A program made the translations under genes and the position numbers. 64,000 bases of DNA from positions 28,788-92,787 of the forward strand of contig CAZSBG010000006.1 in assembly GCA_964605145.1 (NCBI GenBank). The letters are read 5' to 3'. The DNA is from an uncultured Cytophagia bacterium (GTDB taxonomy: Bacteria > Zhuqueibacterota > Zhuqueibacteria > Thermofontimicrobiales > Thermofontimicrobiaceae). Position 1 is the stretch's first letter, and every line of letters starts with the position of its first letter. The notes beneath the pieces are model-generated. The model was not told the origin of the DNA, did no database searches, and worked only from the letters and a program-made list of their open reading frames with translations. Below are positions 1 through 64,000 of the stretch, piece by piece.

Positions 1-563
<563 letters not shown>

Positions 564-731
564 TCAATCATCCAACGCAAAAAATTTTCAAGCATTCAAA
601 GGATTTTCTATATAAAAACATCTAATTTATCGTTTTATTCCTGATGCAAGACCAGCCAGCGATGCCGGCAACGCGCGCGGGTTTCAGAAGCATGCCACGT
701 GACTGGTCGGCTTGTCTAGTGCAAACGATTG

Positions 732-1460
732 TCAGGCTGAGGTGTTAAACAGCCCCGCAAACAAGACAAACACCCCGGTGAGCAACAATCCAATCCCTCC
801 CATAACACCATAGATCCGAAGGAGGACCCTGGTTGAGTCAAACCGCCATTTCTGTAAATGACCATAGTAAGCCAGCCCGTCAACACCTGAAAATCCCACT
901 AAGGCGGCAAGGCATGGAATTGGGTTCGTGCTCAAGATGGAAATGTACACTAATGAGCGGCTCGAAATATGGATAGTTGTTGCAAGAACTCGCTCCAATA
1001 CCGACATCCACTGGATTTGCGGGTCGCCCTGAGACGATTCCGTTACATCATTGTAGTGATCCTCCAGATTCGTTCCCTTGAAAGGGTTACCAATAAAGGG
1101 CAAAATCACTGCCTCTACCATTCCCGCCCCTGCTCCAATCCCAATTAGCTCGGCCAAAGTATCAGGTTGCCAGAAGAACCAAAACAACAGCGCCGCAGCA
1201 CCCAACTCAGTGCTTGAAGAAAGTAAACCCTGAAACAAAGATATACTCTTGTAGCTGACTCCTCTTCGGACTGCGGGTTCAACGAAAATGTGGTGGATTG
1301 CAACTTTTAGGAGTACTGCAACTATCCAAGCGAAGGCGCCGTAGCCCACTGTTATTTTTGTGGGCACACCCCACCATGAAGCCAAAACGTAGACGGGGGC
1401 CACCCCGACAAGAACCGAAGCGACAGCAGTTACTTTTTCGACCATTTCAGTTCTTGCCAC
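732..1460 (-). CDS. Hypothetical polytopic integral membrane protein
   Basis: 242-aa ORF with at least six hydrophobic helices and no recognisable catalytic motif. The track start is GTG; an in-frame ATG five codons downstream at 1445 is an alternative. The gene is noticeably more GC-rich than the window average. Confidence 0.5.
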   Translation of the reverse strand: MARTEMVEKVTAVASVLVGVAPVYVLASWWGVPTKITVGYGAFAWIVAVLLKVAIHHIFVEPAVRRGVSYKSISLFQGLLSSSTELGAAALLFWFFWQPDTLAELIGIGAGAGMVEAVILPFIGNPFKGTNLEDHYNDVTESSQGDPQIQWMSVLERVLATTIHISSRSLVYISILSTNPIPCLAALVGFSGVDGLAYYGHLQKWRFDSTRVLLRIYGVMGGIGLLLTGVFVLFAGLFNTSA

Positions 1461-1494
1461 AGATACCGATTACCTTTCAGGCTAAATTTATTCT

Positions 1495-1664
1495 TTAACC
1501 TGAATTATTCACAAATTTCAATCAAAAGATGTTTAAATTAATGTTATTAATCTAATTAATCAGATATATGAAATTTAACAAAGTTAGATATACTGAATTC
1601 GGAATGAAGCACCATTCAGGCTACCTGGATTCCTTAATGCATTACAATGAATAATCTAGGTTAA
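1495..1664 (+). mobile_element. MITE-like element copy A: 162 bp (1499-1660) with ~13-bp imperfect terminal inverted repeats (CCTGAATTATTCA ... TGAATAATCTAGG), flanked by 4-bp direct repeats TTAA
   Basis: About 80% identical over its full length to the reverse complement of 23709-23870. Both copies are exactly 162 bp between the inverted-repeat ends, and both are flanked by a 4-bp direct repeat matching YTAR (TTAA here, CTAA/TTAG at copy B). There is no coding capacity. Confidence 0.7.
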
Positions 1665-2020
1665 AGAGATTGAATTTTTTAAGTACTGAATTGAAATTAT
1701 TAAAGTTCATATTATAACCAATTATTTTGAAAAATGCAAATGTTTTTCATCCTGAAAATCATTTTTTTGACCATTTTTTAGCCAATTCAACCGAAGCGAA
1801 TCTAATTGATAATCAAATAGTTACTTTGTTTTCAACACTTCTCTTGCGCGGTCTGAAAGTGCTCCGTCTTAATTCGTTTGAAGTTTATTGGTTTATACCC
1901 TTCCTTAGCTTAATGTTATATAAAATCCTTTTATTGACTTGATTAATACTTCAATTTTGTGTATATTTTATTCTTTTGAAAAGTCCTCTCTTCTTGTGAG
2001 ATAAATTTTTAGGAGTAAAT

Positions 2021-3436
2021 ATGAAATTAATATCAAAGTACTTCGTCGTCGCTATTCTTTTTTCATTTTTATCTGTCGCAAACCTCTTTGCACTTTCGCC
2101 GGGTGACTCCGATAAAACTCAAATCGAAACCTACAAAACCATTGCCAAAGCAATTGTCGATACCGCCATGATAGACGGCCATGCATATTCCATGCTGACT
2201 GAATTGTGCACGGATATTGGGCCGCGATTGAGCGGCTCGCCACAGGCTGCGGCCGCCGTGGAATGGGCCCGGCAGGTTATGTTAGATTATGGATTTGAAA
2301 ACGTTCATCTCCAGCCTGTGCTGGTTCCCCGCTGGATTCGCGGGGATGTTGAAGAAGCTTCCATAGTGAACTCACCCACAGTGGGTACGGTACCGCTTGC
2401 AATTAGCGCACTTGGCAGCAGTGTGGGCACACCTCAAATGGGAATTGTTGCTGAAGTGATTGAAGTAAAAAGTCTGGAAGAAGTCAAGAAAATAGGGGAG
2501 AAAGCAAAAGGTAAAATCATATTTTACAATCGTCCCATGGATCCCACCACGATGAGAACATTTTCAGGATATGGGGGAGCGGTTGATCAGCGGACGCGGG
2601 GAGCAGCAGAAGCCGGAAAAGTTGGCGCGGTTGCCGTGTTGGTGCGCTCTGTCACCACGCGATTGGACAAAGTGCCGCACACCGGTGTTATGCACTATGA
2701 AGAGAATGTTCCCAAAATTCCCGCTGTTGCGGTCAGCACTGTGGACGCAAATTTGCTCAGCAATGTTTTGAAAGAAGATGGGGCTGTGCGTGTGAGAATT
2801 GCTCTCGACTGCCAGCAGAAACCGGATATAATTTCGTACAATGTCATAGGCGAAATTAAGGGATCTGAAAAACCGGAAGAGGTTATCGCTCTGGGTGGGC
2901 ATCTCGATAGCTGGGATGTTGGGCATGGCGCACATGATGATGGTGCCGGATGCGTCCAGGCAATTGAGGCGCTCAGGCTCATCAAAGCCTTAAATTTAAA
3001 ACCGAAGCGCACGCTCCGGGCCGTGATGTTCATGTGCGAAGAATTTGGACTCCGCGGAGGCCCGGCTTACGCCGACAGCGTTGAAAACAGCGGACCCAAA
3101 CACATCGCTGCCATCGAATCGGACCGTGGTGGATTAACTCCCCGGGGTTTCACCATTGGCGCGGACTCGACAGCATTTGAGAAAATTAAAACTTGGTCGC
3201 CTCTGTTCGAATATATCGGCGCGGACTGGTTCACCAGGGGGGGGGGCGGACCGGATATTTCTCCACTGCGGAAACTGGGGGTCGCGACGATTGGGCTTAT
3301 GGTGGATTATCATCGCTACTTCGACTACCATCATTCTGCCAATGATGTGTTAGAAGCTGTCAACGATCGTGAATTGGAACTGGGAGCCGCGGCTATGGCC
3401 ATACTGGCATATCTTCTGGCCATGGAAGGAGTTTGA
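2021..3436 (+). CDS. Secreted M28-family zinc aminopeptidase with PA domain
   Basis: N-terminal signal peptide; HLDSWDVGHGAHDDGAGC and ESDRGG metal-binding motifs typical of M28 peptidases. 471 aa. Confidence 0.85.
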   Translation: MKLISKYFVVAILFSFLSVANLFALSPGDSDKTQIETYKTIAKAIVDTAMIDGHAYSMLTELCTDIGPRLSGSPQAAAAVEWARQVMLDYGFENVHLQPVLVPRWIRGDVEEASIVNSPTVGTVPLAISALGSSVGTPQMGIVAEVIEVKSLEEVKKIGEKAKGKIIFYNRPMDPTTMRTFSGYGGAVDQRTRGAAEAGKVGAVAVLVRSVTTRLDKVPHTGVMHYEENVPKIPAVAVSTVDANLLSNVLKEDGAVRVRIALDCQQKPDIISYNVIGEIKGSEKPEEVIALGGHLDSWDVGHGAHDDGAGCVQAIEALRLIKALNLKPKRTLRAVMFMCEEFGLRGGPAYADSVENSGPKHIAAIESDRGGLTPRGFTIGADSTAFEKIKTWSPLFEYIGADWFTRGGGGPDISPLRKLGVATIGLMVDYHRYFDYHHSANDVLEAVNDRELELGAAAMAILAYLLAMEGV

Positions 3437-3512
3437 TTATTTCAGCAACGGAAATAAAATTTTTCCAAAACAATGTTTCAGGGAAAAACATATTTCATCA
3501 ATTCAATTTCAA

Positions 3513-4715
3513 CTAAATTCCGTTTTCTGAAGCATTTTCCTCAAATTCCAGCTTTTTGATTTCCGCTTCCCGAACCGCATCGAAAATTAGTTGCTGCCAG
3601 TTTTCGATGCTATTTTCAGCCGCCTGAACTTCAGGCAATTTGGCTTTGGTTTCCGGGTTTTTGGGCACAAGGTAGCTGCAGCAGTCATCGTAAGGTTCTA
3701 TTGATGTTGCAAACGTCTCAATTTTTTTGGCTTCAGCAATGATTGTCTCTTTATCCATTCCAATGAGTGGACGCAAAACCGGCAATGTGACGACATCGTT
3801 GATGGCAATAATATTTTCCAGCGTTTGAGATGCCACCTGACCAACACTCTCCCCGGTCACCAGCGCTTTGGCCTTTTCCTTCTTTGCAATTAACGCAGCA
3901 ATGCGAAACATCATTCGACGATACAGCAGAAGACGAAGTTTGGCCGGCGCCTGCATGATAATAGCTTCCTGAATCTTCACCAGTGGCACAAGGTACAGCC
4001 GCACTGAATGCTGGAACCGGGTCAAATGCCCGGCCAGCTTTATTGCATTGTAATATGATGCTTTGTCCGTAAACGGAAAACTGTGAAAATGCACAAAGAT
4101 GTTTCTGCATCCCCGGGTCATCATTCGGAAAGAAGCGACCGGGGAATCGATGCCGGACGAAAGCAAGCTGACAACCCTGCCGCTGCTTCCCACCGGCAGC
4201 CCGCGAATTCCTTCATGACGATCAAAGTAGTAGAAAATCTGTTTATTGAAAATTTCAATATTGCAAGTTAAATCAGGATTCGTCAAATCGACCGGCTTGT
4301 GAAGATCCAGATGAATCTTTGCGCCAACCTCTCTGTTCACATCCACAGAAGTTAACGGATATTGTTTATCCGATCGCCTGGTGTTGATCCGAAACGTTGA
4401 AAAAAAAACATGTTTCAGCTTTTCGAAAATTTGGTGTTTGAGCACATGCACGTCAGAATCACCCGAATACGCAATGGTGAAATAGGCGATTCCAATGACA
4501 TCTTTCAATCGTTTCACTACAGTGTCAATATCTGAATTATTCGGAAAAGAAAGGATAAACCTCCCATAGTCATTCTTCAACTTTTTCCCGGAAATATCAT
4601 TCAGCGCTTTCAGGATATTGTTTTTCAGCTTCGTTTCAAAATATCCGCGATTCCCTTTTTTCAAACCTATTTCACTGTAGTGAATGAGAATATATTTTTT
4701 TTCTTTGTTTTCCAT
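3513..4715 (-). CDS. thiI: tRNA 4-thiouridine(8) synthase ThiI (THUMP plus PP-loop ATP pyrophosphatase)
   Basis: SGGIDSPVA PP-loop motif and a THUMP-like N-terminus. The track start at 4748 is GTG. The in-frame ATG at 4715 gives MENKEKKYILIHYSEIGLKKGNR, which matches canonical ThiI N-termini. Confidence 0.85.
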   Translation of the reverse strand: MENKEKKYILIHYSEIGLKKGNRGYFETKLKNNILKALNDISGKKLKNDYGRFILSFPNNSDIDTVVKRLKDVIGIAYFTIAYSGDSDVHVLKHQIFEKLKHVFFSTFRINTRRSDKQYPLTSVDVNREVGAKIHLDLHKPVDLTNPDLTCNIEIFNKQIFYYFDRHEGIRGLPVGSSGRVVSLLSSGIDSPVASFRMMTRGCRNIFVHFHSFPFTDKASYYNAIKLAGHLTRFQHSVRLYLVPLVKIQEAIIMQAPAKLRLLLYRRMMFRIAALIAKKEKAKALVTGESVGQVASQTLENIIAINDVVTLPVLRPLIGMDKETIIAEAKKIETFATSIEPYDDCCSYLVPKNPETKAKLPEVQAAENSIENWQQLIFDAVREAEIKKLEFEENASENGI

Positions 4716-4956
4716 GAATTCTCTAAGAAATGATTCACTACCTGACACTTTTCAATCTATGTTCGGTAGTTCTGTCATTCCCGCATGTTTTTTGCGGGAA
4801 TCTCCATATATTTTGTCAAATGGATGCCCGACAGAAGCACAGTCTGTATTTCCTTAAAATACAATGTAACTCTACAGGCATTCGGGCATGACAATTCCAT
4901 CAAAAATGCAATATTACAAAAAGTGCCCGGTAGCGAGAGAAATGATACTTTACCAT

Positions 4957-5115
4957 TTATAATAGATCGAACTCTTCCTTACCGACATAACACATGGGAC
5001 ACACCCAGGTTTCAGGCAAATCTTTGAATGGTTTGCCCGGATCAATATCATTTTCCGGATCCCCTTTTTGCGGATCATAAATATAGCCGCAATTTGTGCA
5101 CACATATTTTTCCAT
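4957..5115 (-). CDS. rub: Rubredoxin (52 aa)
   Basis: Not in the ORF track because it is under 60 aa. Translation is [52 protein letters not shown], with the two CxxCG / CPxCG iron-binding knuckles. It starts 15 nt downstream of the metH stop on the same strand. Confidence 0.9.
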
Positions 5116-5130
5116 ATTCAACCCGATATT

Positions 5131-8100
5131 TTATTCAATCGTAAAATATTTTGCTTGCGGATGATGCACAACAAAAGCGGATGTCGTTTGTTCAGGCACC
5201 ATCTGATCCTCATTGGTGAGCGTCACCTCGATCTGCTCAGGTTTCAGAATTTCGAATATCTTTCGATTTTCGCTTAGATCCGGACATGCAGGATAGCCAA
5301 AAGAATACCGCGCACCGCGATATTTTTGAACGACAAAATCCTGGATATGTTCACCATCCTCAGCTTCCATGCTCAACTCTTTGCGGATTTGCTTATGCCA
5401 GTACTCAGCCAGTGCTTCAGCAGCCTCTACGCTAAGTCCATGAAACAATAAATATTTTTTGTACTGATTTGTTTCAAATAAATATTTCGTCTCTTCCGAG
5501 GCTCTTTTTCCAACGCTTACCACCTGCAATGCAATGACATCTCTTTTCCCCAAATTCAGCGGAAGGAAGAAGTCTGCAATGCAATGAAATGGCGCTTTCT
5601 TCTGGCGGGGAAACGTGAGTCGCTTCCATTCTTTTTGCGTTTCAGGATGGAAAATGATTACCTGGTTATTTTCGCTATTGCATGGATAGTATCCGTAAAC
5701 AACGTCTGCAACCAACAACTTTTCATTTTTACACCGAGTTTTGAATTCATCCAATGCAGGTCGCGCTTCATGTCTGATGATGTTTTCGAATTCATCGCTC
5801 TTAAGTTTTCCACGGCGAAATCCCCAGCGACCGCGGAACAGCACGGTTTCATTCAAATAAGTGAAAACACGACCCAAATCAACGCCACGTACTATCCGTT
5901 CTCCCCAGAACGGCGGTGATGGAATGTTCACATTTCGGTCTATTTTGGGAGGACCGGACCCGGCAGGTTTTTCCTCTTGCTGTTTCGGCTTTTTTTTTGT
6001 ATTCAGCGGTTTTGCAGAAAACTCATTGACCAACGCTCCTGATTTTATCTTTCCCATGGAGGAAAGTCCGGAAAATGCATCGAGACAGTAAACCACCGGC
6101 TGCTTCAGAATCGGCTGGCAGACATCTTCCACATAACTCTTTGTCAACGCCGCGCCGCCGAGAAGAACAGGCACATTCACACTGCGCCGCTTCATTTCCT
6201 CGAGATTTTCTTTCATCACCATGGTAGATTTCACCAGCAGTCCGCTCATCCCAATGGCATCGGCCTGGACTTTCTGGACTTTATTGAGGATTGTCTCAAT
6301 CTCACATTTTATGCCAAGGTTGTAGACTTTATAACCATTATTCGTCAGTATAATGTCCACCAAATTTTTCCCAATGTCATGCACATCGCCCCGAACAGTA
6401 GCCAGAACAATACTCGTTTTTGCATGATCTTCAGTTTTCTCCATAAAGGGTTGCAGCTTGTCCACAGCGAATTTCATGACTTCTGCGGATTGAAGCACAA
6501 AGGGCAACTGCATTTCCCCGGCGCCAAAAAGATCACCGACTTTTTTCATGGCTGGAATAAGCAGTTGATTGACAATTTCCAGTGGTCCGGTTTTCTCAAG
6601 CGCGAGTTTCAGCAATTTTTCCAGGCCGGTGCTGTTGCCATCCACTACCTGACGCATTATTTTTTGTTCAAGCGACAGTTTTTTCTCTTCAATCCGTTCT
6701 CTTTTTATTCCACCAGTTTTTTTGTCGAAATAATGGATAAAGGTGAGTAAATCATTTTCTGGCCCTCTGTTATAGATCAAATTCAAACACTGTTCTCTAT
6801 CCGCTGCATCAATTTGATAAAGTGGTATGATTTTTTTAACATTGACAATGGCCAAATCCAAACCGGCCTTAACCGCTTCAGATAAAAAGACTGAATTGAG
6901 CACCTCACGCGTATGGGGATTAAGCCCAAAAGAAACATTGCTGACGCCAAGAATTGTAAACACGCCGTCCAGCTCGTTCTTGATGCGCTTAATGCCTTCC
7001 AGGGTGTTCGCTGCAGAATCCGACAAACTTTCATCGCCACTGGCCAGGGTGAACGTTAATGCATCAAAGATGATATCCTTGGATCTGAGTCCATGCCTGT
7101 TCACTGCGATTTCATACAATCGTTTGGCAATTTCTACTTTTGTATCTACTTCACGCGCCATGCCGTTTTCATCGATGGTTAAGGCGATGAGGGCTGCGCC
7201 GTATCGCTTCGCCAATTGACAAATTTTATCCACCCGATCCTCGCCGTCCTCCAGATTGATGGAATTGATAACGCAACGACCACCGGCCAATTGCAGCGCT
7301 TTTTCAATCACGTGCGCATCTGTGGAGTCGATAAACAACGGTAAATCCACCTGCTTGACAATTCTGGATACCGCTTCTTTCATGTCGGCAGACTCATTTC
7401 GGCCTGTGAACGCGACACATAAATCCAGACCATGAGCACCGGTTTTCATCTGTTGTCGCGCGACAGAAACGACGCCATCCCAATCATTGTTCAATACATA
7501 TTCACGAAATTTCTTACTGCCATTGGTATTGGTGCGCTCTCCGACAAAAAAGGGCCCGGGGTCCTGCTTCAGAATTCTTTCACTGAACAATGAGGCGATA
7601 GATGGAAATTTTTCCGGCTCTCTTTGCGGTCTGGTTAAAGTAGGAATTTTTTCTGCCATTGCTTTGATAAAATCAGGATTTGTACCGCAACAACCACCAA
7701 CGAACTGAACTCCCTCTTCTGTTATGAAACCCGACATGATGTTAACAAATTCATCGACCGGTAGCGTATAGACCAGAGCACCATCAATGTTTTCCGGCAA
7801 TCCTGCATTTGGCTGACAAATGACAGGGCCATCGAATTGCTGACTGATTCTCTTTATATAAGGATGCATCTGTTCCGGTCCTGTGGCACAATTGATCCCG
7901 AGAACATCGATGTCAAATGGCTCCAGGGCTGCCATAACCGCCCCAATTTCACTGCCGAGAAGCAACGTCCCGGTGGTTTCGACCGTCACGGAGACGATAA
8001 CCGGAAGTTTCACATCCTGTGCTTTCATTTCATCGAATATTGCAAGAAGCGCCGTTTTAATTTGAAGTAAATCCTGGCATGTTTCCATAATAAACAGGTC

Positions 8101-8547
8101 AACGTGACCCTCAATTAATCCCTTTGCCTGAAGGTTATAGGAGCGATACATGGTATCGAAATCAGTCTGGCCCAGAGTTATCAGTTTTGTACCCGGGCCT
8201 ACAGACCCGGCAACGATTTTTTTTTTGTCTGCAGAATATTTATTAACAGCCCGGCGAGCAATGTCAGCAGCAACTTTGTTGATTTCAACCACCCGATCTT
8301 GCAATCCATACTCGGCGAGTACAATTACATTAGCGCCAAACGTGTTGGTTTCAACCACATCAGCGCCTACCTCCAAATATTTTTCATGGATTTTTTGAAT
8401 TTTTTCAGGCGCGGTCAAATTCAATACTTCGCTGCATCCGATTTTGCCATCCCACTCTACCTGTGTTGGATTCATGGCTTGAATTTGGGTGCCCATGGCA
8501 CCATCGAAAAGCACGATTCTTTCTCCGAACAATTCCCGGATTCGCAT
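5131..8547 (-). CDS. metH: Cobalamin-dependent methionine synthase MetH
   Basis: Its four modules are homocysteine S-methyltransferase, pterin-binding, B12-binding (DxHxxG region) and an AdoMet-activation domain. The track start at 8550 is GTG; the adjacent ATG at 8547 is preferred, with a GAGG RBS. Confidence 0.9.
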   Translation of the reverse strand: MRIRELFGERIVLFDGAMGTQIQAMNPTQVEWDGKIGCSEVLNLTAPEKIQKIHEKYLEVGADVVETNTFGANVIVLAEYGLQDRVVEINKVAADIARRAVNKYSADKKKIVAGSVGPGTKLITLGQTDFDTMYRSYNLQAKGLIEGHVDLFIMETCQDLLQIKTALLAIFDEMKAQDVKLPVIVSVTVETTGTLLLGSEIGAVMAALEPFDIDVLGINCATGPEQMHPYIKRISQQFDGPVICQPNAGLPENIDGALVYTLPVDEFVNIMSGFITEEGVQFVGGCCGTNPDFIKAMAEKIPTLTRPQREPEKFPSIASLFSERILKQDPGPFFVGERTNTNGSKKFREYVLNNDWDGVVSVARQQMKTGAHGLDLCVAFTGRNESADMKEAVSRIVKQVDLPLFIDSTDAHVIEKALQLAGGRCVINSINLEDGEDRVDKICQLAKRYGAALIALTIDENGMAREVDTKVEIAKRLYEIAVNRHGLRSKDIIFDALTFTLASGDESLSDSAANTLEGIKRIKNELDGVFTILGVSNVSFGLNPHTREVLNSVFLSEAVKAGLDLAIVNVKKIIPLYQIDAADREQCLNLIYNRGPENDLLTFIHYFDKKTGGIKRERIEEKKLSLEQKIMRQVVDGNSTGLEKLLKLALEKTGPLEIVNQLLIPAMKKVGDLFGAGEMQLPFVLQSAEVMKFAVDKLQPFMEKTEDHAKTSIVLATVRGDVHDIGKNLVDIILTNNGYKVYNLGIKCEIETILNKVQKVQADAIGMSGLLVKSTMVMKENLEEMKRRSVNVPVLLGGAALTKSYVEDVCQPILKQPVVYCLDAFSGLSSMGKIKSGALVNEFSAKPLNTKKKPKQQEEKPAGSGPPKIDRNVNIPSPPFWGERIVRGVDLGRVFTYLNETVLFRGRWGFRRGKLKSDEFENIIRHEARPALDEFKTRCKNEKLLVADVVYGYYPCNSENNQVIIFHPETQKEWKRLTFPRQKKAPFHCIADFFLPLNLGKRDVIALQVVSVGKRASEETKYLFETNQYKKYLLFHGLSVEAAEALAEYWHKQIRKELSMEAEDGEHIQDFVVQKYRGARYSFGYPACPDLSENRKIFEILKPEQIEVTLTNEDQMVPEQTTSAFVVHHPQAKYFTIE

Positions 8548-8785
8548 CACATCCTCACTTTTATTCCATTAAATTTTCACACTTCATCACCTAAATAAAT
8601 GTTATTTTATCAATTCAAAAAAGATCAACAAATAGTGTTTGGTCTTCATCGCTCTGCTACCAGCATTAAGTTGAATCAGCTTTAGCAGATTAAAGCTGAA
8701 CCGAAATATCTCTGAACCTCTGGCCTTTCAGAGATCATTCTGCAAGAGACTGAATAGTTTTCATCTTCAGCGATCTGCGCATTAA

Positions 8786-8820
8786 CAAAAAAAGGAGTTT
8801 GATAAATTTCAACAAACTCC
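8786..8820 (-). terminator. Rho-independent terminator downstream of the STAS gene, ending the long - strand locus
   Basis: In - strand orientation, GGAGTTTG-11 nt loop-CAAACTCC is followed by TTTTTTTG. Confidence 0.6.
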
Positions 8821-8852
8821 TGTTTTATATGAATAAAAATATTTTTCTAATT

Positions 8853-9566
8853 TTAATTCTGTTTAAATGTCTCTCTCTGAAAAAACTCAACCCTCTTTTT
8901 CTTGGAATTTAAGTTCAACTGTTTTAAATATCTAACCACCTGAAACCAGCTTAACTTTAAATTGCCGTACATCGGTGAATTTAACTCGCGCATAATTTTT
9001 ATGCTGCCATTCTCGGGATTTTCAATGACCAACTGTTTTATTTTTTCTTCGACGCTTTTATCCCCGGCATCCGACGAAATCATTTTATTTAAATACGCTT
9101 CTCTCTCGCTTGCATCGTCTTCGGAGTGAGAAGAATGACTCGTTTCTTCTTTATAACTTTCAGTGTCTCGTCTCACCTGACTGACACTTCGTTGTTCACC
9201 ACGCGGTCTGGATTTATCGAAATCAGCCACCGCATCTTCGATCGAATCGAAGGCTTTTAAAATATAATGAAATTCCAACAATTCAAATACTTCATACACG
9301 TCAGGAATCATGCCGATAAGCTTGAGGTCGCCACCTTTCTCCCGAATACCTTTAATCTCACTGATAAAAATACCCCAACCTGCGCTGCTTATGTAATCAA
9401 CATTGGACAAATCGATAATAATGTTGTAATTGTTGGCGTCTAACAAGGTTTCAAGAGAGTGTTCTAATTCTGCGGAAGTAGTCGTGTCAATATACCCACC
9501 CACCTTTATCACAGAAATATTGTTGTCAACACCTGTTTGTTTAACAGACAATTGAATTCCTTCCAT
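8853..9566 (-). CDS. STAS-domain protein (anti-sigma-factor antagonist-like) with a ~130-aa C-terminal extension
   Basis: The N-terminal ~110 aa (IKVGGYIDTTTSAELEHSLETLL ... DLSNVDYISSAGWGIFI) is a SpoIIAA/RsbV-type STAS fold. The C-terminal part is Ser/Glu-rich and then has a predicted helical domain. The track start is TTG at 9611; the ATG at 9566 preceded by GGAG is preferred. Confidence 0.75.
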   Translation of the reverse strand: MEGIQLSVKQTGVDNNISVIKVGGYIDTTTSAELEHSLETLLDANNYNIIIDLSNVDYISSAGWGIFISEIKGIREKGGDLKLIGMIPDVYEVFELLEFHYILKAFDSIEDAVADFDKSRPRGEQRSVSQVRRDTESYKEETSHSSHSEDDASEREAYLNKMISSDAGDKSVEEKIKQLVIENPENGSIKIMRELNSPMYGNLKLSWFQVVRYLKQLNLNSKKKRVEFFQRETFKQN

Positions 9567-9699
9567 CGAATACTCCAAGATGTATGATTCGCAAAATTTT
9601 CTTAAATTCAAATATAATAGAAAAACAAGTAAAAGTCAACAAAAAAATATGATTTACATCTTTCGTTTTTTTAATATACTATCTCATTTCTCTAAAAAT

Positions 9700-12600
9700 T
9701 TACTTACGATTTTTTAGTAATTCTTCAGCTTTGATAATATGATTCGAAATATCGTCTCTGCCGGGATCTAATTCGAGTAATTTTTTCCATTCCCCTATAG
9801 CTTCCTTTAACTTACCGTTATTCGCATAAATAACTCCTGTATTTTCATAAGCATCCGTATCTTTTGGATCCAGTTCTTTGACGCGAAGGTAAGCTGAAAC
9901 AGCCTTTTCGTATTGGTGGGAACGATAATAAGAGTTTCCCAGAATACTGAATGCTTCTTTGAACTCCGGATAAATTTTTGTAACTTGGAGGAATTGCTCA
10001 ACAGCTTGCTCGTAATTATGCTCATTATAAAATTTTAAACCCAGAATAAGGTGTTTCTCGCGAAGTGGGTCCTGTTTCGACAGGAATGAATTTGAATCTT
10101 CAGAATCATTTGTAACCTGGCTATTGGAAAAATTCATAAAATTATTCTCTTCGGATGCTCGTTTCTTTTCAGGATTTTTTGGCTGACCTTCGAGCACAAG
10201 CTCAGCTTCATCGTCCTGCAATTCGCCTTTTTCGAAAAATGAGATGTCCGATTCGATTTCATCCAATAAATCATTGAATGAAAATTCATCGCCCATAATT
10301 TCATCGTCCTCTAAAATATCCTGTTCATTAACTTCCGACACGTCCTGGACATCATCCAATAACTCCATGGTTTCATCTTGCGATTGATTCTCATCCTCTT
10401 CTTCGGAATCTTGAATTTCTTGTTCATCACTCAAGTCCAGTTTTCCATTATCGCCATTTTTATCCGTATCGGTTTGAAAAATTTCATTTTTAAAACTCGT
10501 TTCATCAACCAGTGTTTCGAAACCCAGATCGTCTGAGTTGTCTTCTTCAGAATCTTCGAGTAATTCATCTAAATTTATTGATGGTTTTGGTCTTTCCTGT
10601 TCTTCTTTCGGTTGATCAATTTCGTCAGGCTCGTCTGAAATTTCTTCTTTTGAATCTTCAAAGTCTGACGTTTCATTTAAATCCAAATCGTTTTCTTCAT
10701 CGTGTTCCCCCTGTTCATCCCAAATATCTTTGAAGCTGAAATCGTGCTCCAAGCCGAGATCATCAACGTCCTCAGCTTCTTCCGAAACGTCATCATCATC
10801 AAAATCAATATCGTCTTCCAGGTCAGTTGACTCTTCCTCTTCAAAAAAGATATCTTCCTCTGATTTTTCATCCGATGAATCGAAATCATCTTCACTTTCC
10901 GCAGTTTCTGATTCATCCTCGCGATGAATACTTGATTCATGCAAACCACCCTCTTCTTCATCGTCTTCTTCTTCATCCCGTTCTTTTTTGAGCAGGTCCT
11001 CAATTGGCATGGTCATCAGGCTTTCGAGGTAGAAGTTATCATCCGGATCCTTTGGCATCCTGACTTGCTTTGGCTTCCTGGGTTTATTTTTCTTTTCAAC
11101 GGGTCGTTCATCATCTTCTTCGTGACCGAGTTCTTTTTTCGATTCCTCCGGCGGCGGTGGTAAGGGAGGTTCGTCGTAGCTTCGGTCAAGAATAATCTTC
11201 CCGTCCAATGTTAACATCGGGGTACCCGGGGGTTTCATTCTCTTTTTCTTGCCTGACCGGGCGATATAAGCTTCCCGCAACTGCCGTGTGTTTAATCGAC
11301 TTCGAACGAGTTCATCATAGATTCGGCTTTCATTGATTTCCGTGTAGGTGTATTTTTCTGTGTTGAGTTCTTCGCTAATTCTCTTGGCACCAAATTCCGG
11401 ATGTTTCTTTATAATGTCATATATCTTCGTTTTTTCTTCGATACTCAGATGTTTCGCCTCGACGGCAATGGTTTCGTCAATGGAATAGGCGTCGATCCCT
11501 TCTTCTTCGAATATTTTTTTGTATTTATTATAGTATGCATAGGTTGTGATGCCTGATTCCTCACACGCTTCGCGGATATTTTTTCCGGCTAATATGGCGT
11601 TATGCGCTTTCTGCGCGCGATGCAATTCAATTTTTTCCGGCGAACTTTTTTCTTTGATGGCAACAACAGTGATATCGTCATTTTGGTCAAAGCCTTCTGT
11701 AAAAGAATGTATTTCATCTTTCAATTTATCGATAAATGCCTTGGCACGTAACGTTCCATGCTTACGTATCACATCCTGCAATCGCTCTTCACTGAACAAT
11801 TCACGGCGACCATTCATGGCCTCGGTGATACCATCGGTGTAAATCAATAGGATATCATCTTCGGCTAACTGAATTGTGTCCGATTCGATCGAACGTTTGA
11901 ACAATTCAGGATCCGGCAGTGAAATGCCCACCGGGAATCCCCTGGGATTTAAATAATACGTTTTCTTTGAACCCCGTCTGTAAAGAATCATTGGATTGTG
12001 CCCGGCGCTGGCGTAATTAATTCGTCGCTTTTTGGAATCAATGATGACATAAAACAGGGTCACAAACATTCCCTTTTTCATATCATTGACGACAAACTCG
12101 TTCACACGCGCCAACACCTCTGAAGCTGAACGAATGGAGCGCGCTTCGGTTCTCAGGGCAGTCCGAATCATTGTCATGATAAGTGAACCGGGAACGCCTT
12201 TTCCTGACACATCAGCAACGACAATCCCCAAAGTATCTTTATCCACTTCAACAAAATCGAAATAATCACCGCCAACTTGTTTGGCCGCTTCATAATGCGA
12301 TGCTATCTCGTATCCCTCCAGAACCGGGGTTTCTGCCGGAAGCAATGTCTGCTGTATATCCTGGGCCAGTTGCATTTCCTTTTGAATCCGCTCTTGTTCA
12401 GCGAGATTTTTCTGGGATTGTCGAAATTTATCCGTTATATCGCTAAAGGCTTTGGCAATCTCGCCCACTTCGTCGCCGCTATCGAAATCAATTTCGTCTT
12501 TGACATCTCCGCCATGACCCAGATCACTCACCCAGGTTGAGAGCTTGCGAAATGGATTCATTATTAAATAGATGAGCAATGTCACGCCGAGATAGCTCAG

Positions 12601-13593
12601 CGCCAAAATCATAAATGCTGTCAGAAGATCTCTCGTCCGAACCGAAGCCACCTTGCTGCTGACGACATCTTTTTGAAATTCCAGGTAGACGGTTCCAACC
12701 CTTACCCGAGAAGCATTGTATATATCGCTTACAAAGCTGTAAACTTCCGTTCCACTGTTGTCGTCTTTATATTTGTAGAGATTGGGACGTGGTTCATCGC
12801 GATCTGAGGGAATAACAAATTCCTGCCCCAGCAATGTTTCATCAGTTGAATTAATGATATAATTGGTCGTATCAGTGACTGACAGACGATAAAAATCGTC
12901 TTTTGACTCCTGAAATTCCTTAACTTTGAGCGCCACATAAAATATTTTCAAATCTTCATCTTCATTATCGATGATACTGCGGGCAATACTTTTGCCGGTA
13001 GGTCGCTCGATGGCAACAAATTCATCCAGCACTTCGTTCCCATGCTTGAAAAAATAATAGAAATATCCGATCGTAATAGCAACGAATAATATTAGTGCGG
13101 AAATGATTGAGTAGCGCATTTTCAAACTGACAGATATGGTGGGAGTCTGAATCACTTTTTTCTTGCGAAAAGAACTGACCCTGTATTTCGTCAGCCTGAG
13201 TTCATTGCCTTCTTCGGTATGATGGTATTCAATTTCATCCAGCAGCTTGCGCATGATAAAAATTCCCAGACCACCCTTTTTACCGATATCAACATACCGC
13301 TTCAAATCCGGGTCTGCAACTCGGGACGGATCAAAATATTTTCCCTGGTCGATAAGCACAACACTCATGCTGTTTTTCTTGACGATGACGCGCATTGTAA
13401 TCATGCCCTCCAGATCGCGGTAGGCATGCTTAATGATATTCGTCGCGGCCTCGTCAATGCACAGCTTGAATGCATTTACCACTGTATCCGGGAAGCTATG
13501 TTTGCGCCCTGCTTTGGTGACAAAATTCCGCAGTTCGCCCAGATAATCAATGTGAGCGGGAACTTTTATTTCTTCTTTAATCGCTGCTTTCAA
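9700..13593 (-). CDS. 1,297-aa multidomain transmembrane signalling protein. Domains, N to C: RsbW/SpoIIAB-like HATPase kinase, TM, periplasmic sensor, TM, HAMP, SpoIIE/PP2C phosphatase, HTH-like segment, ~370-aa polyacidic disordered region, TPR repeats.
   Basis: The N-terminus (FKLCIDEAATNIIKHAY ... GGLGIFIMRKL) matches anti-sigma-factor serine-kinase HATPase_c. There are two TM helices (aa ~160-182 and ~326-348). The PP2C motifs are YEIASHYEAAKQVGGDYFDF, VVADVSGKGVPGSLIM and YTDGITEA. The C-terminal TPRs are LILGLKFYNEHNYEQAVEQF.... Confidence 0.75.
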   Translation of the reverse strand: MKAAIKEEIKVPAHIDYLGELRNFVTKAGRKHSFPDTVVNAFKLCIDEAATNIIKHAYRDLEGMITMRVIVKKNSMSVVLIDQGKYFDPSRVADPDLKRYVDIGKKGGLGIFIMRKLLDEIEYHHTEEGNELRLTKYRVSSFRKKKVIQTPTISVSLKMRYSIISALILFVAITIGYFYYFFKHGNEVLDEFVAIERPTGKSIARSIIDNEDEDLKIFYVALKVKEFQESKDDFYRLSVTDTTNYIINSTDETLLGQEFVIPSDRDEPRPNLYKYKDDNSGTEVYSFVSDIYNASRVRVGTVYLEFQKDVVSSKVASVRTRDLLTAFMILALSYLGVTLLIYLIMNPFRKLSTWVSDLGHGGDVKDEIDFDSGDEVGEIAKAFSDITDKFRQSQKNLAEQERIQKEMQLAQDIQQTLLPAETPVLEGYEIASHYEAAKQVGGDYFDFVEVDKDTLGIVVADVSGKGVPGSLIMTMIRTALRTEARSIRSASEVLARVNEFVVNDMKKGMFVTLFYVIIDSKKRRINYASAGHNPMILYRRGSKKTYYLNPRGFPVGISLPDPELFKRSIESDTIQLAEDDILLIYTDGITEAMNGRRELFSEERLQDVIRKHGTLRAKAFIDKLKDEIHSFTEGFDQNDDITVVAIKEKSSPEKIELHRAQKAHNAILAGKNIREACEESGITTYAYYNKYKKIFEEEGIDAYSIDETIAVEAKHLSIEEKTKIYDIIKKHPEFGAKRISEELNTEKYTYTEINESRIYDELVRSRLNTRQLREAYIARSGKKKRMKPPGTPMLTLDGKIILDRSYDEPPLPPPPEESKKELGHEEDDERPVEKKNKPRKPKQVRMPKDPDDNFYLESLMTMPIEDLLKKERDEEEDDEEEGGLHESSIHREDESETAESEDDFDSSDEKSEEDIFFEEEESTDLEDDIDFDDDDVSEEAEDVDDLGLEHDFSFKDIWDEQGEHDEENDLDLNETSDFEDSKEEISDEPDEIDQPKEEQERPKPSINLDELLEDSEEDNSDDLGFETLVDETSFKNEIFQTDTDKNGDNGKLDLSDEQEIQDSEEEDENQSQDETMELLDDVQDVSEVNEQDILEDDEIMGDEFSFNDLLDEIESDISFFEKGELQDDEAELVLEGQPKNPEKKRASEENNFMNFSNSQVTNDSEDSNSFLSKQDPLREKHLILGLKFYNEHNYEQAVEQFLQVTKIYPEFKEAFSILGNSYYRSHQYEKAVSAYLRVKELDPKDTDAYENTGVIYANNGKLKEAIGEWKKLLELDPGRDDISNHIIKAEELLKNRK
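10083..11193 (-). repeat. Polyacidic low-complexity disordered region (D/E-rich, ~370 aa) within the multidomain signalling protein
   Basis: The coding strand is dominated by GAA/GAT/GAG codons. The Ser-rich track ORF on the opposite strand at 10730-10927 is an antisense artefact of this region. Confidence 0.8.
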
Positions 13594-13625
13594 ATTTAAT
13601 TTATCCTCTCTTCCGATAATCCTCT

Positions 13626-15548
13626 CTATTTATTCCGCTGCCGTTGTCTCTCTTTTGCCTGATCGATGGCGTCCAATATTTCCTGGTTATAAGGTTGAAT
13701 TTCTAACAGCTCTTCCCAGGTTTTTATTGCGTCATTATATTTTTCAGCTCTATAGAGATTAATTCCTCGATTATACCGCTTGGTCATTTCCGGGGTCATT
13801 CGCTGTTTTTTCGCATTGGCGCGACGGTCTGCATCTTTATAGAATTTCTTTAGCTGCTCATTATTGGGCCGATGCTTAAGCGCCTCTTCGAATGAATTCA
13901 TCGCATTGATATAATCCTTTGTGATATAATACCGATATCCCTGCTGAAATAACTCATCGAATTGCATTTGCTGCTTGTATCGATTGCTGCGCGTTTCAAT
14001 TGCGTTAATTTGCTTTTGATCCGGATTCAACATACGCACATTGTTCAAAACACTGATGGCTTCCAGGTAGCGGCCCTTCCTGGCAAAATTATCCGCTCGG
14101 TTAATCAGCGAGAGTATTTTCTTTTCATAATCTGTATTTGCTTTGGCAATCCACTCTTTTGCCAGTACATTATTAGGATCGCGATCCAACATTTTCTGCC
14201 ATTCAGCAATGGCTTTTTCGTATTCATCGACTTCGTAGTGCGCCAATCCTGCATCAAATTGCCTGTCCAGGAAAATTTTCAATTCTTCGCGTCGTTTTTC
14301 TTCCTCATTACGGGTTCTGATTTCATCATAGGCTTGCTTAATTTTATCATCGCGTTTCTGAATTGTTGCTTCCGCCAATTTACGCGCTTCTTCGATCACC
14401 GTTGAATTTGGAATTTCATTCTCATAGCTGGTAATGAAATTGAATTCTCTCAACGCCCGGGCATAATCTTCAATTTCAAAATATTGTTTTCCGCGTTCCA
14501 GACTCTCCGCGATTTTTTCGTCCCGTTCCCAAATTCGCTGCTGTTCCACTTTCCGTTGAATTTCCTGCAGCCGCCGCTCTTCTGCTATTTTCACAAGCTC
14601 CTTTTTCGATTTTCCAAATGTCATGCTCAAAGAAATTCGGTGGCTTGCATCGAATTCATTTTCTGAAAATTTTCCATACGAGTAATCTATCTGAAACTTG
14701 TTAACCACTGCGCCAGCGCCAAAGGCAAGCTGATTGTTATTCAGCCCAACGCGCAGCATGGCGAAATTATTGAACACATATTCAGTGCCGGTGTGATATT
14801 TGAACGGCTCATATTCACTTTGCTCAAAATCCATAAAAATCGTGAACTGATTTCCCCATTCATTGGTTAAAATGGGCTTGGCAAATCCCATTCGGAAATT
14901 CAGCGGGTGGACATCTGTTTCGGAAATTAACTTCAGTCTCGGTCCGACAACATTTTGCAGCGCCACTCCAACAGAAAGCCCGCTCAAAAGTGCATTGGTA
15001 AAATTGGGTCGATATAAAAATCCAAGATCGAGTCCAACGCCTGTATCCGATATTTTAAAAATGCTTTGATGCTCAACCTTCAGGTTCACGCCGACACTGA
15101 TATTCCACGGCAACTGTTTTCCGTAGGAAACCAAAAACTGTTGATTGGAGAGTGAATTATCGTCCCCATAATAAACATTATCATTATCTCTTTCAGGAAT
15201 TCCACCGGTTCCAATGCTGATGGCGGCCACACCGAACGAGCCCAACGCCACTGTGGGATGAGCATAACCCACATAAAAATATTGAGTATCCATGACGAGA
15301 TTGGTATAAAACAAGCTCACGTTTTTTCTTTGAATATAATCCAGTCCGGCGGGATTCCAATAAACTGCGGTTGCATCGAACGGCATCGCAACGTAGGCAT
15401 TGCCCAGCGCCAGAGCCCTGGCGCCGACCCCAAGATTGAAATTGCTTTGCGTCCCTGCAAAACCATCATCTCCTTTAGCTATACCGGCAAACATACCAAA
15501 TGCCAGAAAAAAACTGAAAATCCCTATGAATAAATTTGATTTTCGCAT
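13626..15548 (-). CDS. FadL/PorV-like outer-membrane beta-barrel (N-terminal ~310 aa) fused to a ~330-aa TPR/coiled-coil C-terminal domain
   Basis: Signal peptide, then GVGARALALGNAYVAMPFDATAVYWNPAGL, the FadL/PorV-family N-terminal motif. The first half has alternating beta-strand-like segments. The C-terminal half is TPR-like (YEKAIAEWQKMLDRDPNN, YNDAIKTWEELLEIQPYN) and rich in charged coiled-coil. It starts 17 nt after the giant T9SS cargo gene. Confidence 0.65.
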   Translation of the reverse strand: MRKSNLFIGIFSFFLAFGMFAGIAKGDDGFAGTQSNFNLGVGARALALGNAYVAMPFDATAVYWNPAGLDYIQRKNVSLFYTNLVMDTQYFYVGYAHPTVALGSFGVAAISIGTGGIPERDNDNVYYGDDNSLSNQQFLVSYGKQLPWNISVGVNLKVEHQSIFKISDTGVGLDLGFLYRPNFTNALLSGLSVGVALQNVVGPRLKLISETDVHPLNFRMGFAKPILTNEWGNQFTIFMDFEQSEYEPFKYHTGTEYVFNNFAMLRVGLNNNQLAFGAGAVVNKFQIDYSYGKFSENEFDASHRISLSMTFGKSKKELVKIAEERRLQEIQRKVEQQRIWERDEKIAESLERGKQYFEIEDYARALREFNFITSYENEIPNSTVIEEARKLAEATIQKRDDKIKQAYDEIRTRNEEEKRREELKIFLDRQFDAGLAHYEVDEYEKAIAEWQKMLDRDPNNVLAKEWIAKANTDYEKKILSLINRADNFARKGRYLEAISVLNNVRMLNPDQKQINAIETRSNRYKQQMQFDELFQQGYRYYITKDYINAMNSFEEALKHRPNNEQLKKFYKDADRRANAKKQRMTPEMTKRYNRGINLYRAEKYNDAIKTWEELLEIQPYNQEILDAIDQAKERQRQRNK

Positions 15549-15565
15549 AGTACAAATCCTGTTTG

Positions 15566-18500
15566 CTATTTTATCACTGCAATTTTTATGAGTGCTGATT
15601 TTCCATTACCAGTGGATATTCTGGCAACGTAGACGCCGTTTAATACCTTATATCCCTGACCATTTCTGCCATCCCAAATCACATCCGAATCGTGCAAACC
15701 TTTTCGACCCTGAGGCTCGAGTTCAGAATAGGTGCGTGACCAAACCAGCTCGCCGATCAACGTATATATTTGTATTTTCACTTCAGTGTCTTCATCCAGG
15801 TAATAGACGAAATTGGTCACCGGCCTCCCGATTTCTCCGAAAGGATTGGGATAATTGCTGAACGCCTTGTCAAAATCCGCTTCAATTATTACCGATGGCT
15901 CAGATTCAAAATTAAGCGCTTCCAATGTTTGCCCATTGACATTCTTTAATTTCGGCGTTTGCCCGGATTCCTCATCATAAAGATAAAGAGAATTGACCGA
16001 ATCAATCGCTATTTGAAAATCACTAATTTCGGCTGTGGTTGCAATATCCACTTTGAACTGAACCTGGTTTTCAATTTCAGGTTTGAGCGTATCTATTTGT
16101 GAAAATAGAATTTCAATTGGATTTGACGTTGGAATTGCTGTTATCTGTCCAAAAACTTCATTGTTTTGCTGATTATTCACAACACAGACGCGTGAAATAA
16201 CCTGGGCCGGATTTGTAACAGGCACGCCAAATCGATCCTTCAATTTAATTTTAACGCCTGTAAACAGTATATTGTTCGAAAACGCATCGCCGGATGCCAG
16301 CAATTCCAGTCCCATCATGGACACGCCGGTATCCCCCCGGGCAATCGTGTTTTTTGTTGTTGTGGGCAACATACTCACAGTGACGCTTTTTTCTTCAGCA
16401 GAAATTGGAATCGAAACATTTTTCAGCAAGATTGCTTCTGCTGCAACAGGTAGATTTGAGTTTTCATCTTCCGGCCAACTCACGAGGTCAATCGCGATAT
16501 TGCTTGGATCTCTCTCTGATGTCGGTGCGGTGATTGTCCAGAACAGTGAATCATTATACGCAGCCGTCTGGGTTAAATCCTGCGCGATGGAATATCCCTG
16601 GCCTTCCGGCAAAGTTAACGTTGCATTGAAATTTCCCAAAATGTTTGCATCGCCGGTTTTTGAAAGATAAGCGCTCACTACAAAGTTTTGATTCGTTGAA
16701 ACGATACCATCCAGAGCGCTTGCCGGAGATAATATTTTACCTTTCAATTGAATTTCTGCCCGGCGAACCACGTCCACTTCCAGCGAATCCGATGTTCTGG
16801 TGAATGATATTCGACTGTTGGCATCCTGCGCTGTTAATTTCATCCAGATGTGCTGATCGTCGATTGTGCCTCCCGGCGTGGTGATTGTCCAATTCACTGT
16901 TCCCTGGTCGCCAACTCCCACCGGTAATTTTGGATAGGATTCCGGCGTTGTAAATCCTCCTTCCAATTGCAGTTGCACGGAAGGCGCGCCGGTACAGTTA
17001 AACCAGCTCACATCAGCTTCAATTTGAAAGGATTGATGAGTTGACAGAATTTTATCAATCGCCCCGACCGGTGATACAATCCGGAGATTCTCGATCCAGG
17101 CATTTGCCGATTGTTGCGTCTGAACATAGTAATATTTTGATCGGGTCGGCACCATTGCTTTTTCATTTGTATTCACATCTTTGGGTATCGTATTGATGGT
17201 GACAACAATTGGTGCTTTCAGGGTTTCGACTTCAGGAGCCAGCAATCGCCAGGTTACAGGAATATCCGGCTGGAACGGTTTCACTGTATCGTCCTCCGTG
17301 GTGACGCCGGTTGCTCCAAAATCGATGCTCAAATACGCCGCGCCTTCAAGAGGTGCATCCCCAGAATTAATGACAATCGCACTCAAATCGAATTCCTGTC
17401 CCATGGAAAGTGTGCTGTCGGTGGAAGGCCAGGAAATCCATGCCCGATCGATCAACAACGTCGCCCGATTTTCAACTACGACAGAAATACTGTCAGATGC
17501 CGTGACCTCATCGCCTCCAACGGTTCCTGTGACCAGAACTTTTATCCACTTCTCATTGGAATGTGCGTTTTCAGGAGCGATAAGTTCCCAACCGGCCACG
17601 TCTGCGACGTTCGCTTTGATTGAATCTGTGCCAGGCGCAAATCTGTATCCTGCCGGGAGGTTCAATCTGGCGTTTGCGCTGGTGATGTTTTCCGACTTCA
17701 TAATATCTACCTGAACCCAAAAATTCTGAAGTGTGGATAAAGTATCATCCAGCGCCCCTTCAGGCGAACTTATTTCGAATGATTCCACGGCAAGCTCCAG
17801 AGGCACCGTTCTCACCACAAGTGAATCAAACGGGTCCGTATTTTCTATCAAAGCAAATGAGCCGGTATTTTCATCCAAAGGCGGTTTTGAAATCTTCGCG
17901 ACAATCGTATCGTTACTGGACGCATATGAAGGCGGCACGACCTGCCATTCCACTGTTTCATTAATTTCAAACGATGTGGTATCGGATGATTTTTGTTGTT
18001 GGTCGACCACGACAAAATAATTCTGCGGCATGAATAAGGCCAGTTCGCCGCTGGCGTCCACATCTGCTGTTCCGAGATTTTCAATTTGAACCTGAAATGG
18101 CGCGACCTGGCCAATCGAGTAAATCGAATGTTCCTTATTGATGGAAATTTTCAACAGGGCCGGATCGTGCACACGAACCAACGCTGTGGAGTCAGATGCT
18201 CCACCGATTGTAGCCGGAAGGCCGCTGCCGTGTGAAATAGCTGATTCAATTCGCACTGTAAATTTCACCTGTTCAGTGGCCACGGACTGTGCCGCAACAT
18301 TGAAAGTAGCAATGGCCTCTCCTGAAGGTAAAATATTATCGATATTCACAGAGGGTATGATGTACCCAGGCGCTGTTAAACTCACCAGCACATTATCAAC
18401 TTGTTCCCCCCCGGTATTACGGATTTTTGATCTCACGGAAAAAGCCTGGTTTGTGTTCACCTGGCCGATATCGTACTGGTTAATATTTCGACACACCGGT

Positions 18501-21500
18501 TCCGTAAAATCGATGAAAACATCTGCAGACGGACGAACATAAACCGCGCCTGAGTCTGCCACCTGAAAAGTTGTATTTGTATTTAAATAGGTTCCACTCA
18601 AATTTAGTTTTATTTTTGCCATTCCGCCCAAAACACCGGTACTTGTCACGCGGTAAATCAGCGTATCGGCTCCATTCCAGGACAGCGTTAAATTTGGATT
18701 ATTTTCAAATTCGAGTGGCGCCACGATGGTGTAATCATCCTGCTCATTCCCGGTAATTATGATGGATACATCCTCTCTGTTTGGCGGATCCAATTTTATG
18801 AATCCCGCTCCGCTATCTTCAACAGCCACGATAATTTGCCATTCGAAAGGACTCAGCGCTCTGACCGTATCCTGCGATGGCGAAATGGAAACAATTTTGA
18901 ACTTGCCTGGTCGCTGTACAGTGACTGTATCCGTCGAATCGACTGAGGGGCTGATAAAAATTTTATCAGGCTCCGTCGGTGTATTTTCTGCAAATGCGGT
19001 ATCAATTGAGGCGGAGAATACTTCATCCCAAATCCAGTCCGATGACGCCTGTACATTGAACTTTAGCGTATCCGTGCTCGCGCCTTGCACAATTTCAAGG
19101 GAATCCACCGGATTCAAAATAGTTGATGTACTATCACTAATTAACGACATTTTGATATTTTGGGCCGCGTCTTCTCCCTGGTTCTGGACAAGAACGGCTA
19201 TCTGGAAAACCTGATTATTATCCACATACGGCGCATTGGGCGCAATATTCACAGTTTTCAGAATTCGAATATCGGCCGGCATTTCTACCTTAATTGTTGT
19301 GCTATCTTCAGCGGTTTTTTCTTCCTGACTGTTTATCTCCTCGGCAAAAACCGATACATGAATCGTTCGACTGCCTGCAACAGAACCGGTTGTGTCCACT
19401 GAAAAAATCAGGCTGTCCGTAGCGCCGGAAGGCAGCTTGAAAAAGCCGAGTGTTTCAAAACTTATTGGGAAACTGACCACATAATTTGTGTCATCCCCAA
19501 AACTCACAAAGTCATTCAGGTGTGTCGAATCGATTGCAATATCTCCGCCACCGTTATTAGTTAGCGAAATAATAGTCTGCCAGGGCATTGATTGATTTAC
19601 TGTTACTTCTGGTTGGGATGTTCGAATATAATCTATAACAAGCTCACCCGGCGCCTGCACCGTTACCCCGGTCACTTTGCTTTTGATGATTTGACCGCTG
19701 ATCATATCATTCAAATAAACTGTTCCTCCAATGGTAACTGAACCGATTGTTGTGCCGGTTTCATCAACCGTTACTATCAGCGTATCGGTCAATCCGGCAT
19801 CGAGCAAACTATCACCACTTGTCTTGAATGTGTCAGGATATAACATCTGGTACTCGCTCGAAATATCTGAACCGCCATAGGTAAAATTTACCCGAGCGCT
19901 ATCCAGCCGCAACGGCGCTCCCCCATTATTGCGAATTACCATGTTCAGAAACCAGTTCTCAGCCTGACCGCTGGTGACCGTTCTCTGACTGGGATAAAAA
20001 TCGACTATTTCCAAATCAGATGCTTGTTTGACATACCATTGATCGGTTGTGTCTGCGTTCAAATCCGAATAGGGTAGTTCTGAGTTTTCATCGCTTGCAT
20101 AGACTTTTCCATCGATTGTTATGCTGTCGAGTGTGGCATTTGTGCCTACCGTTACGGTAAAGAACAGACTATCCAGGCTGTGCCCTGCGATTGAGGTTGG
20201 ATTCGTCGGATAAGGCACGAGCGCATATTCGTCACTCACATCTAAAATTGGTGGCGTTAAATTTGAATAAGAGAATCTCACTGAATCCACAATCGCCGTT
20301 GCATCCCCATTATTCTGAATCCTTGCGGAGATAATTGTATTTGTCCCCTGGGTAACGGTATCTGCATCAGCTTTCACTCTCAAAAATTGTAGTGAAGGAG
20401 GCGTTTGAACCAGCCATTTATCCGTTTCATTGGCTGCCACATCGCTTACAGAACTGCCATTTACCCTGCAATTAATGAAACCATCGATCTGGATTGAATC
20501 TGTCAATGCGTTTGACTTCACATTCACTAAAAAACTTAGGGTCTTATTTCCATTTCCTGGTAACACTGAAATCGTATCATTACGACTCACAATATAATCG
20601 CCTGAACGATTTGAATAACCGGGTGCAGGGCCGGTAAATTCTAATCCAGCGCCATCAGAAATTATCGTGGCATTTGAAGCGCCATGATTTTTCACGGCCA
20701 TCAGAACCGTTATATTTTGTTGATTGCGGCTCACTTTATCAAAATCTGAACTAACAGACAGAATCTCCAACCCGGAAATAATTATGCTGGTATCCCCAAC
20801 TGCACTTCCCCTGACAACACTATTCGCCTGAACGAGAGCCGTTCCACCTGTTACACCTGCATTGACAACGAATGAAATTTGGCCTGCTGTGTCTGATACA
20901 ACCTGTGTGCCTCCGATACCCGGATTTTCATCAGGTGTTGTAATGGTACCCAATGTTGTTGACACGGTGAAATATTCGCCGCTGGAAATTGGATTGTTAT
21001 CGCTGTCACGAATTGTATCCGACGTAACCACAGAAAACGAATCAGGATCGGCCGGTATTATTTCAGGAACAGGATGAAGTACAATTTCGCCTATCGGTAC
21101 GCCGGGATTTACAGTAATGAGTCCAGTCGTATCATTTTCTGCTGTAGCATGCACGGCCAGAATTTTTCCGTGCGCCGGCGCTGTTGATGGCGAGAAATCA
21201 AGCGTTGAACCGGTCCACAATACAGCCGGCGCTAATGTACTGTCACTGGACCAATCTACAACCGCCGGCCCGAGATAAACATTTCCTTCGTCATAAGCAG
21301 CCGCATACAGTGTCAATGTTTCATCGGCTGAAATGGTACGCGTCGTCACCACATTGCCGGCGCCATTATCTGCATCGCGAATGAGCACGTGGTGAATGGC
21401 TCCCACAGTAAATGTACCTGTCGAATCGGCTCCCACACTCACACTGTCAGCATAAATTCGTCCACTCGTATAGGGCGTAGCCGGACTGAACATTGTGCTC

Positions 21501-23656
21501 GTTCCCTGCAATGGAGTTGGCGTATCCAGATCTCCGGTGGTTCCCCAGTCTGCAACCACTTCTCGAATGTAATTATCATACTGGTCGTATCCTGCAGCGT
21601 AAAGGGATATTTGATCATCCAGATTCAACATATAATCACCAACCTCGGAGCCCAAACCACCCGGATTATCCCGAATGACAATGTGATTCAATCCATCTGG
21701 TTTCACATTGAAATTATTCGAAACACCACTCTCGCCGGAGCCGGCTGCAGTGATTTTATTATCCGTATATTTTTTTGTGATTGTTAAATTTCCTGACCAG
21801 GTGCCTGCACTGAAATTTCCTGTGGAACCGGGGCTCAAAGAACCGGACTCATCCGTCAAACTGACCGCATTTGTAAATCCGGTCACTATATTTTCGTATG
21901 CATCGTTTGCTTCAATAGTCACCGAGAAAGGTGTTCCAGCAGTCTGCGGGCTGGAAATATCTGAAATTGAAAAATGATCCAGTGATGCCGGGTTCACATT
22001 AAAGCTGTTTGACGTTCCGTTTTTATCGCTGCCATTGACAATGATTTTATTACTGGAACCAGTTTTCGTGACAATCACATTACCATTCCAGCTCCCTCCA
22101 CTGAAACTGCCTGAAACCTGGGGAGTGAGTGTGCCTGTTAAATCACTCATCGCCACAGGACCGGCGTACGTTGGTATTGTATTCCCTTCTCTATCCTCTG
22201 CCGTTACAGTTATCGAAAAAGAATTACCGGCTGTTTGTGGTGTTGAAATAGCGTCAATAGTAAAATGATCTAACGCTCCCACTTGTACATCAAAAGCATT
22301 TGATGTCCCGGTTTCGCCTCCGCCGGATCGCTGAACGCTGATCTGATCATTGGTAAAATCGGCTGTAATCTTCACCTGACCGTTCCATTCTCCGCCGCTG
22401 AAATTGTCACTCTGATTGGGCGAGACTGTCCCGCTATTATCCGAAATATCTACTTTTCCGGTAAAACTTGTTACGGTGTTATCATAATTGTCCTGGGCAG
22501 TAACTGAAATGGAAAAATATTCGCCCGCAGTTTTGGGAGAAGAAATCGGCCCGATGTAAAATTTTGCCAAACTTCCGGGATTCACATTGAATAAATTCGA
22601 TGTGCCAACTTTGGAACTCCCGGATGCTGTAATGTAATTATCGCTCTGGCTTTCCGTGATTGTTACGCTTTGCGTTAATGAACCTGAGCTAAAAATATTT
22701 GATGTTTCGTTGAGCGAACCGGTAAGATCGGTCAACAATACAGTGCCAGTAAAACTTTCCACAAGATTCTCATACTGATCCCTCGCAGTAACTGTAATGC
22801 TGAATGACGTCCCGGCCGTTTTTGGACTGGTGATTGTGTTAAATGTAAAATGATCCAGGCCGGCAGGCAAAACATCAAATTCAGATGACATGCCGGATAT
22901 ATCATTATACGTGGCTGTAATTTTATTATTCGACCTGCTTTTAGTAAACGTCACCGTACTATTCCAGACACCTGCTGTGATGCTGCCGGTAGATGTTGGG
23001 CTAATAGTATCGGTTAAATCTGTCAGCGCAACAGAAGATGTATGCGACGTGACCGTATTGTCGTATGCATCCTGTGCGGTAATTGTGACAGAAAAATTTG
23101 AACCAGCCGTTGCATCGCCACTTGTACTGACATCAAAATGATCCAGCGCTCCGGCAGCAATTGAAAAATTTGGTGTATTCCCGTCATCGATATGGGTGTA
23201 TCCCTGGGTCATGGTAATAATTTTTACGCTATAATTATCCGCATCCGGGTTATTCCCCACAGTTCCGATACTGATTTCCACCTCGGTTGATGCCGGAACT
23301 TTTGTTCCGGTGCCATCACGTTCGATCATGACCGAGTCACCATTAACATATTGTATGGAAACACCGCCATTGATACTGCCATCCTCCGAATCGGCAATTT
23401 GAACGCCCGTGAGATCGAATCCCGACGGAAAAATTAATTTAATTTTGCCATCCACCGGGATGCCGTCATCAGCATTATTCCCTGTCGCTGAAGTTGTGAA
23501 AGTAAAAGTATAAATCGCGGACTCCCCGGCAACATTATCACTCAAACTTGTACTCATATTTGCTAGATCACCTTGCGCAAATACTATAGTTGCATTCCCT
23601 GAAAAAATGAGAATTATTACTATTACGATCCCTGCTCTCAGATGTCTTATCCTCAT
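15566..23656 (-). CDS. Giant (~2,696-aa) cell-surface protein with tandem Ig-like repeats and a C-terminal type-A T9SS sorting domain
   Basis: Signal peptide MRIRHLRAGIVIVIILIFSGNATIVFA (ATG at 23656; the track start at 23671 is TTG). At least five ~95-aa tandem repeats share the motif LDHF..ISSPQTAG..FS.TVTA.D.Y.N...F.G.V.L. The last ~90 aa (NYPNPFGE...VYVARISTGNGKSALIKIAVIK) match the Por_Secre_tail / TIGR04183-type CTD. Confidence 0.85.
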   Translation of the reverse strand: MRIRHLRAGIVIVIILIFSGNATIVFAQGDLANMSTSLSDNVAGESAIYTFTFTTSATGNNADDGIPVDGKIKLIFPSGFDLTGVQIADSEDGSINGGVSIQYVNGDSVMIERDGTGTKVPASTEVEISIGTVGNNPDADNYSVKIITMTQGYTHIDDGNTPNFSIAAGALDHFDVSTSGDATAGSNFSVTITAQDAYDNTVTSHTSSVALTDLTDTISPTSTGSITAGVWNSTVTFTKSRSNNKITATYNDISGMSSEFDVLPAGLDHFTFNTITSPKTAGTSFSITVTARDQYENLVESFTGTVLLTDLTGSLNETSNIFSSGSLTQSVTITESQSDNYITASGSSKVGTSNLFNVNPGSLAKFYIGPISSPKTAGEYFSISVTAQDNYDNTVTSFTGKVDISDNSGTVSPNQSDNFSGGEWNGQVKITADFTNDQISVQRSGGGETGTSNAFDVQVGALDHFTIDAISTPQTAGNSFSITVTAEDREGNTIPTYAGPVAMSDLTGTLTPQVSGSFSGGSWNGNVIVTKTGSSNKIIVNGSDKNGTSNSFNVNPASLDHFSISDISSPQTAGTPFSVTIEANDAYENIVTGFTNAVSLTDESGSLSPGSTGNFSAGTWSGNLTITKKYTDNKITAAGSGESGVSNNFNVKPDGLNHIVIRDNPGGLGSEVGDYMLNLDDQISLYAAGYDQYDNYIREVVADWGTTGDLDTPTPLQGTSTMFSPATPYTSGRIYADSVSVGADSTGTFTVGAIHHVLIRDADNGAGNVVTTRTISADETLTLYAAAYDEGNVYLGPAVVDWSSDSTLAPAVLWTGSTLDFSPSTAPAHGKILAVHATAENDTTGLITVNPGVPIGEIVLHPVPEIIPADPDSFSVVTSDTIRDSDNNPISSGEYFTVSTTLGTITTPDENPGIGGTQVVSDTAGQISFVVNAGVTGGTALVQANSVVRGSAVGDTSIIISGLEILSVSSDFDKVSRNQQNITVLMAVKNHGASNATIISDGAGLEFTGPAPGYSNRSGDYIVSRNDTISVLPGNGNKTLSFLVNVKSNALTDSIQIDGFINCRVNGSSVSDVAANETDKWLVQTPPSLQFLRVKADADTVTQGTNTIISARIQNNGDATAIVDSVRFSYSNLTPPILDVSDEYALVPYPTNPTSIAGHSLDSLFFTVTVGTNATLDSITIDGKVYASDENSELPYSDLNADTTDQWYVKQASDLEIVDFYPSQRTVTSGQAENWFLNMVIRNNGGAPLRLDSARVNFTYGGSDISSEYQMLYPDTFKTSGDSLLDAGLTDTLIVTVDETGTTIGSVTIGGTVYLNDMISGQIIKSKVTGVTVQAPGELVIDYIRTSQPEVTVNQSMPWQTIISLTNNGGGDIAIDSTHLNDFVSFGDDTNYVVSFPISFETLGFFKLPSGATDSLIFSVDTTGSVAGSRTIHVSVFAEEINSQEEKTAEDSTTIKVEMPADIRILKTVNIAPNAPYVDNNQVFQIAVLVQNQGEDAAQNIKMSLISDSTSTILNPVDSLEIVQGASTDTLKFNVQASSDWIWDEVFSASIDTAFAENTPTEPDKIFISPSVDSTDTVTVQRPGKFKIVSISPSQDTVRALSPFEWQIIVAVEDSGAGFIKLDPPNREDVSIIITGNEQDDYTIVAPLEFENNPNLTLSWNGADTLIYRVTSTGVLGGMAKIKLNLSGTYLNTNTTFQVADSGAVYVRPSADVFIDFTEPVCRNINQYDIGQVNTNQAFSVRSKIRNTGGEQVDNVLVSLTAPGYIIPSVNIDNILPSGEAIATFNVAAQSVATEQVKFTVRIESAISHGSGLPATIGGASDSTALVRVHDPALLKISINKEHSIYSIGQVAPFQVQIENLGTADVDASGELALFMPQNYFVVVDQQQKSSDTTSFEINETVEWQVVPPSYASSNDTIVAKISKPPLDENTGSFALIENTDPFDSLVVRTVPLELAVESFEISSPEGALDDTLSTLQNFWVQVDIMKSENITSANARLNLPAGYRFAPGTDSIKANVADVAGWELIAPENAHSNEKWIKVLVTGTVGGDEVTASDSISVVVENRATLLIDRAWISWPSTDSTLSMGQEFDLSAIVINSGDAPLEGAAYLSIDFGATGVTTEDDTVKPFQPDIPVTWRLLAPEVETLKAPIVVTINTIPKDVNTNEKAMVPTRSKYYYVQTQQSANAWIENLRIVSPVGAIDKILSTHQSFQIEADVSWFNCTGAPSVQLQLEGGFTTPESYPKLPVGVGDQGTVNWTITTPGGTIDDQHIWMKLTAQDANSRISFTRTSDSLEVDVVRRAEIQLKGKILSPASALDGIVSTNQNFVVSAYLSKTGDANILGNFNATLTLPEGQGYSIAQDLTQTAAYNDSLFWTITAPTSERDPSNIAIDLVSWPEDENSNLPVAAEAILLKNVSIPISAEEKSVTVSMLPTTTKNTIARGDTGVSMMGLELLASGDAFSNNILFTGVKIKLKDRFGVPVTNPAQVISRVCVVNNQQNNEVFGQITAIPTSNPIEILFSQIDTLKPEIENQVQFKVDIATTAEISDFQIAIDSVNSLYLYDEESGQTPKLKNVNGQTLEALNFESEPSVIIEADFDKAFSNYPNPFGEIGRPVTNFVYYLDEDTEVKIQIYTLIGELVWSRTYSELEPQGRKGLHDSDVIWDGRNGQGYKVLNGVYVARISTGNGKSALIKIAVIK
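15569..15850 (-). other. Type-A T9SS C-terminal sorting domain of the giant surface protein
   Basis: YPNPF ... IWDGRNGQGYKVLNGVYVARI ... K terminal pattern. Confidence 0.75.
21750..23160 (-). repeat. In-frame tandem coding repeats (~285 nt units, about five copies) encoding Ig-like domains near the 5' end of the giant gene
   Basis: Recurrent nucleotide and protein-level units (...LDHF.ISDISSPQTAG.PFSVT..A.DAYEN.VT.FT..V.LTD.SG.L.P...G.FS.G.W.GN..ITK...NKI...GS...G.SN.FNVNP..L). Confidence 0.7.
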
Positions 23657-23704
23657 TTGATGCTCTTCCAAAGTTTTTGTTCGTCAATTCTTTTTCATCT
23701 GTCT

Positions 23705-23874
23705 CTAACCTGGATTATTCATTGTAATTCATTAAGGAATCCAGATAGCCTAAATGCTGCTTAATTCAGAATTCGTTATATCAAACTCTGTTAAATTTCA
23801 TACACCTCGTTAATCTTTTTAATAACATTTATTTATATATGTTTAGGTTGAAATCTGTGAATAATTCAGGCTAA
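23705..23874 (-). mobile_element. MITE-like element copy B: 162 bp (23709-23870), inverted relative to copy A, flanked by CTAA direct repeats
   Basis: The reverse complement aligns end to end with 1499-1660. Its terminal inverted repeats are CCTGGATTATTCA ... TGAATAATTCAGG, with 4-bp CTAA at 23705-23708 and 23871-23874. Its end nearest the giant surface-protein gene lies about 50 nt upstream of that gene's ATG. Confidence 0.7.
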
Positions 23875-23889
23875 AAATCAGACTGCATG

Positions 23890-24399
23890 TTATTCTTTTT
23901 CGGGCAGAATTCTGTGTATTTTTTCCTGCTTTAAAACTGATCTTTCATCTTCTATTATTTCCACTGTTATTCTATAGTTATCGGCAGGTTTTAAAGGATT
24001 TTTTACAATCGCGAACTTGACATCCACTTTTTCATTCGGTTTTATTTCTCTTCCAAGCCCGGATCTTTTCAGCGTCAATATCTGGTCATTGACCTCAACG
24101 TCAAATCCACCATTCATTGTTGTTGAGCTGGCTATCATCAATTCTGATAAATCAAACTCCGCTGGAAAAGTGACATTCAATTTTGCCGTCGGCGAAATCG
24201 GTTTTTCGATTCTAAATTCAATTTTGTAAATCGATTTTGCACTTGATTCAGGATGTCTGGCAATCACATTGACAGTATCGGCAGGTGCAGCGCTCGCCAC
24301 ACTGGTGAAAAAATAAATTATTGTAATAAAAAATAGTATTGGGATGAATCTGGTCTTCCCTGTCTCAAACCTATGATATGTTTCAGAAAGATACATCAT
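23890..24399 (-). CDS. Small secreted protein (169 aa), paralogous to the N-terminal domain of the giant surface protein
   Basis: Signal peptide, then SIYKIEFRIE...KLNVTFPAEFDLSEL...NGGFDVEVND...RSGLGREI...VKNPLKPADNYRITVEII. This aligns with the giant protein's AIYTFTFTT...KIKLIFPSGFDLTGV...NGGVSIQYVN...RDGTGTKV...GNNPDADNYSVKIIT. There is no T9SS CTD. Confidence 0.7.
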   Translation of the reverse strand: MMYLSETYHRFETGKTRFIPILFFITIIYFFTSVASAAPADTVNVIARHPESSAKSIYKIEFRIEKPISPTAKLNVTFPAEFDLSELMIASSTTMNGGFDVEVNDQILTLKRSGLGREIKPNEKVDVKFAIVKNPLKPADNYRITVEIIEDERSVLKQEKIHRILPEKE

Positions 24400-24716
24400 T
24401 GTATATTCTCCATGTTAGATTGAAAAACATGATTCGCTCTAAAAAACTTGGTTATATAATTATATTGGATTATTTCCAGTGCGTGGGTGATTTTCATCAA
24501 AAAATTAAATAATACTATCCAAAAAAATTTTCTAAGTTCAGAAAAAATATAAAAAACATATTATTTAAATTTCTGAATTGCAAAAATTATACCGATGTTC
24601 ATAAAAGGTACTCATTCAATGAGGAAATATAAGAAGGTGAAAATGCAGACTTATTCCATCATACATTCATGTGATTTGCTTGCCATGAAAAGGAATAAGT
24701 CCTGCAATTTAATAAA

Positions 24717-25847
24717 TTATTTCAAAATTGCCCGAAGAAGTATTAAAAATCCTTTACCATCGTTCTCTGCTAATTTTAAATTCTTCTCAGCTTTTTTGAA
24801 ATCAGGATTAATTTTCAATGCCTGACGGAATTCTTCAAGCGCATTTAAGAACAGATTTCGACACTGAATCAAATAGACAATTCCCAGACTATTCCGCAAA
24901 TCTGCATAGTCAGGATTTTTCTGAATGACATCTTTCAGTTGTTTTGTATATTGCATGATGAATTCATCATCTTTACCTTTGCCGCCAAACATAAATTTCA
25001 GATAAAACTCATTCTCAAAATCGTAGCCCACAATATCTGATCGGTCGGACTCGGCAATTTCCAGTGCGTTCACTGCTTCATCTATATTTTCGTCATCCAG
25101 ATGTTTGAGAATAGTGTCAATATTTTCCGGTTTGAAAAACTGCTTTTTCTCTTTTATTTCTGTCAACAGTGATTTAATCTTTTCAAGACGAATCACTTTA
25201 TTGGGAAGATTTTCGTTCTCTTCAATGCCTTCAACAATTGTCTTCAAAAAAACCAGACAAAGATTGAACATGGCGACTACGTAATCCGAATTCAGTTCAA
25301 TCGCTTTTTGCAATTCAGAAATTGCTTCGGAATATTTTTCCTTATTTAAATATGCGTATCCTAAATTATTATGAATATCCGCATAGTCAGAATTGTATTC
25401 AATTCCTGTATTAAAAACGTCGATAGCCTCCTGATACAATTTCTCTTTTAAATACGCTCTGCCGAGATTATTATAAGCTTCTACCATTTCAGGATCGATT
25501 TCCAGAGCCCGCTTAAATTCGGAAATCGCCTCATCCACCATATTTTTGCTCAGGAAAACCATCCCAAGTTTGTTGTTGGAAACAGCGTGCTCTATCATTT
25601 TCACTTTATCTGAAATATAGAACAGCAATTCAATGTCAGAAATCATACTTTGGTGGAGCTTGTTCACTTCGAGCTTTATGTCCGAAATACCGATTTCATT
25701 GGATAGCTCTACACCTTTTGACACTGTTACTTTTCCATCATCAAATACGCTTGATACAACCTTTTCATTGGGTTCCAGGTATTGTGTTTGAATATGGAAT
25801 TTTTTACCGCCCGCCAGAATCTCGCTATTCAATCCAATATTTTCCAT
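24717..25847 (-). CDS. TPR-repeat protein
   Basis: Multiple canonical TPR units (AYNNLGRAYLKEKLYQEAIDVF, IHNNLGYAYLNKEKYSEAISELQKAIELN, LRNSLGIVYL...) with a short N-terminal beta-rich domain. Confidence 0.7.
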   Translation of the reverse strand: MENIGLNSEILAGGKKFHIQTQYLEPNEKVVSSVFDDGKVTVSKGVELSNEIGISDIKLEVNKLHQSMISDIELLFYISDKVKMIEHAVSNNKLGMVFLSKNMVDEAISEFKRALEIDPEMVEAYNNLGRAYLKEKLYQEAIDVFNTGIEYNSDYADIHNNLGYAYLNKEKYSEAISELQKAIELNSDYVVAMFNLCLVFLKTIVEGIEENENLPNKVIRLEKIKSLLTEIKEKKQFFKPENIDTILKHLDDENIDEAVNALEIAESDRSDIVGYDFENEFYLKFMFGGKGKDDEFIMQYTKQLKDVIQKNPDYADLRNSLGIVYLIQCRNLFLNALEEFRQALKINPDFKKAEKNLKLAENDGKGFLILLRAILK

Positions 25848-25934
25848 TCTACATCCTCAAAACGATTTACACTTTTATAACACTTAAGTTATCGGATAAT
25901 TATATTTGCACTTTAATGATAAATATCAAAACAT

Positions 25935-26417
25935 TTATTTGTTTTTAAACTTATCTTTGAGCCGAGTGTTCACCTCAGGGGTCACAAAACAACTTACATC
26001 TCCCTGAAAACTGGCAACCTCTTTTACGATGGTTGAATTTAAATAGGTGAATCTTTCATGAGGCATCAGAAACACCGTAACCAGTTCATCGGAAAGCTTG
26101 CGATTTACCAGCGCCATTTGAAATTCAAATTCAAAATCTGATGTAGCCCTGAGGCCGCGAATGATCGCTGTGGCTCCTTTTTTCAACGCATAATTCACCA
26201 GCAAATCATCAAAACTTTCGACGGTTACCTTTTCCAGCTTTGGAATGGACTTCTGAATCATGGTAATACGTTCATCAATGTTGAACAAGGGTGATTTAGA
26301 AGGATTGGTTGTCACTGCCACGACGACCTCATCAAAAAGCATGACTGCCCGTTTAATGATATCTATGTGACCATTCGTCACCGGATCGAACGTGCCAGGG
26401 TAAATTCCGATTCTCAC
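25935..26417 (-). CDS. coaD: Phosphopantetheine adenylyltransferase
   Basis: IGIYPGTFDPVTNGHIDII signature (T/HxGH nucleotidyltransferase); 160 aa. Confidence 0.9.
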   Translation of the reverse strand: MRIGIYPGTFDPVTNGHIDIIKRAVMLFDEVVVAVTTNPSKSPLFNIDERITMIQKSIPKLEKVTVESFDDLLVNYALKKGATAIIRGLRATSDFEFEFQMALVNRKLSDELVTVFLMPHERFTYLNSTIVKEVASFQGDVSCFVTPEVNTRLKDKFKNK

Positions 26418-26422
26418 TACGG

Positions 26423-26977
26423 CTACCTTTCTTGTAATAAAAATGTGACTGTTGTGTCACCAAAATTTTTCTCGTTTTTCTTTGATAATCTATTCGATAG
26501 TGATGAAATATTTCTCTTTGAGCTATGTTCTAAAATGAATAATCCACCTTTTTTTAGCAGTTCATTTTCTTCGATAAGCGTTATCATTTTCTCATAAACC
26601 CTGCTAAAATAGGGTGGATCAGCAAAAATTATGTCAAACTTTTCTTTATTCGTAATATTGTTTTTGAGATATTGAATGACATCTTTTTTAATAATTTGAC
26701 ATTTCTCCGAAAGCCCCACCAAATTTATATTCCGATGTATCAAATCAAGAGCTTGCCTTGAATTGTCGACTAAAACACTATACCGAGCCCCCCGGCTCAA
26801 TGCCTCGATGGATAAATTTCCTGTACCACTGAATAAATCACAAATTACAGATCCTTGAATATCGTCTCCAATATAATTGAATATTGACTCTTTAATTCTA
26901 TCAGAAGTCGGGCGAATTGAATTTCCTTTTGGACTAAAAAGAATCCTGCCCTTGTGTTTTCCGGCTATCACCCGCAT
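26423..26977 (-). CDS. rsmD: 16S rRNA (guanine966-N2)-methyltransferase RsmD
   Basis: VIAGKHKGR...LDLFSGTGNLSIEALSRGA...IFADPPY motifs. Confidence 0.85.
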   Translation of the reverse strand: MRVIAGKHKGRILFSPKGNSIRPTSDRIKESIFNYIGDDIQGSVICDLFSGTGNLSIEALSRGARYSVLVDNSRQALDLIHRNINLVGLSEKCQIIKKDVIQYLKNNITNKEKFDIIFADPPYFSRVYEKMITLIEENELLKKGGLFILEHSSKRNISSLSNRLSKKNEKNFGDTTVTFLLQER

Positions 26978-26993
26978 TCAAAGCTTTACCCCA

Positions 26994-27983
26994 TTAGATC
27001 ATTTGATAGAGTTCAATATTCAGAACAAGTGAAATATTGGAATCACTTAAATCGACATCATTAGCGATGAGCGAAATTTTCGTGAAGTTGATATTCACAT
27101 TTTCATCTATCACTTGTTGAAGAAAATTCAAAATATTGCTCTTTTTTCCAACTGCTCTGAATTTTATCGGTACAATTTCAAAATCGCCTTCGATTTTATT
27201 TTTCCCAGAGTCAAATTGCTTTAATGCCAGACCCGATTGTCCGCATAAACGCGATAACTGATTCTTCAAATCATTCGCATTTAAATATTTTGGTTCCTGA
27301 ATCGTACCAAATTCTCCCGCACCATCACCAACATTTACATTTCCATTCATCAATGCCTGGCGATATGGTCTTCCCATAATATTTCGCCTGTTACGCGACA
27401 ATATTTTCATTTCAGAATCATAAAGCTTCTGCTTCAAATTGCTGTTTACATCATTAATCGCTTTGTCATTATTGGCCAGGAACTCAACTAAAAATTTCCC
27501 ATCATTGTACGTGATCATGGTAAAATTTACATTTTCAGGAACTGTCGTGATAATATTACTTACAGTATTCACGCCTGTTTGAGATTTTCTCAATTTCTCC
27601 CGAACCGCAGGTGAAACGGTAGACATTGTTGCGGTTTCATTTTCAAGGCTCGATGTTTCTACTGTATCGTCAGCAGCAGGTTGCTCAGTTAAATAAGGGG
27701 AGGTTTCCGGTTCTTTATCCTTGCCTGAAAAAATCAGAAAATATCCCACGATGAATAGCAAAATAACACATCCAGCGATCAAAATATAAACAATTTTTTT
27801 AGATCCACCTCGGTTCATGTAGTTGGAGTATTCCGAACCATCTATCCCGCCATCGCTCATGTAATTCCCGCTCTCATGCTCCCCGACATCAGACTCAAAA
27901 CTGTCTTGGAAGTCTTTGTCTTTGTCGTTTTCTTCACCATCAAATTGATCCTGGTCATCTCCGATTAGATTAATATCTACCAT
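26994..27983 (-). CDS. Bitopic membrane protein, possibly PilN/PilO-like pilus assembly component
   Basis: Acidic cytoplasmic N-terminus, a single TM (IVYILIAGCVILLFIVGYFLIF), and a ~240-aa periplasmic domain. It sits directly downstream of a PilM-like gene. Only topology and context support the assignment. Confidence 0.3.
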   Translation of the reverse strand: MVDINLIGDDQDQFDGEENDKDKDFQDSFESDVGEHESGNYMSDGGIDGSEYSNYMNRGGSKKIVYILIAGCVILLFIVGYFLIFSGKDKEPETSPYLTEQPAADDTVETSSLENETATMSTVSPAVREKLRKSQTGVNTVSNIITTVPENVNFTMITYNDGKFLVEFLANNDKAINDVNSNLKQKLYDSEMKILSRNRRNIMGRPYRQALMNGNVNVGDGAGEFGTIQEPKYLNANDLKNQLSRLCGQSGLALKQFDSGKNKIEGDFEIVPIKFRAVGKKSNILNFLQQVIDENVNINFTKISLIANDVDLSDSNISLVLNIELYQMI

Positions 27984-28101
27984 GACCCCTCCTATTTAAA
28001 ATTAGTATACGTTTCTCTTAGAACCATCGAGAAAGCAGGTGAATCCTGCACCAAAAATATTCCTGTTGCCTTATTAATCATGCAGGAATAATTATCTATG
28101 T

Positions 28102-29073
28102 TTAACGTAATGCGGAACCTACACAGACGGTAAATGTTTCGGGACGTGACCATATATTTTCGTCAACACTGACATTTGGAGCAAATAGCAACCTTCTAAA
28201 CGGATTTACGCGGTCTATTCTTACATTATAATTATTTTGAAGATTTTCGAGTATATTGTCTTTAACCATATCGCCATATAAAAATATTCGATTTAAATTT
28301 TCGATATTTTCGCCCAATTTATTATCCAGTATTATTCTCCGCAGCTCCTTTGAAATAAATTTTGCGACTTCTTCTTCATCTGAAGATTCCAATGACTCTA
28401 TGTCAAGTCCTAACTTGGTTAAAGACACTTCCTGAGAATAAAAGAATTCTTTTTCCTCTATTATTGTGAACAATAGTCCGGTAGGATTAACTTCTATCAA
28501 TGCGATTATCTCACCTTCCCGTAAGTCGTAATTCACTTCTATCGCGCGCATTGCTGCAAAGACATCCAGATCAATGACCTTGACCTGAATTCTTCCATTT
28601 GCAAAAAGTTTTTTCAATTTGGAGATAAGCTTTTCTCGGACAGAAACGACCACCATTTCAGGCACAGAGCGTTTACCAGAAGGGGATAGTTTATGAAAAT
28701 CTACTATATATTCATCTTCAGGAGAATACGAAAATTCTTTCACTTCCCAATCCACCTGATTGATAATATCTTCCTCGGACAGGTCTCTGTCATAGGGCAT
28801 TTTTTTTATGAGCGTCATCAAACTTTCCAATGAAAATACGACATGTCGAGAATTTATATTGTTATCAATTATTATCTCAGATAATTCATTTCCTATTCTC
28901 GCAATTTTGTTTTCATCGCCCAGCGCTTCAATTGTCAATGGGGATTCAATTTTTGTCTGAACAATCTTATTAATTCGATATTGCTGATTGGTCGCACTAA
29001 CAACTTCAATCAGTTTAAGATTGTTCTTTCTCAAATGGATTCCTGTAATATTGCCATTTTGTTGTTCATTCAT
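28102..29073 (-). CDS. PilM-like actin-fold pilus assembly protein (divergent)
   Basis: Colinear with PilM: ITGIHL..LKLIEV at the N-terminus, VIDLDVFAAMRAIEVNY, ALIEVNPTGLLFTII, IFLYGDM, FTVCVGSALR at the C-terminus. The glycine-rich phosphate-binding motifs are substituted (IHLR for IDIG, EVNP for DIGA, YGDM for AGGG). Confidence 0.5.
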   Translation of the reverse strand: MNEQQNGNITGIHLRKNNLKLIEVVSATNQQYRINKIVQTKIESPLTIEALGDENKIARIGNELSEIIIDNNINSRHVVFSLESLMTLIKKMPYDRDLSEEDIINQVDWEVKEFSYSPEDEYIVDFHKLSPSGKRSVPEMVVVSVREKLISKLKKLFANGRIQVKVIDLDVFAAMRAIEVNYDLREGEIIALIEVNPTGLLFTIIEEKEFFYSQEVSLTKLGLDIESLESSDEEEVAKFISKELRRIILDNKLGENIENLNRIFLYGDMVKDNILENLQNNYNVRIDRVNPFRRLLFAPNVSVDENIWSRPETFTVCVGSALR

Positions 29074-29210
29074 TCTTTATCCCCACCTGACATCTATCCG
29101 AAATGTACAATCAAATTTAAAAGGAAAGAGAGAAATATTTAAATTATAACACCGATGGATGTTTTTGCCTCCAAAAGCACCCATCGGTAAATGCTAAATT
29201 ACTATCTAAA

Positions 29211-30107
29211 TTATTTGGACCAACTACGTTCTGTCTGCTCAATTTTGCCATGGTTTGCGATTCTTCGATGACCGAAATAATATTTGACAAAATCGGATTT
29301 ATTTTGCTCAATATCTGTCGAATCTATTGGGCACTCAATATTAACGAATTTTATCGCAGATGTATCAATAACTGTGAGTTTGTATTCACGGTTCACCGTG
29401 GGACAATAAGTAAAATTATCCATCGTATAGAAGACAGCGCTGTCAATTTTTTCCGCCCAACTTTCGTTCAGGGAATAGAGAGAGTCTAATAACGAACCCG
29501 TGGGGACTTCCGGCATCATTCTGTGAAATACCAGTTTCAACGAGTCATCGTCCATCATTGGTTCGTAGATATCGATACCTGCGTATTCTTTATCCAATTG
29601 TTTTAGAATTACAACATCACTGCTATCGGTTGCTCTTTTTGCTGCGATAGAATCAGCCAATGGAGAAAACTCCAAACGGTTGAGCATAACTCGGGCCAGG
29701 TTTGAATCGTATTTTACGGCTTCAACAATGGCAAACATCAACGTGTCGGCAAACAAATTTCTAACGACCAAATCCGCAGCCTCGTCTTTATCTCTCAGAA
29801 ATTTAACCATTGTTTCCGCAAGTGTTGTATCTGCTCTAAAATAATCACGTACTGATTTTTTGGTTGTATCCTCTTTGAAAAATGAAACCAATCCCTGAAT
29901 GCTATCTGTATATGTATTATTATTATAACTCTGGTATACCAACTCTGCCTTTAAAAGTCTGTCCATATTATTACGGCAGGCTTTTGTTTGATTTTCTGTC
30001 TCCCTCCATATTTTTTTTGGATATAATATTGTTGCAATTAATGCGACAATCAGAATAACAATGAGTATTTCCAGGATAATAGAACCTTTTGCCTTTGCCT
30101 TTGCCAT
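29211..30107 (-). CDS. Type IV pilin-like protein (prepilin-type N-terminus), 298 aa
   Basis: The N-terminus MAKAKAKG|SIILEILIVILIVALIATI has a Gly cleavage site, Glu at +5 and a hydrophobic helix, which is the class III signal peptide pattern. It is followed by an amphipathic alpha1 extension. Confidence 0.55.
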   Translation of the reverse strand: MAKAKAKGSIILEILIVILIVALIATILYPKKIWRETENQTKACRNNMDRLLKAELVYQSYNNNTYTDSIQGLVSFFKEDTTKKSVRDYFRADTTLAETMVKFLRDKDEAADLVVRNLFADTLMFAIVEAVKYDSNLARVMLNRLEFSPLADSIAAKRATDSSDVVILKQLDKEYAGIDIYEPMMDDDSLKLVFHRMMPEVPTGSLLDSLYSLNESWAEKIDSAVFYTMDNFTYCPTVNREYKLTVIDTSAIKFVNIECPIDSTDIEQNKSDFVKYYFGHRRIANHGKIEQTERSWSK

Positions 30108-30153
30108 TTTCCCTCCTTAAGCCTACTATTTATTAATGATTTAATAACCAAAC

Positions 30154-30642
30154 TTAATTTTGTTTGGAACTTATAAAAATATATGGTTTGATTGAATTTA
30201 ATTTTTTTATTCCGATCCCCTTGACTTCACGAATTTCATCCAGCGTCCTGAATTGACCATATTCACTTCGATAATCTATAATCCGTTGTGCCAATACTGG
30301 GCCGATGTAGGGAAGCCTGATTAAATCTTCTAATTGTGCCGTATTAATATTGATCGATGCTTTCGCTAACCGATTTTCTTTTGGTTTATCCGACTTTGAA
30401 TTACCTGAATTTGCCTTTTTTGATGTGATTTCATTTTTCACATCATTGGTCAAAAGCGAATCTATAAGAGCTGCTTTTTCCGCGATCTTATCTCCAGTTT
30501 GTTCTAATTTTTCTCTATTTGAGTTTACTTCGGCACTTGATCCATAATAAACTCGATAAATTTTCGCCCCGGTTCCGAAAAGGATTCCACCCAATAAGAA
30601 AATTATGAAAAGTTTTTCCTGTTTTGTAAAAAAATCTTTCAT
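30154..30642 (-). CDS. comEA: ComEA-like helix-hairpin-helix DNA-binding competence protein
   Basis: N-terminal TM, C-terminal tandem HhH ([29 protein letters not shown]...[25 protein letters not shown]). Confidence 0.8.
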
Positions 30643-31778
30643 TCAAAAAGGGCTTCTTTTACCTTTCTAAAAAAACTTTTATCTTCAGCCGGTGGTTTAA
30701 TGGCTTCACTTTCAGCTAACTCAGCGAACATTTTCTTTTCTTTGTCAGATAATTTTATAGGCGTCCACACCATAACCCTGACCAACTGATCGCCCCGGCC
30801 ATTATGATTCAGATGCTGAATGCCTTTCCCTTTCATTCTTAAAATTTTTCCTGACTGAGTCCCGGGAACAATATGAAGTTTCGCCTTGCCATTCAAGGTT
30901 GGAACTTCAACCTGATCCCCAAGGGCAACCTGACTGAAGCTCAGATATAAGTCGTACAAGATATCATCACCATGACGCTCAAAAAACTCATGTTCGGCTT
31001 CATCGATTAATATAATTGCGTTCCCAGCCGGACCACCCCGTGGACCGCTGTGTCCTTCACCTCTTAATGTGATATAATTCCCTGAAGAAACCCCGGCAGG
31101 AATATTCACTGAAATTGTCGCATTGGTTTTCACTCTTCCTTCGCCAGAACACTCGGGACAGGGATCTTTTATTATTCTCCCCTCTCCGCCACATTGAGAG
31201 CATGTTGTTACGTTGATGAATTGACCAAAAATAGTTTTCGATACCTGCCGAACCTCGCCGGTGCCATGACATATCGGGCATTCCGTTGGCGAGCTTCCCC
31301 TTTTTACGCCAGAACCTTCACAGATTTCACAGCTTGTGTATCGTTTAAGTTTTATCTTCTTGGTCGTTCCTGATGCAATTTCTTCGTAGGTTAATTTCAG
31401 ATTAATTTGAAGATCCGGGCCTTTTGTTCGCGTCCTGCGTGAACGCCCCTGACCTGCATTTCCAAAGAAATCTCCGAACCCAAATCCTTCTGACATGAAT
31501 GTTTTCAGTGCATCTGCCAGATCAAATTCAAAACCGCCAAAACTGCTGAAGTCTCCCTTTAATCCTGAATGCCCAAATTGATCATATCGTCGACGCTTTT
31601 CAGGGTCTTTTAAGACTTCATATGCCTCTGAAACTTCTTTAAATTTTTCTTCTGATTTTGTATCTCCCTGATTTTTATCAGGGTGATACTGCATGGCCAA
31701 TTTACGATACGCTTTTTTTATGTCGTTTGGATCTGCACTTCGTGAAATACCCAATACTTCGTAATAATCACTCGCCAT
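30639..31778 (-). CDS. dnaJ: Molecular chaperone DnaJ
   Basis: J-domain with HPD (YHPDKN), G/F region, four CxxCxGxG zinc-finger repeats. Confidence 0.95.
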
Positions 31779-31822
31779 AACTACACACTCGTTCCCTTAC
31801 CATTTATCTTGCATTGAAGTAT

Positions 31823-32398
31823 TCATTTATTGACTATAACCTTGGAATATCTGAGGACTTTATCTTTCAATAAGTAGCCTTTTTCCGCCTCGTTTAGCAC
31901 ACAATTCGATGGTTGATCTTTATCTTCCATCTGCATTAAGGCTTCGTGATATTCAGGATTGAATGGCTTTCCGACTGCCTCGATTGGCTCCACTCCCTGA
32001 CTTTTTAACGTTGACATTAATTTTTGATAGATGAGTTCAATGCCCTCTTTAAAGGAAGTATAGTTTTTTTTCTTTGTATCCGATTCTGAATTTAATGATC
32101 GCTCCAAATCATCCAGAACCGGAAGTAACCCAAGACAGAACTCTTTATTTGCACTTTGGATAATATTGCCAATATCTCGTTCAGATCTCTTTTTGTAATT
32201 ATCGAACTCTGCGACAAGTCTTACATATTTATCTTTTAGCTCATTCAATTCCGTCTTTAACTTTTCATTTTCCTTCTTTAACGCATCTGACTGAGTCGGT
32301 TTTTTTGTTGATTTCTTTGTCGCCGTTTTTGAACGCGATGTTTTTTTTGACTTGGTTTCTTTCTTTTTTCCTTTTTGACTCTTTTCTTCTTCCGCCAT
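31823..32398 (-). CDS. grpE: Nucleotide exchange factor GrpE
   Basis: LKDKYVRLVAEFDNYKKRSERD core motif, lysine-rich N-terminus. Confidence 0.9.
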   Translation of the reverse strand: MAEEEKSQKGKKKETKSKKTSRSKTATKKSTKKPTQSDALKKENEKLKTELNELKDKYVRLVAEFDNYKKRSERDIGNIIQSANKEFCLGLLPVLDDLERSLNSESDTKKKNYTSFKEGIELIYQKLMSTLKSQGVEPIEAVGKPFNPEYHEALMQMEDKDQPSNCVLNEAEKGYLLKDKVLRYSKVIVNK

Positions 32399-32434
32399 TG
32401 ACTACACAACTCTCCTTAGAAATTTTTCGCTATA

Positions 32435-33466
32435 TCATGAGAATAGATTCCCCAGAGTCTTTGTCAGATAATCGACAAGACTGGTTACCTTTTCGTACTT
32501 CATTCGTGTTGGGCCAATTATACCCAATGTGCCGGTGACATCGCCAATTTTATAGTCTGCAGTGATCAAACTACATTTATTGACAATTTTTTCTTTGTTC
32601 TCATTTCCTATCGTAATTGAAATATTTTCATCCTGAATTTTCGTATTGTTTATAATGTGAATTAAAACTTTTTGATTATCAATCAGTTCCAAAATTCTGC
32701 CGATTCTTTCCTGATCTGAAAATTCAGGTTGAGATAAAATATTTTGCGTCCCTCTAAAGTGGACATGATCATTTTGTACTGAAAAAATTTTATCGGCTGA
32801 CTCAGCAAGTTGAAAAATCAGTTCCTCGTCACCATACGTGACATCTTTCATTCTTTTCTTGATGGATTCTCGAATTTGCCGAAGGGACAATCCGGATAAT
32901 CGTTCATTCAAAACCAAAGCTGTCTGCTCGAGCTTGTTCCTGGGAATAGTTGAATTAATTTCCATCATTACTGTTTTCACCAGGCCTGAAGATATGGAAA
33001 TTATCACAAGTAATTTGGTTTCGCTCAAACTGATCAGTTCTAACTTTTTGAATTTTCCCTGGTAAAACCTTGGTGTGAGAATTATTCCAAACTGGTTTGA
33101 AATTTTTGACAAAACTTCACAGGATTTTTCGAGTATTGCTTCGACATCTTCATTATTAACAGGATTTAGACCATAATCTATTTCTTTTCTTTCTTCCCGA
33201 GTTAGAGATTCTATCATCATCAAATCATCGACATAATACCTGTAACCTAAATCCGTTGGTATTCTGCCTGCTGATGTATGCGGTTGAGAAACCAAACCTT
33301 TGTCTTCCAAATCTATCATAACATTGCGAATAGTGGCAGCGCTGATTTGATTATTGTGAATTTTGGACAGGTATCTCGATCCAACAGGAGCAGCACTATC
33401 CACAAAAGTCGTTATTAACGACTTCAAAATCATGCTTTCACGAGTTGTCAGTACCGGTTCCTTCAT
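32435..33466 (-). CDS. hrcA: Heat-inducible transcription repressor HrcA
   Basis: LTTRESMILKSLITTFVDSAAPVGSRYLSK N-terminal winged HTH. The operon order hrcA-grpE-dnaJ is preserved. Confidence 0.9.
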   Translation of the reverse strand: MKEPVLTTRESMILKSLITTFVDSAAPVGSRYLSKIHNNQISAATIRNVMIDLEDKGLVSQPHTSAGRIPTDLGYRYYVDDLMMIESLTREERKEIDYGLNPVNNEDVEAILEKSCEVLSKISNQFGIILTPRFYQGKFKKLELISLSETKLLVIISISSGLVKTVMMEINSTIPRNKLEQTALVLNERLSGLSLRQIRESIKKRMKDVTYGDEELIFQLAESADKIFSVQNDHVHFRGTQNILSQPEFSDQERIGRILELIDNQKVLIHIINNTKIQDENISITIGNENKEKIVNKCSLITADYKIGDVTGTLGIIGPTRMKYEKVTSLVDYLTKTLGNLFS

Positions 33467-33539
33467 TTCAATTCAACCTAACCAATAATTACCAGATTAT
33501 TCGTTTTTTTTATCTCTAACAAGATGTTATTTTGATGCA

Positions 33540-33575
33540 ATTTGAAGATAATAATTTTTAACTCTTTTGTCAAGT
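33540..33575 (-). promoter_or_regulatory. Candidate sigma-70-type promoter for hrcA (TTGACA -35 with an AT-rich -10 region)
   Basis: - strand TTGACAaaagagttaaaaattatTATCTT, about 100 nt upstream of the hrcA ATG. No CIRCE inverted repeat (TTAGCACTC-N9-GAGTGCTAA) was found. Confidence 0.3.
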
Positions 33576-33689
33576 AAAATTTCCTGCCGAAAAAAATCAG
33601 ACGACACCGAATCTTTACCTCAATACTTTGAAAGATTTCAGAATATTATAATGATTTTATAGATCAATTTTTTTTATTAGACGAAACAG

Positions 33690-34550
33690 TTAATATTTCA
33701 TAAATTTTCTCAGAGCAAACTTACTGCCAATCAGACCCCACAACAAGCCAACAATTATCAAAATAGGATAGTTTTTTTGATCAATCAATATCAGGCCGGG
33801 TATTTCAAAATCAATGAGACGGAAAATTAAATAGAAAAACAATGCAGCCAGGGCACCGCCGATAATTCCCTGGATTACTCCCTCAATAATAAAGGGGCGA
33901 CGAATAAATCGTCCCGTTGCTCCCACCAGCTTCATAATTTCGATGATTGTTTTTCTCGAAAAAATAATTAATTTTATGGTATTTGAAACAAGAAAAATTG
34001 AACCAATTCCAAGTAAAACTCCCATAGCAAAAATGATTATAATGAACAAACGAATATATTTCTCCAAGAGTATAATCAAATCGCGCCGATACAAAGCTTC
34101 ATCTACCCCTTCGAGCTCGGAAATTTTTTCAAATATGAATTGCGCTTTTTCCGCCGATCGAAATTGCGGTTTCAATTTTATTTGAAAAGACGCAGGCAAA
34201 GGATTTTCTTCCAGAATTTCAAACACATCCTGTCCAAATTGTTCTTCAAAAATCTTCGCTGCTTCCTGGTTGGAAATGTACAGTACGCTTTCCACGCCTT
34301 CAATCTGAAATATTTCCTGCCTCAGTGCATCAATTTTTTCGAGTGTGTAGGAATTGTCGATAAACACTTCTAATTCTACTCTGGATTGAATTTGTTGAAT
34401 CAGCCTCTGAATATTAAAAATGAAAATGATAAAAATTCCGATAAGAACCAGAGACAGAAAGATGGTTGAAATTGAAACGAATGCAGAAAATTTGGCTCTC
34501 CGCAGTCCCCGAAATCCCTCGGCTATTGAATATAGATATCCTCTGTACAC
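33690..34550 (-). CDS. ftsX: Cell division permease FtsX
   Basis: Four TM segments with a large periplasmic loop; adjacent to ftsE. Confidence 0.85.
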   Translation of the reverse strand: MYRGYLYSIAEGFRGLRRAKFSAFVSISTIFLSLVLIGIFIIFIFNIQRLIQQIQSRVELEVFIDNSYTLEKIDALRQEIFQIEGVESVLYISNQEAAKIFEEQFGQDVFEILEENPLPASFQIKLKPQFRSAEKAQFIFEKISELEGVDEALYRRDLIILLEKYIRLFIIIIFAMGVLLGIGSIFLVSNTIKLIIFSRKTIIEIMKLVGATGRFIRRPFIIEGVIQGIIGGALAALFFYLIFRLIDFEIPGLILIDQKNYPILIIVGLLWGLIGSKFALRKFMKY

Positions 34551-35198
34551 TTATTTGGTTCTTCCCTTTTCAATTTTAATCACTTTTCTTCTTGAACTGG
34601 CAACCAGCCGATAATCGTGAGTGGCCATTAACACTGCCGTTCCTTTAGAATTGATTTTTTCCAATAGTTCCATTATATCGTGAGAAGCCTCAGGATCCAG
34701 ATTCCCGGTGGGTTCATCTGCCAATAAAACAATGGGTTCATTCACTAATGCTCTGGCAATTGCCACTCGTTGCTGTTCGCCGCCGGATAATTGCAGCGGT
34801 AATTTTTCGCGTTTATGACTCAGTCCAACCTCGGCCAGCACTCTCAACACCTTCTTTTTTATATCCCGTTTTCTCGTATTGGTCACATAAAGAGAAAAAG
34901 CAACATTGTCGAAAACAGTTCTATCGGTGAGTAATTTGAAGTCCTGAAAAATAATACCTATCTTTCTCCTTAAATATGGAATGTGCTTTTTCTTCATGTT
35001 CAGAGAATTATAGCTGTTTACCCGGACAAAACCGGATTCAGGAAAAATGTCCATGTAAATGACTTTTAAAACACTGCTTTTTCCAGCGCCGCTCGAACCA
35101 ACCAAATAGACAAATTCTCCAGGCTCGACTGAAAAATTCACCAATTCCAAACCATCTCCGCCCGGGTACATGGCGACAACATTGGATAACTGAATCAT
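34551..35198 (-). CDS. ftsE: Cell division ATP-binding protein FtsE
   Basis: Walker [13 protein letters not shown] signature [15 protein letters not shown], Walker [12 protein letters not shown]. Confidence 0.9.
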
Positions 35199-35201
35199 AA
35201 T

Positions 35202-35972
35202 TTATTCTTTTTTTAAGACGAAGTGAATTCTGTACGATTTTTCGCTTCCCTGTCGAAATGAAAATCCATCATAAAATCCAGCAAGACTGAAATTTGAATC
35301 TTCTATCAAACTCAAAATCTCATTTATTGCATAGATCTTCTGCTTATGCATCTCGATGTACTTTTTATCTTCTGAATCGAAAATTATTTCGAATCGATTG
35401 CAGTGTATCTTTTTCTTTTTGTTATAGGTACTATGACGGGTATACGAATAATTCTTTCCACCGATTTGTTCAAAATAATTCAAAAAATAATCAATTGAAT
35501 TTCTCGCAGTGCATATATCAAATATGAAAATTCCCTGATCTGATAAATTCTGCCACACAACATTGAACAGATTAGCAATTTCTTCAGGCTTGTGTAAATA
35601 GTTGATGCTGTCATAAATACAAATGACCACATCTGCGCTTTGTTTCAATTGAAATGACTGCATGTTGCTCTGCCAAACATCTATGATGGCAGATTTATTT
35701 TCGATTTTCTCCTTTGCATTCTTTATCATTTCAAATGAAAGATCAAATCCGAAAAGGCGATAATTATATCTTTTTAAATTGAATAAGATACTCCCGGTTC
35801 CACAGGAAATATCCACAACTTTGTGAGCAGCCGAATTCCACCTTTTAATGATTTTGTTAATATACTCTGCCCAATGTTTATAATCAACATGGGACATGAC
35901 TTCATCATAGATTTCAGCTAATCTGGAGTAGGGCTCAACAATTTTTTCTTTTTTGGGCAAGGTGCTTGCCAA
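35202..35972 (-). CDS. Class I SAM-dependent methyltransferase
   Basis: VVDISCGTGS motif I with surrounding Rossmann-fold pattern. It overlaps pdxA by 38 nt. Confidence 0.7.
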   Translation of the reverse strand: MASTLPKKEKIVEPYSRLAEIYDEVMSHVDYKHWAEYINKIIKRWNSAAHKVVDISCGTGSILFNLKRYNYRLFGFDLSFEMIKNAKEKIENKSAIIDVWQSNMQSFQLKQSADVVICIYDSINYLHKPEEIANLFNVVWQNLSDQGIFIFDICTARNSIDYFLNYFEQIGGKNYSYTRHSTYNKKKKIHCNRFEIIFDSEDKKYIEMHKQKIYAINEILSLIEDSNFSLAGFYDGFSFRQGSEKSYRIHFVLKKE

Positions 35973-36948
35973 GTTTTATTGCCTCCAACATACTATCTGA
36001 TTTTGCGATAAATTTACCTGCAATATCAAAAGCAGTTCCATGATCCGGTGATGTTCGGATAATCGGTAATCCTGCGGTGAAATTTACTCCTCGACCCGCA
36101 GATTGCATTTTTAAAGGTATCAATCCCTGGTCATGATACATCGCCAGATAACCATCATATTTTTCCATTTCGAATCTTGAAAAAAGCGTGTCTGCCGGAA
36201 AAGGTCCCCGAACATTCAGTCCGGCTAACTGCGCATCCTTGATGGCCGGGACGATATATTTCTCTTCCTCAAATCCAAATGCGCCTCCATCACTAGCGTG
36301 AGGATTCAGGGCTGTAACCGCTATTAACGGTTCTCCAATTCCAAAATCTTTACAAAGGCTTTCTTCCAATATTTTTATTTTGAAAAGGACTCTGTCAGAA
36401 GTCAATTTATCGGATACCTCTGAAATCGCGCAATGGGTCGTCACAAGCGAAACCCTGAAATCATCCACCAGCAGCATCATCAAAAATTTTTCTGATCGGG
36501 TTAATTTCGCCAGCATTTCGGTTTGCCCTGGAAAATGGTATCCTGCCATCATCAGCGCTTCCTTTGATATTGGCGAAGTCACCATACAGTCTATTTTACC
36601 GTCGATCGCCAGTTGCACTGCTTTCTCGATGCATTTTCCGGCACACAGGCCTGCATGCTTTGAAAGCGCTCCGAATTCAACTCGGATATCTTCATTTTTA
36701 AAAATATCAAACAAATAAATGTTATTCGGCTGAATTATATGTTCATCAATACGGTCGATTAGGTCGTAAACGACAGTTGAATTGATTATTCCATTTACTT
36801 GATCAAAAACCTGCTGCGCACCGATGAGTATCACAGCAGAATTCTCGTTTGAAAATTCCCCAAGCGATTTAAGAACGATTTCAGGCCCAATACCATTGTA
36901 ATCCCCCATTGTGATTCCGATTACAATATGATCTTTTACATCACGCAT
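35935..36948 (-). CDS. pdxA: 4-hydroxythreonine-4-phosphate dehydrogenase PdxA
   Basis: IGITMGDYNGIGPEI, VTSPISKEAL, ALNPHASDGGAFG motifs. Confidence 0.9.
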   Translation of the reverse strand: MRDVKDHIVIGITMGDYNGIGPEIVLKSLGEFSNENSAVILIGAQQVFDQVNGIINSTVVYDLIDRIDEHIIQPNNIYLFDIFKNEDIRVEFGALSKHAGLCAGKCIEKAVQLAIDGKIDCMVTSPISKEALMMAGYHFPGQTEMLAKLTRSEKFLMMLLVDDFRVSLVTTHCAISEVSDKLTSDRVLFKIKILEESLCKDFGIGEPLIAVTALNPHASDGGAFGFEEEKYIVPAIKDAQLAGLNVRGPFPADTLFSRFEMEKYDGYLAMYHDQGLIPLKMQSAGRGVNFTAGLPIIRTSPDHGTAFDIAGKFIAKSDSMLEAIKLGKHLAQKRKNC

Positions 36949-38128
36949 AACTAATTGTTCCTAATATCGCGGGTCTTTTTGCTCCGGTAACTGATGACAC
37001 ATTAGCGGGATTTCCTGAAATCGTTTCATTCGCCAACACAGCAAAACAAATTGCTTCCTTTGCATCAGAAGAAATTCCAAAATCGTCGGTTGATAGTATT
37101 TTGCTGTGATTAAATTTTTCTTTGAGAGAAGCCATAATGACTTTGTTGTGAACGCCGCCACCACTGACAATTAATTCATCAACATCGCTGATATCCAAGG
37201 AAGAATATTTCAACGCATCAGCGATGGACCATGAGGTCAGTTCTGTGACTGTTGCGATGATATCCTCTTTCGTCAGCCGAAGTTTGCCCGCCTTTTTTAA
37301 AATTTCACTGACGAAGACGTCACCGAATTTCTCTCTTCCGGTGGATTTGGGAATTGATTTTTCAAAATAGGGATGTTTCTTCAAATTTTCTAATAACTGA
37401 TTCGAAACCTTTCCACTCAAAGCAATTTTCCCTGATTCATCAAACTCTTTATCAAACAGATTTTTCATAAGTGAATTGATGACCATATTGCCGGGCCCGG
37501 TATCATACGCAATTACTGAATTCCGACTGCAATTTCTTTTTAACACCGTAAAATTTGAAATACCGCCAATATTTAATATCACCCGGTTTTTTTGATTTGA
37601 TTGAAAAACCAAATAATCAAAATAGGGAATCAATGGCGCGCCCTGACCGCCTACTGCCATGTCAGCGCTGCGAAAATTAGCAACGGTTAAAATTCCGGTA
37701 CGATTCGCAATGACGGCTGGCTCTCCTATCTGAAGCGTTGAACCAATGAACTTATTGTACACTTTTGTTCTATTTGGTAAGTGATGAATCGTTTGCCCGT
37801 GCGATCCAATGAGGTCTAGATTTGCAGGATCGATGTCCCCCTGTCTGCAAATTTCCAGTGCAGCGTCTGAAAAGTATTCGCCGACGACAAAATTCAACGT
37901 GCATATTTGTTCAACAGAACCAGCTCCGACCTGAGAAATTTGTAATAATTTGTCCCGTAAATCTGCCGGATACTCGTAAGTCATGAAATGCAGCAAATCA
38001 ACGTTCGTTTTCTCACCATTCCCTCGAAGTCGAACCAGAGCTGCGTCAATGCCATCCATGGACGTGCCTGACATCAGTCCAATAGTTAATATTTCTTTTT
38101 TATGGAGAATCTGAGCAAATTTGGACAC
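36941..38128 (-). CDS. anmK: Anhydro-N-acetylmuramic acid kinase
   Basis: IGLMSGTSMDGIDAALV N-terminal motif, ~395 aa, actin-like ATPase fold pattern. Confidence 0.9.
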   Translation of the reverse strand: MSKFAQILHKKEILTIGLMSGTSMDGIDAALVRLRGNGEKTNVDLLHFMTYEYPADLRDKLLQISQVGAGSVEQICTLNFVVGEYFSDAALEICRQGDIDPANLDLIGSHGQTIHHLPNRTKVYNKFIGSTLQIGEPAVIANRTGILTVANFRSADMAVGGQGAPLIPYFDYLVFQSNQKNRVILNIGGISNFTVLKRNCSRNSVIAYDTGPGNMVINSLMKNLFDKEFDESGKIALSGKVSNQLLENLKKHPYFEKSIPKSTGREKFGDVFVSEILKKAGKLRLTKEDIIATVTELTSWSIADALKYSSLDISDVDELIVSGGGVHNKVIMASLKEKFNHSKILSTDDFGISSDAKEAICFAVLANETISGNPANVSSVTGAKRPAILGTISYA

Positions 38129-38140
38129 AGGACTTTCCGA

Positions 38141-39124
38141 TTATCTTTGAATAGAATTTTCTAAATTGTCTAATAATTGTTCATTTATTTCAACGCCACT
38201 TTTCTGCAGGGCCATTAATGCGGCGCCAAATTCCGGATTAAAAAGGGGATCTGAAATTTCAACATTCCACGAAATTTCATACAACTCTTTAGAAATATCA
38301 TTCATCAACATTTCTTTTTGTTTAAAAATGCTACCGATGAGAGCCACCCGAATTTCTTCATTTGAAAAATTCAATTTTTCAGCCACAGCTTTTGCCAGTT
38401 TTCCAAGTTCTCTTCCTGTCTGCCGAATAATTTCTTCCGAAACAGTATCGCCTTTATTTGCATAATCAAAAACAATTGGTGCTAATTGGGCAATGCCGAT
38501 TCGATCAATTTTGTTTTGATAAATCTGGGGAATGATTAATTCGATAGACTGCAAATTGAAATGCTTTTCTAATGCCGTCCGCAAATCTGTTTTATCTCCG
38601 CGTCCATCGAAATGCTTCAGTGCTGACATGATGGCTTTTCTTCCGATATAATATCCGCTTCCTTCATCACCTAACAGATATCCCCATCCACCGGAGCGCA
38701 CGACTTTTCCCTCATCGTTTTTTCCGAAACAAATTGCTCCGGTTCCGGAAATAATGATAATCCCCGGCGCGGTGCCAAAAGCGCCTGATAACGCCACTAT
38801 GGCATCGCTGTCCACAGTAATTTTCCCTTGAAATTCTGTATCATCAAACAGCGCTTTAATTTCTTTTCGATCACTTTCTCTGCCAGCGCCGGCCAGTCCC
38901 AAAAATATGTGATCAATTTTTTGATCGGTGACGTTCGTTGTTTTCATCAGTTCAGAGAAACCAGTGAGTAAATTCTCTTTCAGTTTTTCGCCTCCGATTG
39001 CCTGGTAATTCGAACTCCCCACTTTGGCTCTTCCGATGTAATTCCCCAACATATCTATTAGCACCAATTCCGACTTGGTGCCGCCACCATCTACTCCAAT
39101 TACGAAATGACTCATTACCTGCAT
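38141..39124 (-). CDS. BadF/BadG/BcrA/BcrD-type ATPase, likely N-acetylglucosamine/N-acetylmuramic acid kinase (MurK-like)
   Basis: VIGVDGGGTKSELVL N-terminus and ISGTGAI motif. It is adjacent to anmK, which suggests a role in peptidoglycan recycling. Confidence 0.7.
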   Translation of the reverse strand: MQVMSHFVIGVDGGGTKSELVLIDMLGNYIGRAKVGSSNYQAIGGEKLKENLLTGFSELMKTTNVTDQKIDHIFLGLAGAGRESDRKEIKALFDDTEFQGKITVDSDAIVALSGAFGTAPGIIIISGTGAICFGKNDEGKVVRSGGWGYLLGDEGSGYYIGRKAIMSALKHFDGRGDKTDLRTALEKHFNLQSIELIIPQIYQNKIDRIGIAQLAPIVFDYANKGDTVSEEIIRQTGRELGKLAKAVAEKLNFSNEEIRVALIGSIFKQKEMLMNDISKELYEISWNVEISDPLFNPEFGAALMALQKSGVEINEQLLDNLENSIQR

Positions 39125-39172
39125 CCTTCCTTAAATATGTAAGCATTTATTTAAATATTAGCTTAATTACGT

Positions 39173-39784
39173 TTAGTACATTGAATTGTCGAATAATCTG
39201 ATGTGTTTCAACTTCATTGTAAGCAAACCTGCCAGTAAAACTTTGATCAAATCCAGGGGAATGAAAACGAAAAATGCTGTTTTCAACGCATTGCCCCAAT
39301 TTAACGATGAGGTCATTTCTTCAACCCGGAGATACAGTCCAAATTTAATATTGAAATACAAATAACTCAGTCCACAAATAAAAATTACAAAAATGCCGAT
39401 AATATCTGAAATAATGATCCCGACAAAATACTTAGTTCTCGATATGTGAAATGAAATTTTTGAGTCGATTTTTTTGATGAGTAAACCAATGAAAAACGCA
39501 CAGAGCGGGTATCCCAAAAGATAACCAAAAGACGGTTGAAAAATGTAAGCCGGTCCGCCGCCGTAAGCAAAAATTGGTATTCCCACAAGCCCCAACATCA
39601 CATATAAAAGTTGACTTATTGATCCAAATTTATAGCCGAGTAAATTACCGGCCATTAAAACAATAAATGTCTGCAAAGTGATGGGAACATGTGGTAAAGG
39701 TATTTTCATAAATGCGCCAACTGCTGTCAACGCAGTGAAAAAACTGACCAAAATAATTTTCTGATTTTTGGAAGCAATGCCCAT
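39173..39784 (-). CDS. bioY: Biotin transporter BioY
   Basis: Six-TM ~200-aa protein with the BioY-family N-terminus (ALTAVGAFMKIPLP.VPITLQTF.VLMAG.LLG). Confidence 0.85.
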   Translation of the reverse strand: MGIASKNQKIILVSFFTALTAVGAFMKIPLPHVPITLQTFIVLMAGNLLGYKFGSISQLLYVMLGLVGIPIFAYGGGPAYIFQPSFGYLLGYPLCAFFIGLLIKKIDSKISFHISRTKYFVGIIISDIIGIFVIFICGLSYLYFNIKFGLYLRVEEMTSSLNWGNALKTAFFVFIPLDLIKVLLAGLLTMKLKHIRLFDNSMY

Positions 39785-39943
39785 ATTTTCATCGTATTAA
39801 ATTGAAATTACTACAAATATACTAAATAAAATTATCAAAGTCAATTCCATTTTTATAACCTCAACATATTTTGAACTTTATTGCATTTTTTTACGTTTAA
39901 TTTTGGTAACCAAATACATGTGTATAGTTGACAATTCAGCGAT

Positions 39944-42601
39944 ATGAAACGAACAATTTATCTCATATTATTTCTTTCTTTTCTTCTTTTTATTTTTGTA
40001 ACAGAAAATTATGGAAAATCGGTCCGGGTAGACACCCTTCGTCTGAAATATAAGGGACAGGACAAACCTCCTTATTGTTTTGTTGCTCATAAAAAAATCG
40101 GTCGGCCTAAAATTGGTCTGGCTTTAAGTGGGGGCGGTGCACGAGGATTCGCGCAAATTGGAGTGCTTCAGGTCCTTGAAGAAAATGCCATTCCCATTGA
40201 TGTTATTGTGGGAACCAGTATGGGAAGCATTGTTGGAGGATTGTATGCTTCCGGGTATTCTCCTGATCAAATCGAATACCTGGCCAAATCAATCGACTGG
40301 AGCAAAATTATGGTGGACACACCTCCACGGTCAAGCCTTTTCATTGGCCAAAAACAGGAGCGAAGCCGAACCATTCTTCAAATCAGATTTAGAGGATTGC
40401 GTCCATCGATCCCTCAGGCAATAACACCCGGACAGAAATTAACTTCAATTTTGACCAATCTCTATCTTAAAGCGGACTACCAAACAAGTTCTGATTTCGA
40501 TAAGTTAAAAATTCCATTTCAAGCTCTGGCCTGCGACCTGATCTCCGGCCAAAAAGTCGTATTAAGGAATGGAAATCTTGCCGAAGCCATGAAGGCCTCC
40601 TCTGCCGTTCCATTATTGTTTTCTCCTGTGCCGCACGACTCTATGCTTCTTGTCGATGGTGGACTCCTCAATAATATTCCTGTTGATGATGTTCGCAAGG
40701 CCGGCGCAAATATCGTACTGGCATTGGATACCGCTTCGAAATTGCGCCAAAAGAATCAATTATCTGCACCATGGGAAATCGCTGACCAGGTGACGACGAT
40801 CATGCAACGTGAAAAACTGGAGGAACAAAGAAACAAAGCTGATGTACTCATTAAAGTTGATTTAGATGATTACAAATCAGATAGCTTTCAAAAAGTCGAC
40901 CAGATAATTGAGGCAGGCAGGGAAGAAACAATAAAAAAAATCTATCCCATTAAAAAATTAATTCTGGAATCAAATAACGATACATATTCCAAATTTCCAT
41001 ACCATATAAAAAAAGTGGAAGTTACCGGCGTACAAGATACTTTAAAAAACCTGATCCTGGATATTCTGAATATTCAATTGAACGAAAAGGCTTCGTATGC
41101 TGATATTCATTCCATTTTAACATCCATTTATGAAACCGGTTATTTCGAGCATGTTGAAGCAGAATGTATTCTTGACAATTTGGAACTTTCTGTGAAATTT
41201 CTCCTGTCACCCAATCCACAATTTTGTGATGTAGTTTTCAAGGGAAATACAGTTTTCCCTGATTCAATTCTCAGCGCCCAGATTGCATGTAAAAAGAACA
41301 TGCCGGTAAATTATAAACAATCCAAGCATGATATTGCTAATATTATTCGTTTGTATAAAAGCAACGGCTATGCTATTGTTTCAATAAATGAAATCCAAAT
41401 ACATAATGATTCGTTATTTATTAATATTAACGAAGGCCTAATTTCTTCCATAAAAATTGATGGAAATGTTCGGACAAAAGATTTTGTGATATTAAGGGAA
41501 TTTCCCTTGAAAGATGGTGATATTTTTAATCTCAACAAAGCAGACGATGGCATAAATAATATACACAGCACCAATTTATTCGAAACCGTATCTCTTGAAG
41601 TAAATCGAATTGATCGATCAGCGGAGCTTGTCATAAAAATAAGAGAAAGAGCTTTCAGTATTATCAAGCTCAGTTATAATTACAATTTGAAAAAACGAAA
41701 CAAAGTGCTCTTTGAAATTGCTGATGAAAACTTATTTGGAACTGGAAATCAGCTGATGCTGCATACAATTTATGGTCCAAGGGAACAGCAATTCAATTTA
41801 AATTTTCGTGCAGATAGAATTTTTAAGTCCTTCGCCACAAGCGACTTTAATGCCTTTCACATTCGAGAAAAAAATTATGTTTACGAAAATGGAAAGCGTT
41901 CTGGTGAATATCAACAACAGGATTATGGTTTTTCGTTCTCCCTGGGGCAGCAGATTAAACGGCTCGGCGTAATTTCAGCGATCGCCTCTTTTAATGACAT
42001 TCGTCTGTCTTCCTTAAGCGGCTATGGCTTTCCGACTGGTAATTACGAATTGAAAACTATTGCACTACAGTCGATTGTAGATACTCAGGATACATATCCC
42101 TATCCACGAAAGGGAAAGTATTACAAATTCTTTTACAAAATGTCTTCCGCTACTTTCTTGAATAGCGAAATCTCATTTATCAAGCTATTCAATTCACTTG
42201 AATTGTATCATACATTTTTAAGAAGAAACACGCTTCATCCCAGGATATTTTGGGGCACATCAGATCTCACAACGCCATTTTTTGAGCAATATCGTTTGGG
42301 TGGCCAAAAATCTTTTTATGGATTATATGAAGACGAAATGATTGGCAGACATATTGTTGTGGGGAGTCTCGAATACCGTTACTTTTTTCCTTTTGCTTTT
42401 CCAGTCGATGTATATTGGACCATAAGATACGATATCGGCGCTACATGGGAAAATAGCGTGGATATCAATCCAAAAGATTTCAATGTTGGAATTGGAACTT
42501 CACTTGATATAAATACACCGGTTGGACCTTTCAGTATCGCGCTCGGTAAGTTATGGGAAGGTAAAAAAGTTCTGTATTTTTCGGCAGGCTTCACCTTTTA
42601 A
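39944..42601 (+). CDS. Patatin-like phospholipase fused to POTRA plus Omp85/BamA-like beta-barrel (PlpD-like, type Vd)
   Basis: Signal peptide. Patatin motifs GLALSGGGARGFAQIG (oxyanion), GTSMGS (GxSxG) and a DGG active-site Asp region. The C-terminal ~350 aa have surface-antigen-type barrel features. Confidence 0.85.
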   Translation: MKRTIYLILFLSFLLFIFVTENYGKSVRVDTLRLKYKGQDKPPYCFVAHKKIGRPKIGLALSGGGARGFAQIGVLQVLEENAIPIDVIVGTSMGSIVGGLYASGYSPDQIEYLAKSIDWSKIMVDTPPRSSLFIGQKQERSRTILQIRFRGLRPSIPQAITPGQKLTSILTNLYLKADYQTSSDFDKLKIPFQALACDLISGQKVVLRNGNLAEAMKASSAVPLLFSPVPHDSMLLVDGGLLNNIPVDDVRKAGANIVLALDTASKLRQKNQLSAPWEIADQVTTIMQREKLEEQRNKADVLIKVDLDDYKSDSFQKVDQIIEAGREETIKKIYPIKKLILESNNDTYSKFPYHIKKVEVTGVQDTLKNLILDILNIQLNEKASYADIHSILTSIYETGYFEHVEAECILDNLELSVKFLLSPNPQFCDVVFKGNTVFPDSILSAQIACKKNMPVNYKQSKHDIANIIRLYKSNGYAIVSINEIQIHNDSLFININEGLISSIKIDGNVRTKDFVILREFPLKDGDIFNLNKADDGINNIHSTNLFETVSLEVNRIDRSAELVIKIRERAFSIIKLSYNYNLKKRNKVLFEIADENLFGTGNQLMLHTIYGPREQQFNLNFRADRIFKSFATSDFNAFHIREKNYVYENGKRSGEYQQQDYGFSFSLGQQIKRLGVISAIASFNDIRLSSLSGYGFPTGNYELKTIALQSIVDTQDTYPYPRKGKYYKFFYKMSSATFLNSEISFIKLFNSLELYHTFLRRNTLHPRIFWGTSDLTTPFFEQYRLGGQKSFYGLYEDEMIGRHIVVGSLEYRYFFPFAFPVDVYWTIRYDIGATWENSVDINPKDFNVGIGTSLDINTPVGPFSIALGKLWEGKKVLYFSAGFTF

Positions 42602-42602
42602 A

Positions 42603-42649
42603 CAAAAACGCTCACTACAATCTTCACATGCAATGAGCGTTTTTCTTTC
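42603..42649. terminator. Bidirectional intrinsic terminator between the convergent PlpD-like and FecR-like genes
   Basis: AACGCTCA-19 nt loop-TGAGCGTT is followed by TTTTTCTTT on the + strand and preceded by AAAAACAAA. The latter reads as a U-tract for the - strand. Confidence 0.65.
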
Positions 42650-42666
42650 AAAATATTTTAATTCGA

Positions 42667-43497
42667 TTATTTCATTTTATCTCGCATTAGATTCCATTTC
42701 ACCCAATCTGTTTTCTCATCCTGGTCTGTATGTTCAAATTCTCCCACTTCCTTCACTTTACCTTTATTGTCAATCACTATTTTCTGCATATTTCGGACGA
42801 TATAAATCCATTCATCCAGAGATACCTCACGTGGTCCTGGAATTTCATAGGGGCCTGGAACCTCATGCACTTTTATCGACTTTGGAGTCAAATTTGTTTT
42901 TTCCGGTGCATTGGTAATTCGAACTTCTCCATTATACACCTTCAATTCAGTTGTTGAATCGGATTGCACGCCCATCCTCAAAACCGTCCCTGTTATTGCT
43001 GCAACCGCAACCGGCGCCGAAATATTAAATTTTACATTTTCATTCTTTTTCTTTACCTTGGCCCAAATATCTCCTTTTTCAACCGTCAGCGTTGTTTCTT
43101 TCACCTTTTGCTTTGTTTCTTCGTAAAGTTTAACAACATCAATAATGGTCTCCGGGGCCATCCGTACGACATCGAGTTCCAGTAATTCAAGTTCTGCTCT
43201 GGATCTCTGATAGGTTCTCACTCTGTCTCCGGAAAGCACATCGGAATTTTTCGTTGCATTCATCCATTCTTCGTTGCTCAACGCTCTTTTTTTGACGCGA
43301 CCATCAGTATATGTTATCAATCCTTTTTTAGCATCCTGCTCCAAAGCAAAGCCAATTGAAAATAAAAATATCATTCCAAGAAGAACTATTACGATTCCCC
43401 TTAAAATTTTAGATGAAGAAAATTTCGTGTTTTGCATGATTATCCTCATTTGTTTTTTAATGTTTTTTGGGAAAGTAACGATTGAAAACCAAATCAC
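42667..43497 (-). CDS. FecR-domain membrane protein
   Basis: N-terminal TM followed by a FecR-like beta-domain (LSGDRVRTYQRSRAELELLELDVVRMAPETII ... GDIWAKV ... ITGTVLRMGV). The start site is ambiguous among several in-frame Met codons. Confidence 0.55.
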   Translation of the reverse strand: MIWFSIVTFPKNIKKQMRIIMQNTKFSSSKILRGIVIVLLGMIFLFSIGFALEQDAKKGLITYTDGRVKKRALSNEEWMNATKNSDVLSGDRVRTYQRSRAELELLELDVVRMAPETIIDVVKLYEETKQKVKETTLTVEKGDIWAKVKKKNENVKFNISAPVAVAAITGTVLRMGVQSDSTTELKVYNGEVRITNAPEKTNLTPKSIKVHEVPGPYEIPGPREVSLDEWIYIVRNMQKIVIDNKGKVKEVGEFEHTDQDEKTDWVKWNLMRDKMK

Positions 43498-44788
43498 CTA
43501 ATCGTAATGCTTCTTTTGAAAACGGTTGAACTGCTCTGCTCATCAGTTCTTTATCTATTACTCTTTTGGCTTTTTTCCAACTGCTTATTTTTTCTAATTT
43601 TTTAATGAACTCAGTATAAGCAAAATCGTCATTTTTAAAAATTCTCTTTATGATGAATTTTTTACTTTTTTCATCAATCAAAAATTCAAGTGAATTTAAA
43701 GGGCCGGAAGGCTGCGCTTCGATTTTGCTGCGCGTAATTACCATGTCCATTGGATCTTTCCAGACATTGGTAATAATCGGATGTTTATTTTTATTATTTC
43801 CATTACCATTAACAGATGTTTCAGGAATTCCTTCAGATGCTATATCTCCATTTTCCAGCCCATCTACCTGACCAGTCTCTTGCCCGAAACTTTGTTTTAT
43901 TTCAGATTCATACAATCGAGATTTTTCGTCTATATCCTGCAACTTGACTTCATCTACCGGAGACATAATAAATTTTTCTATTTCATCTTCATCATGTCCC
44001 GGTGTTTTGTTCAGTGCATCCTTATCACGGTTATTGGTTTTGAAAAGAGAAGGTATGTGGGAAATTTCTATTGTGTCTTCTTTATAATCGTTAAATAACG
44101 ACTCATATTCATTATGGTTTCTTTCGCTCATGAGTAATTTGAGCAGGTCAAGACTCATTCTATCTGCTTTCCGGCCATGAATATAACCGAGAAATTCCGC
44201 AAACGCTGATACATCCGAAAGAAACGCTGATACAAAATTTGCTTCATACACTTCTTTTTCAGTTTTGTGAAGCAAGTTTTTGAAATCTACTTCTACGATA
44301 TGATACTGATCGAATTCCCTTATATTTGTAATTAATGTTTGAATGAATATCCTACAATCATCAAGACCTTCGAGTATTTGAAGAAGATCATTCTGAACGC
44401 GGTCTGATTTATTTCTGTAGAAAATTTTTAACAGCGTCGTCCCGGGTTTAACCAGAAGATCGAATTGAAGTCTGACAGTTCGATTGATGATCTCGCCCAA
44501 TTCATCCCTGGAGAAAACTGTTGCTTGTTCGTATGCCCTGATTATAGATGATTTTAATTGATTTATTTTTTCATCTTCTAAATCAAACCGTTTCGAATTT
44601 TTGAATTGAACTGGTTCCTCTGTATGAACAAATTTTTGGACGCTATTCTGTAAATAATTTTTTAAAAATATCGGTATTTTATTCTCTAATAATTCCTTAT
44701 ATAATATAATATTTCTTTGTCCGATCAATCTTTCTCGAACTGTTGCTGCCAATAACCGCTTCTCATTTTCTCCAGCTGTCGCTTCCAT
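43457..44788 (-). CDS. Hypothetical protein (443 aa), no recognisable domain
   Basis: Long ORF immediately downstream of gyrA, overlapping the FecR-like gene by ~40 nt. The central region is rich in charged residues. Confidence 0.5.
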   Translation of the reverse strand: MEATAGENEKRLLAATVRERLIGQRNIILYKELLENKIPIFLKNYLQNSVQKFVHTEEPVQFKNSKRFDLEDEKINQLKSSIIRAYEQATVFSRDELGEIINRTVRLQFDLLVKPGTTLLKIFYRNKSDRVQNDLLQILEGLDDCRIFIQTLITNIREFDQYHIVEVDFKNLLHKTEKEVYEANFVSAFLSDVSAFAEFLGYIHGRKADRMSLDLLKLLMSERNHNEYESLFNDYKEDTIEISHIPSLFKTNNRDKDALNKTPGHDEDEIEKFIMSPVDEVKLQDIDEKSRLYESEIKQSFGQETGQVDGLENGDIASEGIPETSVNGNGNNKNKHPIITNVWKDPMDMVITRSKIEAQPSGPLNSLEFLIDEKSKKFIIKRIFKNDDFAYTEFIKKLEKISSWKKAKRVIDKELMSRAVQPFSKEALRLGDLVFNRYFPKKH

Positions 44789-44861
44789 GTTGGCCCTTTC
44801 CGAGTGTCGGCTCGATTCTTTTTAATTTGTAATTCTTTTGGATTAATGAGTGTGATTTTCA

Positions 44862-47294
44862 TCACTGATTATTTTCTTTTACAATTCTTGCAACATCGGC
44901 AATCTTGTCATCTTTTCCCAGCTTAATGAGGCGTATTCCTTGTGTTGCTCTCCCCATTTTTCGAAGGGCGTTAATTGGTTGACGAATTACCTTTCCTTTT
45001 GTTGTAATGATCATCAGATCATCATCGTCAAATACTTCCTTGATAGTGACCATTTTTCCAACTTTATTAGTTGTATTCACGGTAACAATCCCCTTGCCCC
45101 CGCGTTTCGTCACTCGATACTCTGTGATAGCGGTTCGCTTGCCATATCCATTCTCAGTTACGACTAATAACGTCGAATCCTGGCGAACGGTGACCATTCC
45201 AACAACCCGATCTCCCTTTGCAAGGTTGATTCCACTGACCCCGCTAGCCTGTCTTCCCATATCACGCACATCTGATTCAAAAAAGTGAATTGCTTTGCCG
45301 AATCTCGTTCCCAAAACAATTTCCTGAGAGCCATCCGTCAGCCGTGCCTCTATTAAGTCATCACCATCCCTGATTGTTGCTGCATTTATGCCACCTCTGC
45401 GGGGATTGCTAAAAGCTGACAATACAGTTTTTTTCACCAATCCCTTCCGAGTGGCCATGATAACAAAGTGCTCATCATCGAAATCTTTTACGTTTACGAT
45501 GGATGCGATACTTTCATCTCGCTGAATATCAATCAAATTAACAATTGCTCGACCTTTCGATCCCTTTCCTGCCTGCGGAATTGAATATACTTTTAACCAA
45601 TAACATCTTCCTTTGTCTGTGAAAATCAGCATGTAATGATGTGTTGATGCAATGAAAATATGTTCAATAAAATCTTCCACATTGGTGCTGGCGCCGGAAT
45701 GACCGGTTCCTCCCCGAATTTGTCTCCTGTAACCGGACACCGGAAATCTTTTGATAAATCCGGAATGAGAAATTGTGATGACCATATCTTCTTCTGCGAT
45801 CATATCTTCTACAGAAAATTCTTCTGTTTTGATGATGATTTCAGTGCGCCGTTCATCACCGAATTTCTCTTTCAAGCCAATTAATTCTTCCTTAATAATA
45901 TTCATTCGCATTGGCTTGCTATCTAAAATCGCTCTTAATTTGTTGATTAATTTAATTGTCTCTAAATATTCTTCTTCAATTTTCTTTCTCTCCAGCCCGG
46001 TCAGTCTTTGCAGCCTCATATCCAATATTGCCTGTGCCTGAATTTCTGACAATTTGAATCGTTTCATCAATCCCTGTTTCGCAGTTTCAGGATTTTTCGA
46101 TTTTTTAATCAGAGCGATTATTTCATCGATATTATCCAGCGCAATTTTCAACCCTTCTAAAATATGGGCGCGCTTTTCAGCTTTATCCAATTGATATCTG
46201 GTTCGCCTGACAACGACTTCATGACGAAAATCGATGAAGTGCTGCAAAATTTCTTTCAAATTCAGGACCAGGGGAACACCGTCCACCAGAGCGAGCATTA
46301 TGACGCCAAAGGTTACCTGCATTTGCGTGTGACGATATAACTGATTGAGTATTACATGCGCGTGCACATCTTTGCGCAATTCGATGACAATTCGTAATCC
46401 ATCTTTATCCGATTCATCACGTATTTCTGTGATTCCCTCAATTTTACGATCATTCACAAGTGCGGCAATTTTCTCGATTAAATTTGCCTTGTTGACCATG
46501 TAAGGAATTTCACTGATCACAATCTGAAATTTTATGCCCCGAACGGATTCAACATTGGCCCTAGCACGAACTATAATTCTCCCTCTCCCGGTTGTATAGG
46601 CTTCCTTAATACCTTCTACACCATAAATGATCGCCCCGGTTGGAAAATCAGGTCCTTTGATGAATTGCATCAGGTCGTTAATCTGAATTTCAGGAGTCTC
46701 AATTTGGGCAATCAAGGCATCCACAACCTCTGTTAAATTATGCGGAGGAACATTCGTAGCCATGCCAACAGCAATACCGGATGAACCATTGACAAGCAAA
46801 TTCGGCAATAATGTGGGAAGCACCAAAGGTTCTTTCAGAGATTCATCAAAATTTGGGGTGAAATTGACTGTATCTTTATCAAGATCTTTCAGGAATTCTT
46901 CAGCAATACTTGCCAACTTTGCTTCGGTGTACCTCATCGCTGCCGGAGAATCGCCATCTATCGATCCGAAATTACCCTGGCCATTCACCAGCGGATACCG
47001 TAAAGAAAATTTTTGAACCATTCGAACCATTGAAAAATAAACTGCTGAATCGCCATGCGGATGATATTTACCCAAGACCTCACCAACAATTCTTGCACTT
47101 TTTTTGTACGACGAGTTAGGTCGCAATCCCAATTCGTGCATTCCAAAAAGCACTCTTCGGTGCACCGGTTTCAAACCATCACGAACATCAGGAAGCGCAC
47201 GCGATACAATAACCGACATCGAATAATCGATGTAGGAATCTTTCATTTCCTCTTCAATGTATATGGGAAGAATTCTCTCTCTATTGATTTCCAT
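44862..47294 (-). CDS. gyrA: DNA gyrase subunit A
   Basis: [16 protein letters not shown], the active-site Tyr region, and C-terminal beta-pinwheel repeats. 810 aa. Confidence 0.95.
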
Positions 47295-47316
47295 GTTCTT
47301 TTCTCACAATGCTATG

Positions 47317-49263
<1,947 letters not shown>

Positions 49264-49352
49264 TTATTTTTATCCCGTGAAATTAGGATGGAAAAACGTG
49301 GGGAATTTTTTGCTGTTCAGCAGATCCCCTGTAAATTTCGAAGACGAAAATC

Positions 49353-49640
49353 TTAGTACAATCTTATATCCTTAATAATATCTTTGCCCACTTTTTTATT
49401 CAATCTCTCAATGATGTTTTTTTTGAGAAAGAGAAGTTCATTTCTCCAGCTATCATTCAACACCCTAACGAATAACACGTGATGTTCAATTTTTTTCGCC
49501 TCACTCACGTCAGCTATCCTTTTTCCCACTACAATTGGCCAGAGATTTAACACCTGGTTCACCTGAACCTGTTCTTCTATGCCTAAATTTTTAATTAAAT
49601 TTTTTAATGCTTGTTCGAGGGTTTTCATCATAGCCACCAA
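49353..49640 (-). CDS. DUF721 (DciA-like) protein
   Basis: ~95-aa protein in the conserved slot between recF and gyrB. Confidence 0.6.
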   Translation of the reverse strand: MVAMMKTLEQALKNLIKNLGIEEQVQVNQVLNLWPIVVGKRIADVSEAKKIEHHVLFVRVLNDSWRNELLFLKKNIIERLNKKVGKDIIKDIRLY

Positions 49641-50765
49641 TCAACTATCTGATTTTTTCCCTTCTGCAACAGTTCCCCTGGAAATGAAGAAATATTTATC
49701 TTCATCATTTTTTTCTGATTTATTATGAACGCTCGTTGAAGTAATAAATATTTGTCCTTTATCATTTAATACATCCAGAATTCTGCTTTCCCTGCTCACA
49801 TCCAATTCTGAATAGAGATCGTCAATCAAAATAATTGGTTTTTCTTGCTTCTGATTTTCAATCAAATCAGCTTCAGCAATGACAAGCGATATTAAAGTTG
49901 TTTTGTGTTGCCCTCTCGATCCGAATTTTTTAATATCCTGATCATTAATTTTAAATATAAAATCGTCACGATGCGGACCTGTCAAACTGGTTCCACGTTT
50001 AATTTCCTTTTGTCTTTTTCTATTGAGTTTCTCTTTAAAAACTTCCTGTATATTTTCTCCTACTTTAAAACCAATATTCGGCTTATAAGCAAATGATAAA
50101 ATTTCATTATTGGTTACAAAATTCGAATAAATACCAGAGATGATTTCCGAAAAAGTTTTAGAAAATTTCATCCGATGTTCAATGAGGGCACTTCCCACCT
50201 GAATTAATTTTTCATCCCAGGGATCTAATATTGCAGGTGATTTAAAGCCGGATACTTTCCAGTCCAATAATATTGAATTTCTTTGCTGAACAATTCGATG
50301 ATATTCTTGTAAAAAACGAAAATACCTTTTATAAATTTGTGATAAAAGAATATCAACAAATTTTCTTCGTTCCGGCGGTGGTCCGAGCGTCAGATTATAT
50401 TCTTCAGGAGATGAAATTACAACAGGGAAATTTCCAATCAACTCGGATATTTTACTCAACCTTTTGCGGTTGATTGAAATTTGTTTTCCCTGATTTATGG
50501 AACAGTTAAAGACGATTTTTTGGACAGTACTATTATCAAGAACAATCTCCCCCTTTATCAGGAACTCTTTGGCTGCAAACTGAATTGCCTCTTTTTCATG
50601 TTTTGTCCTGAAACTTTTCGAAAGGCACAACAGGTAAATCGCTTCTAATAAATTTGTTTTTCCCTGAGCATTATCTCCAATAAAAAAATTCTTACGGGGA
50701 CTAAAATCTATCACCTCATGCTGATAATTTCTAAAGTCAGCTAATTCGATCGATTTGAGAATCAT
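49641..50765 (-). CDS. recF: DNA replication and repair protein RecF
   Basis: Walker A GDNAQGKTNLLEAI, SMC-like signature and Walker B (IILIDDLYSELD). Confidence 0.9.
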   Translation of the reverse strand: MILKSIELADFRNYQHEVIDFSPRKNFFIGDNAQGKTNLLEAIYLLCLSKSFRTKHEKEAIQFAAKEFLIKGEIVLDNSTVQKIVFNCSINQGKQISINRKRLSKISELIGNFPVVISSPEEYNLTLGPPPERRKFVDILLSQIYKRYFRFLQEYHRIVQQRNSILLDWKVSGFKSPAILDPWDEKLIQVGSALIEHRMKFSKTFSEIISGIYSNFVTNNEILSFAYKPNIGFKVGENIQEVFKEKLNRKRQKEIKRGTSLTGPHRDDFIFKINDQDIKKFGSRGQHKTTLISLVIAEADLIENQKQEKPIILIDDLYSELDVSRESRILDVLNDKGQIFITSTSVHNKSEKNDEDKYFFISRGTVAEGKKSDS

Positions 50766-50774
50766 GGATAGAAA

Positions 50775-51902
50775 TTATCCTTCATTTAACCGAATTGGCA
50801 TTATCAACATCATCAAATCCTCACCATCTTTCTGACTGGTCGGCGTTACGATAGCCGCGCTCACTGAATCTTTTATAAGAAAATTGACTTCTTCTGTATC
50901 GATGTTTTTTATGATATCCAAAATATAGATGCCGTTATATCCTACTTCAATGTTGTCAAAATCGTATTTAATGGCAACTTCCTCTTTTCCTTCACCACCA
51001 AATTCAATATCTTCAGAACTCACTCGCATCACATCATTGTCAATATCAAACTTGATTTGATGCGTAAACGAATTAGAGAAAATAGCCACTCGCTTGACTG
51101 CAGCCGCCAATTCATTTTTATCCACAGTCAGTTTTTTATCATTATCTATGGGGATTACATTTTCATATTTGGGATATTGTCCTTCGATAATTTTCGAGTA
51201 AACAAATGTTTCATCCAACTTAAAGACAACATGATTTTCTCCCATAGAAATATTGATATTTTTTTGCTCTTCCAATGCTTCAATATTTCTCAGAATGAGA
51301 GCCAGCGCCTTAGTTGGAACGATCACATTTTTTTGAAATTCAGGCGATTTTATATTCAAATTTTTAATACGCACCAATCGATGACCATCGGTAGCCACGC
51401 ATCGAAATTCTTCCTGCATCAATTGAAAATAGACGCCCATTAAAGTTGTTCTCAATTCATCCGTGGAAACTGCGAAAATTGTTTTATTGATCATTCTAAG
51501 CAATGTATCGCTATCAATATCGATCTGGCCTTCGGAGTCTTCCAGCACAATACTTGGAAATTCTTCTTTTGGCTGACTGCTCAGTTTATACAAACCATTT
51601 TTGGTACGAAGTGAAATTTTTCCCTGATCTTCAACCTGCAGTTCCAGCGGTATTTCAGGAAGTTCTCTTAAAATTTCGTTCATCGATCTAGCTGGCACTG
51701 CACACGATCCATCCATACTTCCGTTTACATCAATCTCGGTAGAAATGCAAATTTCCAGATCTGTACCGGTTATTTGAAGTCTATTGCCTTGAAGTTCCAG
51801 TAACATATTTTCTAAAATTGGAATCGTGGTTTTGCTCGGTATTACGCCGACGACTTTTTGCAATCCTTTTTGAAGTACACCTTTGGATACTGTAAAGTGC
51901 AT
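50775..51902 (-). CDS. dnaN: DNA polymerase III beta sliding clamp
   Basis: Three-domain ~375-aa clamp pattern; position between dnaA and recF. Confidence 0.9.
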   Translation of the reverse strand: MHFTVSKGVLQKGLQKVVGVIPSKTTIPILENMLLELQGNRLQITGTDLEICISTEIDVNGSMDGSCAVPARSMNEILRELPEIPLELQVEDQGKISLRTKNGLYKLSSQPKEEFPSIVLEDSEGQIDIDSDTLLRMINKTIFAVSTDELRTTLMGVYFQLMQEEFRCVATDGHRLVRIKNLNIKSPEFQKNVIVPTKALALILRNIEALEEQKNINISMGENHVVFKLDETFVYSKIIEGQYPKYENVIPIDNDKKLTVDKNELAAAVKRVAIFSNSFTHQIKFDIDNDVMRVSSEDIEFGGEGKEEVAIKYDFDNIEVGYNGIYILDIIKNIDTEEVNFLIKDSVSAAIVTPTSQKDGEDLMMLIMPIRLNEG

Positions 51903-52450
51903 TTTAGACTCCTTTATCGTTCAATTTATTTTATCGAAAATAATATTGTATAATATAAAGAATAAAAATAAAATTATCAATACTTTTTTCTATCCATAAA
52001 AGTTAATCAGTTTTGTGTGATTTCAATTTGGATACAGAACAAAATGTGACGCTTGTAATATAAAATATATATAATAAATATTAAAGAATAGTTATTATAG
52101 TATAGATGTTGATAACTGACTTCTATGAAAAATTTATTTGTTATTTTCAATAAAAATAAAGGAATTAAAGAGAAGGAGTGTTGTGAATAACTTTGGAATG
52201 AATGTTGAGAAATTGTTAATATGGTTACGGGTTATTCACGTGTATTTAAAATTTTTGAAACTGGCTATGTTTTGGCTAAATTATTCACATCGATTGATAT
52301 CGTTCATGTGTTCGTCTGGGGATAAATTGTGAATAATAAAAAATGATATAATAAATTGGTTGTACATGAATTAAACACATTTTTACTGAAATTTGCAAAA
52401 TGGAAATGTTGATAACCAGTATATTTTCATTTTGGAATAAGTTCAAGAAT
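51903..52450. promoter_or_regulatory. Candidate oriC: AT-rich dnaA-dnaN intergenic region with four DnaA boxes
   Basis: TTATTCACA (matching TTATNCACA) at 52281-52289, and its reverse complement TGTGAATAA at 52182-52190 and 52328-52336. TTATTCACG at 52232-52240. Weaker TTATCAACA-type sites nearby. Classical position downstream of dnaA. Confidence 0.6.
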
Positions 52451-53818
52451 TTATATACTGGCGATCTCGATTTTTCTCTCCAAAACAGATAAATCTTCTT
52501 TCACCGCTTTGTCATGTTTTCTGAGTTGATCGATAGTTTGAATTGCATGAACGACAGTGGAATGGTCTCTGCCTCCAAAATGTAAGCCAATTGTCTTCAG
52601 GGAATGATGTGTCATTCGTTTTGCCAGATACATGGATACTTGTCTTGCCAGAGCAATTTCTTTTTTACGGTTTTTTGCTCGGATGAGATCTTCCGGGATG
52701 GAATAATGTTCGCAGACAATTCGTTGAATTTCCTCAATACTCAAATTTCGCTTGGATCCCAGACTGAGATCTTTTAATACGCTTTTTGCCAGGTCTGTGG
52801 TGATATCTTTTCCCTGGAGCGAGGAAATTGCAAATAATCTGATCAGAGAACCTTCGAGTTCGCGAATATTTGATGTGATATTTGTTGCAAACAAATGGAT
52901 AATTTCCTGCGGAAGCCTGAGGTTGTTTTCTTCAGCTTTTTTCTGAAGAATTGCAATTCGGGTTTCAAGATCAGGAGGTTGAATATCCACAACTAATCCC
53001 CATTGGAAGCGGGATGTGAGTCTTTCTTCCATTCCTTTGAGTTCTTTAGGGGGACGATCTGAAGTGAGAACAATCTGTTTTCCTTTTTGATGCAAAGAGT
53101 TGAATGTATGAAAAAACTCTTCTTGGGTTCGCTCTTTGTTAGTAAAAAATTGAATATCGTCGACCAGAAGAATATCTACATTTCTATAATTGTTGCTGAA
53201 TTCAGTTGTCTTGTTATTTTGGATGGAGTCGATAAATTCGATTGTGAATTTCTCACTAGATACGTATAAAACCCGTTTGGCCAATCCTTCAATTTTGGTA
53301 TAGTTGCCAATTGCCTGAATGAGGTGTGTTTTTCCCAATCCAACTCCGCCGTAAATGACAAGCGGATTGAATGTGGTTTTACCCGGGGATTGCGATACAG
53401 CAAGGGAAGCAGCTCGGGCAAATTGATTATTGGCGCCTTCAACAAAATTTTCGAAAGTGTATCGTTCGTTGAGCTGACTTTCGAAATCGACATTATTGTA
53501 AATAGGTTTTTCCTGAACAGGAATCTTGATTGAATCGGAAGAACCGTTGATGACCTCAGGCTTGTCATTCACTACGATCGAGTAGAGCAATTCCGCATCA
53601 TCGCCAATCGTACGCTGCAATGCTCGATTAATTAATTCTTTGTAATGCGTCTCCAGAAATTCATAGAAGAACTGGCTCGGGATTTGAACTGTCAATTTGT
53701 TTTTATCTAAATTGACTGGCGTAATGGGCTTGAACCAGGTTATGAAAGTTTGATCGTTTAAATTCTCTTTTATGTTAGATAAGAATTTTGACCAGATGTC
53801 TACGCAATTGGGTGTCAT
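52451..53818 (-). CDS. dnaA: Chromosomal replication initiator DnaA
   Basis: AAA+ Walker A GGVGLGKTHL, sensor motifs, C-terminal DNA-binding domain (IGLHFGGRDHSTVVHA). Confidence 0.95.
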   Translation of the reverse strand: MTPNCVDIWSKFLSNIKENLNDQTFITWFKPITPVNLDKNKLTVQIPSQFFYEFLETHYKELINRALQRTIGDDAELLYSIVVNDKPEVINGSSDSIKIPVQEKPIYNNVDFESQLNERYTFENFVEGANNQFARAASLAVSQSPGKTTFNPLVIYGGVGLGKTHLIQAIGNYTKIEGLAKRVLYVSSEKFTIEFIDSIQNNKTTEFSNNYRNVDILLVDDIQFFTNKERTQEEFFHTFNSLHQKGKQIVLTSDRPPKELKGMEERLTSRFQWGLVVDIQPPDLETRIAILQKKAEENNLRLPQEIIHLFATNITSNIRELEGSLIRLFAISSLQGKDITTDLAKSVLKDLSLGSKRNLSIEEIQRIVCEHYSIPEDLIRAKNRKKEIALARQVSMYLAKRMTHHSLKTIGLHFGGRDHSTVVHAIQTIDQLRKHDKAVKEDLSVLERKIEIASI

Positions 53819-54429
53819 TGGGTATGCCTTTTTTGATTAGGGTGAAAAGTTGTCAACAAATTATTAACAATATTTCAGGGATGCTAATAATTTTAAAGTC
53901 CAATATTCTAAAAATACATAAATTAGAAATAAGCGTATATTTAATGTTATAATAATAAATATATTGTTTTAAATAAATAAAAATAAATAAGATAGAAAAC
54001 TTCAATAATTCAGGATGAAATATGAATACTATGATAAGTAAAAATGAGGATGGATTGGAAGTAATTTATAAAATATCAACATTGATAAATTGTCAACATT
54101 TTATAAATACATGCGCCCGATATCCCTTGCTTTAAATTTAGAAATTTTATTGCAAATGTCAAATAAAAAATTAAAAATGTAAAAATTTGTGACCGGAAAG
54201 AAATAATTACGATTATAATTATATAACGTTCATGTTTTTTAATGTGATAATGCCAAATATGATTAAAAACAGGAGGAAATCTTGATTACTTATCATACAA
54301 TTTTGGAGATGTCTCTTTTTGAATGGCACAAAAATAGCTTGACTTTTATTTAAAATTTTAATACTTTTATGAGATAATTTTTTGAAAGATCAGGTATTTT
54401 TTGGAATAAAAAATTGTGAGGATTTTGTA
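53819..54429. other. Very AT-rich divergent dnaA / rpmH intergenic region (promoters; possible DNA-unwinding element)
   Basis: ~610 bp of roughly 80% A+T with repeated TTGTCAACA and TGATAA motifs and no ORF. Confidence 0.4.
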
Positions 54430-54573
54430 ATGAAAAGAACATTTCAACCCAGCAGAAAAAAAAGAGCAAATAAACACGGTTTCAGAGAAAGAATGAGCAC
54501 GAAAAACGGCCGTATAATATTGAAAAGAAGAAGAGCTAAAGGCAGAAAAAAATTATCTGTTAGTGATGAATAA
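54430..54573 (+). CDS. rpmH: 50S ribosomal protein L34
   Basis: [44 protein letters not shown]. The track ORF includes 16 spurious upstream codons. Confidence 0.95.
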
Positions 54574-54590
54574 AGTTGTTCGGTCTTTTT

Positions 54591-54941
54591 ATGGCTTTTC
54601 ACAAATTTAAAAGAAATGCCTTGCCGAAGAAGATAATTCTTCGCGGTAAAGAAAAATTTGATTTCATTTTTAAAAATGGCTCATCTTTGAAAGGCAGAAA
54701 TATAACAATTTTATTTGTCGAAAGTCAGACAGAAAAAGTTGGTTTTGTCGTATCTAAGAGAATAAAGGGAGCTGTTCAACGCAATTATTATAAAAGAATA
54801 CTGAGGGAAATTTATCGACAAAATAAAGAAAAGTTTCCAATTCAAAAAGAATTAATACTAATTGCCAAGGGAAGAGAAAAAAACGTTGCAATACTTAGGG
54901 GCGAAATTTTAAATTTATTGAAAAAAGAGTTCAATATATAG
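54591..54941 (+). CDS. rnpA: Ribonuclease P protein component
   Basis: Basic ~115-aa protein immediately after rpmH (RNR-like motif region KRIKGAVQRNYYKRILREIYR). The track start is TTG at 54576; the ATG at 54591 is preferred. Confidence 0.85.
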   Translation: MAFHKFKRNALPKKIILRGKEKFDFIFKNGSSLKGRNITILFVESQTEKVGFVVSKRIKGAVQRNYYKRILREIYRQNKEKFPIQKELILIAKGREKNVAILRGEILNLLKKEFNI

Positions 54942-54981
54942 TACGCTTTTAAAGGATTTGTCAATATATAGTATTTGATAT

Positions 54982-55191
54982 ATGAAATATGTACTAATGG
55001 CAGTCATAAAGTTTTACCAAAAGGCGATTTCGCCTTTTTTTTTACCATCATGTCGATTTGTACCAACTTGCTCAGAATATTCATATCAGGCATTAAAGAA
55101 ATATGGCTTCTTCAAAGGTACTGCTCTGGCTGTTTGGCGAATTTTACGATGCAATCCCTTCAATAAAGGCGGATACGATCCCTTGGTATAA
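54982..55191 (+). CDS. yidD: Membrane protein insertion efficiency factor YidD
   Basis: YQK.ISP..LP.SCRF.PTCSEYS..AL.KYG motif. Confidence 0.9.
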
Positions 55192-55220
55192 TTCAATTTT
55201 AATCGATATAGGATAATGTA

Positions 55221-57080
55221 ATGGATAAAAGAACTATTCTCGCGTTTGTTCTTATTGGTATTGTACTTCTGATTATGAGAACAGATTTTTATCGCGATCT
55301 CGTAATGCCGGAACAAAAAACGATTGTTTCAGAGTCTCTGCAGGATTCCACGTACAATGATAAAGAAACTTCATTGGCAGCTAAAACTGAAAAAGAAATA
55401 CCAGCAACGCAAGAAAATATTTCTCCAATAGCTTCTGAAGTAATGGACGAAAAAGAGAAAAATGACAAAACTTTTTTATTTTCAAATATTAATAACGATG
55501 TAATATACGATGAAGTTATTGTTGAAACTGAATTATATAAAGCCAGAATAAATCCAAAAGGTGCGGTGATATCAAGTTGGATTCTCAAAAATTATGAGTA
55601 CAAAGAGAATGAAAATGTTCAATTAATTAAAGACGCCGGTGTTGGAAATTTAGGACTATTTTTTATTATTGATGGGGATACGGTTTATACTTATGATTCC
55701 GTTTTCAAACCAAATAAAAAGAACGTTCTTTTCAGAAATAATCAAACCAGTGAAACTATAAAATTCACGCTGGATTTGAATGATAGACGTCAAATTATTA
55801 AAACATTTACATTTTTCAGAGATGAGTATATTGTTGATTTAAATATCGAAATGAAAGAAATTCCACTTCAATTTGATAATCATCAGTATTTTCTCGCATG
55901 GAATTCCGGATTGAAATATGCCGAACTGGATTATAATGGTTATGTTGACAAAGAAGATGTGAATAGTGCCAAAGCCTATATTTATCAGGGTGGAAGCAAA
56001 GAAGATTTATCCCTTCCAAATAAGCCCTATGAACATAAATCACGAGATGATTTCAGTGGAATTGTAGACTGGGCGGCAGTGCGGACGAAGTATTTTGCAA
56101 TGATTATTATTCCAGATAAAGAATATGATATTGAGCCCACCCTCAAAGGAAAAACGTCTCCACTTTACAAGAATCCAAATTTAAAAGACAGGGTTGAAAA
56201 AGATTATACGGTAATACTTAAATCGAATATTCCACCGACGAATCTCAATAATGTAAATCAAAATTTCAGAGTATACATCGGTCCATTGGATTATTCTATC
56301 ATTAAAAACTATCACCCAACTCTTGGCAAATTGATGGATTTTGGAATGTCCATTATTCGTCCGTTCGCTAAACTGGTATTAAAAAGTTTTGTCTTCTTAC
56401 ATGAATTCATTCCAAATTATGGTGTCGTCCTTATAGTTTTTTCAATTCTAATAAAAATATTAGTTTTTCCTCTGACCCGAAAAAGCTATGTTTCCATGCA
56501 AAAAATGCAAACGCTGCAACCAAAAATGAATGAGTTAAAAGAAAAGTATTCAAAAGATCCGCAGCGAATGAATAAGGAAACGATGAAATTATACAAAGAA
56601 GAAGGAGTGAATCCATTAAGCGGCTGTTTGCCAACATTGCTGCAATTGCCATTATTATGGGCGGTGTTTATTATTTTCAGAAATACAATTGAATTGAGGG
56701 GAGCAGAATTTGTATGGTGGATCAAAAATCTTTCAGCGCCGGATACCATATTTCAGTTACCGTTCTCAATTCCATTTTATGGTGATTTAGTCAATGTGCT
56801 GCCCATTGTGATGGGCGTATCCATGTTGATACAACAAAAAATGACCATGAAAGACCCAAAGCAAAAGGCGATGGTGTATTTCATGCCAATATTTTTTACA
56901 CTGCTTTTTAATTCATTTCCATCCGGCTTGAATTTGTATTATACCTTATTTAACTTTTTTACAATACTTCAACAAAAGTTTACTCACGAGAAAAAAGCTG
57001 AAGATGAACCTGAAGAGGTTCAAAAACCTGCAAAAAACGCAGGAAGAAAATTACAAAGTAATAAAAGGAAAAATAAGTAG
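55221..57080 (+). CDS. yidC: Membrane protein insertase YidC
   Basis: N-terminal TM, large periplasmic domain, conserved C-terminal 5-TM core (GCLPTLLQLPLLWAVF). Confidence 0.9.
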   Translation: MDKRTILAFVLIGIVLLIMRTDFYRDLVMPEQKTIVSESLQDSTYNDKETSLAAKTEKEIPATQENISPIASEVMDEKEKNDKTFLFSNINNDVIYDEVIVETELYKARINPKGAVISSWILKNYEYKENENVQLIKDAGVGNLGLFFIIDGDTVYTYDSVFKPNKKNVLFRNNQTSETIKFTLDLNDRRQIIKTFTFFRDEYIVDLNIEMKEIPLQFDNHQYFLAWNSGLKYAELDYNGYVDKEDVNSAKAYIYQGGSKEDLSLPNKPYEHKSRDDFSGIVDWAAVRTKYFAMIIIPDKEYDIEPTLKGKTSPLYKNPNLKDRVEKDYTVILKSNIPPTNLNNVNQNFRVYIGPLDYSIIKNYHPTLGKLMDFGMSIIRPFAKLVLKSFVFLHEFIPNYGVVLIVFSILIKILVFPLTRKSYVSMQKMQTLQPKMNELKEKYSKDPQRMNKETMKLYKEEGVNPLSGCLPTLLQLPLLWAVFIIFRNTIELRGAEFVWWIKNLSAPDTIFQLPFSIPFYGDLVNVLPIVMGVSMLIQQKMTMKDPKQKAMVYFMPIFFTLLFNSFPSGLNLYYTLFNFFTILQQKFTHEKKAEDEPEEVQKPAKNAGRKLQSNKRKNK

Positions 57081-57106
57081 TAAATAAGGAAGAAAATTAG
57101 AATATT

Positions 57107-57145
57107 ATCAAAAAGCCCTATCGTAATCTCTGGTGGGGCTTTTTA
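57107..57145 (+). terminator. Rho-independent terminator after yidC
   Basis: AAAAGCCC-17 nt loop-GGGCTTTT followed by T-rich sequence. Confidence 0.6.
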
Positions 57146-57157
57146 GGTGATAACTTA

Positions 57158-58543
57158 ATGATTTCATTTGATGAGCACACAATCGCTGCTATTTCAACGC
57201 CGCCTGGACATGGTGGAATCGCTATTGTAAGAATGAGCGGTCATGAAGCCATACCGATTGCTGATAAAGTTTTCAGGGGAAAAAGCAGTGTTCATGAAAT
57301 AGAACCCTGGAAAGCCATGCTTGGGAAAATTCATGATGGTGACGTTGTACTGGATGAGGTTGTATTAATTGTCTATAAAGCTCCATTTTCATACACGAAA
57401 GAAGATGTCGTTGAAATAAGTTGTCACGGCGGCGTGTATGTTTCACAACGAATTTTAGAATTATTACTTCATCATGGGGCCAGAATTGCAAATCCTGGCG
57501 AATTTTCTTTTCGGGCATTTATGAATGGTCGTCTCGATCTATCTCAGGTCGAGGCTGTTGGTACTTTAATTCAGTCAAAGACCGAATCCAGCATGCAGGC
57601 TTCACTGAGGCAGCTTGAAGGTTCCTTATCCTCAATGATTCATGAAATTCGAAATGAATTGATGGATTCATGTTCGTTGCTTGAACTGGAACTTGATTTC
57701 CCTGAAGAAGATGTTGAATTTGTAAATCGACAGGGTTTCATTGAACTGATTTTGAAAAGAGAACAGAAAATACAATATCTGATTCACACGTATAAATATG
57801 GAAGAATCGCCCGAGAAGGCGTGAAAGTTGTTATCGTTGGCAAACCAAATGTGGGAAAATCCAGTCTGTTGAACAGACTACTGAAAGAGGACAGGGCAAT
57901 CGTAACGGAATTGCCTGGGACTACACGGGACGTCCTTGAAGTGCAACTCGATTTAAATGGAATATTGTTTCGAATATTTGATACGGCCGGAATTGCTGCG
58001 ACGAAAAATTTAGTCGAGATGGAAGGAATATCTCGTGCCAAAAAAGTACTCGAATCAGCAGATATAGTTTTGCATGTTTGTGATGGATCGAATGATCTTG
58101 ATGAAGAAGATTTTGAAATTGTAGACCATTTGAATAATTTGACCGAAAAAAAAATCATTCGGATATTTAATAAATATGATTTGGTAGAAAAAAATGATTA
58201 TGAAGAATTGAACGACGACTCAATTTCCAAAGTCAAAATATCTGCAAAAACCGGGTTTGGAATCGATGCTTTGGAAAGAGAACTGAGTGATTCAGTGATA
58301 TTCGATAAAGAGAATATGTTGAATGAGGAAATAATCATCACGGAAGTTCGACATTTGGAACAATTGAAAGCAACTTTAGCGAGCTTGCAGAAAGCGAAAG
58401 AGCAGGCACAAAAAAACGTTTCATCTGAATTTATTGCTCTTTACCTCAGGGAAGCGCTCGATCATTTAGGTGAAATTATTGGCGTGGTATCAAGTGAAGA
58501 TATATTGAATAATATTTTTTCTAAATTTTGTATTGGTAAATGA
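57158..58543 (+). CDS. mnmE: tRNA modification GTPase MnmE
   Basis: TIAAISTPPGHGGIAIVRMSG N-terminus, G-domain GKPNVGKSSLLN, C-terminal CIGK. Confidence 0.95.
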   Translation: MISFDEHTIAAISTPPGHGGIAIVRMSGHEAIPIADKVFRGKSSVHEIEPWKAMLGKIHDGDVVLDEVVLIVYKAPFSYTKEDVVEISCHGGVYVSQRILELLLHHGARIANPGEFSFRAFMNGRLDLSQVEAVGTLIQSKTESSMQASLRQLEGSLSSMIHEIRNELMDSCSLLELELDFPEEDVEFVNRQGFIELILKREQKIQYLIHTYKYGRIAREGVKVVIVGKPNVGKSSLLNRLLKEDRAIVTELPGTTRDVLEVQLDLNGILFRIFDTAGIAATKNLVEMEGISRAKKVLESADIVLHVCDGSNDLDEEDFEIVDHLNNLTEKKIIRIFNKYDLVEKNDYEELNDDSISKVKISAKTGFGIDALERELSDSVIFDKENMLNEEIIITEVRHLEQLKATLASLQKAKEQAQKNVSSEFIALYLREALDHLGEIIGVVSSEDILNNIFSKFCIGK

Positions 58544-58565
58544 AATTGTTTCACGTGGAACAATT
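58541..58565. repeat. 25-nt motif TGAAATTGTTTCACGTGGAACAATT containing a near-perfect palindrome, copy 1, beginning at the mnmE stop codon
   Basis: Identical 25-mer at 60455-60479. Arms AATTGTT/AACAATT flank a CACGTG core. Confidence 0.8.
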
Positions 58566-58579
58566 GTCGAGATTTTGGT

Positions 58580-60457
58580 ATGGTACGTAATCAAGATAAA
58601 TATGATGTCATCATTGTAGGGGCGGGACACGCGGGCTGTGAAGCTGCGCTGGTTGCCGCGCGTATGGGAGCAAAGACCCTGCTCATTACGATGAATATAT
58701 CCACAGTGGCGCAGATGTCCTGTAATCCTGCCATTGGCGGCTTGGCAAAAGGACATCTGGTGCGGGAGTTGGATGCGCTTGGCGGTGAAATGGGAAAGGT
58801 GACCGATGCAACCGGAATTCAATTTCGAATGCTGAATAAATCCAAAGGCCCGGCTGTATGGTCTTTGAGGGCGCAGGCGGACAGACAGGAATATTCCGCT
58901 AAAATGCGGGAAGTATTGGAAAACCAGGAAAATCTGGATTTGCTGCAAAGCGAGGTTGTTGCTTTGCTCATAGATGCGAATAAGTGTGTCGGTGTAAAAA
59001 CATTCACCGGTTCTGAAATTTCGTCAAAATCGGTCATTCTTACGGCCGGAACTTTTTTGAATGGTTTGATTCATATTGGCATGTTTAGTTACGATGCTGG
59101 AAGATCAGGTGAGTTTGCTGCAAAAGGGTTGACAGAGAATTTGATGCAATTGGGATTTGTCGCAGGTCGTCTAAAAACCGGTACGCCGCCTCGAATCGAT
59201 GGAAAGTCTTTGGATTTTGAAAGCATGACAATTCAGCACGGTGATGAAAATCCCGTTCCCTTTTCATTTCATACCAAAGAATTAAAAGTCGATCAATTAC
59301 CTTGTTATTTAACAACGACAAATGAAAAAACTCATAAAATTATCAACTTTGGATTGGATCGTTCGCCATTATTTAGCGGAAAGATTATTGGTATTGGACC
59401 GAGATATTGTCCATCTATTGAAACAAAATTGGTGCAGTTTCCCGATAAAATTTCTCATCAATTGTATCTGGAGCCGGAGGGACGAAATACCACCGAGTAT
59501 TATTTGAACGGATTTTCAACAAGCTTGCCCGAGGATATTCAGATCAATGCATTGCAAACAATTCCTGGATTGGAGCGCGCAAAAGTGACGCGGTTAGGGT
59601 ATGCCATCGAATATGATTATTTTCCCTCGAATCAATTATACGCTTCGCTTGAAACAAAAATTATGGAAAATCTATATTTTGCCGGACAATTAAACGGAAC
59701 ATCAGGATATGAGGAAGCGGCTGTTCAGGGATTTATGGCTGCTGTGAATGCGGTTCGGAAAAATAACAATGAAAAGCCGATTGTATTGAATAGGTCTCAG
59801 GCATACATCGGCGTTTTAATCGATGATTTGATCACCAGAGACGTAAATGAACCATACAGGATGTTTACATCACTGGCAGAATACAGGCTATTATTGAGGC
59901 AGGATAATGCGGATTTGCGGTTGGGTGAAATAGGTTATAAATTGGGATTGAATTCATCAGAATATTATTCGAGGATTCAAAAAAAACAGAAATTGATAGA
60001 ACAATACATCTGCGAATTTAAAAATATAAGAGTATCGCCCGAGAAAGTCAATTCAATTCTTAAAAATAAAAAAACCTCTCCAATATCAGAAAAGGAGAGT
60101 GTGTATCAGTTGTTGAAAAGACCGGAAATGAAAATTCAGGATTTTGAAAAAAATTATAAAACGTCAATTTCTGATGCTGTTGAAAATGGACTGATGGATG
60201 AGGTGTTAGAGCAGGTTGAGATAGAAATAAAATATGAAGGTTACCTAAAGCGGCAAAATGAGCAAATCATTCGATATGAAAAAATGGAAAATAAATCCAT
60301 TCCAAATAATTTTAATTATAATCAAATTGGCTCGCTTTCAAATGAAGCAAGGGAAAAATTGAAAAGAGTGAAGCCTGCATCCATTGGCCAGGCATCGAGA
60401 ATTGCCGGGGTTTCGCCAGCAGATATTTCTATTTTATTGCTTCATCTTAAAAATTGA
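58580..60457 (+). CDS. mnmG: tRNA uridine 5-carboxymethylaminomethyl modification enzyme MnmG (GidA)
   Basis: FAD-binding YDVIIVGAGHAGCEAA N-terminus; 625 aa. Confidence 0.95.
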   Translation: MVRNQDKYDVIIVGAGHAGCEAALVAARMGAKTLLITMNISTVAQMSCNPAIGGLAKGHLVRELDALGGEMGKVTDATGIQFRMLNKSKGPAVWSLRAQADRQEYSAKMREVLENQENLDLLQSEVVALLIDANKCVGVKTFTGSEISSKSVILTAGTFLNGLIHIGMFSYDAGRSGEFAAKGLTENLMQLGFVAGRLKTGTPPRIDGKSLDFESMTIQHGDENPVPFSFHTKELKVDQLPCYLTTTNEKTHKIINFGLDRSPLFSGKIIGIGPRYCPSIETKLVQFPDKISHQLYLEPEGRNTTEYYLNGFSTSLPEDIQINALQTIPGLERAKVTRLGYAIEYDYFPSNQLYASLETKIMENLYFAGQLNGTSGYEEAAVQGFMAAVNAVRKNNNEKPIVLNRSQAYIGVLIDDLITRDVNEPYRMFTSLAEYRLLLRQDNADLRLGEIGYKLGLNSSEYYSRIQKKQKLIEQYICEFKNIRVSPEKVNSILKNKKTSPISEKESVYQLLKRPEMKIQDFEKNYKTSISDAVENGLMDEVLEQVEIEIKYEGYLKRQNEQIIRYEKMENKSIPNNFNYNQIGSLSNEAREKLKRVKPASIGQASRIAGVSPADISILLLHLKN

Positions 60458-60479
60458 AATTGTTTCACGTGGAACAATT
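60455..60479. repeat. 25-nt palindromic motif copy 2, beginning at the mnmG stop codon
   Basis: Exact repeat of 58541-58565. Confidence 0.8.
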
Positions 60480-60498
60480 TCCAGAATGATCAATCAAT

Positions 60499-61170
60499 AT
60501 GAAAGAATTAGATTTAGTTGAAGATTTTTTTCAGGATATCGGTAGAGCGTTCTCACCTGAAATTAAAAAACAACTTATTCAATATTTGGACCTGTTGTGT
60601 GCGTGGAACTCAAAAATAAACCTGGTATCCCGATTTGACAAATCCAATTTAATTAAACGGCATGTTTTAGAGTCACTTTTAATTTTGGAAGCAATCGATT
60701 TTCCAGACGGATCAAAAATTGTGGATGTCGGGAGCGGTGGAGGTTTTCCTGGTATACCGCTTTCAATATGCTGCAGCAAATCCCATTTTTCATTAGTTGA
60801 GTCGAAAAGAAAAAAAACATTATTTTTGAAAGAGGTCGTGTCTCAATTGGACTTGAAAAATGTGGATGTACATAATGACAGGCTCGAAAAGTTTGTTGAA
60901 GTGACGCAATGGCAGCAATATTTTGATTTCGGATTAAGTCGTGCAGTAGCTGACTTAGATGTGGTTTTTCGGTCGGTAAAAAATCTTTTAAAACCACAGG
61001 GTGTGTATGTTGCCTGGAAAGGTGGGAATATTCAATCAGAGATAGAAAATATCAAATCTGAATTTTCTAATATATTTATAAAAACAATTCAAATGAATGA
61101 ACGATATGTTAATAAAAATCTAAATAGGTGTTTTGTAGCTGTTTTCAGGAAGCAAAATGGAGGAATATAA
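60499..61170 (+). CDS. rsmG: 16S rRNA (guanine527-N7)-methyltransferase RsmG (GidB)
   Basis: IVDVGSGGGFPGIPL SAM-binding motif. Confidence 0.9.
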   Translation: MKELDLVEDFFQDIGRAFSPEIKKQLIQYLDLLCAWNSKINLVSRFDKSNLIKRHVLESLLILEAIDFPDGSKIVDVGSGGGFPGIPLSICCSKSHFSLVESKRKKTLFLKEVVSQLDLKNVDVHNDRLEKFVEVTQWQQYFDFGLSRAVADLDVVFRSVKNLLKPQGVYVAWKGGNIQSEIENIKSEFSNIFIKTIQMNERYVNKNLNRCFVAVFRKQNGGI

Positions 61171-62083
61171 ATTGGCCCAAAATTTATTTGATGAACTGAA
61201 AAATCTTGTTACAGAGAAAGTCAATCCAGAAACACGCGATATCGATTCCAAAAATATTGAAGAGATTCTCAGGATAATTAATAATGAGGATAAAAAAATT
61301 CCCCATATTGTCGAAAAGGAGATTCCTTATATTGAAAAGGCTGTGGAAATAGTGGTATCAGCATTTAAACAAGGTGGGCGATTAATTTATGTTGGCGCAG
61401 GGACAAGTGGCAGACTCGGGGTGTTGGATGCTTCTGAATGTCCGCCAACTTTTGGTACGAATCCTGAAATGGTGCAGGGTATCATTGCCGGCGGTTTTGC
61501 TGCGTTGGTAAGTGCCCAGGAAGGCGCTGAAGATAAAAAAGAAGTTGGCGCTGAGGATTTGATGGCTTTAAATTTCAATAAAAATGATGTGGCATGTGGT
61601 ATAGCCGCCAGCCGAAGAACACCGTATGTTATCGGTGCCATCGAAAAGGCACGGGAAATTGGGGCGAAAACAATTTATGTAACGTGCACTCCCAGGGAAG
61701 AAATGAATTTAAATGTAGATGTGTCTATTTGTCCGGTCGTCGGACCTGAGGTGATAATGGGTTCCACACGCATGAAGTCAGGCACTGCGCAGAAGTTGGT
61801 ATTGAATATGATTACCACATCATCCATGATTCGGTTGGGAAAAGTATATGGAAATATGATGGTCGATCTGCAGATGACTTCTAAAAAACTGGAAGAACGA
61901 TCGAAAAGAACTGTAATGTTGGTGACTGGTGTTGATTATGAAAAAGCAGCGGAAGTTTTAAACGAAGCAGGCGGTCATGTAAAAACAGCGTTGGTCATGA
62001 TATTAAAAGAAGTGAATAAAGAGACCGCACAGGAACACTTAAAACTGGCGAATGGGTTCGTTCGCGGCGCTCTGAAAATATAA
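61157..62083 (+). CDS. murQ: N-acetylmuramic acid 6-phosphate etherase MurQ
   Basis: SIS domain; GRLIYVGAGTSGRLGVLDASECPPTFG and GSTRMKSGTAQKLVLNMITT motifs. Confidence 0.9.
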   Translation: MEEYKLAQNLFDELKNLVTEKVNPETRDIDSKNIEEILRIINNEDKKIPHIVEKEIPYIEKAVEIVVSAFKQGGRLIYVGAGTSGRLGVLDASECPPTFGTNPEMVQGIIAGGFAALVSAQEGAEDKKEVGAEDLMALNFNKNDVACGIAASRRTPYVIGAIEKAREIGAKTIYVTCTPREEMNLNVDVSICPVVGPEVIMGSTRMKSGTAQKLVLNMITTSSMIRLGKVYGNMMVDLQMTSKKLEERSKRTVMLVTGVDYEKAAEVLNEAGGHVKTALVMILKEVNKETAQEHLKLANGFVRGALKI

Positions 62084-62093
62084 AGATTAAGAT

Positions 62094-64000
62094 ATGATTT
62101 TGGAAGACATAAAAAGTATCATATTAGAATCTCCCGGTTTAAAAAAAGTATTTGCTCAAGTTAAAACTGAATATCAAATTCAAATAAAAGGGCTTGCAGG
62201 GTCTCTCAAAGCCCTTTTTTTAGTTTTGCTGCATGAGAAAATCAAGAGACCTGTGATTTATATTTCAAGTGACAGTGAGCAAGAGGAAATTGTACGGGAT
62301 GATCTTGAAGTGATGATGGAAAATAACGGCGTGATTTATGTACCAAAAATGTCCGATGCCTCATTTCGAGGTTTGGATTTGGATGCTGCCAAGAAAGGAC
62401 AGTTATTATCATCACTTGAGCAATTGGTAGAAGGCATACCCAATATTGTCATTATTCCATCTAAAAATTTATATCACAAAATTCCATCTGCAAAGTGGAT
62501 TAAACAGCAAAGCCTTAAATTTGAGATCGGGAAAGAATATCATTTTGATGAGATAAAAGAGAATTTAGTTGATATGGGATTTAATCGCGAATCTATTGTT
62601 GAGGAGTGGGGAGAGATGAGTATCCGTGGCGGGATTATTGATGTTTATCCTTTTTCCAGCGATTATCCCTATCGCATTGAATTTTTTGGCAATATTATTG
62701 AATCGATACGTGTTTTTGATCCAAAAAATCAGCTTTCTATTGACAGAGTAGGTGAACTCACTATTTATCCACAAATATCTGACGAACAGAATAATTTTAA
62801 TGAAATACCATTCGAATCGCTGCTTAATTTTTTTCAACATGACAGCATCATATTTTTTGACGAACCAGAGTTGATTAAAAAAGAATATGAGGAGTATTAC
62901 AATTTCCTTCACAAACAGGAATTTCTAAATGATGATTCTGAATCAGAAATTGATGAATCAGAAAGATTGGTTCTTTGGGAAGATTTATTGAATAAAACAG
63001 AAAAATTTCAAACCATTTCACACAATAGTTTCTCTGGTTCGAAGAATGAAAAGCAGATCGATTTTTCATCACAACCCCAGGAATCACTTAAAGGAAATAT
63101 CAAATTACTTAAAAAGAAAATCGATTTATTCATCCGTTCGAAAGGGGAATCAGACCAAAAAATATTTTTTCTCTGTGGGAGTTCAGACCAGGTAGAGCGA
63201 ATAACAGACATTTTTGAAGAAGAAAAAATCGATCTTAATAGTTTAATTATTAAAGATTTGGCTCTTAATCAAGGATTTGTTTTTTCTGATGTTGGATTGG
63301 CTATTTTTACAGATAATCAATTTTATGGCCGTTCAATGAGATGGCGCAAAAGAAAAAAACTTCCTAAGGGATTGACAATAAATGAATTAAGCTCGCTAAA
63401 AAGTGGGGACTTTGTCGTTCATGTCGATCATGGAATTGGTCAATATCAGGGCTTGAAAAAAATTACTGTTCAGAAAAATGAGAGGGAATGCTTCAGTGTT
63501 AGTTATAGAGATGGTGATATGTTATATGTACCGTTGGAAAGAATGAATCGTATACAAAAATATTCAGCCAAAGAAGGTATGGTTCCTTCTCTTTCAAAAC
63601 TTGGAAGCAAGGAATGGGATAAGCTAAAAAAGAGGACAAAAAAGCATATTAAGGAGATTGCAAACGATTTAATAGCCCTTTACGCTAATCGAAAAGCGCA
63701 ATATGGATTCACATTTTCAAAAGATACTTTATGGCAAAAAGAATTAGAAGCATCATTTGAGTTTGAAGACACACCTGACCAGAAAAAAGCAACCGAAGAA
63801 ATAAAAGTTGATATGGAAAGTCGCTCTCCGATGGATCGACTGGTGTGCGGGGATGTTGGTTATGGAAAAACTGAAGTCGCGCTGCGAGCCGCATTCAAAG
63901 CAGTTGAAAATGGAAAGCAGGTTGCAGTGTTGGTGCCCACAACGATTCTTGCCCTACAGCATTACTCTTCATTTAAATCGAGACTGAAAAACTACCCGAT
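62094..64000 (+). CDS. mfd: Transcription-repair coupling factor Mfd, N-terminal ~635 aa; the gene continues beyond the window
   Basis: UvrB-homology N-terminal domain, RNAP-interacting region (GDFVVHVDHGIGQYQGL), start of helicase Walker A (GDVGYGKTEVALRAAF). Absent from the ORF track because there is no stop codon in the window. Confidence 0.85.
   Translation, partial: MILEDIKSIILESPGLKKVFAQVKTEYQIQIKGLAGSLKALFLVLLHEKIKRPVIYISSDSEQEEIVRDDLEVMMENNGVIYVPKMSDASFRGLDLDAAKKGQLLSSLEQLVEGIPNIVIIPSKNLYHKIPSAKWIKQQSLKFEIGKEYHFDEIKENLVDMGFNRESIVEEWGEMSIRGGIIDVYPFSSDYPYRIEFFGNIIESIRVFDPKNQLSIDRVGELTIYPQISDEQNNFNEIPFESLLNFFQHDSIIFFDEPELIKKEYEEYYNFLHKQEFLNDDSESEIDESERLVLWEDLLNKTEKFQTISHNSFSGSKNEKQIDFSSQPQESLKGNIKLLKKKIDLFIRSKGESDQKIFFLCGSSDQVERITDIFEEEKIDLNSLIIKDLALNQGFVFSDVGLAIFTDNQFYGRSMRWRKRKKLPKGLTINELSSLKSGDFVVHVDHGIGQYQGLKKITVQKNERECFSVSYRDGDMLYVPLERMNRIQKYSAKEGMVPSLSKLGSKEWDKLKKRTKKHIKEIANDLIALYANRKAQYGFTFSKDTLWQKELEASFEFEDTPDQKKATEEIKVDMESRSPMDRLVCGDVGYGKTEVALRAAFKAVENGKQVAVLVPTTILALQHYSSFKSRLKNYP

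Follow-up and report, generated by a model that had tools for sequence, protein, structure and literature searches.

Two 162-bp segments in the window, that is, in the whole 64-kb stretch of DNA analysed here, are with a probability of about 0.88 copies of a non-autonomous DNA transposon (MITE) in a KSB1 bacterium, mobilised in trans most likely by a DDE-type transposase. The element possesses inverted-repeat ends, is flanked by 4-bp direct duplications that are restricted to YTAR, and has inserted independently in related lineages. A mobile element explains all of the data, which holds neither for an RNA gene nor for a duplicated regulatory region, and the MITE reading has therefore been kept.

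Structure of the two copies

The two copies, which are those counted within the 64-kb window, comprise the following features.

1495-1498: left target-site duplication of copy A, TTAA, also present on the other side
1499-1660, + strand: MITE copy A, 162 bp, 27% GC, no ORF
1499-1519, + strand: left terminus of copy A, CCTGAATTATTCACAAATTTC, the first 13 nt of which are the inverted repeat
1505-1513, + strand: DnaA-box-like 9-mer TTATTCACA within the left terminus of copy A, a sequence match
1648-1660, + strand: right terminal inverted repeat of copy A, TGAATAATCTAGG, 11/13 complementary to the left end
1661-1664: right target-site duplication of copy A, TTAA
23705-23708: target-site duplication on the right side of copy B, CTAA on the + strand and TTAG on the element strand
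23709-23870, - strand: MITE copy B, 162 bp, 28% GC
23709-23721, - strand: right terminal inverted repeat of copy B, TGAATAATCCAGG (element strand), 12/13 complementary to the left end
23850-23870, - strand: left terminus of copy B, CCTGAATTATTCACAGATTTC, containing TTATTCACA at 23856-23864
23871-23874: target-site duplication on the left side of copy B, TTAG on the element strand

An earlier note on this DNA, made from the sequence alone, had described two 162-bp segments at these positions, and both were recovered there when they were read directly and aligned end to end. The alignment is gapless and contains 136 identical positions out of 162; the end-to-end match thus stood, while the previous identity estimate of about 80% has to be raised to 84%. 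The two ends are more similar than the middle, with identities of 92% (first 25 nt) and 90% (last 52 nt) as opposed to 78%. In a repeat search, the two copies emerged as the sole long inverted pair within the 64-kb window (1494-1667 versus 23702-23875, 174 nt, 84%). Comparison of the 20 nt outside each 4-bp flank revealed just 7/20 and 6/20 identical positions between A and B, and the similarity therefore ends at the 4-bp flanks. Given the divergence of 16%, neither of the two is a fresh copy of the other.

The imperfect inverted repeats of about 13 bp that had been noticed at the ends were confirmed: in copy A, CCTGAATTATTCA and TGAATAATCTAGG agree at 11 of 13 positions, and in copy B the left end agrees with TGAATAATCCAGG at 12 of 13. 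Similarly, the 4-bp direct repeats reported before (TTAA at one copy, CTAA/TTAG at the other) were seen as TTAA/TTAA at copy A and, read on the element strand, as TTAG/TTAG at copy B. Since TTAG is non-palindromic, the flank of copy B represents a direct duplication rather than a continuation of the inverted repeat. Neither copy A nor copy B contains an open reading frame of at least 50 aa.

Genomic setting

The window represents core chromosome, as it holds dnaA, dnaN, recF and gyrB, and those closest homologues of the flanking proteins for which a source is named are labelled candidate division KSB1. Copy A resides in the spacer that separates a 242-aa membrane ORF (732-1460, - strand) from the divergently oriented gene for an M28 peptidase (2021-3436, + strand). 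Copy B follows the stop codon of a 169-aa gene (23890-24399, - strand) and precedes a 2701-aa gene (15566-23671, - strand), where it adds 166 nt to a short spacer between these co-directional genes; its downstream duplication is separated by 48 nt from the conserved ATG of the 2701-aa gene. Both window copies are oriented toward the downstream gene. If transcribed, copy B would contribute a hairpin of 12-16 bp. Scans of the sequence gave no sign of a promoter, a terminator or a structured RNA in the element. Both window insertions look like neutral intergenic passengers rather than regulatory devices.

The 242-aa ORF next to copy A yielded no Pfam or NCBIfam match and has nine homologues among 5.8 billion proteins, the closest at 60%; its GC content of 50% is like that of the neighbouring genes. 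The 2701-aa ORF next to copy B, for which a single weak CARDB match was obtained, is conserved across KSB1 relatives together with its small upstream partner gene, and its product is probably a cell-surface protein. A composite transposon was also considered at locus A, where the left junction (611-660) of a 1020-bp block was suspected to duplicate the junction next to copy A (1469-1518). This idea was dropped because 147 of 500 shuffles reach the score of the alignment between 611-660 and 1469-1518.

Filled and empty sites in relatives

Contigs that encode close relatives of the flanking proteins were compared with the window; percentages in this section that qualify a relative refer to the identity of its protein. 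Locus B is filled in contig L035, the 168-aa protein of which is 93% identical, with the same TTAG junction, and the L035 copy differs from copy B by a deletion of 9-10 nt and by substitutions. The TTAG junction of copy B was also seen in L034. The locus is empty in the 83% relatives, which are represented by three independent assemblies (L036-38), and in a 76% relative (L039). In these four contigs the spacer measures 66-70 nt, compared to 218 nt in the window, and the conserved AAAACTTTGGAAGAGCATCAAATGAGG just upstream of the start codon of the 2701-aa gene is retained.

The reverse situation is found at a third locus. Here, the 83% relative harbours a 160-bp member of the family (L036:328-487 and L037:324-483) with TTAG/TTAG flanks, which lies upstream of the 168-aa gene in an orientation opposite to that gene and is about 35-40% diverged in L036. 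The corresponding site is empty in the window (around 24440-24470), in L035 and in L039, and the conserved sequence reaches the insertion point. A fourth locus is indicated by contig L018, which derives from the same metagenome as L037 and at the end of which a further member starts.

Copy A is absent in the 89% relatives (L012-14) and in a 75% relative (L017). Locus A does not provide a clean empty site, as these relatives are without the whole 1020-bp block 641-1660, including the 242-aa ORF; they carry a single TTAA close to where the homologous right flank begins. The part of the block that carries the membrane ORF (block 641-1498, ORF 732-1460, - strand) is thus missing along with copy A in both the 89% and the 75% relatives.

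Accordingly, the comparison with related strains that the earlier note had recommended as a check revealed filled and empty sites at locus B and at the third locus, and absence of copy A, there along with the adjoining ORF. The same note had named a lack both of further copies and of an insertion sequence with related ends as the outcome that would speak against a mobile element; as to the copies, further members were found, both at the locus in L036-38 and in L018. The filled and empty sites also provide markers that separate close KSB1 lineages.

Additional evidence comes from assembly breaks. In two sequencing runs, five Logan contigs terminate within copy A or B, 10-30 nt from an end of the element, which is how an assembler with k = 31 behaves at a repeat. 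Such breaks imply that other copies with at least 24-30 identical terminal bases are present in the same samples. For this genome, the result is chiefly one of annotation, as a mobile repeat accounts for the two intergenic segments as well as for their contig breaks in short-read assemblies.

The same ends on other elements

The 21-nt left end CCTGAATTATTCACAAATTTC was searched without any requirement on the flank and was found on at least 9 genome and 12 metagenome contigs. YTAR (TTAA, TTAG, CTAA or CTAG) precedes the left end in 17 of the 21 matches listed, at a random expectation of about 1.6%. The elements for which both ends lie on the contig measure 38, 112, 182, 237, 237, 273, 333 and 341 bp. 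In their interiors, they bear no relation to the 162-bp family. Their right ends consist of TGAATAATnnAGG-like repeats, after which the 4 bases of the left flank recur. Non-palindromic direct repeats (CTAA/CTAA) flank elements in L022, L025 and L036, and the right end of the 330-bp element in L028 is degenerate. According to the records, the hosts of elements with the common 21-nt end belong to Bacteroidota, Chlorobiota, Balneolaceae and KSB1.

Several matches were set aside. Those of the 21-mer in L010 (Methanosarcina), L011 (Promethearchaeum) and L029 are without a YTAR flank or a second end and were taken as chance or unrelated, and plasmid matches to the end of the Chlorobiota element proved to be AT-rich noise. 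Two scans of viral contigs with the end sequence returned no element and one chance match inside a phage gene (L030), and the conserved 3' block TCCTTAATGNATTACAATGAATAATC had no match in the metagenome scan. The smallest of the elements, from a Balneolaceae MAG (L007:1943-1980, 38 bp), contains little beyond the two ends, CCTGAATTATTCACAAATTTCTTGGTGAATAATCCAGG, between TTAA flanks, and may be a minimal substrate or a deletion remnant. In the Chlorobiota MAG CSMAG_1401, three contig ends (L003, L005 and L008) have an element start in common and an identical interior of 112-141 nt; these contigs end at about the k-mer size of the assembler.

In the plasmid collection, the end led to Persicobacter sp. 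JZB09 (Bacteroidota). A 215-bp relative, TTAA|CCYGAATTATTCACCGC...GTATGAATTATCCGGG|TTAA, occurs there in at least 177 places on seven replicons. In the regions inspected (L031-L033 and L045-L048; CP012852, CP012861, CP012865 and CP012866), about 15 full or partial copies were seen per 86 kb, and many of the copies consist of the 3' 140 nt only. As the strain is cultured and its replicons are complete, Persicobacter sp. JZB09 would offer a practical system for finding the enzyme. The occurrence of a common 21-bp end together with YTAR on unrelated elements from at least four phylum-level groups points to a widespread transposase that has not yet been linked to these ends.

Search for an autonomous parent and proposed mechanism

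An autonomous partner with matching ends was found neither in the window nor in about 450 kb of loci, 209 kb of which are from Persicobacter, and the same is true for the plasmid, viral, genome and metagenome matches listed, the latter being 12 short contigs. Likewise, no transposase of the DDE_Tnp_1 type (IS5 type) bounded by these ends was found in the same sequences and collections, and no unexplained ORF of the size of a transposase stands out in the ORF list of the window.

Several candidates were followed and rejected. L019 and L024, in which no right end occurs within 700 nt, were considered as full-length elements and contain no transposase ORF. A long element of Persicobacter turned out to be a copy split by an unrelated IS1595 element with an 8-bp duplication. 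This insertion sequence of the IS1595 family (L032:20085-21055) encodes a 297-aa transposase (NF033547, E = 1e-47) and is flanked by the duplication TCTTTGAT. A second long Persicobacter candidate is a copy split by an apparent degraded group II intron; the region in question (L048:8535-10783) carries fragmented reverse-transcriptase ORFs with a YADD motif.

The proposal of the earlier note that the segments are non-autonomous miniature elements is supported by the filled and empty sites, the further loci, the contig breaks and the common termini with YTAR. Based on established knowledge of DDE transposons, a DDE-type transposase supplied in trans most likely binds the ends of the element, which is 160-162 bp long, AT-rich and non-coding with imperfect inverted repeats of about 13 bp, CCTGAATTATTCA...TGAATAATYYAGG. 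A staggered cut of 4 bp at a YTAR target (TTAA, TTAG/CTAA or CTAG) would then be followed by gap repair, which would leave the 4-bp duplication. While the duplications themselves are observed, the type of the enzyme and the stagger of the cut are inferred from the analogy to such systems, and the sequence would be compatible with cut-and-paste as well as with copy-out movement.

Alternative explanations

A first alternative, which we consider unlikely, is that the segments are immobile fossils, i.e. MITE-derived relics that merely drift after the transposase has been lost from the lineage. This would fit with the failure to find a parent element in the searched sequences and collections, and with the divergence among the members, which amounts to 16% between A and B and to about 35-40% for the L036 member, and which has already produced an indel in the L035 copy of B. 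However, copy A is missing from the 89% relative (identity of the peptidase), the lineage of which appears to have copy B, and at least one of the insertions should therefore be fairly recent. The contig breaks at k = 31 likewise argue against immobility, as they imply other copies with at least 24-30 identical terminal bases in the same samples.

A structured small RNA or cis-regulatory RNA that was duplicated upstream of two genes, with the inverted repeats as its closing stem, would be in agreement with the direction of the two window copies toward the downstream gene and with single-sequence folds that close the ends into a stem of 12-16 bp with z-scores of -2.4 to -3.8. In addition, G-U pairs in copy B lengthen the stem on the element strand only. 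Nevertheless, we regard this explanation as highly improbable. No relevant Rfam match was obtained at gathering or relaxed thresholds, and the opposite strand folds about equally well, with the terminal stem carrying the fold. A consensus of three copies keeps the terminal stem only, with frequent disruption of interior pairs and a covariation term of -0.99; of the RNA folding suggested previously as a check, the outcome thus upholds the stem of 12-16 bp but not conserved interior helices. Moreover, the L036 member is opposite to its downstream gene, the same ends enclose entirely different interiors in other elements, and an RNA gene would leave the 4-bp direct duplications unexplained.

A promoter or operator region common to two genes and copied by segmental duplication or gene conversion would account for the intergenic position of both copies upstream of genes, but it can practically be set aside, since it is contradicted by the filled and empty sites, relatives have the same genes without the element, promoter- and terminator-like matches at both loci do not exceed the level of shuffles and none lies inside the copies, and the exact borders, inverted repeats, target duplication and occurrence of the same ends in other phyla do not fit.

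Assignment to a transposon family

In E. coli, IS5 generates a 4-bp duplication at YTAR, and its end reads GGAAGG. The 4-bp YTAR duplication is a feature which the present MITE has in common with the IS5 group, and on this basis the earlier note had attributed the element to the IS5 family. The YTAR duplication was confirmed, whereas the attribution was not: the ends start with CCTG, in contrast to GA or GG in the IS5 family, which renders the label doubtful, and no IS5-type transposase is linked to them. The element starts with CCTGAATT, which differs from the ends of ISPg1/3/4/9 and ISNme1; those of ISPg1 (GAGACCATTGCA), ISPg4 (GAGACTGTTGCA) and ISNme1 (GAGACCTTTGCAAAA) start with GA or GG (PMC4596501). 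A derivative of IS701, which produces a 4-bp duplication and has the end consensus ---YACT-Y--YR (PMC2266710), was rejected, as the length of the duplication fits while CCTGAATTATTCA does not match the end consensus (PMC2266710). The element is therefore filed as a MITE without assignment to a parent family, and the IS5 label is taken as unproven.

Members of the IS1380 family have CC...GG ends and short duplications of 4-5 bp, and piggyBac, which inserts at TTAA and the ends of which begin with CCC, has been linked to IS1380 in the literature. With CCTG...CAGG, the present element shows the same CC...GG form along with a 4-bp duplication. The resemblance is one of few bases, however, and the ends are otherwise unlike: the ends of ISEcp1 as read from pC15-1a, CCTAGATTCTACGT...ACGTGGAATTTAGG, match the end of the element at 8 of 14 positions, and ISEcp1 differs by 5-bp duplications without a YTAR rule. 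When the ISEcp1 transposase was used in a tblastn search for an IS1380-type ORF, nothing was found in 331 kb. A corresponding tblastn search of plasmids contained no Persicobacter among the 60 matches sampled or among the ten commonest genera, which is weak evidence because ISEcp1 itself dominates the list. The resemblance to IS1380 and piggyBac may thus be taken as a loose lead.

In its general properties, the element resembles known bacterial MITEs, such as Correia of Neisseria, BrickBuilt/MITEPgRS of Porphyromonas gingivalis (PMC4596501) and those of a prokaryotic census (PMC11602168), which are similarly small, AT-rich, non-coding and intergenic. Also in common are inverted repeats, a target duplication, the presence of several copies, filled and empty sites, and lineage-specific interiors. 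In contrast, the sequence family and the ends match none of the known MITEs that we found, and the MITEs of P. gingivalis have insertion sequences with matching ends, while no such insertion sequence is known for the present element. A full-text search of the literature with the end sequence returned no paper. The element thus belongs to a well-known kind but forms a new sequence family, and its host phylum has received little study.

A DnaA box at one end and the candidate replication origin

The 9-mer TTATTCACA fits the DnaA-box consensus TTATNCACA, with 12 matches in the window versus 2.9 expected. Three perfect TTATTCACA boxes (at 52182, 52281 and 52328) are located in the dnaN-dnaA spacer (51903-52450). 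The spacer also holds an AT-rich tract at about 51940-52130 and two further boxes, at about 52233 and 52371, that match 8/9 positions. The minimum of the cumulative GC skew lies at about 52 kb. From these sequence features, the spacer at 51903-52450 is likely to be the replication origin.

Within the element, TTATTCACA occurs once per copy and at the left end only (1505-1513 and 23856-23864). The earlier note had placed a perfect DnaA box in each inverted repeat; this is correct for the left end of each copy but not for the right end, which when complemented reads TTATTCATT and is no DnaA box. A related arrangement is known from IS50/Tn5, whose outside end harbours a DnaA box and is DnaA-dependent. 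In both cases, the DnaA-box 9-mer is confined to one end of the transposon, at a distance of about 7 nt from the terminus. The duplications differ in length, as IS50, a member of the IS4 family, produces 9 bp compared to 4 bp in the present element. The putative DnaA box at the left end is the same variant as in the candidate origin and is best regarded as a lead and not as a finding.

It might be speculated further that CCTGAATTATTCAC...GTGAATAATYYAGG together with YTAR marks an undescribed lineage of insertion sequences in the FCB (Fibrobacteres-Chlorobi-Bacteroidetes) group and its neighbours, the left end of which would recruit DnaA via TTATTCACA, a proposal that we rate as rather improbable at present. 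Such a lineage might represent an IS1380/piggyBac-like branch whose target is strictly 4 bp. If true, DnaA recruitment would couple transposition to replication, as has been proposed for the outside end of IS50, and the non-autonomous derivatives, such as those at 177 or more places in Persicobacter, would scatter DnaA-binding sites around the chromosome.

The box matches 8/9 positions in the Persicobacter relatives (TTATTCACC). Its conservation among the matches to the 21-nt end proves nothing in this respect, because the box is part of the search pattern. A perfect DnaA box, TGTGGATAA, is also present in the contig-terminal stretch of L003 from the Chlorobiota MAG.

Follow-up and report, generated by a model that had tools for sequence, protein, structure and literature searches.

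Six open reading frames of the 64-kb stretch of DNA analysed here (the window), from an uncultured KSB1/Zhuqueibacterota bacterium, follow one another on the minus strand, on which all features given below lie. In the direction of transcription they encode a TPR protein of 376 aa (24717-25847; TPR_11, TPR_1 and TPR_2 matches), a small secreted protein of 169 aa (23890-24399), a giant cargo protein of 2,701 aa (15566-23671, probable ATG at 23656), a PorV/PorQ-family outer-membrane barrel with a TPR tail (13626-15548, 640 aa), a kinase/phosphatase of 1,297 aa (9700-13593) and a STAS protein (8853-9611; the probable ATG at 9566 leaves 237 aa over 8853-9566). An earlier reading of this DNA from the sequence alone (the sequence-only reading) had listed these six genes, with the TPR protein first and the STAS protein last, and all of them are present. 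It had also joined them into one operon with gaps of 17-90 nt and a single terminator. The five junctions measure 17, 32, 88-133, at least 218 and 317 nt. Among the four genes from the cargo gene to the STAS gene they are 17, 32 and 88-133 nt; the first two junctions of the series, 317 and at least 218 nt, fall well outside the claimed range.

The terminator that follows the STAS gene is real. It lies at 8786-8821 and consists of a stem GGAGUUUG...CAAACUCC of 9+3 bp, then U7; its long loop hid it from a simple scan. It is not the only strong structure, however, as another RNA hairpin is found directly 3' of the TPR gene (24640-24710; MFE -23.2 kcal/mol, z -3.46), and 0 of 200 shuffles folded as well. 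This second hairpin could serve in termination or in transcript stability, and it speaks against the six genes sharing a single transcript. The genes for the TPR protein and the small protein are probably transcribed separately. The window is a replication-origin region in which nearly every gene at 0.7-52 kb is on the minus strand, and in such a strand-biased region a common strand is by itself weak evidence of linkage. No sigma-70-family domain was detected in the locus or in the approximately 45 window ORFs scanned, in agreement with the absence of a sigma factor gene stated earlier; a partner of the switch might be encoded elsewhere.

A kinase and a phosphatase in one membrane protein

The kinase/phosphatase begins with an RsbW/SpoIIAB-type serine kinase domain (residues 12-136; 13186-13560) matched by HATPase_c_2 at 94.7 bits against a cut-off of 27.4, while the RsbW models give 60-70 bits, under their equivalog cut-offs. 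Its N-box E..N..H, G1 DxG and G2 GxKGGxG motifs show no variation across 14 sequences drawn from several phyla. A hydrophobicity scan revealed two hydrophobic helices, at residues 159-182 and 322-348, which enclose a periplasmic sensor loop (residues 183-321; 12631-13047) with a weak, sub-threshold match to dCache_1 (E 0.0032). A WalK-like TM-sensor-TM-HAMP arrangement was matched as well. The HAMP domain (residues 339-383; 25.6 bits, above its cut-off) precedes a PP2C/SpoIIE phosphatase domain (residues 452-647; 11653-12240) scoring 173 bits with SpoIIE against a cut-off of 25, and the Asp motifs that bind metal (GGDyfD, ADVSGKG, TDGxxE and DDiT) are conserved across phyla. The protein ends in a cytoplasmic TPR domain (9724-10056; TPR_2 58 bits) that is preceded by an acidic low-complexity region and was detected only in KSB1-type loci and, weakly, in the unclassified loci L028, L034 and L052.

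HATPase_c_2, HAMP and SpoIIE are thus in one protein, as expected from the proposal that an RsbW-type kinase and a SpoIIE/PP2C phosphatase are fused around a periplasmic sensor. The label "bitopic" does not hold, because the protein crosses the membrane twice. More generally, profile searches support the RsbW, PP2C, STAS and PorV-family assignments of the sequence-only reading, and the domain calls repeat in the orthologues from Caldithrix abyssi and Ignavibacteria.

The STAS protein is anti-sigma-antagonist-like. Its STAS domain (9231-9530) scores 64.7 bits, above the cut-off of the model, and TIGR00377 gives 62 bits against a cut-off of 53.45. Across the cassette orthologues, from KSB1 to Eisenbacteria, the phosphorylatable-serine motif DYISSAGWG does not vary; only three unfused or outlying loci depart from it (L035, L056 and L042). 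In Eisenbacteria (L035) and Zixibacteria (L056) the enzyme is split and the genes run in the order PP2C, kinase, STAS, an arrangement which shows the three to be putatively interacting parts of one module. The STAS protein is the putative common substrate of the fused kinase and phosphatase.

Transposase-like HTH modules

Both the STAS protein and the kinase/phosphatase carry transposase-like HTH modules, which were absent from the sequence-only reading. In the kinase/phosphatase the region covers residues 659-778 (11260-11619) and comprises HTH_28 plus an HTH_32/HTH_21-like part. The C-terminus of the STAS protein is an HTH_21-like four-helix module (8856-9071), a paralogue of kinase/phosphatase residues ~700-778 (BLASTP 1e-7). 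In the window all HTH scores are sub-threshold (HTH_28 20.3, HTH_32 18.5, HTH_21 17.7 and NF033577 26.9 bits). The region in the kinase/phosphatase matches the N-terminus of the IS481 model NF033577 with an E value of 3e-6 in the window and 4e-14 in an Ignavibacteria orthologue (L045), and for the STAS C-terminal module HTH_21 was matched by 6 of 18 members (best E 3.1e-6), so that the resemblance is consistent among relatives. There is also a precomputed PF13276 match on P0348.

AF2 modelled the STAS C-terminal module with a pLDDT of 88.9, and Foldseek returned no significant match for it (best E 0.79), the hits being mostly winged-helix regulators. The modules are not always paired: two loci have one in the STAS protein only (L036 and L038), and two in the kinase/phosphatase only (L049 and L052). 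We know of no proven DNA-binding role for HTH_21. Common to the two proteins, the modules are a candidate sigma-independent output of the switch.

The barrel, its tail and the giant cargo protein

The barrel domain (residues 38-311; 14616-15437) scores 136.2 bits with the PorV_fam model NF033709 (cut-off 90), and its orthologues score 143 bits in Caldithrix abyssi and 131 bits in Ignavibacteria. It remains under every equivalog cut-off: 51 bits against 250 for PorV (NF033710), 64 against 220 for PorQ (NF033711) and 71 against 325 for PorV2. The orthologous barrels of Caldithrix abyssi and Ignavibacteria lean to PorQ (82-86 bits, versus 46-50 for PorV). Judged by these scores, the barrel is a distinct subfamily within the PorV/PorQ family. 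A FadL/PorV-like barrel with a long tail had been proposed here; the family and the tail are borne out, but the term "PorV-like shuttle" expresses family-level resemblance only. The tail (residues ~315-640; 13629-14606) combines coiled coil with three TPR repeats (TPR_2 69 bits) and is conserved in 53 loci. FadL/PorV-type barrels have an even number of strands, which would place the tail in the periplasm.

Besides Big-like and CARDB-like repeats, the giant cargo protein has a signal peptide and an N-domain, and it ends in a C-terminal sorting domain (CTD). Its hydrophobic N-terminus ends in ...IVFAQG and was judged by inspection to be a Sec signal peptide. The N-domain gives weak hints of BslA, YweA and DUF2808, and the repeats match CARDB and Invasin_D3 weakly in profile searches. 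Orthologues of ~1,000 to 5,110 aa occupy the equivalent gene position in other phyla. The small secreted protein, with a hydrophobic N-terminus at residues 16-40, is indeed paralogous to the N-domain of the cargo (BLASTP 1e-10 to residues 7-151 of the giant). The TPR protein has no signal peptide by inspection and is cytoplasmic.

The CTD occupies the last 100 aa of the cargo (15569-15868) and is T9SS type-A/FlgD-Ig-like. Taken alone it is below the curated cut-offs, with 21.5 bits against 23 for TIGR04183, 15.7 against 27 for Por_Secre_tail, and 20.1 and 17.5 for FlgD_ig and CHU_C, where the cut-off is 27 for each. A profile built from 19 orthologous CTDs matched the CTD of PorU over its full length (6za2_A 1058-1154, E 1.9e-6) and that of PorZ (5m11_A, E 0.0076), and these two retained CTDs are its best matches. 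The description of a T9SS type-A cargo of ~2,700 aa is right as to size and the presence of a T9SS-like CTD, but the type assignment is a resemblance at family level only. No T9SS translocon or motor gene (SprA/Sov, PorK/L/M/N, PorU) was found within the 64-kb window.

Conservation of a four-gene core

We compared synteny in 80 related loci, each of 20 kb, and found the gene order strongly kept. Neither of two outcomes that would have counted against the sequence-only reading, unsupported domain assignments and genes never syntenic in related FCB-group genomes, was thus obtained. The series CTD-protein, PorV-TPR, kinase/PP2C, STAS recurs in KSB1, Calditrichia (including Caldithrix abyssi), Ignavibacteria, Krumholzibacteriia, Eisenbacteria, Zixibacteria and Gemmatimonadetes. 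The flanks outside it are unrelated between lineages: metH in L001, isocitrate dehydrogenase in L002, DUF456/DUF4159 in Calditrichia and GGDEF/Wza in Ignavibacteria. The kinase/PP2C gene directly follows the tailed barrel in 43/44 loci and a tail-less barrel in 0/17, counts from loci that share descent and are not 43 independent events. Of 51 tailed loci, 49 have a CTD-protein that ends beside the barrel gene, the gap usually being -4 to +18 nt, and STAS is present in 38/42. For tail-less barrels, 12 of 22 loci have CTD cargo alongside but no switch module.

This linkage of tail and kinase, together with the retention of gene order, makes the core a unit of four genes and not six. The claim of a six-gene unit thus stands for the conserved four, but not for the two upstream genes, which were seen in KSB1-type loci only: the TPR protein lies upstream of the cargo in L003, L004, L006, L018, L020 and L022 only, and homologues of the small secreted protein are found in L003, L004, L006 and L009. 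Because the cargo gene fills the 10-kb flank in non-KSB1 phyla, this KSB1-only status is as seen in the flanks reached. On this distribution, the two genes appear to be lineage-specific accessories of KSB1-type loci.

Ignavibacteria differ in their neighbouring genes. There, a ParA-like ATPase gene is inserted between the kinase/phosphatase and STAS genes, and downstream of the STAS gene come GGDEF, Wza-like and Wzz-like genes. Among the loci compared, a GGDEF gene after the STAS gene occurs in Ignavibacteria only. The ParA-like ATPase and the GGDEF protein suggest that the switch may have other outputs in this lineage.

A possible signalling route across the envelope

The domains are identified, their catalytic and phospho-acceptor motifs are intact, and the genes are tightly ordered and retained together across phyla. 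Beyond gene content and synteny, the mechanism that follows is what we infer. We give a probability of about one half to the reading that the four-gene cassette holds the cargo CTD in the barrel, reports through the periplasmic tail to the sensor loop, and sets its output by STAS phosphorylation. The barrel would bind and retain the CTD as PorV does with PorU and PorQ with PorZ in Porphyromonas, and its tail would touch the kinase/phosphatase at the sensor loop. Whether the surface protein is loaded, in place or lost could then shift the balance of kinase and phosphatase, and the resulting phosphorylation state of the STAS protein would determine the output. The likeliest route for the latter would be the HTH_21-like modules of the STAS protein and the kinase/phosphatase, by binding DNA or a common partner, rather than a sigma factor. 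The output could exert feedback on surface/biofilm genes or on the cargo operon. The signal might run in either direction, with the cargo as input or as output.

A more specific version, which we consider doubtful, is a trans-envelope surface-sensing device in which the adhesin CTD would be permanently plugged in the PorQ-like barrel, load or loss would be relayed by the TPR tail to the sensor loop, and the STAS state would directly control transcription through a domesticated transposase HTH, free of any sigma factor. If true, T9SS and partner-switching parts would together form a cell-surface signalling pathway, one ancestral to much of the FCB group. The locus suggests that a surface protein can be wired to a phosphorylation switch in a manner not yet described. 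In agreement with the sequence-only reading, which knew of no such system, our literature search found no account of this coupling among the papers it covered.

The function suggested previously was that STAS phosphorylation would regulate deployment of the adhesin. In that version the loop alone would sense general envelope or surface status, the output would be expression or secretion of the adhesin, and the barrel would be a private secretion shuttle outside the signalling. The same linkage evidence applies to it, the sensor loop resembles Cache/WalK-type ligand sensors, and for type B substrates of the T9SS, shuttle and cargo genes are known to form cognate pairs (PMC12618676). However, it leaves the strict pairing of tail and kinase/phosphatase unexplained, and tail-less barrels stand beside CTD cargo in loci that lack the switch. 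We regard it as unlikely.

It is still less probable that the neighbourhood lacks a functional link, with a housekeeping partner-switching regulator lying by descent beside a surface-protein/barrel pair and acting on a sigma factor encoded elsewhere. All loci derive from one ancestor, the window is strongly strand-biased, and the regulator is highly conserved (the best 120 of 1,921 matches share 58-97% identity with it across 800 aa), which suggests a core role. Against this, the linkage persists from KSB1 to Ignavibacteria, Zixibacteria and Eisenbacteria while barrel identity falls to ~25% and both flanks change, the junctions are overlapping or very short, and the tail correlates with the switch module. 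About as improbable is a SiaABCD-like arrangement, in which kinase, phosphatase and STAS would control a non-transcriptional effector (a diguanylate cyclase or exopolysaccharide machine) and hence biofilm, with cargo and barrel as co-regulated matrix components: SiaA is matched by the PP2C part with scores of 58-73 bits, and the Ignavibacteria neighbours and the BslA, YweA and DUF2808 hints fit, but these scores are far under the equivalog cut-off of 700, and neither the window nor other KSB1 loci nor Calditrichia have a GGDEF or polysaccharide gene next to the cassette.

Relation to known systems

The switch components resemble those of RsbU-RsbV-RsbW and SpoIIE-SpoIIAA-SpoIIAB, where a single-domain STAS protein with a conserved serine is likewise encoded alongside a PP2C phosphatase and a GHKL kinase of the RsbW/SpoIIAB type, and the unfused order is found in two related phyla. 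They differ in that a single membrane protein holds both kinase and phosphatase, the kinase lying N-terminal to TM-sensor-TM-HAMP, that STAS protein and enzyme carry transposase-like HTH modules, that the window ORFs scanned include no sigma factor gene, and that the module is linked to an outer-membrane barrel and CTD cargo.

Partner-switching-like systems that do not depend on sigma factors include SiaABCD of P. aeruginosa and RsbU of Chlamydia, which has a periplasmic sensor. HenR/STAS of Anabaena is a further case (PMC13555669). The cassette shares with these a membrane PP2C with HAMP or periplasmic sensor, a STAS-type substrate, a predicted non-sigma target and partial SiaA matches. In those systems, by contrast, the kinase is a separate protein, the effector is defined (cyclase or glycosyltransferase), and no link to a PorV-family barrel or CTD cargo is known. 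A SiaA equivalog with an adjacent diguanylate cyclase was rejected as an identification at the window locus (58.5 bits against 700; no GGDEF gene).

In FecA-FecR-FecI cell-surface signalling, the state of an outer-membrane barrel is relayed to an inner-membrane regulator. The logic proposed for the cassette, from barrel state through a periplasmic extension to an inner-membrane regulator, would be similar. This is a functional analogy only, as the protein families are entirely unlike and the cassette has no TonB box, anti-sigma factor or ECF sigma factor.

Several abstracts in the literature describe the T9SS as confined to Bacteroidetes. The lineages with the cassette lie outside classical Bacteroidia, and no T9SS core is known from them. 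Type B CTD cargo is paired with a PorP/SprF barrel (SprB-SprF; PMC12618676), whereas the cassette combines a type-A/FlgD-Ig-like CTD with a barrel that is not PorP/SprF. A type B pair was discarded as a candidate (CHU_C 17.5 bits against 27; no PorP/SprF model among the barrel matches), gene adjacency alone being in common. PorV-PorU and PorQ-PorZ are attachment-complex pairs (PMC5562754, PMC8545088). A tail of ~325 aa with TPR and coiled coil is unknown in PorV or PorQ and sets the cassette barrel apart from them. As in T9SS cargo-shuttle or anchor pairs, a large CTD surface protein is encoded directly upstream of a dedicated barrel, here of the PorV/PorQ family, and the CTD profile of the cassette matches the CTDs of PorU and PorZ.

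Gene Order Across Phyla

The cassette, in which a giant surface protein with a C-terminal domain (CTD) is followed by a PorV-TPR barrel, a kinase/phosphatase (kinase/PP2C) and a STAS protein, is kept in at least seven phyla, most of them uncultured. The order was present in both of two look-ups, one with metH downstream and the other with isocitrate dehydrogenase downstream and a cargo of 5,110 aa. Starting from 21 aligned PorV-TPR proteins, we then fetched 80 loci from one-genome-per-species contigs, searched them by tblastn with fragments of the six proteins of the window locus, and called the surrounding ORFs. The four genes were found in this order on one strand in KSB1, Calditrichia (including Caldithrix abyssi), Ignavibacteria, Krumholzibacteriia, Eisenbacteria, Zixibacteria and one Gemmatimonadetes contig, with barrel identity down to about 25%. 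The sequence-only reading had staked its proposal on synteny in relatives, and this test was passed: linkage is kept with changed neighbours.

Linkage follows the C-terminal tail of the barrel. Among loci with enough downstream sequence, tailed barrels (at least 520 aa) were followed by a kinase/PP2C gene in 43 of 44 cases and by STAS in 38 of 42, and tail-less PorV-like barrels (below 520 aa; FCPU426, Firestonebacteria, Bacteroidota and others) in 0 of 17 and 0 of 15, counts that measure retention of linkage and not independent events, as the loci are related by common ancestry. A CTD-protein gene stops beside the barrel gene in 49 of the 51 tailed loci, usually at a spacing of -4 to +18 nt; the figure for tail-less loci is 12 of 22. 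One Eisenbacteria and one Zixibacteria locus encode phosphatase (~530 aa), kinase (~200-260 aa) and STAS one after another as individual genes, which supports the fused protein being a partner-switching kinase and phosphatase.

The six-gene unit of the sequence-only reading stood in part. Its four-gene core is the portion conserved across phyla, and the first two genes, for the TPR protein and the small cargo paralogue, lie outside it. Both were found in front of the cargo gene in KSB1-type loci alone; elsewhere the 10-kb flank is taken up by the cargo gene, which would hide them if present. Beyond the four genes, Calditrichia loci carry DUF456, DUF4159 and DUF4175. Ignavibacteria loci (L045, 14680-20782; also L037, L043, L047, L048, L050, L053, L061) have a ParA/MinD-like ATPase gene between kinase/phosphatase and STAS, and GGDEF, Wza-like and Wzz-like genes 3' of STAS. 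A ParA-like gene also occurs in two Krumholzibacteriia loci (L049, L052).

Several loci depart from this pattern. In FCPU426 and Firestonebacteria (L059-L069), a CTD protein of ~570 aa precedes a tail-less PorV-like barrel of ~420 aa with stop/start overlap and no switch module; this two-gene unit may represent the ancestral state of the cassette. Two contigs of the KSB1 MAG WFVT01 (isolate S140_5) each carry cassette genes (L008, L009) with different cargo and kinase/phosphatase lengths, and L008 has no STAS match; the pair is either a duplication or the product of a mixed bin. In the MAG MFD02923.bin.1.27, a complete cassette (L039) is accompanied by a tail-less PorV-like gene at another locus (L070).

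Domains and Motifs of the Locus Proteins

The six ORFs proposed on the minus strand at 8,786-25,847 are present, and profile searches bore out the STAS, RsbW-type kinase, PP2C, PorV-family and TPR assignments. The final gene encodes the STAS protein (PF01740, 64.7 bits; TIGR00377, 62 bits against a cut-off of 53.45). The 1,297-aa kinase/phosphatase, on the same strand, contains HATPase_c_2 (residues 12-136, 94.7 bits), HAMP (339-383) and SpoIIE/PP2C (452-647, 173 bits). A hydrophobicity scan gave two transmembrane helices, 159-182 and 322-348, which place kinase and phosphatase in the cytoplasm on either side of a ~140-aa periplasmic loop with a weak Cache-like match. The 640-aa barrel matches PorV_fam (NCBIfam) over residues 38-311 (136 bits, cut-off 90), followed by TPR repeats.

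The catalytic and phospho-acceptor motifs are well preserved. The kinase N-box (E..N..H), G1 (DxG) and G2 (GxKGGxG) are invariant across phyla and the PP2C aspartate motifs are conserved, and the STAS motif DYISSAGWG is invariant among cassette orthologues; its serine corresponds to the one that is phosphorylated in SpoIIAA and RsbV. Orthologues from Caldithrix abyssi and Ignavibacteria gave the same family matches as the window proteins. Among named relatives, the kinase/phosphatase is closest to a protein from Candidatus Zhuqueibacterota (88% identity), with KSB1 and Calditrichaeota-labelled proteins next. At E <= 1e-10 it has 1,921 homologues; identity over 800 aa is 58-97% for the best 120. 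A matching family is formed by PorV-TPR fusions (620-700 aa), many of them on contigs equal in length to those that bear the kinase/phosphatase homologues.

The N-terminal domain of the giant protein has a true paralogue in the 169-aa secreted protein, as had been proposed (BLASTP 1e-10). Neither the cargo N-domain (23147-23569, minus) nor the paralogue (23890-24399, minus) could be assigned to a family. Only weak matches were obtained, to DUF2808 (6 of 15 relatives, best E 4.6e-4), BslA (1 of 15) and YweA (PDB 5mkd, E 1), which hint at a BslA-like surface-layer Ig fold. The TPR protein, encoded by the first gene, matches the RomY N-terminal domain at its own N-terminus (25600-25847, minus; residues 4-69; NF053858, E 3.9e-4), weakly at 20.8 bits against a cut-off of 50; RomY is a Myxococcus polarity and motility regulator.

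Transcription Unit and Genomic Setting

Two features put forward for a six-gene operon did not hold. Gaps of 17-90 nt had been claimed, and those found were 17, 32, 88-133, at least 218, and 317 nt. Likewise, the terminator is not single. A classical one lies 3' of the STAS gene at 8786-8821 (stem GGAGUUUG/CAAACUCC followed by U7); its 11-nt loop caused it to be overlooked by a simple scan, and it was found by sequence reading and folding. A second, stronger hairpin (-23.2 kcal/mol, z -3.5) is directly 3' of the first gene, making one six-gene transcript unlikely. The six-gene operon was thus rejected as a unit, given this hairpin, the length of the first two junctions and the detection of the first two genes upstream in KSB1-type loci alone. 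A search of 8000-27000 against Rfam at E up to 1 revealed no c-di-GMP riboswitch or other known RNA in the long leaders.

It is true that the six genes share a strand, but this is weak evidence by itself because the locus is in a strand-biased replication-origin region. The origin region spans 47317-62083, with dnaA at 52451-53818, a GC-skew sign flip near 52 kb and an AT-rich segment at 54-56 kb (GC 0.30). The minus strand carries dnaA, dnaN, recF, gyrB and gyrA, whereas yidC, mnmE, mnmG and rsmG are plus-strand genes; left of the origin almost all genes of the window are on the minus strand. The flanks of the locus are housekeeping genes, with metH downstream and coaD and rsmD upstream.

The CTD and the Barrel Compared With T9SS

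The CTD of the giant protein alone falls below every curated cut-off (TIGR04183, 21.5 versus 23; FlgD_ig 20.1, CHU_C 17.5 and Por_Secre_tail 15.7, each versus 27). A profile of 19 orthologous CTDs matched the P. gingivalis PorU CTD over its full length (6za2_A 1058-1154, E 1.9e-6), the PorZ CTD (E 0.0076), FlgD Ig domains and, weakly, a T9SS CTD from Flavobacterium, so the cargo CTD is probably T9SS type-A/FlgD-Ig-like. As a label, T9SS type-A cargo applies at family level only. The same goes for the PorV-like barrel, which passes the PorV/PorQ family cut-off and misses the PorV, PorQ and PorV2 equivalog cut-offs.

The barrel orthologues score higher for PorQ than for PorV. PorU and PorZ are T9SS proteins whose CTDs remain bound to PorV and PorQ (PMC5562754, PMC8545088). 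We read the barrel as a putative dedicated, PorQ-like holder of one cargo, not a general shuttle. Pairs of cargo and cognate-barrel genes are likewise known among T9SS type B substrates with PorP/SprF (PMC12618676), from which the cassette differs in both CTD type and barrel family. Several abstracts describe T9SS as restricted to Bacteroidetes.

HTH_21-Like Modules

Residues 659-778 of the kinase/phosphatase (11260-11619, minus), overlooked in the sequence-only reading, match the DNA-binding N-terminus of IS481 transposases (NF033577; E 3e-6 for the window protein, 4e-14 for an orthologue from Ignavibacteria), with weak matches to HTH_28, HTH_32 and HTH_21. The last ~70 residues of the STAS protein (8856-9071, minus) are paralogous to the latter half of this region (BLASTP 1e-7), and in 6 of 18 relatives they give an HTH_21 match (best E 3e-6). 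AlphaFold2 models them as a confident four-helix unit (pLDDT 88.9) behind a disordered linker. No transposase catalytic domain was found near either segment. It appears from these similarities that an IS481/IS3-type transposase N-terminal HTH was domesticated inside a signalling phosphatase and its second half duplicated onto STAS.

Foldseek with the STAS C-terminal model gave no significant match, the top ones being mostly winged-helix transcription regulators (TM about 0.5), and a sequence-profile search of the PDB returned nothing meaningful. For these reasons we do not claim DNA binding. The modules are nevertheless a candidate sigma-independent output. The STAS-borne copy occurs in KSB1, Calditrichia, Ignavibacteria and one Eisenbacteria locus, and is missing from Krumholzibacteriia and from the unfused versions. 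Single-copy loci (L036 and L038 versus L049 and L052) indicate that each module can exist without the other, and obligate docking of STAS on the enzyme through paired modules was rated lower for that reason.

Proposed Mechanism and Comparison With Partner Switches

We propose five steps, given from better to worse supported. The best supported is that the four cassette genes act together. The phosphorylation state of STAS would be set by the kinase and phosphatase domains, and the CTD of the cargo would be bound by the barrel. The tail of the barrel may be periplasmic and communicate with the sensor loop of the kinase/phosphatase, which would explain the joint presence or absence of tail and switch module. 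Least supported is the last step, in which the HTH_21-like modules, or else a partner whose gene lies elsewhere, could carry the output.

A c-di-GMP or exopolysaccharide output resembling that of SiaABCD is one rival, to which the Ignavibacteria neighbours of the cassette point. The simpler model of the sequence-only reading, with the barrel as shuttle only, is a rival to the proposed tail-sensor communication. Linkage without function is the remaining rival, set against a gene order that persists in so many phyla.

The cassette module would work like an RsbU/RsbW/RsbV partner switch and, as judged from sequence, shares three of the defining features of that family. Neither the fourth feature, a switched partner, nor any sigma factor gene turned up among the window ORFs scanned. 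Sigma-independent STAS systems exist (e.g., PMC13555669; reviewed in PMC8256260), but unlike the cassette none is known to be tied to an outer-membrane barrel. No description of the cassette was found in the literature searched, nor in the Caldithrix abyssi and KSB1 genome papers.

The original observation was largely right and its core idea survives its own tests, with T9SS labels valid at family level only. To our knowledge, regulation of T9SS-type surface proteins is understood in only a few Bacteroidia (PorXY/SigP), and outputs of sigma-less partner-switching modules have only recently begun to be assigned. The cassette joins these two subjects and offers the testable hypothesis that a giant surface protein is monitored from the cytoplasm. 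Its deep conservation and its occurrence in cultivable organisms, Caldithrix abyssi (L027) and Ignavibacteria lineages, make it of real interest, the latter because genetics and biochemistry become feasible. It would also give functional context to many database entries at present labelled only "SpoIIE family protein phosphatase," "STAS domain-containing protein" and "PorV/PorQ family protein."

Other Genes of the Window

A small pilus-like cluster (26994-30107, minus) lies directly upstream of coaD and rsmD. It encodes a 329-aa protein with no family match, a PilM-like ATPase-fold protein (28102-29073, minus) and a protein with a GspG/pseudopilin-like N-terminus (29211-30107, minus). The sole sizeable plus-strand gene within the 50-kb minus-strand run (39944-42601, 885 aa) combines patatin phospholipase, POTRA and Omp85 domains, the architecture of a PlpD-like type Vd autotransporter. 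A 276-aa protein (42667-43497, minus) resembles the Leptospira surface lipoproteins Lsa33 and LipL45 at 62 bits, under the cut-off.

Follow-up and report, generated by a model that had tools for sequence, protein, structure and literature searches.

Gene cluster and gene model

The window, by which we mean the whole 64,000-nucleotide stretch of DNA from an uncultured bacterium analysed here, contains on its minus strand a gene for a STAS protein with a C-terminal helix-turn-helix (HTH) module, together with the genes and transcription signals given below in their order of reading.

15566-23671, minus strand: gene of a giant secreted Ig-repeat protein, 2701 aa (sequence, CARDB, synteny)
13626-15548, minus strand: gene of a PorV/PorQ-family outer-membrane barrel with coiled-coil and TPR tail, 640 aa (NF033709, synteny)
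9700-13593, minus strand: partner gene, 1297 aa, directly upstream of the STAS gene (Pfam, NCBIfam)
9611-9639, minus strand: sigma-70-type promoter of the STAS-HTH gene, TTGACT-N17-TATATT (conserved among loci)
9573-9576, minus strand: GGAG ribosome-binding site, 6 nt before the ATG
8853-9566, minus strand: STAS-linker-HTH coding sequence, 237 aa plus stop (open reading frame, translation, full-length homologues)
8788-8826, minus strand: intrinsic-terminator-like hairpin followed by U7, 27-65 nt past the stop (inverted repeat, RNA fold)

In the longer of the orthologous loci, the order of giant protein, 640-aa protein, kinase/phosphatase and STAS-HTH protein is found as a conserved cluster in which the STAS-HTH gene comes last. 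The gene downstream of it varies, being a 1139-aa gene (5131-8550) in the window and in locus L001 and a ThiI-domain gene in L002, L004, L005 and L006. The 640-aa protein scores 136 bits against NF033709 (cutoff 90). The giant protein combines an N-terminus that looks by eye like a signal peptide with Ig-like repeats and a CARDB match; its T9SS type A C-terminal sorting domain is weak, with 21.5 bits against TIGR04183 where the cutoff is 23.

The reading frame of the STAS-HTH gene is continuous from the ATG at 9566 to the stop codon at 8853-8855, encoding 237 aa, and the N-terminus MEGIQ or a near variant of it is present in all 30 aligned orthologues (one MDGIQ, one MEGIH). The TTG at 9611, which would give a longer protein, was considered as a start and rejected, since the -10 hexamer of a promoter conserved across the orthologous loci overlaps it. 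This promoter, TTGACT-N17-TATATT, is present in 16 of 21 loci, at a distance from the ATG of 38-51 nt in 15 of the 16 and of 83 nt in L012. In the five loci lacking a match, the encoded STAS proteins are all more divergent; four of these loci have ~30-40 nt between the partner gene and the STAS gene, which suggests co-transcription of the two, and L013 has 334 nt. The conserved upstream element is a strong promoter of ordinary type and occurs at two further places in the window. A GGAG sequence is positioned 4-9 nt upstream of the start in 17 of the 21 loci. The terminator-like hairpin, with its U-run, has a centroid energy of -11.7 kcal/mol in the RNA fold, and an Rfam scan of 8400-9800, a range that includes the region upstream of the 5131-8550 gene, returned no RNA family.

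The original prediction had drawn attention to a C-terminal extension of the STAS protein and had named the ways in which it could be spurious: another start, a frameshift or a fusion error. Among 5.8 billion proteins searched, 2170 homologues were retrieved. The best 120 of these 2170 are nearly all 227-244 aa long (the exceptions are a 259-aa form and a few truncated forms of 203-223 aa), show 57-100% identity and, for most, a query coverage of 95-100%; their source assemblies are numerous and independent, with the labels candidate division KSB1, Zhuqueibacterota or Calditrichota. Because length and coverage are nearly constant across independent assemblies, a frameshift or fusion error is ruled out. 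With the STAS-linker-HTH architecture retained in more than 120 protein clusters of KSB1/Zhuqueibacterota/Calditrichota, the extension is both real and conserved, and orthologues keeping it are abundant. An annotation or assembly artefact (wrong start, frameshift, fusion of two genes) is hence an explanation of practically negligible probability: nothing was found to support it, the upstream TTG being the sole ambiguity, and against it stand the uninterrupted frame, a promoter, ribosome-binding site and terminator that are conserved or well placed, and the conservation of the C-terminal module at the protein level.

Domain anatomy of the STAS-HTH protein and its partner

The protein is divided into three parts of very different character.

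9213-9566, minus strand: STAS domain, aa 1-118, acidic (pI 4.2)
9384-9386, minus strand: codon of Ser61, predicted phosphorylation site (alignment to SpoIIAA and RsbV)
9057-9212, minus strand: disordered Ser/Glu-rich linker, aa 119-170 (no column conservation, low pLDDT)
8856-9056, minus strand: C-terminal basic HTH module, aa 171-237, HTH_21/HTH_32-like and transposase-type (pI 9.9)

Both fold and sequence signature (PF01740, TIGR00377) identify the first part as a STAS domain. Pfam places it at aa 13-112 (E 6.7e-18), the NCBIfam model TIGR00377 for anti-sigma factor antagonists gives 62.2 bits (cutoff 53.45), and the full-length AlphaFold2 model has a pLDDT of 70-85 over the domain. Residues 1-118 are almost invariant in an alignment of 31 sequences. 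In HMMER alignments, Ser61 falls opposite the phospho-serines of SpoIIAA (1auz) and RsbV (6m36_B), presumably S58 and S56 in the numbering of these proteins; the phosphorylatable serine that the original prediction expected an alignment to reveal was thus located. Ser60 and Ser61 are invariant in the 31-sequence alignment, the latter within the invariant motif DYISSAGWG, and Ser61 is predicted from sequence to lie at the start of helix 2, as is characteristic of STAS domains of the SpoIIAA/RsbV type. The single-domain form of about 110 aa that is typical of antagonists is not found here; the protein has 237 aa, with a 119-aa extension holding a second folded domain. By fold and motif it belongs to the STAS antagonist superfamily; with its two domains and no sigma factor found nearby, it is not a canonical antagonist.

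The extension beyond the STAS domain amounts to 119 aa, somewhat less than the ~130 aa originally given for it. Its division into a Ser/Glu-rich linker and a folded C-terminal module was correctly anticipated. The linker (aa 119-170), which contains SHSSHSEDDASEREA, shows no conserved column and a variable length in the 31-sequence alignment, and its disorder is reflected in a pLDDT below 50 for residues 121-168. The module (aa 171-237) is conserved in the same alignment over aa 171-232, with invariant K175, P184, L195, L214, K223 and R225, and it is strongly basic (net charge +5.5, pI 9.9). Its pLDDT is 75-88 within the full-length AlphaFold2 model; modelled alone from a 56-sequence alignment, it reaches a pLDDT of 89 and a pTM of 0.74 and is predicted to adopt a helix-turn-helix fold of four helices. 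The fold search proposed in the original prediction gave no significant match for the module in the PDB (Foldseek, best E 0.63); the top matches, none of them significant, are of the same kind, with the Pax paired domain and the DNA-binding domain of SETMAR among them. A sequence search of the module against the PDB returned only a spurious match to a RecA linker.

The kinship of the module becomes apparent from its relatives. Pfam finds nothing beyond STAS in the present protein, even at E values up to 10; among 20 orthologues tested, four match HTH_21 (best E 1.1e-6) and three match HTH_Tnp_Tc3_2, and relatives match the NCBIfam models of IS3 and IS481 transposases in their N-terminal DNA-binding regions. 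No curated Pfam or NCBIfam family covers the module in a STAS context, and literature searches found no description of it. An rve/DDE domain is absent from the STAS-HTH protein, from its partner and from most family members, and the module ends the protein. We take the module to be, most probably, a divergent, domesticated transposase-type HTH domain.

The gene directly upstream encodes a protein whose domain order is RsbW-type kinase, transmembrane segment, sensor, transmembrane segment, HAMP, PP2C, HTH_28 plus HTH_32-like region, acidic stretch and TPR, the best delimited of these being:

13186-13560, minus strand: HATPase_c_2 (anti-sigma-type Ser kinase), partner aa 12-136 (Pfam)
11653-12240, minus strand: SpoIIE/PP2C phosphatase, partner aa 452-647 (Pfam)
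11257-11619, minus strand: IS481-like bipartite HTH region, partner aa 659-779 (NCBIfam IS481 model positions 2-115)

The kinase domain matches HATPase_c_2 with E 5.6e-27 over profile positions 2-127 of 127, RsbW models matching as well, and the phosphatase domain matches SpoIIE/PP2C with E 8.5e-51 over positions 2-190 of 192. In the ~140-residue sensor domain between two hydrophobic segments, orthologue representatives show a match to sCache_3_2. The original view that the locus lacks an anti-sigma gene is, therefore, incorrect. Judged by these profiles, an RsbW/SpoIIAB-type kinase and a PP2C phosphatase are both predicted in the upstream gene, so that the cognate kinase and phosphatase would adjoin the STAS gene, fused in one membrane protein. 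The partner gene is directly upstream of the STAS gene in 19 of 20 genome loci with upstream sequence; other genes lie between the two in L020 and L021, and L014 offers too little flank.

In the HTH region of the partner, the bipartite arrangement of HTH_28 and HTH_32 is complete. The second half of the region shows homology to the module of the STAS protein, by BLASTP (E 7e-6) as well as by hhalign, where module and partner HTH align over 65 columns with a probability of 97.4% and E 1.1e-11. Identity over the HTH region amounts to 82-92% for 11 of the 12 closest loci and to 72% for L010, compared to ~48-75% for the whole protein; the region represents the best-conserved part of the partner. 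The acidic stretch that follows, about 300 residues with a net charge of about -110, was considered as a conserved ligand of the basic module and rejected, because orthologues of 797-916 aa, too short for such a stretch, still retain the HTH module.

Searched exhaustively with a profile of the module, 1.84 billion representatives yielded 173 proteins at E up to 1e-3. A STAS domain is present in 83 of the top 150 module matches and in 74 of the 89 matches of at least 190 aa; in the STAS-containing matches the module is a median of 1 residue away from the C-terminus. A module profile built solely from STAS proteins also finds kinase/phosphatase partners in the whole library. Additional carriers include proteins of FHA-linker-module architecture, membrane GT2 glycosyltransferases with two N-terminal HTH_28-plus-module units, and a Chlamydiales protein with five tandem copies. 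The named family members belong to two poorly known phyla of the FCB group, KSB1/Zhuqueibacterota and Calditrichota. The placement of the module C-terminal to both STAS and FHA domains fits a reusable output domain of phospho-signalling proteins. The original suggestion that the STAS domain delivers an output domain agrees with this recurrence, with the HTH module itself and with the precedent of CapS discussed below; the output function as such we infer.

Proposed switch and alternative readings

The ORFs of 140 aa or more from position 1 to ~45 kb of the window, 5131-8550 left out, yielded no sigma factor, in agreement with the original prediction that the locus carries no sigma gene. This result bears on one alternative interpretation: a conventional anti-sigma antagonist, in which the partner kinase sequesters a distal sigma factor, the unphosphorylated STAS protein frees it, and the module merely tunes localisation or stability. 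The STAS and HATPase_c_2 domains do match the SpoIIAA/RsbV and RsbW/SpoIIAB families, and the sigma factor could be encoded outside the 64 kb of visible DNA. However, besides the negative search just given, tblastn of the window genes against the orthologous loci recovered only the four cluster genes and unrelated flanking genes; for the best-studied fused kinase-phosphatase, SypE, no sigma factor has been assigned to the substrate SypA (PMC4517449); and an accessory would not be expected to be as strongly conserved in two phyla as the module is. We consider the conventional reading quite improbable.

Going beyond the domain anatomy, conservation, serine position, HTH fold, synteny and sharing of the module between both partners described above, we infer phosphorylation, DNA binding and target genes in the following scheme. 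We understand the gene product, with moderate confidence, as one half of a partner-switching pair that works without a sigma factor, namely the half serving as substrate and output. The membrane sensor encoded directly upstream would act on Ser61 of the STAS domain in both directions, phosphorylating it through the RsbW-type kinase domain and removing the phosphate through the PP2C domain. The flexible linker of ~50 residues would tether the STAS domain to the basic, transposase-derived HTH as output or targeting domain, most probably for the binding of DNA. It would then depend on the phosphorylation of the STAS domain whether the kinase retains the protein at the membrane or leaves it free (or dimeric) for action on promoters. 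As candidate targets, we propose the co-conserved giant Ig-repeat protein with its T9SS-like tail and the PorV-like protein; for the Calditrichota paralogues, the candidates would be exopolysaccharide loci.

The last suggestion refers to more distant STAS-module proteins with longer linkers from Calditrichia, the genes of which are located inside exopolysaccharide loci in the order Bac_transf, polysaccharide deacetylase, STAS-module, Wza-like exporter, Wzc-like, epimerase and FemAB-like; one Calditrichia STAS-module gene is situated between those of a GNVR protein and a TPR protein. In the still more distant L020 and L021 there are two short STAS genes without the module.

DNA binding appears to be the likeliest output of the module, a ranking made on the analogy with CapS and held with somewhat more belief than doubt. 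Several observations weaken it. A conserved operator was not found, the sole conserved non-coding element being the promoter of the STAS gene, and the intergenic regions upstream of the STAS gene and of the giant gene contain no inverted repeats; when metagenomes were scanned for the N-terminal part of the giant protein, just one orthologue was usable, and its upstream context was different. One HTH at the end of a flexible linker of 50 residues provides no fixed spacing for a dimeric operator. For the related STAS systems controlling polysaccharides, post-translational action has been proposed (SypA) or demonstrated (All4160), and the distant L020 and L021 manage with short STAS proteins devoid of the module. 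Finally, the module occurs also in the membrane-anchored partner and in membrane glycosyltransferases, a distribution that docking would fit equally.

Docking is the substance of a further alternative. Instead of binding DNA, the module could serve as a protein-protein docking or address tag that pairs with the copy on the kinase/phosphatase, with FHA proteins or with membrane glycosyltransferases, thus keeping the substrate attached either to its enzyme or to a machinery of envelope biogenesis for post-translational control of secretion or polysaccharide synthesis. Homologous modules in both partners, high conservation of the module region in the kinase/phosphatase, the position of the module at the N-terminus of GT2 glycosyltransferases and after FHA domains, and the paralogue genes between those for polysaccharide deacetylase, Wza and Wzc are all consistent with such a role, as are the precedents of SypA, whose target is thought to be a protein (PMC4517449), and of All4160, a STAS-regulated glycosyltransferase (PMC13555669). 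Fold and sequence family of the module are, however, those of DNA-binding HTH domains; the conserved basic residues K175, K204, K223 and R225, together with the pI of 9.9, suit a polyanion; the paralogues in exopolysaccharide loci have no module-bearing kinase adjacent; and neither the present analysis nor the sources consulted gave a sign of dimerisation for this HTH class. On balance, docking in place of DNA binding seems rather unlikely.

A broader proposal, which we put forward tentatively and hold to be doubtful, is that the domesticated transposase HTH acts as a shared address tag in the Ser/Thr phospho-signalling of KSB1/Calditrichota. Displayed on kinase/phosphatase, STAS substrate, FHA proteins and glycosyltransferases, it might join them at a common DNA site or to each other. 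If true, this would amount to an undescribed sigma-independent switch, coupling an envelope sensor directly to the expression or assembly of a giant adhesin with T9SS-like tail and of exopolysaccharide.

The preferred reading, that of a sigma-independent pair with an HTH output, would have importance beyond the present locus. Partner-switching modules are usually read as regulators of sigma factors, and databases call this protein an "anti-sigma factor antagonist". That label would be misleading for a whole family of at least 83 STAS-containing clusters at 50% identity. The family would exemplify a STAS domain equipped with its own transposase-derived HTH output and wired to an envelope sensor as well as to surface-protein or exopolysaccharide loci. 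It would also supply a concrete candidate answer to the long-open question of what the STAS proteins of polysaccharide loci, such as SypA, act on.

Relation to known systems

With the SpoIIAA/SpoIIAB/SpoIIE and RsbV/RsbW/RsbU switches of Bacillus, the pair shares the same families of STAS, HATPase_c_2 and PP2C and the position of the phospho-serine. The canonical antagonists of Bacillus consist of a single domain of ~110 aa, the kinase acting on them is a protein of its own, the anti-sigma factor, and the operon includes a sigma gene; none of this holds here.

There are sequence analogies with the N-terminal regions of IS3, IS481 and IS630-Tc1 transposases (HTH_21, HTH_32, HTH_Tnp_Tc3_2), shared features being the sequence pattern, a three-helix HTH and a basic tail after the third helix. 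Unlike the transposases, the module comes without a DDE/rve domain, terminal repeats or a mobile-element context and constitutes a distinct, conserved subfamily that ends its proteins.

Concerning the architecture of the enzyme, SypE of Vibrio fischeri offers a parallel, in that opposing Ser-kinase and Ser-phosphatase activities act on one serine of SypA, whose downstream target is not yet determined (PMC4517449). As predicted from sequence, kinase and phosphatase domains are likewise united in one polypeptide here (1297 aa), beside a STAS gene, and both systems are encoded in a locus for a cell-surface polymer. In contrast, SypE is a cytoplasmic response regulator with a central receiver, whereas the present partner shows no Response_reg match and has transmembrane segments and HAMP (Cache in orthologues); and SypA, at roughly 100 aa, consists of STAS alone and has no output domain, whereas the STAS protein here carries an HTH. 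The All4160/HenR/Alr3423 system of Anabaena, for which post-translational control via the STAS-glycosyltransferase All4160 has been shown (PMC13555669), resembles the present one in the fusion of STAS to its own effector and in control by phosphorylation and dephosphorylation, here predicted; its control of an envelope polysaccharide would be a further likeness to the STAS-HTH family. The effector of All4160 is a glycosyltransferase and its kinase and phosphatase are separate proteins, as compared to an HTH and a fused enzyme in the present system.

The nearest characterised analogue is CapK/CapS (Chambers et al., EMBO J 2026, PMC13373217). CapS is a STAS-wHTH repressor; the GHKL kinase CapK, encoded upstream and itself equipped with an HTH, phosphorylates the equivalent serine of CapS, which breaks the STAS-mediated dimer and causes CapS to leave the DNA (PMC13373217). 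The protein described here is similar to CapS in having an N-terminal SpoIIAA-like STAS domain with conserved phospho-serine position and a C-terminal HTH-type domain. Its predicted kinase, of GHKL/anti-sigma type, is encoded directly upstream and has an HTH of its own, and we liken the pair to CapK/CapS also in that no sigma factor is involved there. The differences are nevertheless considerable. CapS has 184 aa with a MarR/ArsR-like wHTH fused directly, whereas the HTH_21/HTH_32-like module follows a disordered linker of 52 aa; a CapS-like chain was not found in the PDB by sequence. CapK is soluble, has the architecture HTH-STAS-GHKL, lacks a phosphatase and is switched on by ssDNA, whereas the partner here is a membrane-bound Cache/HAMP sensor that also comprises kinase, PP2C, acidic stretch and TPR. 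CapKS are located ahead of phage-defence operons, whereas the pair here ends a surface-protein cluster, is followed by a terminator and is without defence-system matches in PADLOC. Because HTH class, linker, partner architecture and genomic context all differ, the protein is not a member of the CapS family. Taken together with CapS, it would imply, if the proposed reading is true, that the union of a STAS with a DNA-binding domain arose more than once, by way of unrelated HTH classes.

Motif, acidic stretch and linked surface-protein genes

9075-9107, minus: motif (R/K)x(D/E)xYL(D/E)xM, aa 154-164 of the STAS-HTH protein
10144-11043, minus: acidic low-complexity stretch of the kinase/phosphatase, aa ~850-1150
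13626-23671, minus: gene pair of giant Ig-repeat protein and PorV/PorQ-family protein

Directly N-terminal to the HTH module, the STAS-HTH protein carries the motif (R/K)x(D/E)xYL(D/E)xM, which is semi-conserved in close orthologues and is modelled by AlphaFold2 as a helix at low confidence; it may serve as a short linear motif or extend the module at its N-terminal side. The kinase/phosphatase encoded directly upstream has, between its HTH region and its C-terminal TPRs, an extremely acidic low-complexity stretch of ~300 residues with a net charge of ~-110, for which orthologues of 797-916 aa, judged by their length, have no room. The giant protein (2701 aa; 5189 aa in one orthologue, from locus L024) carries Ig repeats, its N-terminus resembles a signal peptide, and its C-terminal domain is weakly of the T9SS type. 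The gene that follows its own encodes a barrel of the PorV/PorQ family, to which a coiled coil and TPRs are fused. Across KSB1 and Calditrichota, this gene pair is kept together with the signalling genes.

Relatives in distant genomes and exopolysaccharide loci

L020 9947-10790 (133 + 135 aa) and L021, same region: tandem STAS genes
L026 3237-4235; L028 5413-6663; L029 7001-8290; L022 8001-9206: Calditrichia STAS-module paralogues

In two more distant genomes (L020, L021), the STAS gene occurs as a tandem duplicate directly downstream of a TPR gene. Neither copy has the linker or the HTH module, and the kinase/phosphatase of both loci nonetheless retains its HTH region. The Calditrichia paralogues (332-429 aa, with long linkers) occupy a fixed position in exopolysaccharide loci, flanked in L026, L028 and L029 by a DUF3473-type polysaccharide deacetylase and Wza-like and Wzc-like export genes, whereas L022 has a DegT-family gene and an epimerase as neighbours; in none of these four loci does a kinase or phosphatase adjoin the paralogue.

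Promoters and other genes of the window

39816-39844, minus: near-consensus promoter TTGACTTT-N-TATATT
60023-60051, minus: near-consensus promoter TTGACTTT-N-TATATT
8676-8740: two hairpin-forming inverted repeats
39944-42601, plus: gene of an 885-aa protein

Both promoters are of the same type as that of the STAS gene, the first having a BioY-family gene directly downstream, and their presence suggests that the uncultured FCB-group source organism uses canonical sigma-70 hexamers. Gene 5131-8550, which by its sequence alone looks like a methionine synthase, is preceded by a 300-nt leader that contains the two inverted repeats; no Rfam family, riboswitches included, matched this region. In the 885-aa protein, a patatin-like phospholipase domain occurs together with POTRA and Omp85 domains.

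The HTH module in other protein architectures

Beyond STAS proteins, the module is found in three settings. A Chlamydiales MAG protein (P0124) contains it five times in tandem. Membrane GT2 glycosyltransferases (P0189, P0219, P0258, P0262) have it within two N-terminal units of HTH_28 plus module. FHA-domain proteins (P0214, P0245) carry it at their C-terminal end, and the gene of one of these FHA proteins adjoins a Ser/Thr kinase gene (locus L027).

Follow-up and report, generated by a model that had tools for sequence, protein, structure and literature searches.

The gene examined here (Table 1) lies in a 64,000-nucleotide stretch of DNA, referred to as the window, from an uncultured Cytophagia bacterium (GCA_964605145.1 CAZSBG010000006.1:28788-92787), here placed in the KSB1 phylum. 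The gene encodes a 1297-residue protein in which a HATPase_c_2 kinase, TM1, a single Cache (sCache) domain, TM2, a HAMP domain, a PP2C phosphatase, an HTH module, an acidic disordered region and TPR repeats follow one another. On balance, we favour the view that the gene product resembles SypE in being a dual-function regulator, here anchored in the membrane, of a partner-switching module. The preliminary description of this DNA had already proposed a single ORF joining kinase and phosphatase across a membrane sensor, with both enzyme domains cytoplasmic and flanking that sensor. Both points hold: the domains that it named are recovered by Pfam within one ORF (Table 1), and two hydrophobic segments bracket a loop of 139 residues, in agreement with the periplasmic domain of about 145 residues described earlier. 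The full-length architecture is kept in more than 100 protein clusters (57-97% identity, independent assemblies and sources), all from uncultured MAGs, and is uninterrupted in 64 of 65 species-level loci. At one locus, L039, the gene is broken into ORFs of 880 and 451 aa; the break falls in the acidic linker and not between kinase and phosphatase.

Table 1 Features of the kinase/phosphatase gene and its neighbours (positions counted from the first letter of the window)
Feature	Position	Strand	Basis
Hairpin + T-run after STAS gene	8787..8822	-	Read directly from sequence
Cognate STAS protein, 237 aa	8853..9566	-	ATG at 9566; Pfam STAS E 7.7e-18, 64.7 bits
STAS C-terminal tail (aa 169-237)	8856..9062	-	Homologous to HTH lobe 2 of the large protein; pI 9.85
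Predicted phospho-acceptor Ser61 codon (DYIS-S61-AGWG)	9384..9386	-	S60, S61 invariant in 121 sequences
Sigma70-type promoter before STAS gene	9611..9639	-	TTGACT-17-TATATT; conserved
Whole kinase/phosphatase ORF, 1297 aa	9700..13593	-	TTG start at 13593, stop at 9700
C-terminal TPR repeats (aa ~1177-1290)	9724..10065	-	Pfam TPR_2 E 3.7e-16, TPR_1, TPR_11
Acidic disordered linker (aa ~800-1176), ~375 aa	10066..11196	-	Net charge -116
Bipartite transposase-type HTH module (aa 655-795)	11209..11631	-	HTH_28-like lobe + HTH_21/HTH_32-like lobe
SpoIIE/RsbU-type PP2C (PPM) Ser phosphatase domain (aa 452-647)	11653..12240	-	Pfam SpoIIE E 8.5e-51, 173 bits vs cutoff 25
HAMP-to-PP2C linker, fixed length (aa 384-451)	12241..12444	-	Spacing constant
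HAMP domain (aa ~346-383; Pfam match 339-383)	12445..12558	-	Pfam 25.6 bits vs cutoff 25
TM2 (aa ~323-345)	12559..12627	-	Hydrophobic segment
Periplasmic single-Cache/PDC sensor domain (aa 184-322)	12628..13044	-	
TM1 (aa ~160-183)	13045..13116	-	Kyte-Doolittle 19-residue window >1.6; preceded by K/R-rich segment
Kinase-to-TM1 tether (aa 137-159)	13117..13185	-	Basic; length variable
RsbW-like GHKL Ser kinase domain (HATPase_c_2, aa 12-136)	13186..13560	-	Pfam E 5.6e-27, 94.7 bits vs cutoff 27.4
PorV/PorQ-family outer-membrane barrel, 640 aa	13626..15548	-	NCBIfam NF033709, 136 bits vs cutoff 90
Giant surface protein, 2701 aa, with T9SS type A C-terminal sorting domain (CTD)	15566..23671	-	TIGR04183, 25.3 bits vs cutoff 23, last ~100 aa
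TPR protein, 376 aa	24717..25847	-	Pfam TPR

Both enzyme domains are apparently catalytically competent. The kinase domain contains the ATP-binding motifs of the Bergerat fold, namely the N-box (E...N), G1 (DxG) and G2 (GxxGxG), and their residues (E48/N52, D82/G84 and G107-G108-x-G110, respectively) are invariant in 117 homologues. The same invariance applies to D443, D446, D461, G464, D587, G588, D639 and D640 of the phosphatase, the six aspartates occupying the conserved metal-coordinating motifs of PPM enzymes. The preliminary description had named missing catalytic residues as grounds for abandoning its reading; the motifs are intact, and the catalytic residues of both domains persist in Zixibacteria homologues of about 31% identity. 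The best PDB sequence match of the kinase domain is RsbW (6m36, E 1.4e-14), followed by the anti-sigma F factor SpoIIAB, and the phosphatase domain matches RssB (3eq2), Rv1364c (3ke6, E 8.7e-14) and 6k4e. The top NCBIfam match of the kinase domain, anti-sigma B factor RsbW, falls below cutoff. RsbW orthology was rejected, with the equivalogs NF003144 and TIGR01924 scoring 70.3 bits (cutoff 145) and 59.5 bits (cutoff 155), respectively; the domain is RsbW-like but not an RsbW orthologue. Since the RsbW, SiaA (58 against 700) and SpoIIE equivalog models all score far below cutoff, function was transferred at the superfamily level only.

The loop between the two TM segments displays the features of a Cache/PDC domain: its long N-terminal helix and PAS-like alpha/beta core are followed by a C-terminal helix that continues into the TM segment. 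HAMP (PF00672) is annotated in most homologues in precomputed data, and no Response_reg match, as would mark a SypE-type REC domain, was obtained in the 1297-aa protein with Pfam or NCBIfam. The connections of the two enzyme domains to this sensor differ. The distance from the end of HAMP to the GGDY motif is 58 aa in 117 out of 117 homologues, and the offset is the same in 78 out of 80 divergent representatives, whereas the tether between kinase and TM1 ranges from 21 to 36 aa across the 117 homologues and is variable and Pro-containing in sequence. Because the former linker is fixed and the latter variable, the phosphatase is probably the regulated activity, an asymmetry in keeping with the canonical scheme, in which a tethered kinase is unregulated and the phosphatase answers to the sensor. 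The ligand-controlled toggling of both activities suggested earlier is disfavoured by the same comparison. In AlphaFold2 predictions, PPM phosphatase dimers are joined to dimeric sensors, including HAMP, by crossing helical linkers, an arrangement with experimental evidence in the case of RsbU (PMC12143880).

The candidate substrate is encoded directly downstream of the kinase/phosphatase gene in all loci examined. It consists of a STAS domain, a variable linker and a basic HTH_21-like tail (start codon placed by alignment) and matches the anti-sigma factor antagonist model TIGR00377 with 62 bits (cutoff 53.45). The serine of a DYISSAG segment, to which attention had been drawn in the preliminary description, is indeed found at the expected position: the motif DYISSAGWG is invariant and its serine precedes a G-x-G motif. 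We take Ser61 to be equivalent in position to SpoIIAA S58, RsbV S56 and SypA S56 (compare PMC8256260). The promoter of the STAS gene retains a TTGAC element in 69 of 73 loci (consensus TTGACTTTT-N12-TTATATT, some 70-80 nt before the ATG). Downstream, a hairpin of the form GGAGTTTG-11 nt-CAAACTCC-TTTTTTT, missed by the scanner because its loop exceeds 8 nt, probably marks where the transcription unit ends.

The segment following the phosphatase domain, previously noted as HTH-like, proved to be homologous to DNA-binding HTH domains. In all 25 family members compared, it matches the HTH region at the N-terminus of the IS481 transposase model (residues 655-795 align to profile positions 2-122 of 284), and 22 of the 25 match IS3, in its N-terminal region only. 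The module, predicted to fold into two 3-helix bundles, thus resembles the N-terminal DNA-binding region (HTH_28 + HTH_21/HTH_32) of IS481/IS3-family DDE transposases but is devoid of their catalytic core, terminal repeats and mobility; no rve/DDE match was obtained anywhere in the 1297-aa protein with Pfam, NCBIfam or the IS481 profile. Its conservation (64-87%) within a signalling protein indicates domestication, and direct binding to DNA is plausible. The tail of the STAS protein is homologous to lobe 2 of the module (BLASTP E 2e-6; hhalign probability 96.5%, E 7.3e-10), and both are basic (pI 9.7-9.85). The tail is kept in STAS proteins of Zixibacteria; in one homologue from that group, the HTH module is missing while the STAS partner still carries the tail, so the two are not obligatorily paired. 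Across the family, the acidic linker measures 290-430 aa, with 30% D+E, and its conservation is confined to a few short islands. The preliminary description did not cover the C-terminal 500 residues (acidic region and TPRs), the STAS tail, or the neighbouring PorV-like and T9SS cargo genes.

The order cargo, PorV-like protein, kinase/phosphatase, STAS protein is maintained at 64/65, 58/59 and 57/58 loci of different species-level genomes: the PorV-like gene is directly upstream of the kinase/phosphatase gene in 58 of the 59 loci with room for it, and a CTD-bearing ORF precedes the PorV-like gene in 57 of 58. This synteny is near-perfect across KSB1/Zhuqueibacterota, Calditrichota and Zixibacteria; in the latter it is kept at 31-33% identity although the flanking genes differ. 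The CTD-bearing cargo varies between lineages from 555 to 5110 aa. The PorV-like protein carries a C-terminal TPR/coiled-coil extension and scores below cutoff with the specific PorV and PorQ equivalogs, and the 376-aa TPR protein is orthologous to the TPR proteins encoded directly after STAS in Zixibacteria (blastp E 1.4e-29, 2.4e-25). Synteny with T9SS genes shows a functional link, the direction of which is not given by synteny.

In the mechanism that we propose, the N-terminal RsbW-like kinase, attached to the cytoplasmic side of the membrane by a flexible linker, would phosphorylate Ser61 of the adjacent STAS protein, and the C-terminal PP2C domain would strip the phosphate off. The periplasmic Cache domain would sense a ligand or the state of the envelope, its signal passing via TM2, HAMP and the fixed-length linker to switch the phosphatase, probably dimeric, on or off. 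With the signal taking this route, the ratio of STAS-P to STAS would be set by the sensor mainly through the phosphatase, the kinase working against it constitutively. The module probably serves to control the T9SS cassette encoded with it, that is, the giant CTD-bearing surface protein, the dedicated PorV-like barrel and the TPR proteins, which would amount to surface-adhesin or biofilm-type behaviour, and this output is probably delivered by the basic, transposase-derived HTH modules of the enzyme and the STAS tail, via binding to DNA or to a partner.

Alternatively, the same phospho-cycle could serve a different output, a reading that partly overlaps with ours: in a classical anti-sigma switch modelled on RsbU/V/W or CrsR/CrsA-RpoS, the membrane-tethered RsbW-like domain would hold an alternative sigma factor encoded elsewhere until displaced by the dephosphorylated STAS protein, with the HTH, acidic linker and TPRs as accessory parts. 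The resemblance of the kinase domain to RsbW and SpoIIAB in PDB and NCBIfam searches speaks for this possibility, as does the ability of the RsbW-type domains fused within HsbR and CrsR to bind RpoS and also sequester sigma factor (PMC6482189). Nonetheless, we regard it as rather unlikely, given that six annotated loci show no sigma factor gene, whether in the cassette or up to about 10 kb away, that the invariable linkage is to STAS and T9SS genes instead, that the RsbW equivalog score is less than half of its cutoff, and that SypE and SiaB are RsbW-like kinases able to act without a sigma factor (PMC3610818, PMC8256260). Considerably less probable is an RsbT-like logic, whereby the HATPase_c_2 domain would be an intramolecular activator of the phosphatase, released or sequestered by an RsbS-like STAS protein. 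RsbT, likewise a HATPase_c_2 protein, binds the N-terminal domain and linker of RsbU and thereby activates it (PMC12143880), and a simple Rosetta-stone event would suffice to fuse such an activator to its target; however, the matches go to RsbW and SpoIIAB, with no RsbT-named protein among the matches listed, two TM helices and a variable tether lie between the kinase and the PP2C linker, the Cache-HAMP unit already supplies the phosphatase with an input of its own, and no RsbR-like or stressosome genes were found near the gene in the loci inspected. Finally, a misassembled or frameshift-fused gene pair, or a decayed pseudo-enzyme, for which only the split gene of L039 could be invoked, has a negligible probability, because the architecture recurs in more than 100 independent assemblies, every catalytic residue is invariant and the L039 break lies away from the kinase-phosphatase junction; the misassembly considered in the preliminary description is thereby effectively excluded.

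Returning to the SypE-like dual-function regulator, kinase-phosphatase fusions acting on STAS proteins have already been characterised, which weakens the novelty of the fusion as such. The earlier statements that the two enzymes are normally separate proteins and that an N-terminal kinase is uncommon have to be weighed against SypE (PMC3610818), HsbR/CrsR (PMC6482189) and Rv1364c (PMC12143880); the N-terminal kinase is not unprecedented, because SypE has the same order. SypE of Vibrio fischeri, a response regulator, begins with a Ser kinase of ~140 aa in which N52 is essential, followed by a regulatory domain in the middle and PP2C at the C-terminus (PMC3610818); it acts through both enzyme domains on the STAS protein SypA in the syp biofilm polysaccharide locus, with no dedicated sigma factor known (PMC3610818, PMC8256260). 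Compared by published layout, the likeness includes the order of RsbW/HPK-like kinase with Asn52, regulatory module and PP2C, a cognate single STAS protein with a candidate phospho-Ser encoded at the same locus, and the location of the pair within a cell-surface/biofilm gene cluster. The differences are that the centre of the present protein is a direct transmembrane sensor (TM1-sCache-TM2-HAMP) where SypE has a cytoplasmic REC domain receiving its input from a phosphorelay, that 650 additional residues (transposase-type HTH, acidic disordered linker and TPRs) are present, that the STAS partner has an HTH-like tail, and that the locus contains T9SS cargo and PorV-like genes instead of polysaccharide genes.

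HsbR/HsbA of Pseudomonas aeruginosa and CrsR/CrsA of Shewanella oneidensis likewise combine PP2C and an RsbW-like kinase/anti-sigma domain in one polypeptide controlling phosphorylation of a cognate STAS protein, but in the order REC-PP2C-kinase (PMC6482189), with a C-terminal kinase, a soluble protein, phosphorelay input and demonstrated output via RpoS and FlgM/FliA; that order is not seen here, and PP2C precedes the kinase in 1 of the 150 nearest representatives. Rv1364c of Mycobacterium tuberculosis (PAS-PP2C-kinase-STAS; PMC12143880) also unites sensor, PP2C and RsbW-like kinase in one chain, and its PP2C is among the best PDB matches, but it is cytoplasmic and its STAS substrate is fused rather than separately encoded. 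The membrane sensor phosphatases RsbU of Chlamydia trachomatis and SiaA of Pseudomonas aeruginosa have separate kinases, RsbW and SiaB, whereas here the kinase is fused upstream of TM1. Undescribed are the Cache-HAMP transmembrane sensor in place of the SypE REC domain, the transposase-derived HTH module that the enzyme shares with the STAS partner's tail, and the synteny of T9SS cargo, PorV-like, kinase/phosphatase and STAS genes across the three lineages named above. Collectively, the family represents a version of such regulators not described before, a sensor-spanning dual enzyme linked to a surface-protein gene cluster of the type IX secretion system.

The sensor enzyme is encoded by an ORF of 1297 codons that opens with TTG and is preceded by GAGAGGA; the position of this start is supported by the homologues, whose own starts fall no more than three residues from it. 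Pfam models match the kinase, HAMP, phosphatase, helix-turn-helix (HTH) and TPR regions, and hydropathy analysis revealed exactly two segments of transmembrane grade (~aa 160-183 and ~323-345), with a K/R-rich stretch ahead of the first and an acidic loop of 139 aa between them. These domains, segments and loop bear out the architecture and coordinates given in the preliminary description, in which a kinase and a PP2C phosphatase are joined through a periplasmic sensor. The nearest NCBIfam models, all scoring below their equivalog cutoffs, are those of the anti-sigma B factor RsbW for the N-terminus, the membrane phosphatase SiaA for aa 323-646 and the IS481 transposase N-terminus for aa 659-775. 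By sequence, the closest solved relatives of the kinase domain are RsbW (6m36, E = 1.4e-14) and then SpoIIAB, and those of the phosphatase domain are RssB, Rv1364c and 6k4e. The kinase N-box (E48, N52), G1 box (D82, G84) and G2 box (G107, G108, G110), as well as the PP2C metal-binding and glycine motifs (D443, D446, D461, G464, D587, G588, D639, D640), are invariant in an alignment of 117 sequences, and loss of catalytic residues can thus be rejected for both domains.

Features of the partner-switch cassette and its surroundings (window positions unless a locus from another genome, L-number, is named)
Feature	Position	Strand	Protein position (aa)	Remarks
TPR protein, ~380 aa	24717-25847	-		first in minus-strand gene order
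169-aa ORF	23890-24399	-		between TPR gene and giant cargo gene; no Pfam or NCBIfam match
Giant cargo, 2701 aa	15566-23671	-		last ~100 residues pass T9SS type A sorting-domain model
PorV/PorQ-family barrel with TPR extension	13626-15548	-		between cargo gene and sensor-enzyme gene
Sensor-enzyme gene	9700-13593	-	1-1297	
HATPase_c_2		-	12-136	Pfam, E = 5.6e-27
HAMP		-	339-383	Pfam, barely over gathering score
SpoIIE		-	452-647	Pfam, E = 8.5e-51
HTH_28		-	666-702	Pfam, weak match
Acidic disordered linker	10066-11196	-	800-1176	net charge -116
TPR		-	~1180-1282	Pfam, strong matches
STAS-gene promoter, sigma70-type	9611-9645	-		strongly conserved, canonical; equivalent spot in L006-L085
STAS gene	8853-9566	-		
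Hairpin-plus-T-run terminator		-		after STAS gene
metH		-		beyond terminator; unrelated to cassette
HAMP-SpoIIE paralogues	L003 19651-23792; L016, L024, L030, L032, L040, L046 and L061			~5-8 kb downstream of STAS gene in the latter seven loci

A search with aa 1-790 retrieved more than 100 clusters of 57-97% identity, which originate from NCBI, JGI, ENA and Logan assemblies and are labeled candidate division KSB1, Candidatus Zhuqueibacterota or Calditrichaeota; nearly all are 1210-1365 aa long and carry the same Pfam set. Since renamed Zhuqueibacterota, KSB1 belongs to the FCB superphylum and is an uncultured phylum (PMC11683472). With aa 1-660 as query, an exhaustive HMMER search over 1.84 billion representatives extended the family of colinear kinase, two-TM, PP2C proteins to ~28% identity and lengths of 637-2253 aa, with the HTH module present in most and TPRs in many. 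Ranked next are ~40 proteins of ~500 aa that have the TM-sensor-HAMP-PP2C arrangement and no kinase; a single relative displays the reversed domain order. The most distant named members belong to the candidate division Zixibacteria, in which two loci encode, in this order, a TPR protein, a Big_5 protein, an FlgD_ig/CTD protein, a PorV-like/TPR protein, the kinase-sCache-PP2C enzyme, a STAS protein of 238 aa and another TPR protein. The Zixibacteria kinases retain the catalytic motifs, and the STAS proteins align end to end with that of the window, tail included. Although the cassette is highly specific to its lineage, some contigs that bear it (L008, L010, L053, L073, L076 and L079) and one protein (P0320) carry the labels “uncultured Cytophagia,” “Actinomycetota,” “Deferribacteres,” “Bacteroidetes” or “Hodarchaeota archaeon,” which are probably taxonomic mislabels or reflect binning contamination with KSB1/Calditrichota DNA.

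The gene neighborhood is likewise conserved. A genome scan based on the STAS alignment identified at least 535 loci with a STAS relative in species-representative genomes, and neighborhoods were counted in the best 80 of these, the denominators being the loci with room for the gene in question. Directly upstream of the STAS gene, 64 of 65 loci have a gene for the enzyme with kinase, PP2C, HTH and TPR regions; the PorV-like gene lies upstream of the enzyme gene in 58 of 59, and a CTD-bearing ORF upstream of the PorV-like gene in 57 of 58. In three KSB1 loci of 58-88% identity, the cargo, PorV-like, enzyme and STAS genes follow one another in this order as well, with differing flanks. The possibility that the ORF is a misassembled fusion of two genes is ruled out by the recurrence of the same architecture in these 64 loci and in the >100 clusters from separate assemblies. 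In the one exception, from a single MAG (L039 6099-9891), the gene is broken inside the acidic linker into ORFs of 880 aa (kinase to HTH) and 451 aa (TPR). The break is either a frameshift error made in sequencing low-complexity DNA, or a two-gene form that occurs naturally.

Some features of the neighborhood vary. The cargo gene product ranges from 555 aa in Zixibacteria (L004 6500-8167) to 5110 aa in one KSB1 genome (L002 1-7810), and its conservation is limited to the C-terminal sorting domain, as expected of a fast-diversifying surface or adhesin protein. The ~380-aa TPR protein is a conserved member of the cluster with a shifting place: its gene is found upstream of the cargo gene in the window, and in Zixibacteria it comes directly after the STAS gene (L004 12745-13911; L005 12112-13281; blastp E = 1e-29). 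In many KSB1 genomes, one or two further HAMP-SpoIIE phosphatase paralogs of ~780-906 aa, devoid of a kinase domain, are encoded a few kilobases downstream of the cassette, and several phosphatases might converge on one STAS protein. Elsewhere in the window, dnaA (52451-53818), dnaN, recF, gyrB and gyrA are grouped on the minus strand (44862-55200), the GC skew changes sign at ~52 kb and the GC content dips to 0.30 at 54-56 kb. The probable location of the chromosomal replication origin is ~53.9-55.2 kb. The cassette lies ~40 kb from this putative origin and is co-oriented with replication. The window also encodes (39944-42601, plus strand) an 885-aa fusion of a patatin-like phospholipase, POTRA repeats and an Omp85 barrel.

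Alignment of orthologs places the start of the STAS gene at ATG 9566, yielding a protein of 237 aa. Its STAS domain is close to invariant, with DYISSAGWG kept in 121 of 121 sequences, and includes Ser61, which we take to be the positional equivalent of the phospho-acceptor of SpoIIAA, RsbV and SypA. Very probably, this serine is phosphorylated by the N-terminal domain of the adjacent enzyme and dephosphorylated by its PP2C domain. In 69 of 73 loci, a sigma70-type promoter, TTTTTaTTGACTTTT-N12-TtATATT, precedes the STAS start codon by ~70-80 nt. Expression of the STAS gene is therefore served by a promoter of its own, apart from the enzyme gene, and this element shows the classical -35/-10 consensus to be in use by these FCB-superphylum bacteria. 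When the interval between the two genes was searched for a conserved operator across the 73 loci, nothing but this promoter and a Shine-Dalgarno sequence emerged, and no palindrome was present.

As to which activity responds to the periplasmic signal, the two linkers differ sharply. Exactly 58 residues separate the HAMP end from the first PP2C motif in 117 of 117 sequences, an offset shared by 78 of 80 divergent representatives. The stretch that joins the kinase domain to TM1, by contrast, can be anywhere from 21 to 36 residues long, has little sequence conservation and includes proline. In RsbU, a coiled-coil linker has been shown experimentally to dimerize and activate the phosphatase, and AlphaFold2 predictions extend this arrangement, a phosphatase dimer with a crossing helical linker, to PPM phosphatases that carry other sensor domains, HAMP among them (PMC12143880). 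Given this precedent and the fixed spacing, set against the variable kinase tether, the Cache signal would be passed rigidly to the phosphatase, and the flexibly tethered kinase would probably supply a constitutive counter-activity. A sensor-controlled phosphatase opposing a constitutive kinase is the usual logic of partner switching. We thus depart from the earlier proposal that a ligand toggles both activities and consider the phosphatase the probable chief target of the signal.

The HTH-like segment noted after the PP2C domain in the preliminary description proved real. In a sample of 25 members, all match the IS481 transposase model over its N-terminal ~120 positions (best E = 3.3e-10), and 22 match the IS3 model; Pfam matches in the same sample include HTH_32 (15), HTH_28 (13) and HTH_21 (11). 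Conservation of aa 651-800 (64-87%) is on par with that of the catalytic domains, and the AF2 model consists of two three-helix bundles with a low-confidence linker between them. A Foldseek search with the region gave no significant match, a profile search against PDB sequences returned only spurious acetyltransferase and antibody matches, and the DDE core is absent from the region. On these grounds, we read it as a domesticated transposase DNA-binding module, which may bind DNA. Following a variable linker, the STAS protein ends in a basic tail of 70 aa (pI 9.85) homologous to the second HTH lobe of the enzyme (BLASTP E = 2e-6; hhalign probability 96.5%, E = 7.3e-10), and the same module is therefore present in enzyme and substrate. 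That the tail merely docks onto the HTH of the enzyme is a weakened proposition, because one Zixibacteria enzyme lacks the module while its STAS partner retains the tail, which must therefore have a partner besides the enzyme HTH.

Beyond ~aa 780, where the preliminary description stopped, the last ~500 residues comprise a very acidic low-complexity linker followed by approximately three TPRs. Across homologs, the linker measures 290-430 aa with 30% D+E. It harbors short conserved islands (L..P.E.LL.K at ~aa 859-872, SF at ~953 and F.DL at ~1106) and repeated [hydrophobic]-x-[DE]-L-L-[DE] motifs, which could be TPR-binding or HTH-masking peptides. An origin of the C-terminal TPRs as a fused copy of the stand-alone TPR gene of Zixibacteria was rejected, because the ortholog of that gene is the stand-alone TPR gene of the window (E = 1e-29), and the fused repeats show only generic TPR similarity.

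Whether the output of the switch bears on the co-encoded T9SS surface-protein cassette is, in our estimate, evenly balanced. That this output is carried by DNA binding of the HTH modules is a tentative proposal, and a serious rival of comparable, modest probability is the classical target, a sigma factor encoded at an unlinked site; no sigma factor gene was found within ~10 kb in six annotated loci. Such a target could coexist with the mechanism favored here. The complete reading, in which a sigma-factor-independent, membrane-embedded switch uses STAS phosphorylation to gate DNA binding or mutual binding by the HTH modules of enzyme and substrate, linking the Cache signal to transcription of the T9SS adhesin cassette, with the acidic linker possibly serving as a DNA mimic or competitor within the molecule, is speculative and, taken as a whole, unlikely.

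The joining of a kinase and a phosphatase, with the kinase at the N-terminus, is not new. SypE, in which an N-terminal kinase and a C-terminal PP2C domain flank a REC module (PMC3610818) and which has been termed a “dual serine kinase/phosphatase” (PMC8256260), requires N52 for kinase activity and acts on the STAS protein SypA, the pair residing within a biofilm polysaccharide locus (PMC3610818). HsbR and CrsR are REC-PP2C-kinase fusions with the substrates HsbA and CrsA (PMC6482189), and Rv1364c is a PAS-PP2C-anti-sigma-STAS protein (PMC12143880). Judged by the published description of SypE, our enzyme resembles it most in its working but falls outside the SypE group, whose defining central REC module is replaced by a transmembrane Cache-HAMP sensor. 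Over aa ~150-650, the layout agrees with that of two membrane phosphatases, Chlamydia RsbU and SiaA, the kinases of which are separate proteins. In the searchable literature, we found no description of an N-terminal kinase joined to a transmembrane sensor phosphatase, of a transposase-derived HTH common to enzyme and substrate, of an acidic linker plus TPR tail on such a regulator, of a strict T9SS cargo/PorV-like linkage or of any tie between T9SS and partner switching. The enzyme is a well-supported variant of a known regulator type, lineage-wide in uncultured FCB phyla, and its connection with type IX secretion is unexplored territory.

Partner switching is one of the main signaling currencies of bacteria. 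Beyond Firmicutes and a few Proteobacteria, to our knowledge, little has been established about what feeds into these modules and what they control. The switch described here is unusually complete and compact: a single chain unites the sensor, the pair of opposing enzymes and a module that is a candidate for DNA-binding output, and the substrate gene adjoins. The contrast between its rigid HAMP-PP2C linker and floppy kinase tether offers a prediction as to which activity dual kinase/phosphatase regulators place under signal control. The enzyme/STAS pair is tied by synteny to T9SS cargo and PorV-like genes in no fewer than three FCB phyla, all of them uncultured. A regulatory link would make this the first case in the searchable literature of partner-switch control over type IX secretion or surface-adhesin display, and would provide a handle on the surface biology of phyla without cultured members. 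Should the whole reading hold, the switch would constitute an unrecognized regulatory route for T9SS cargo conserved in several uncultured FCB phyla.
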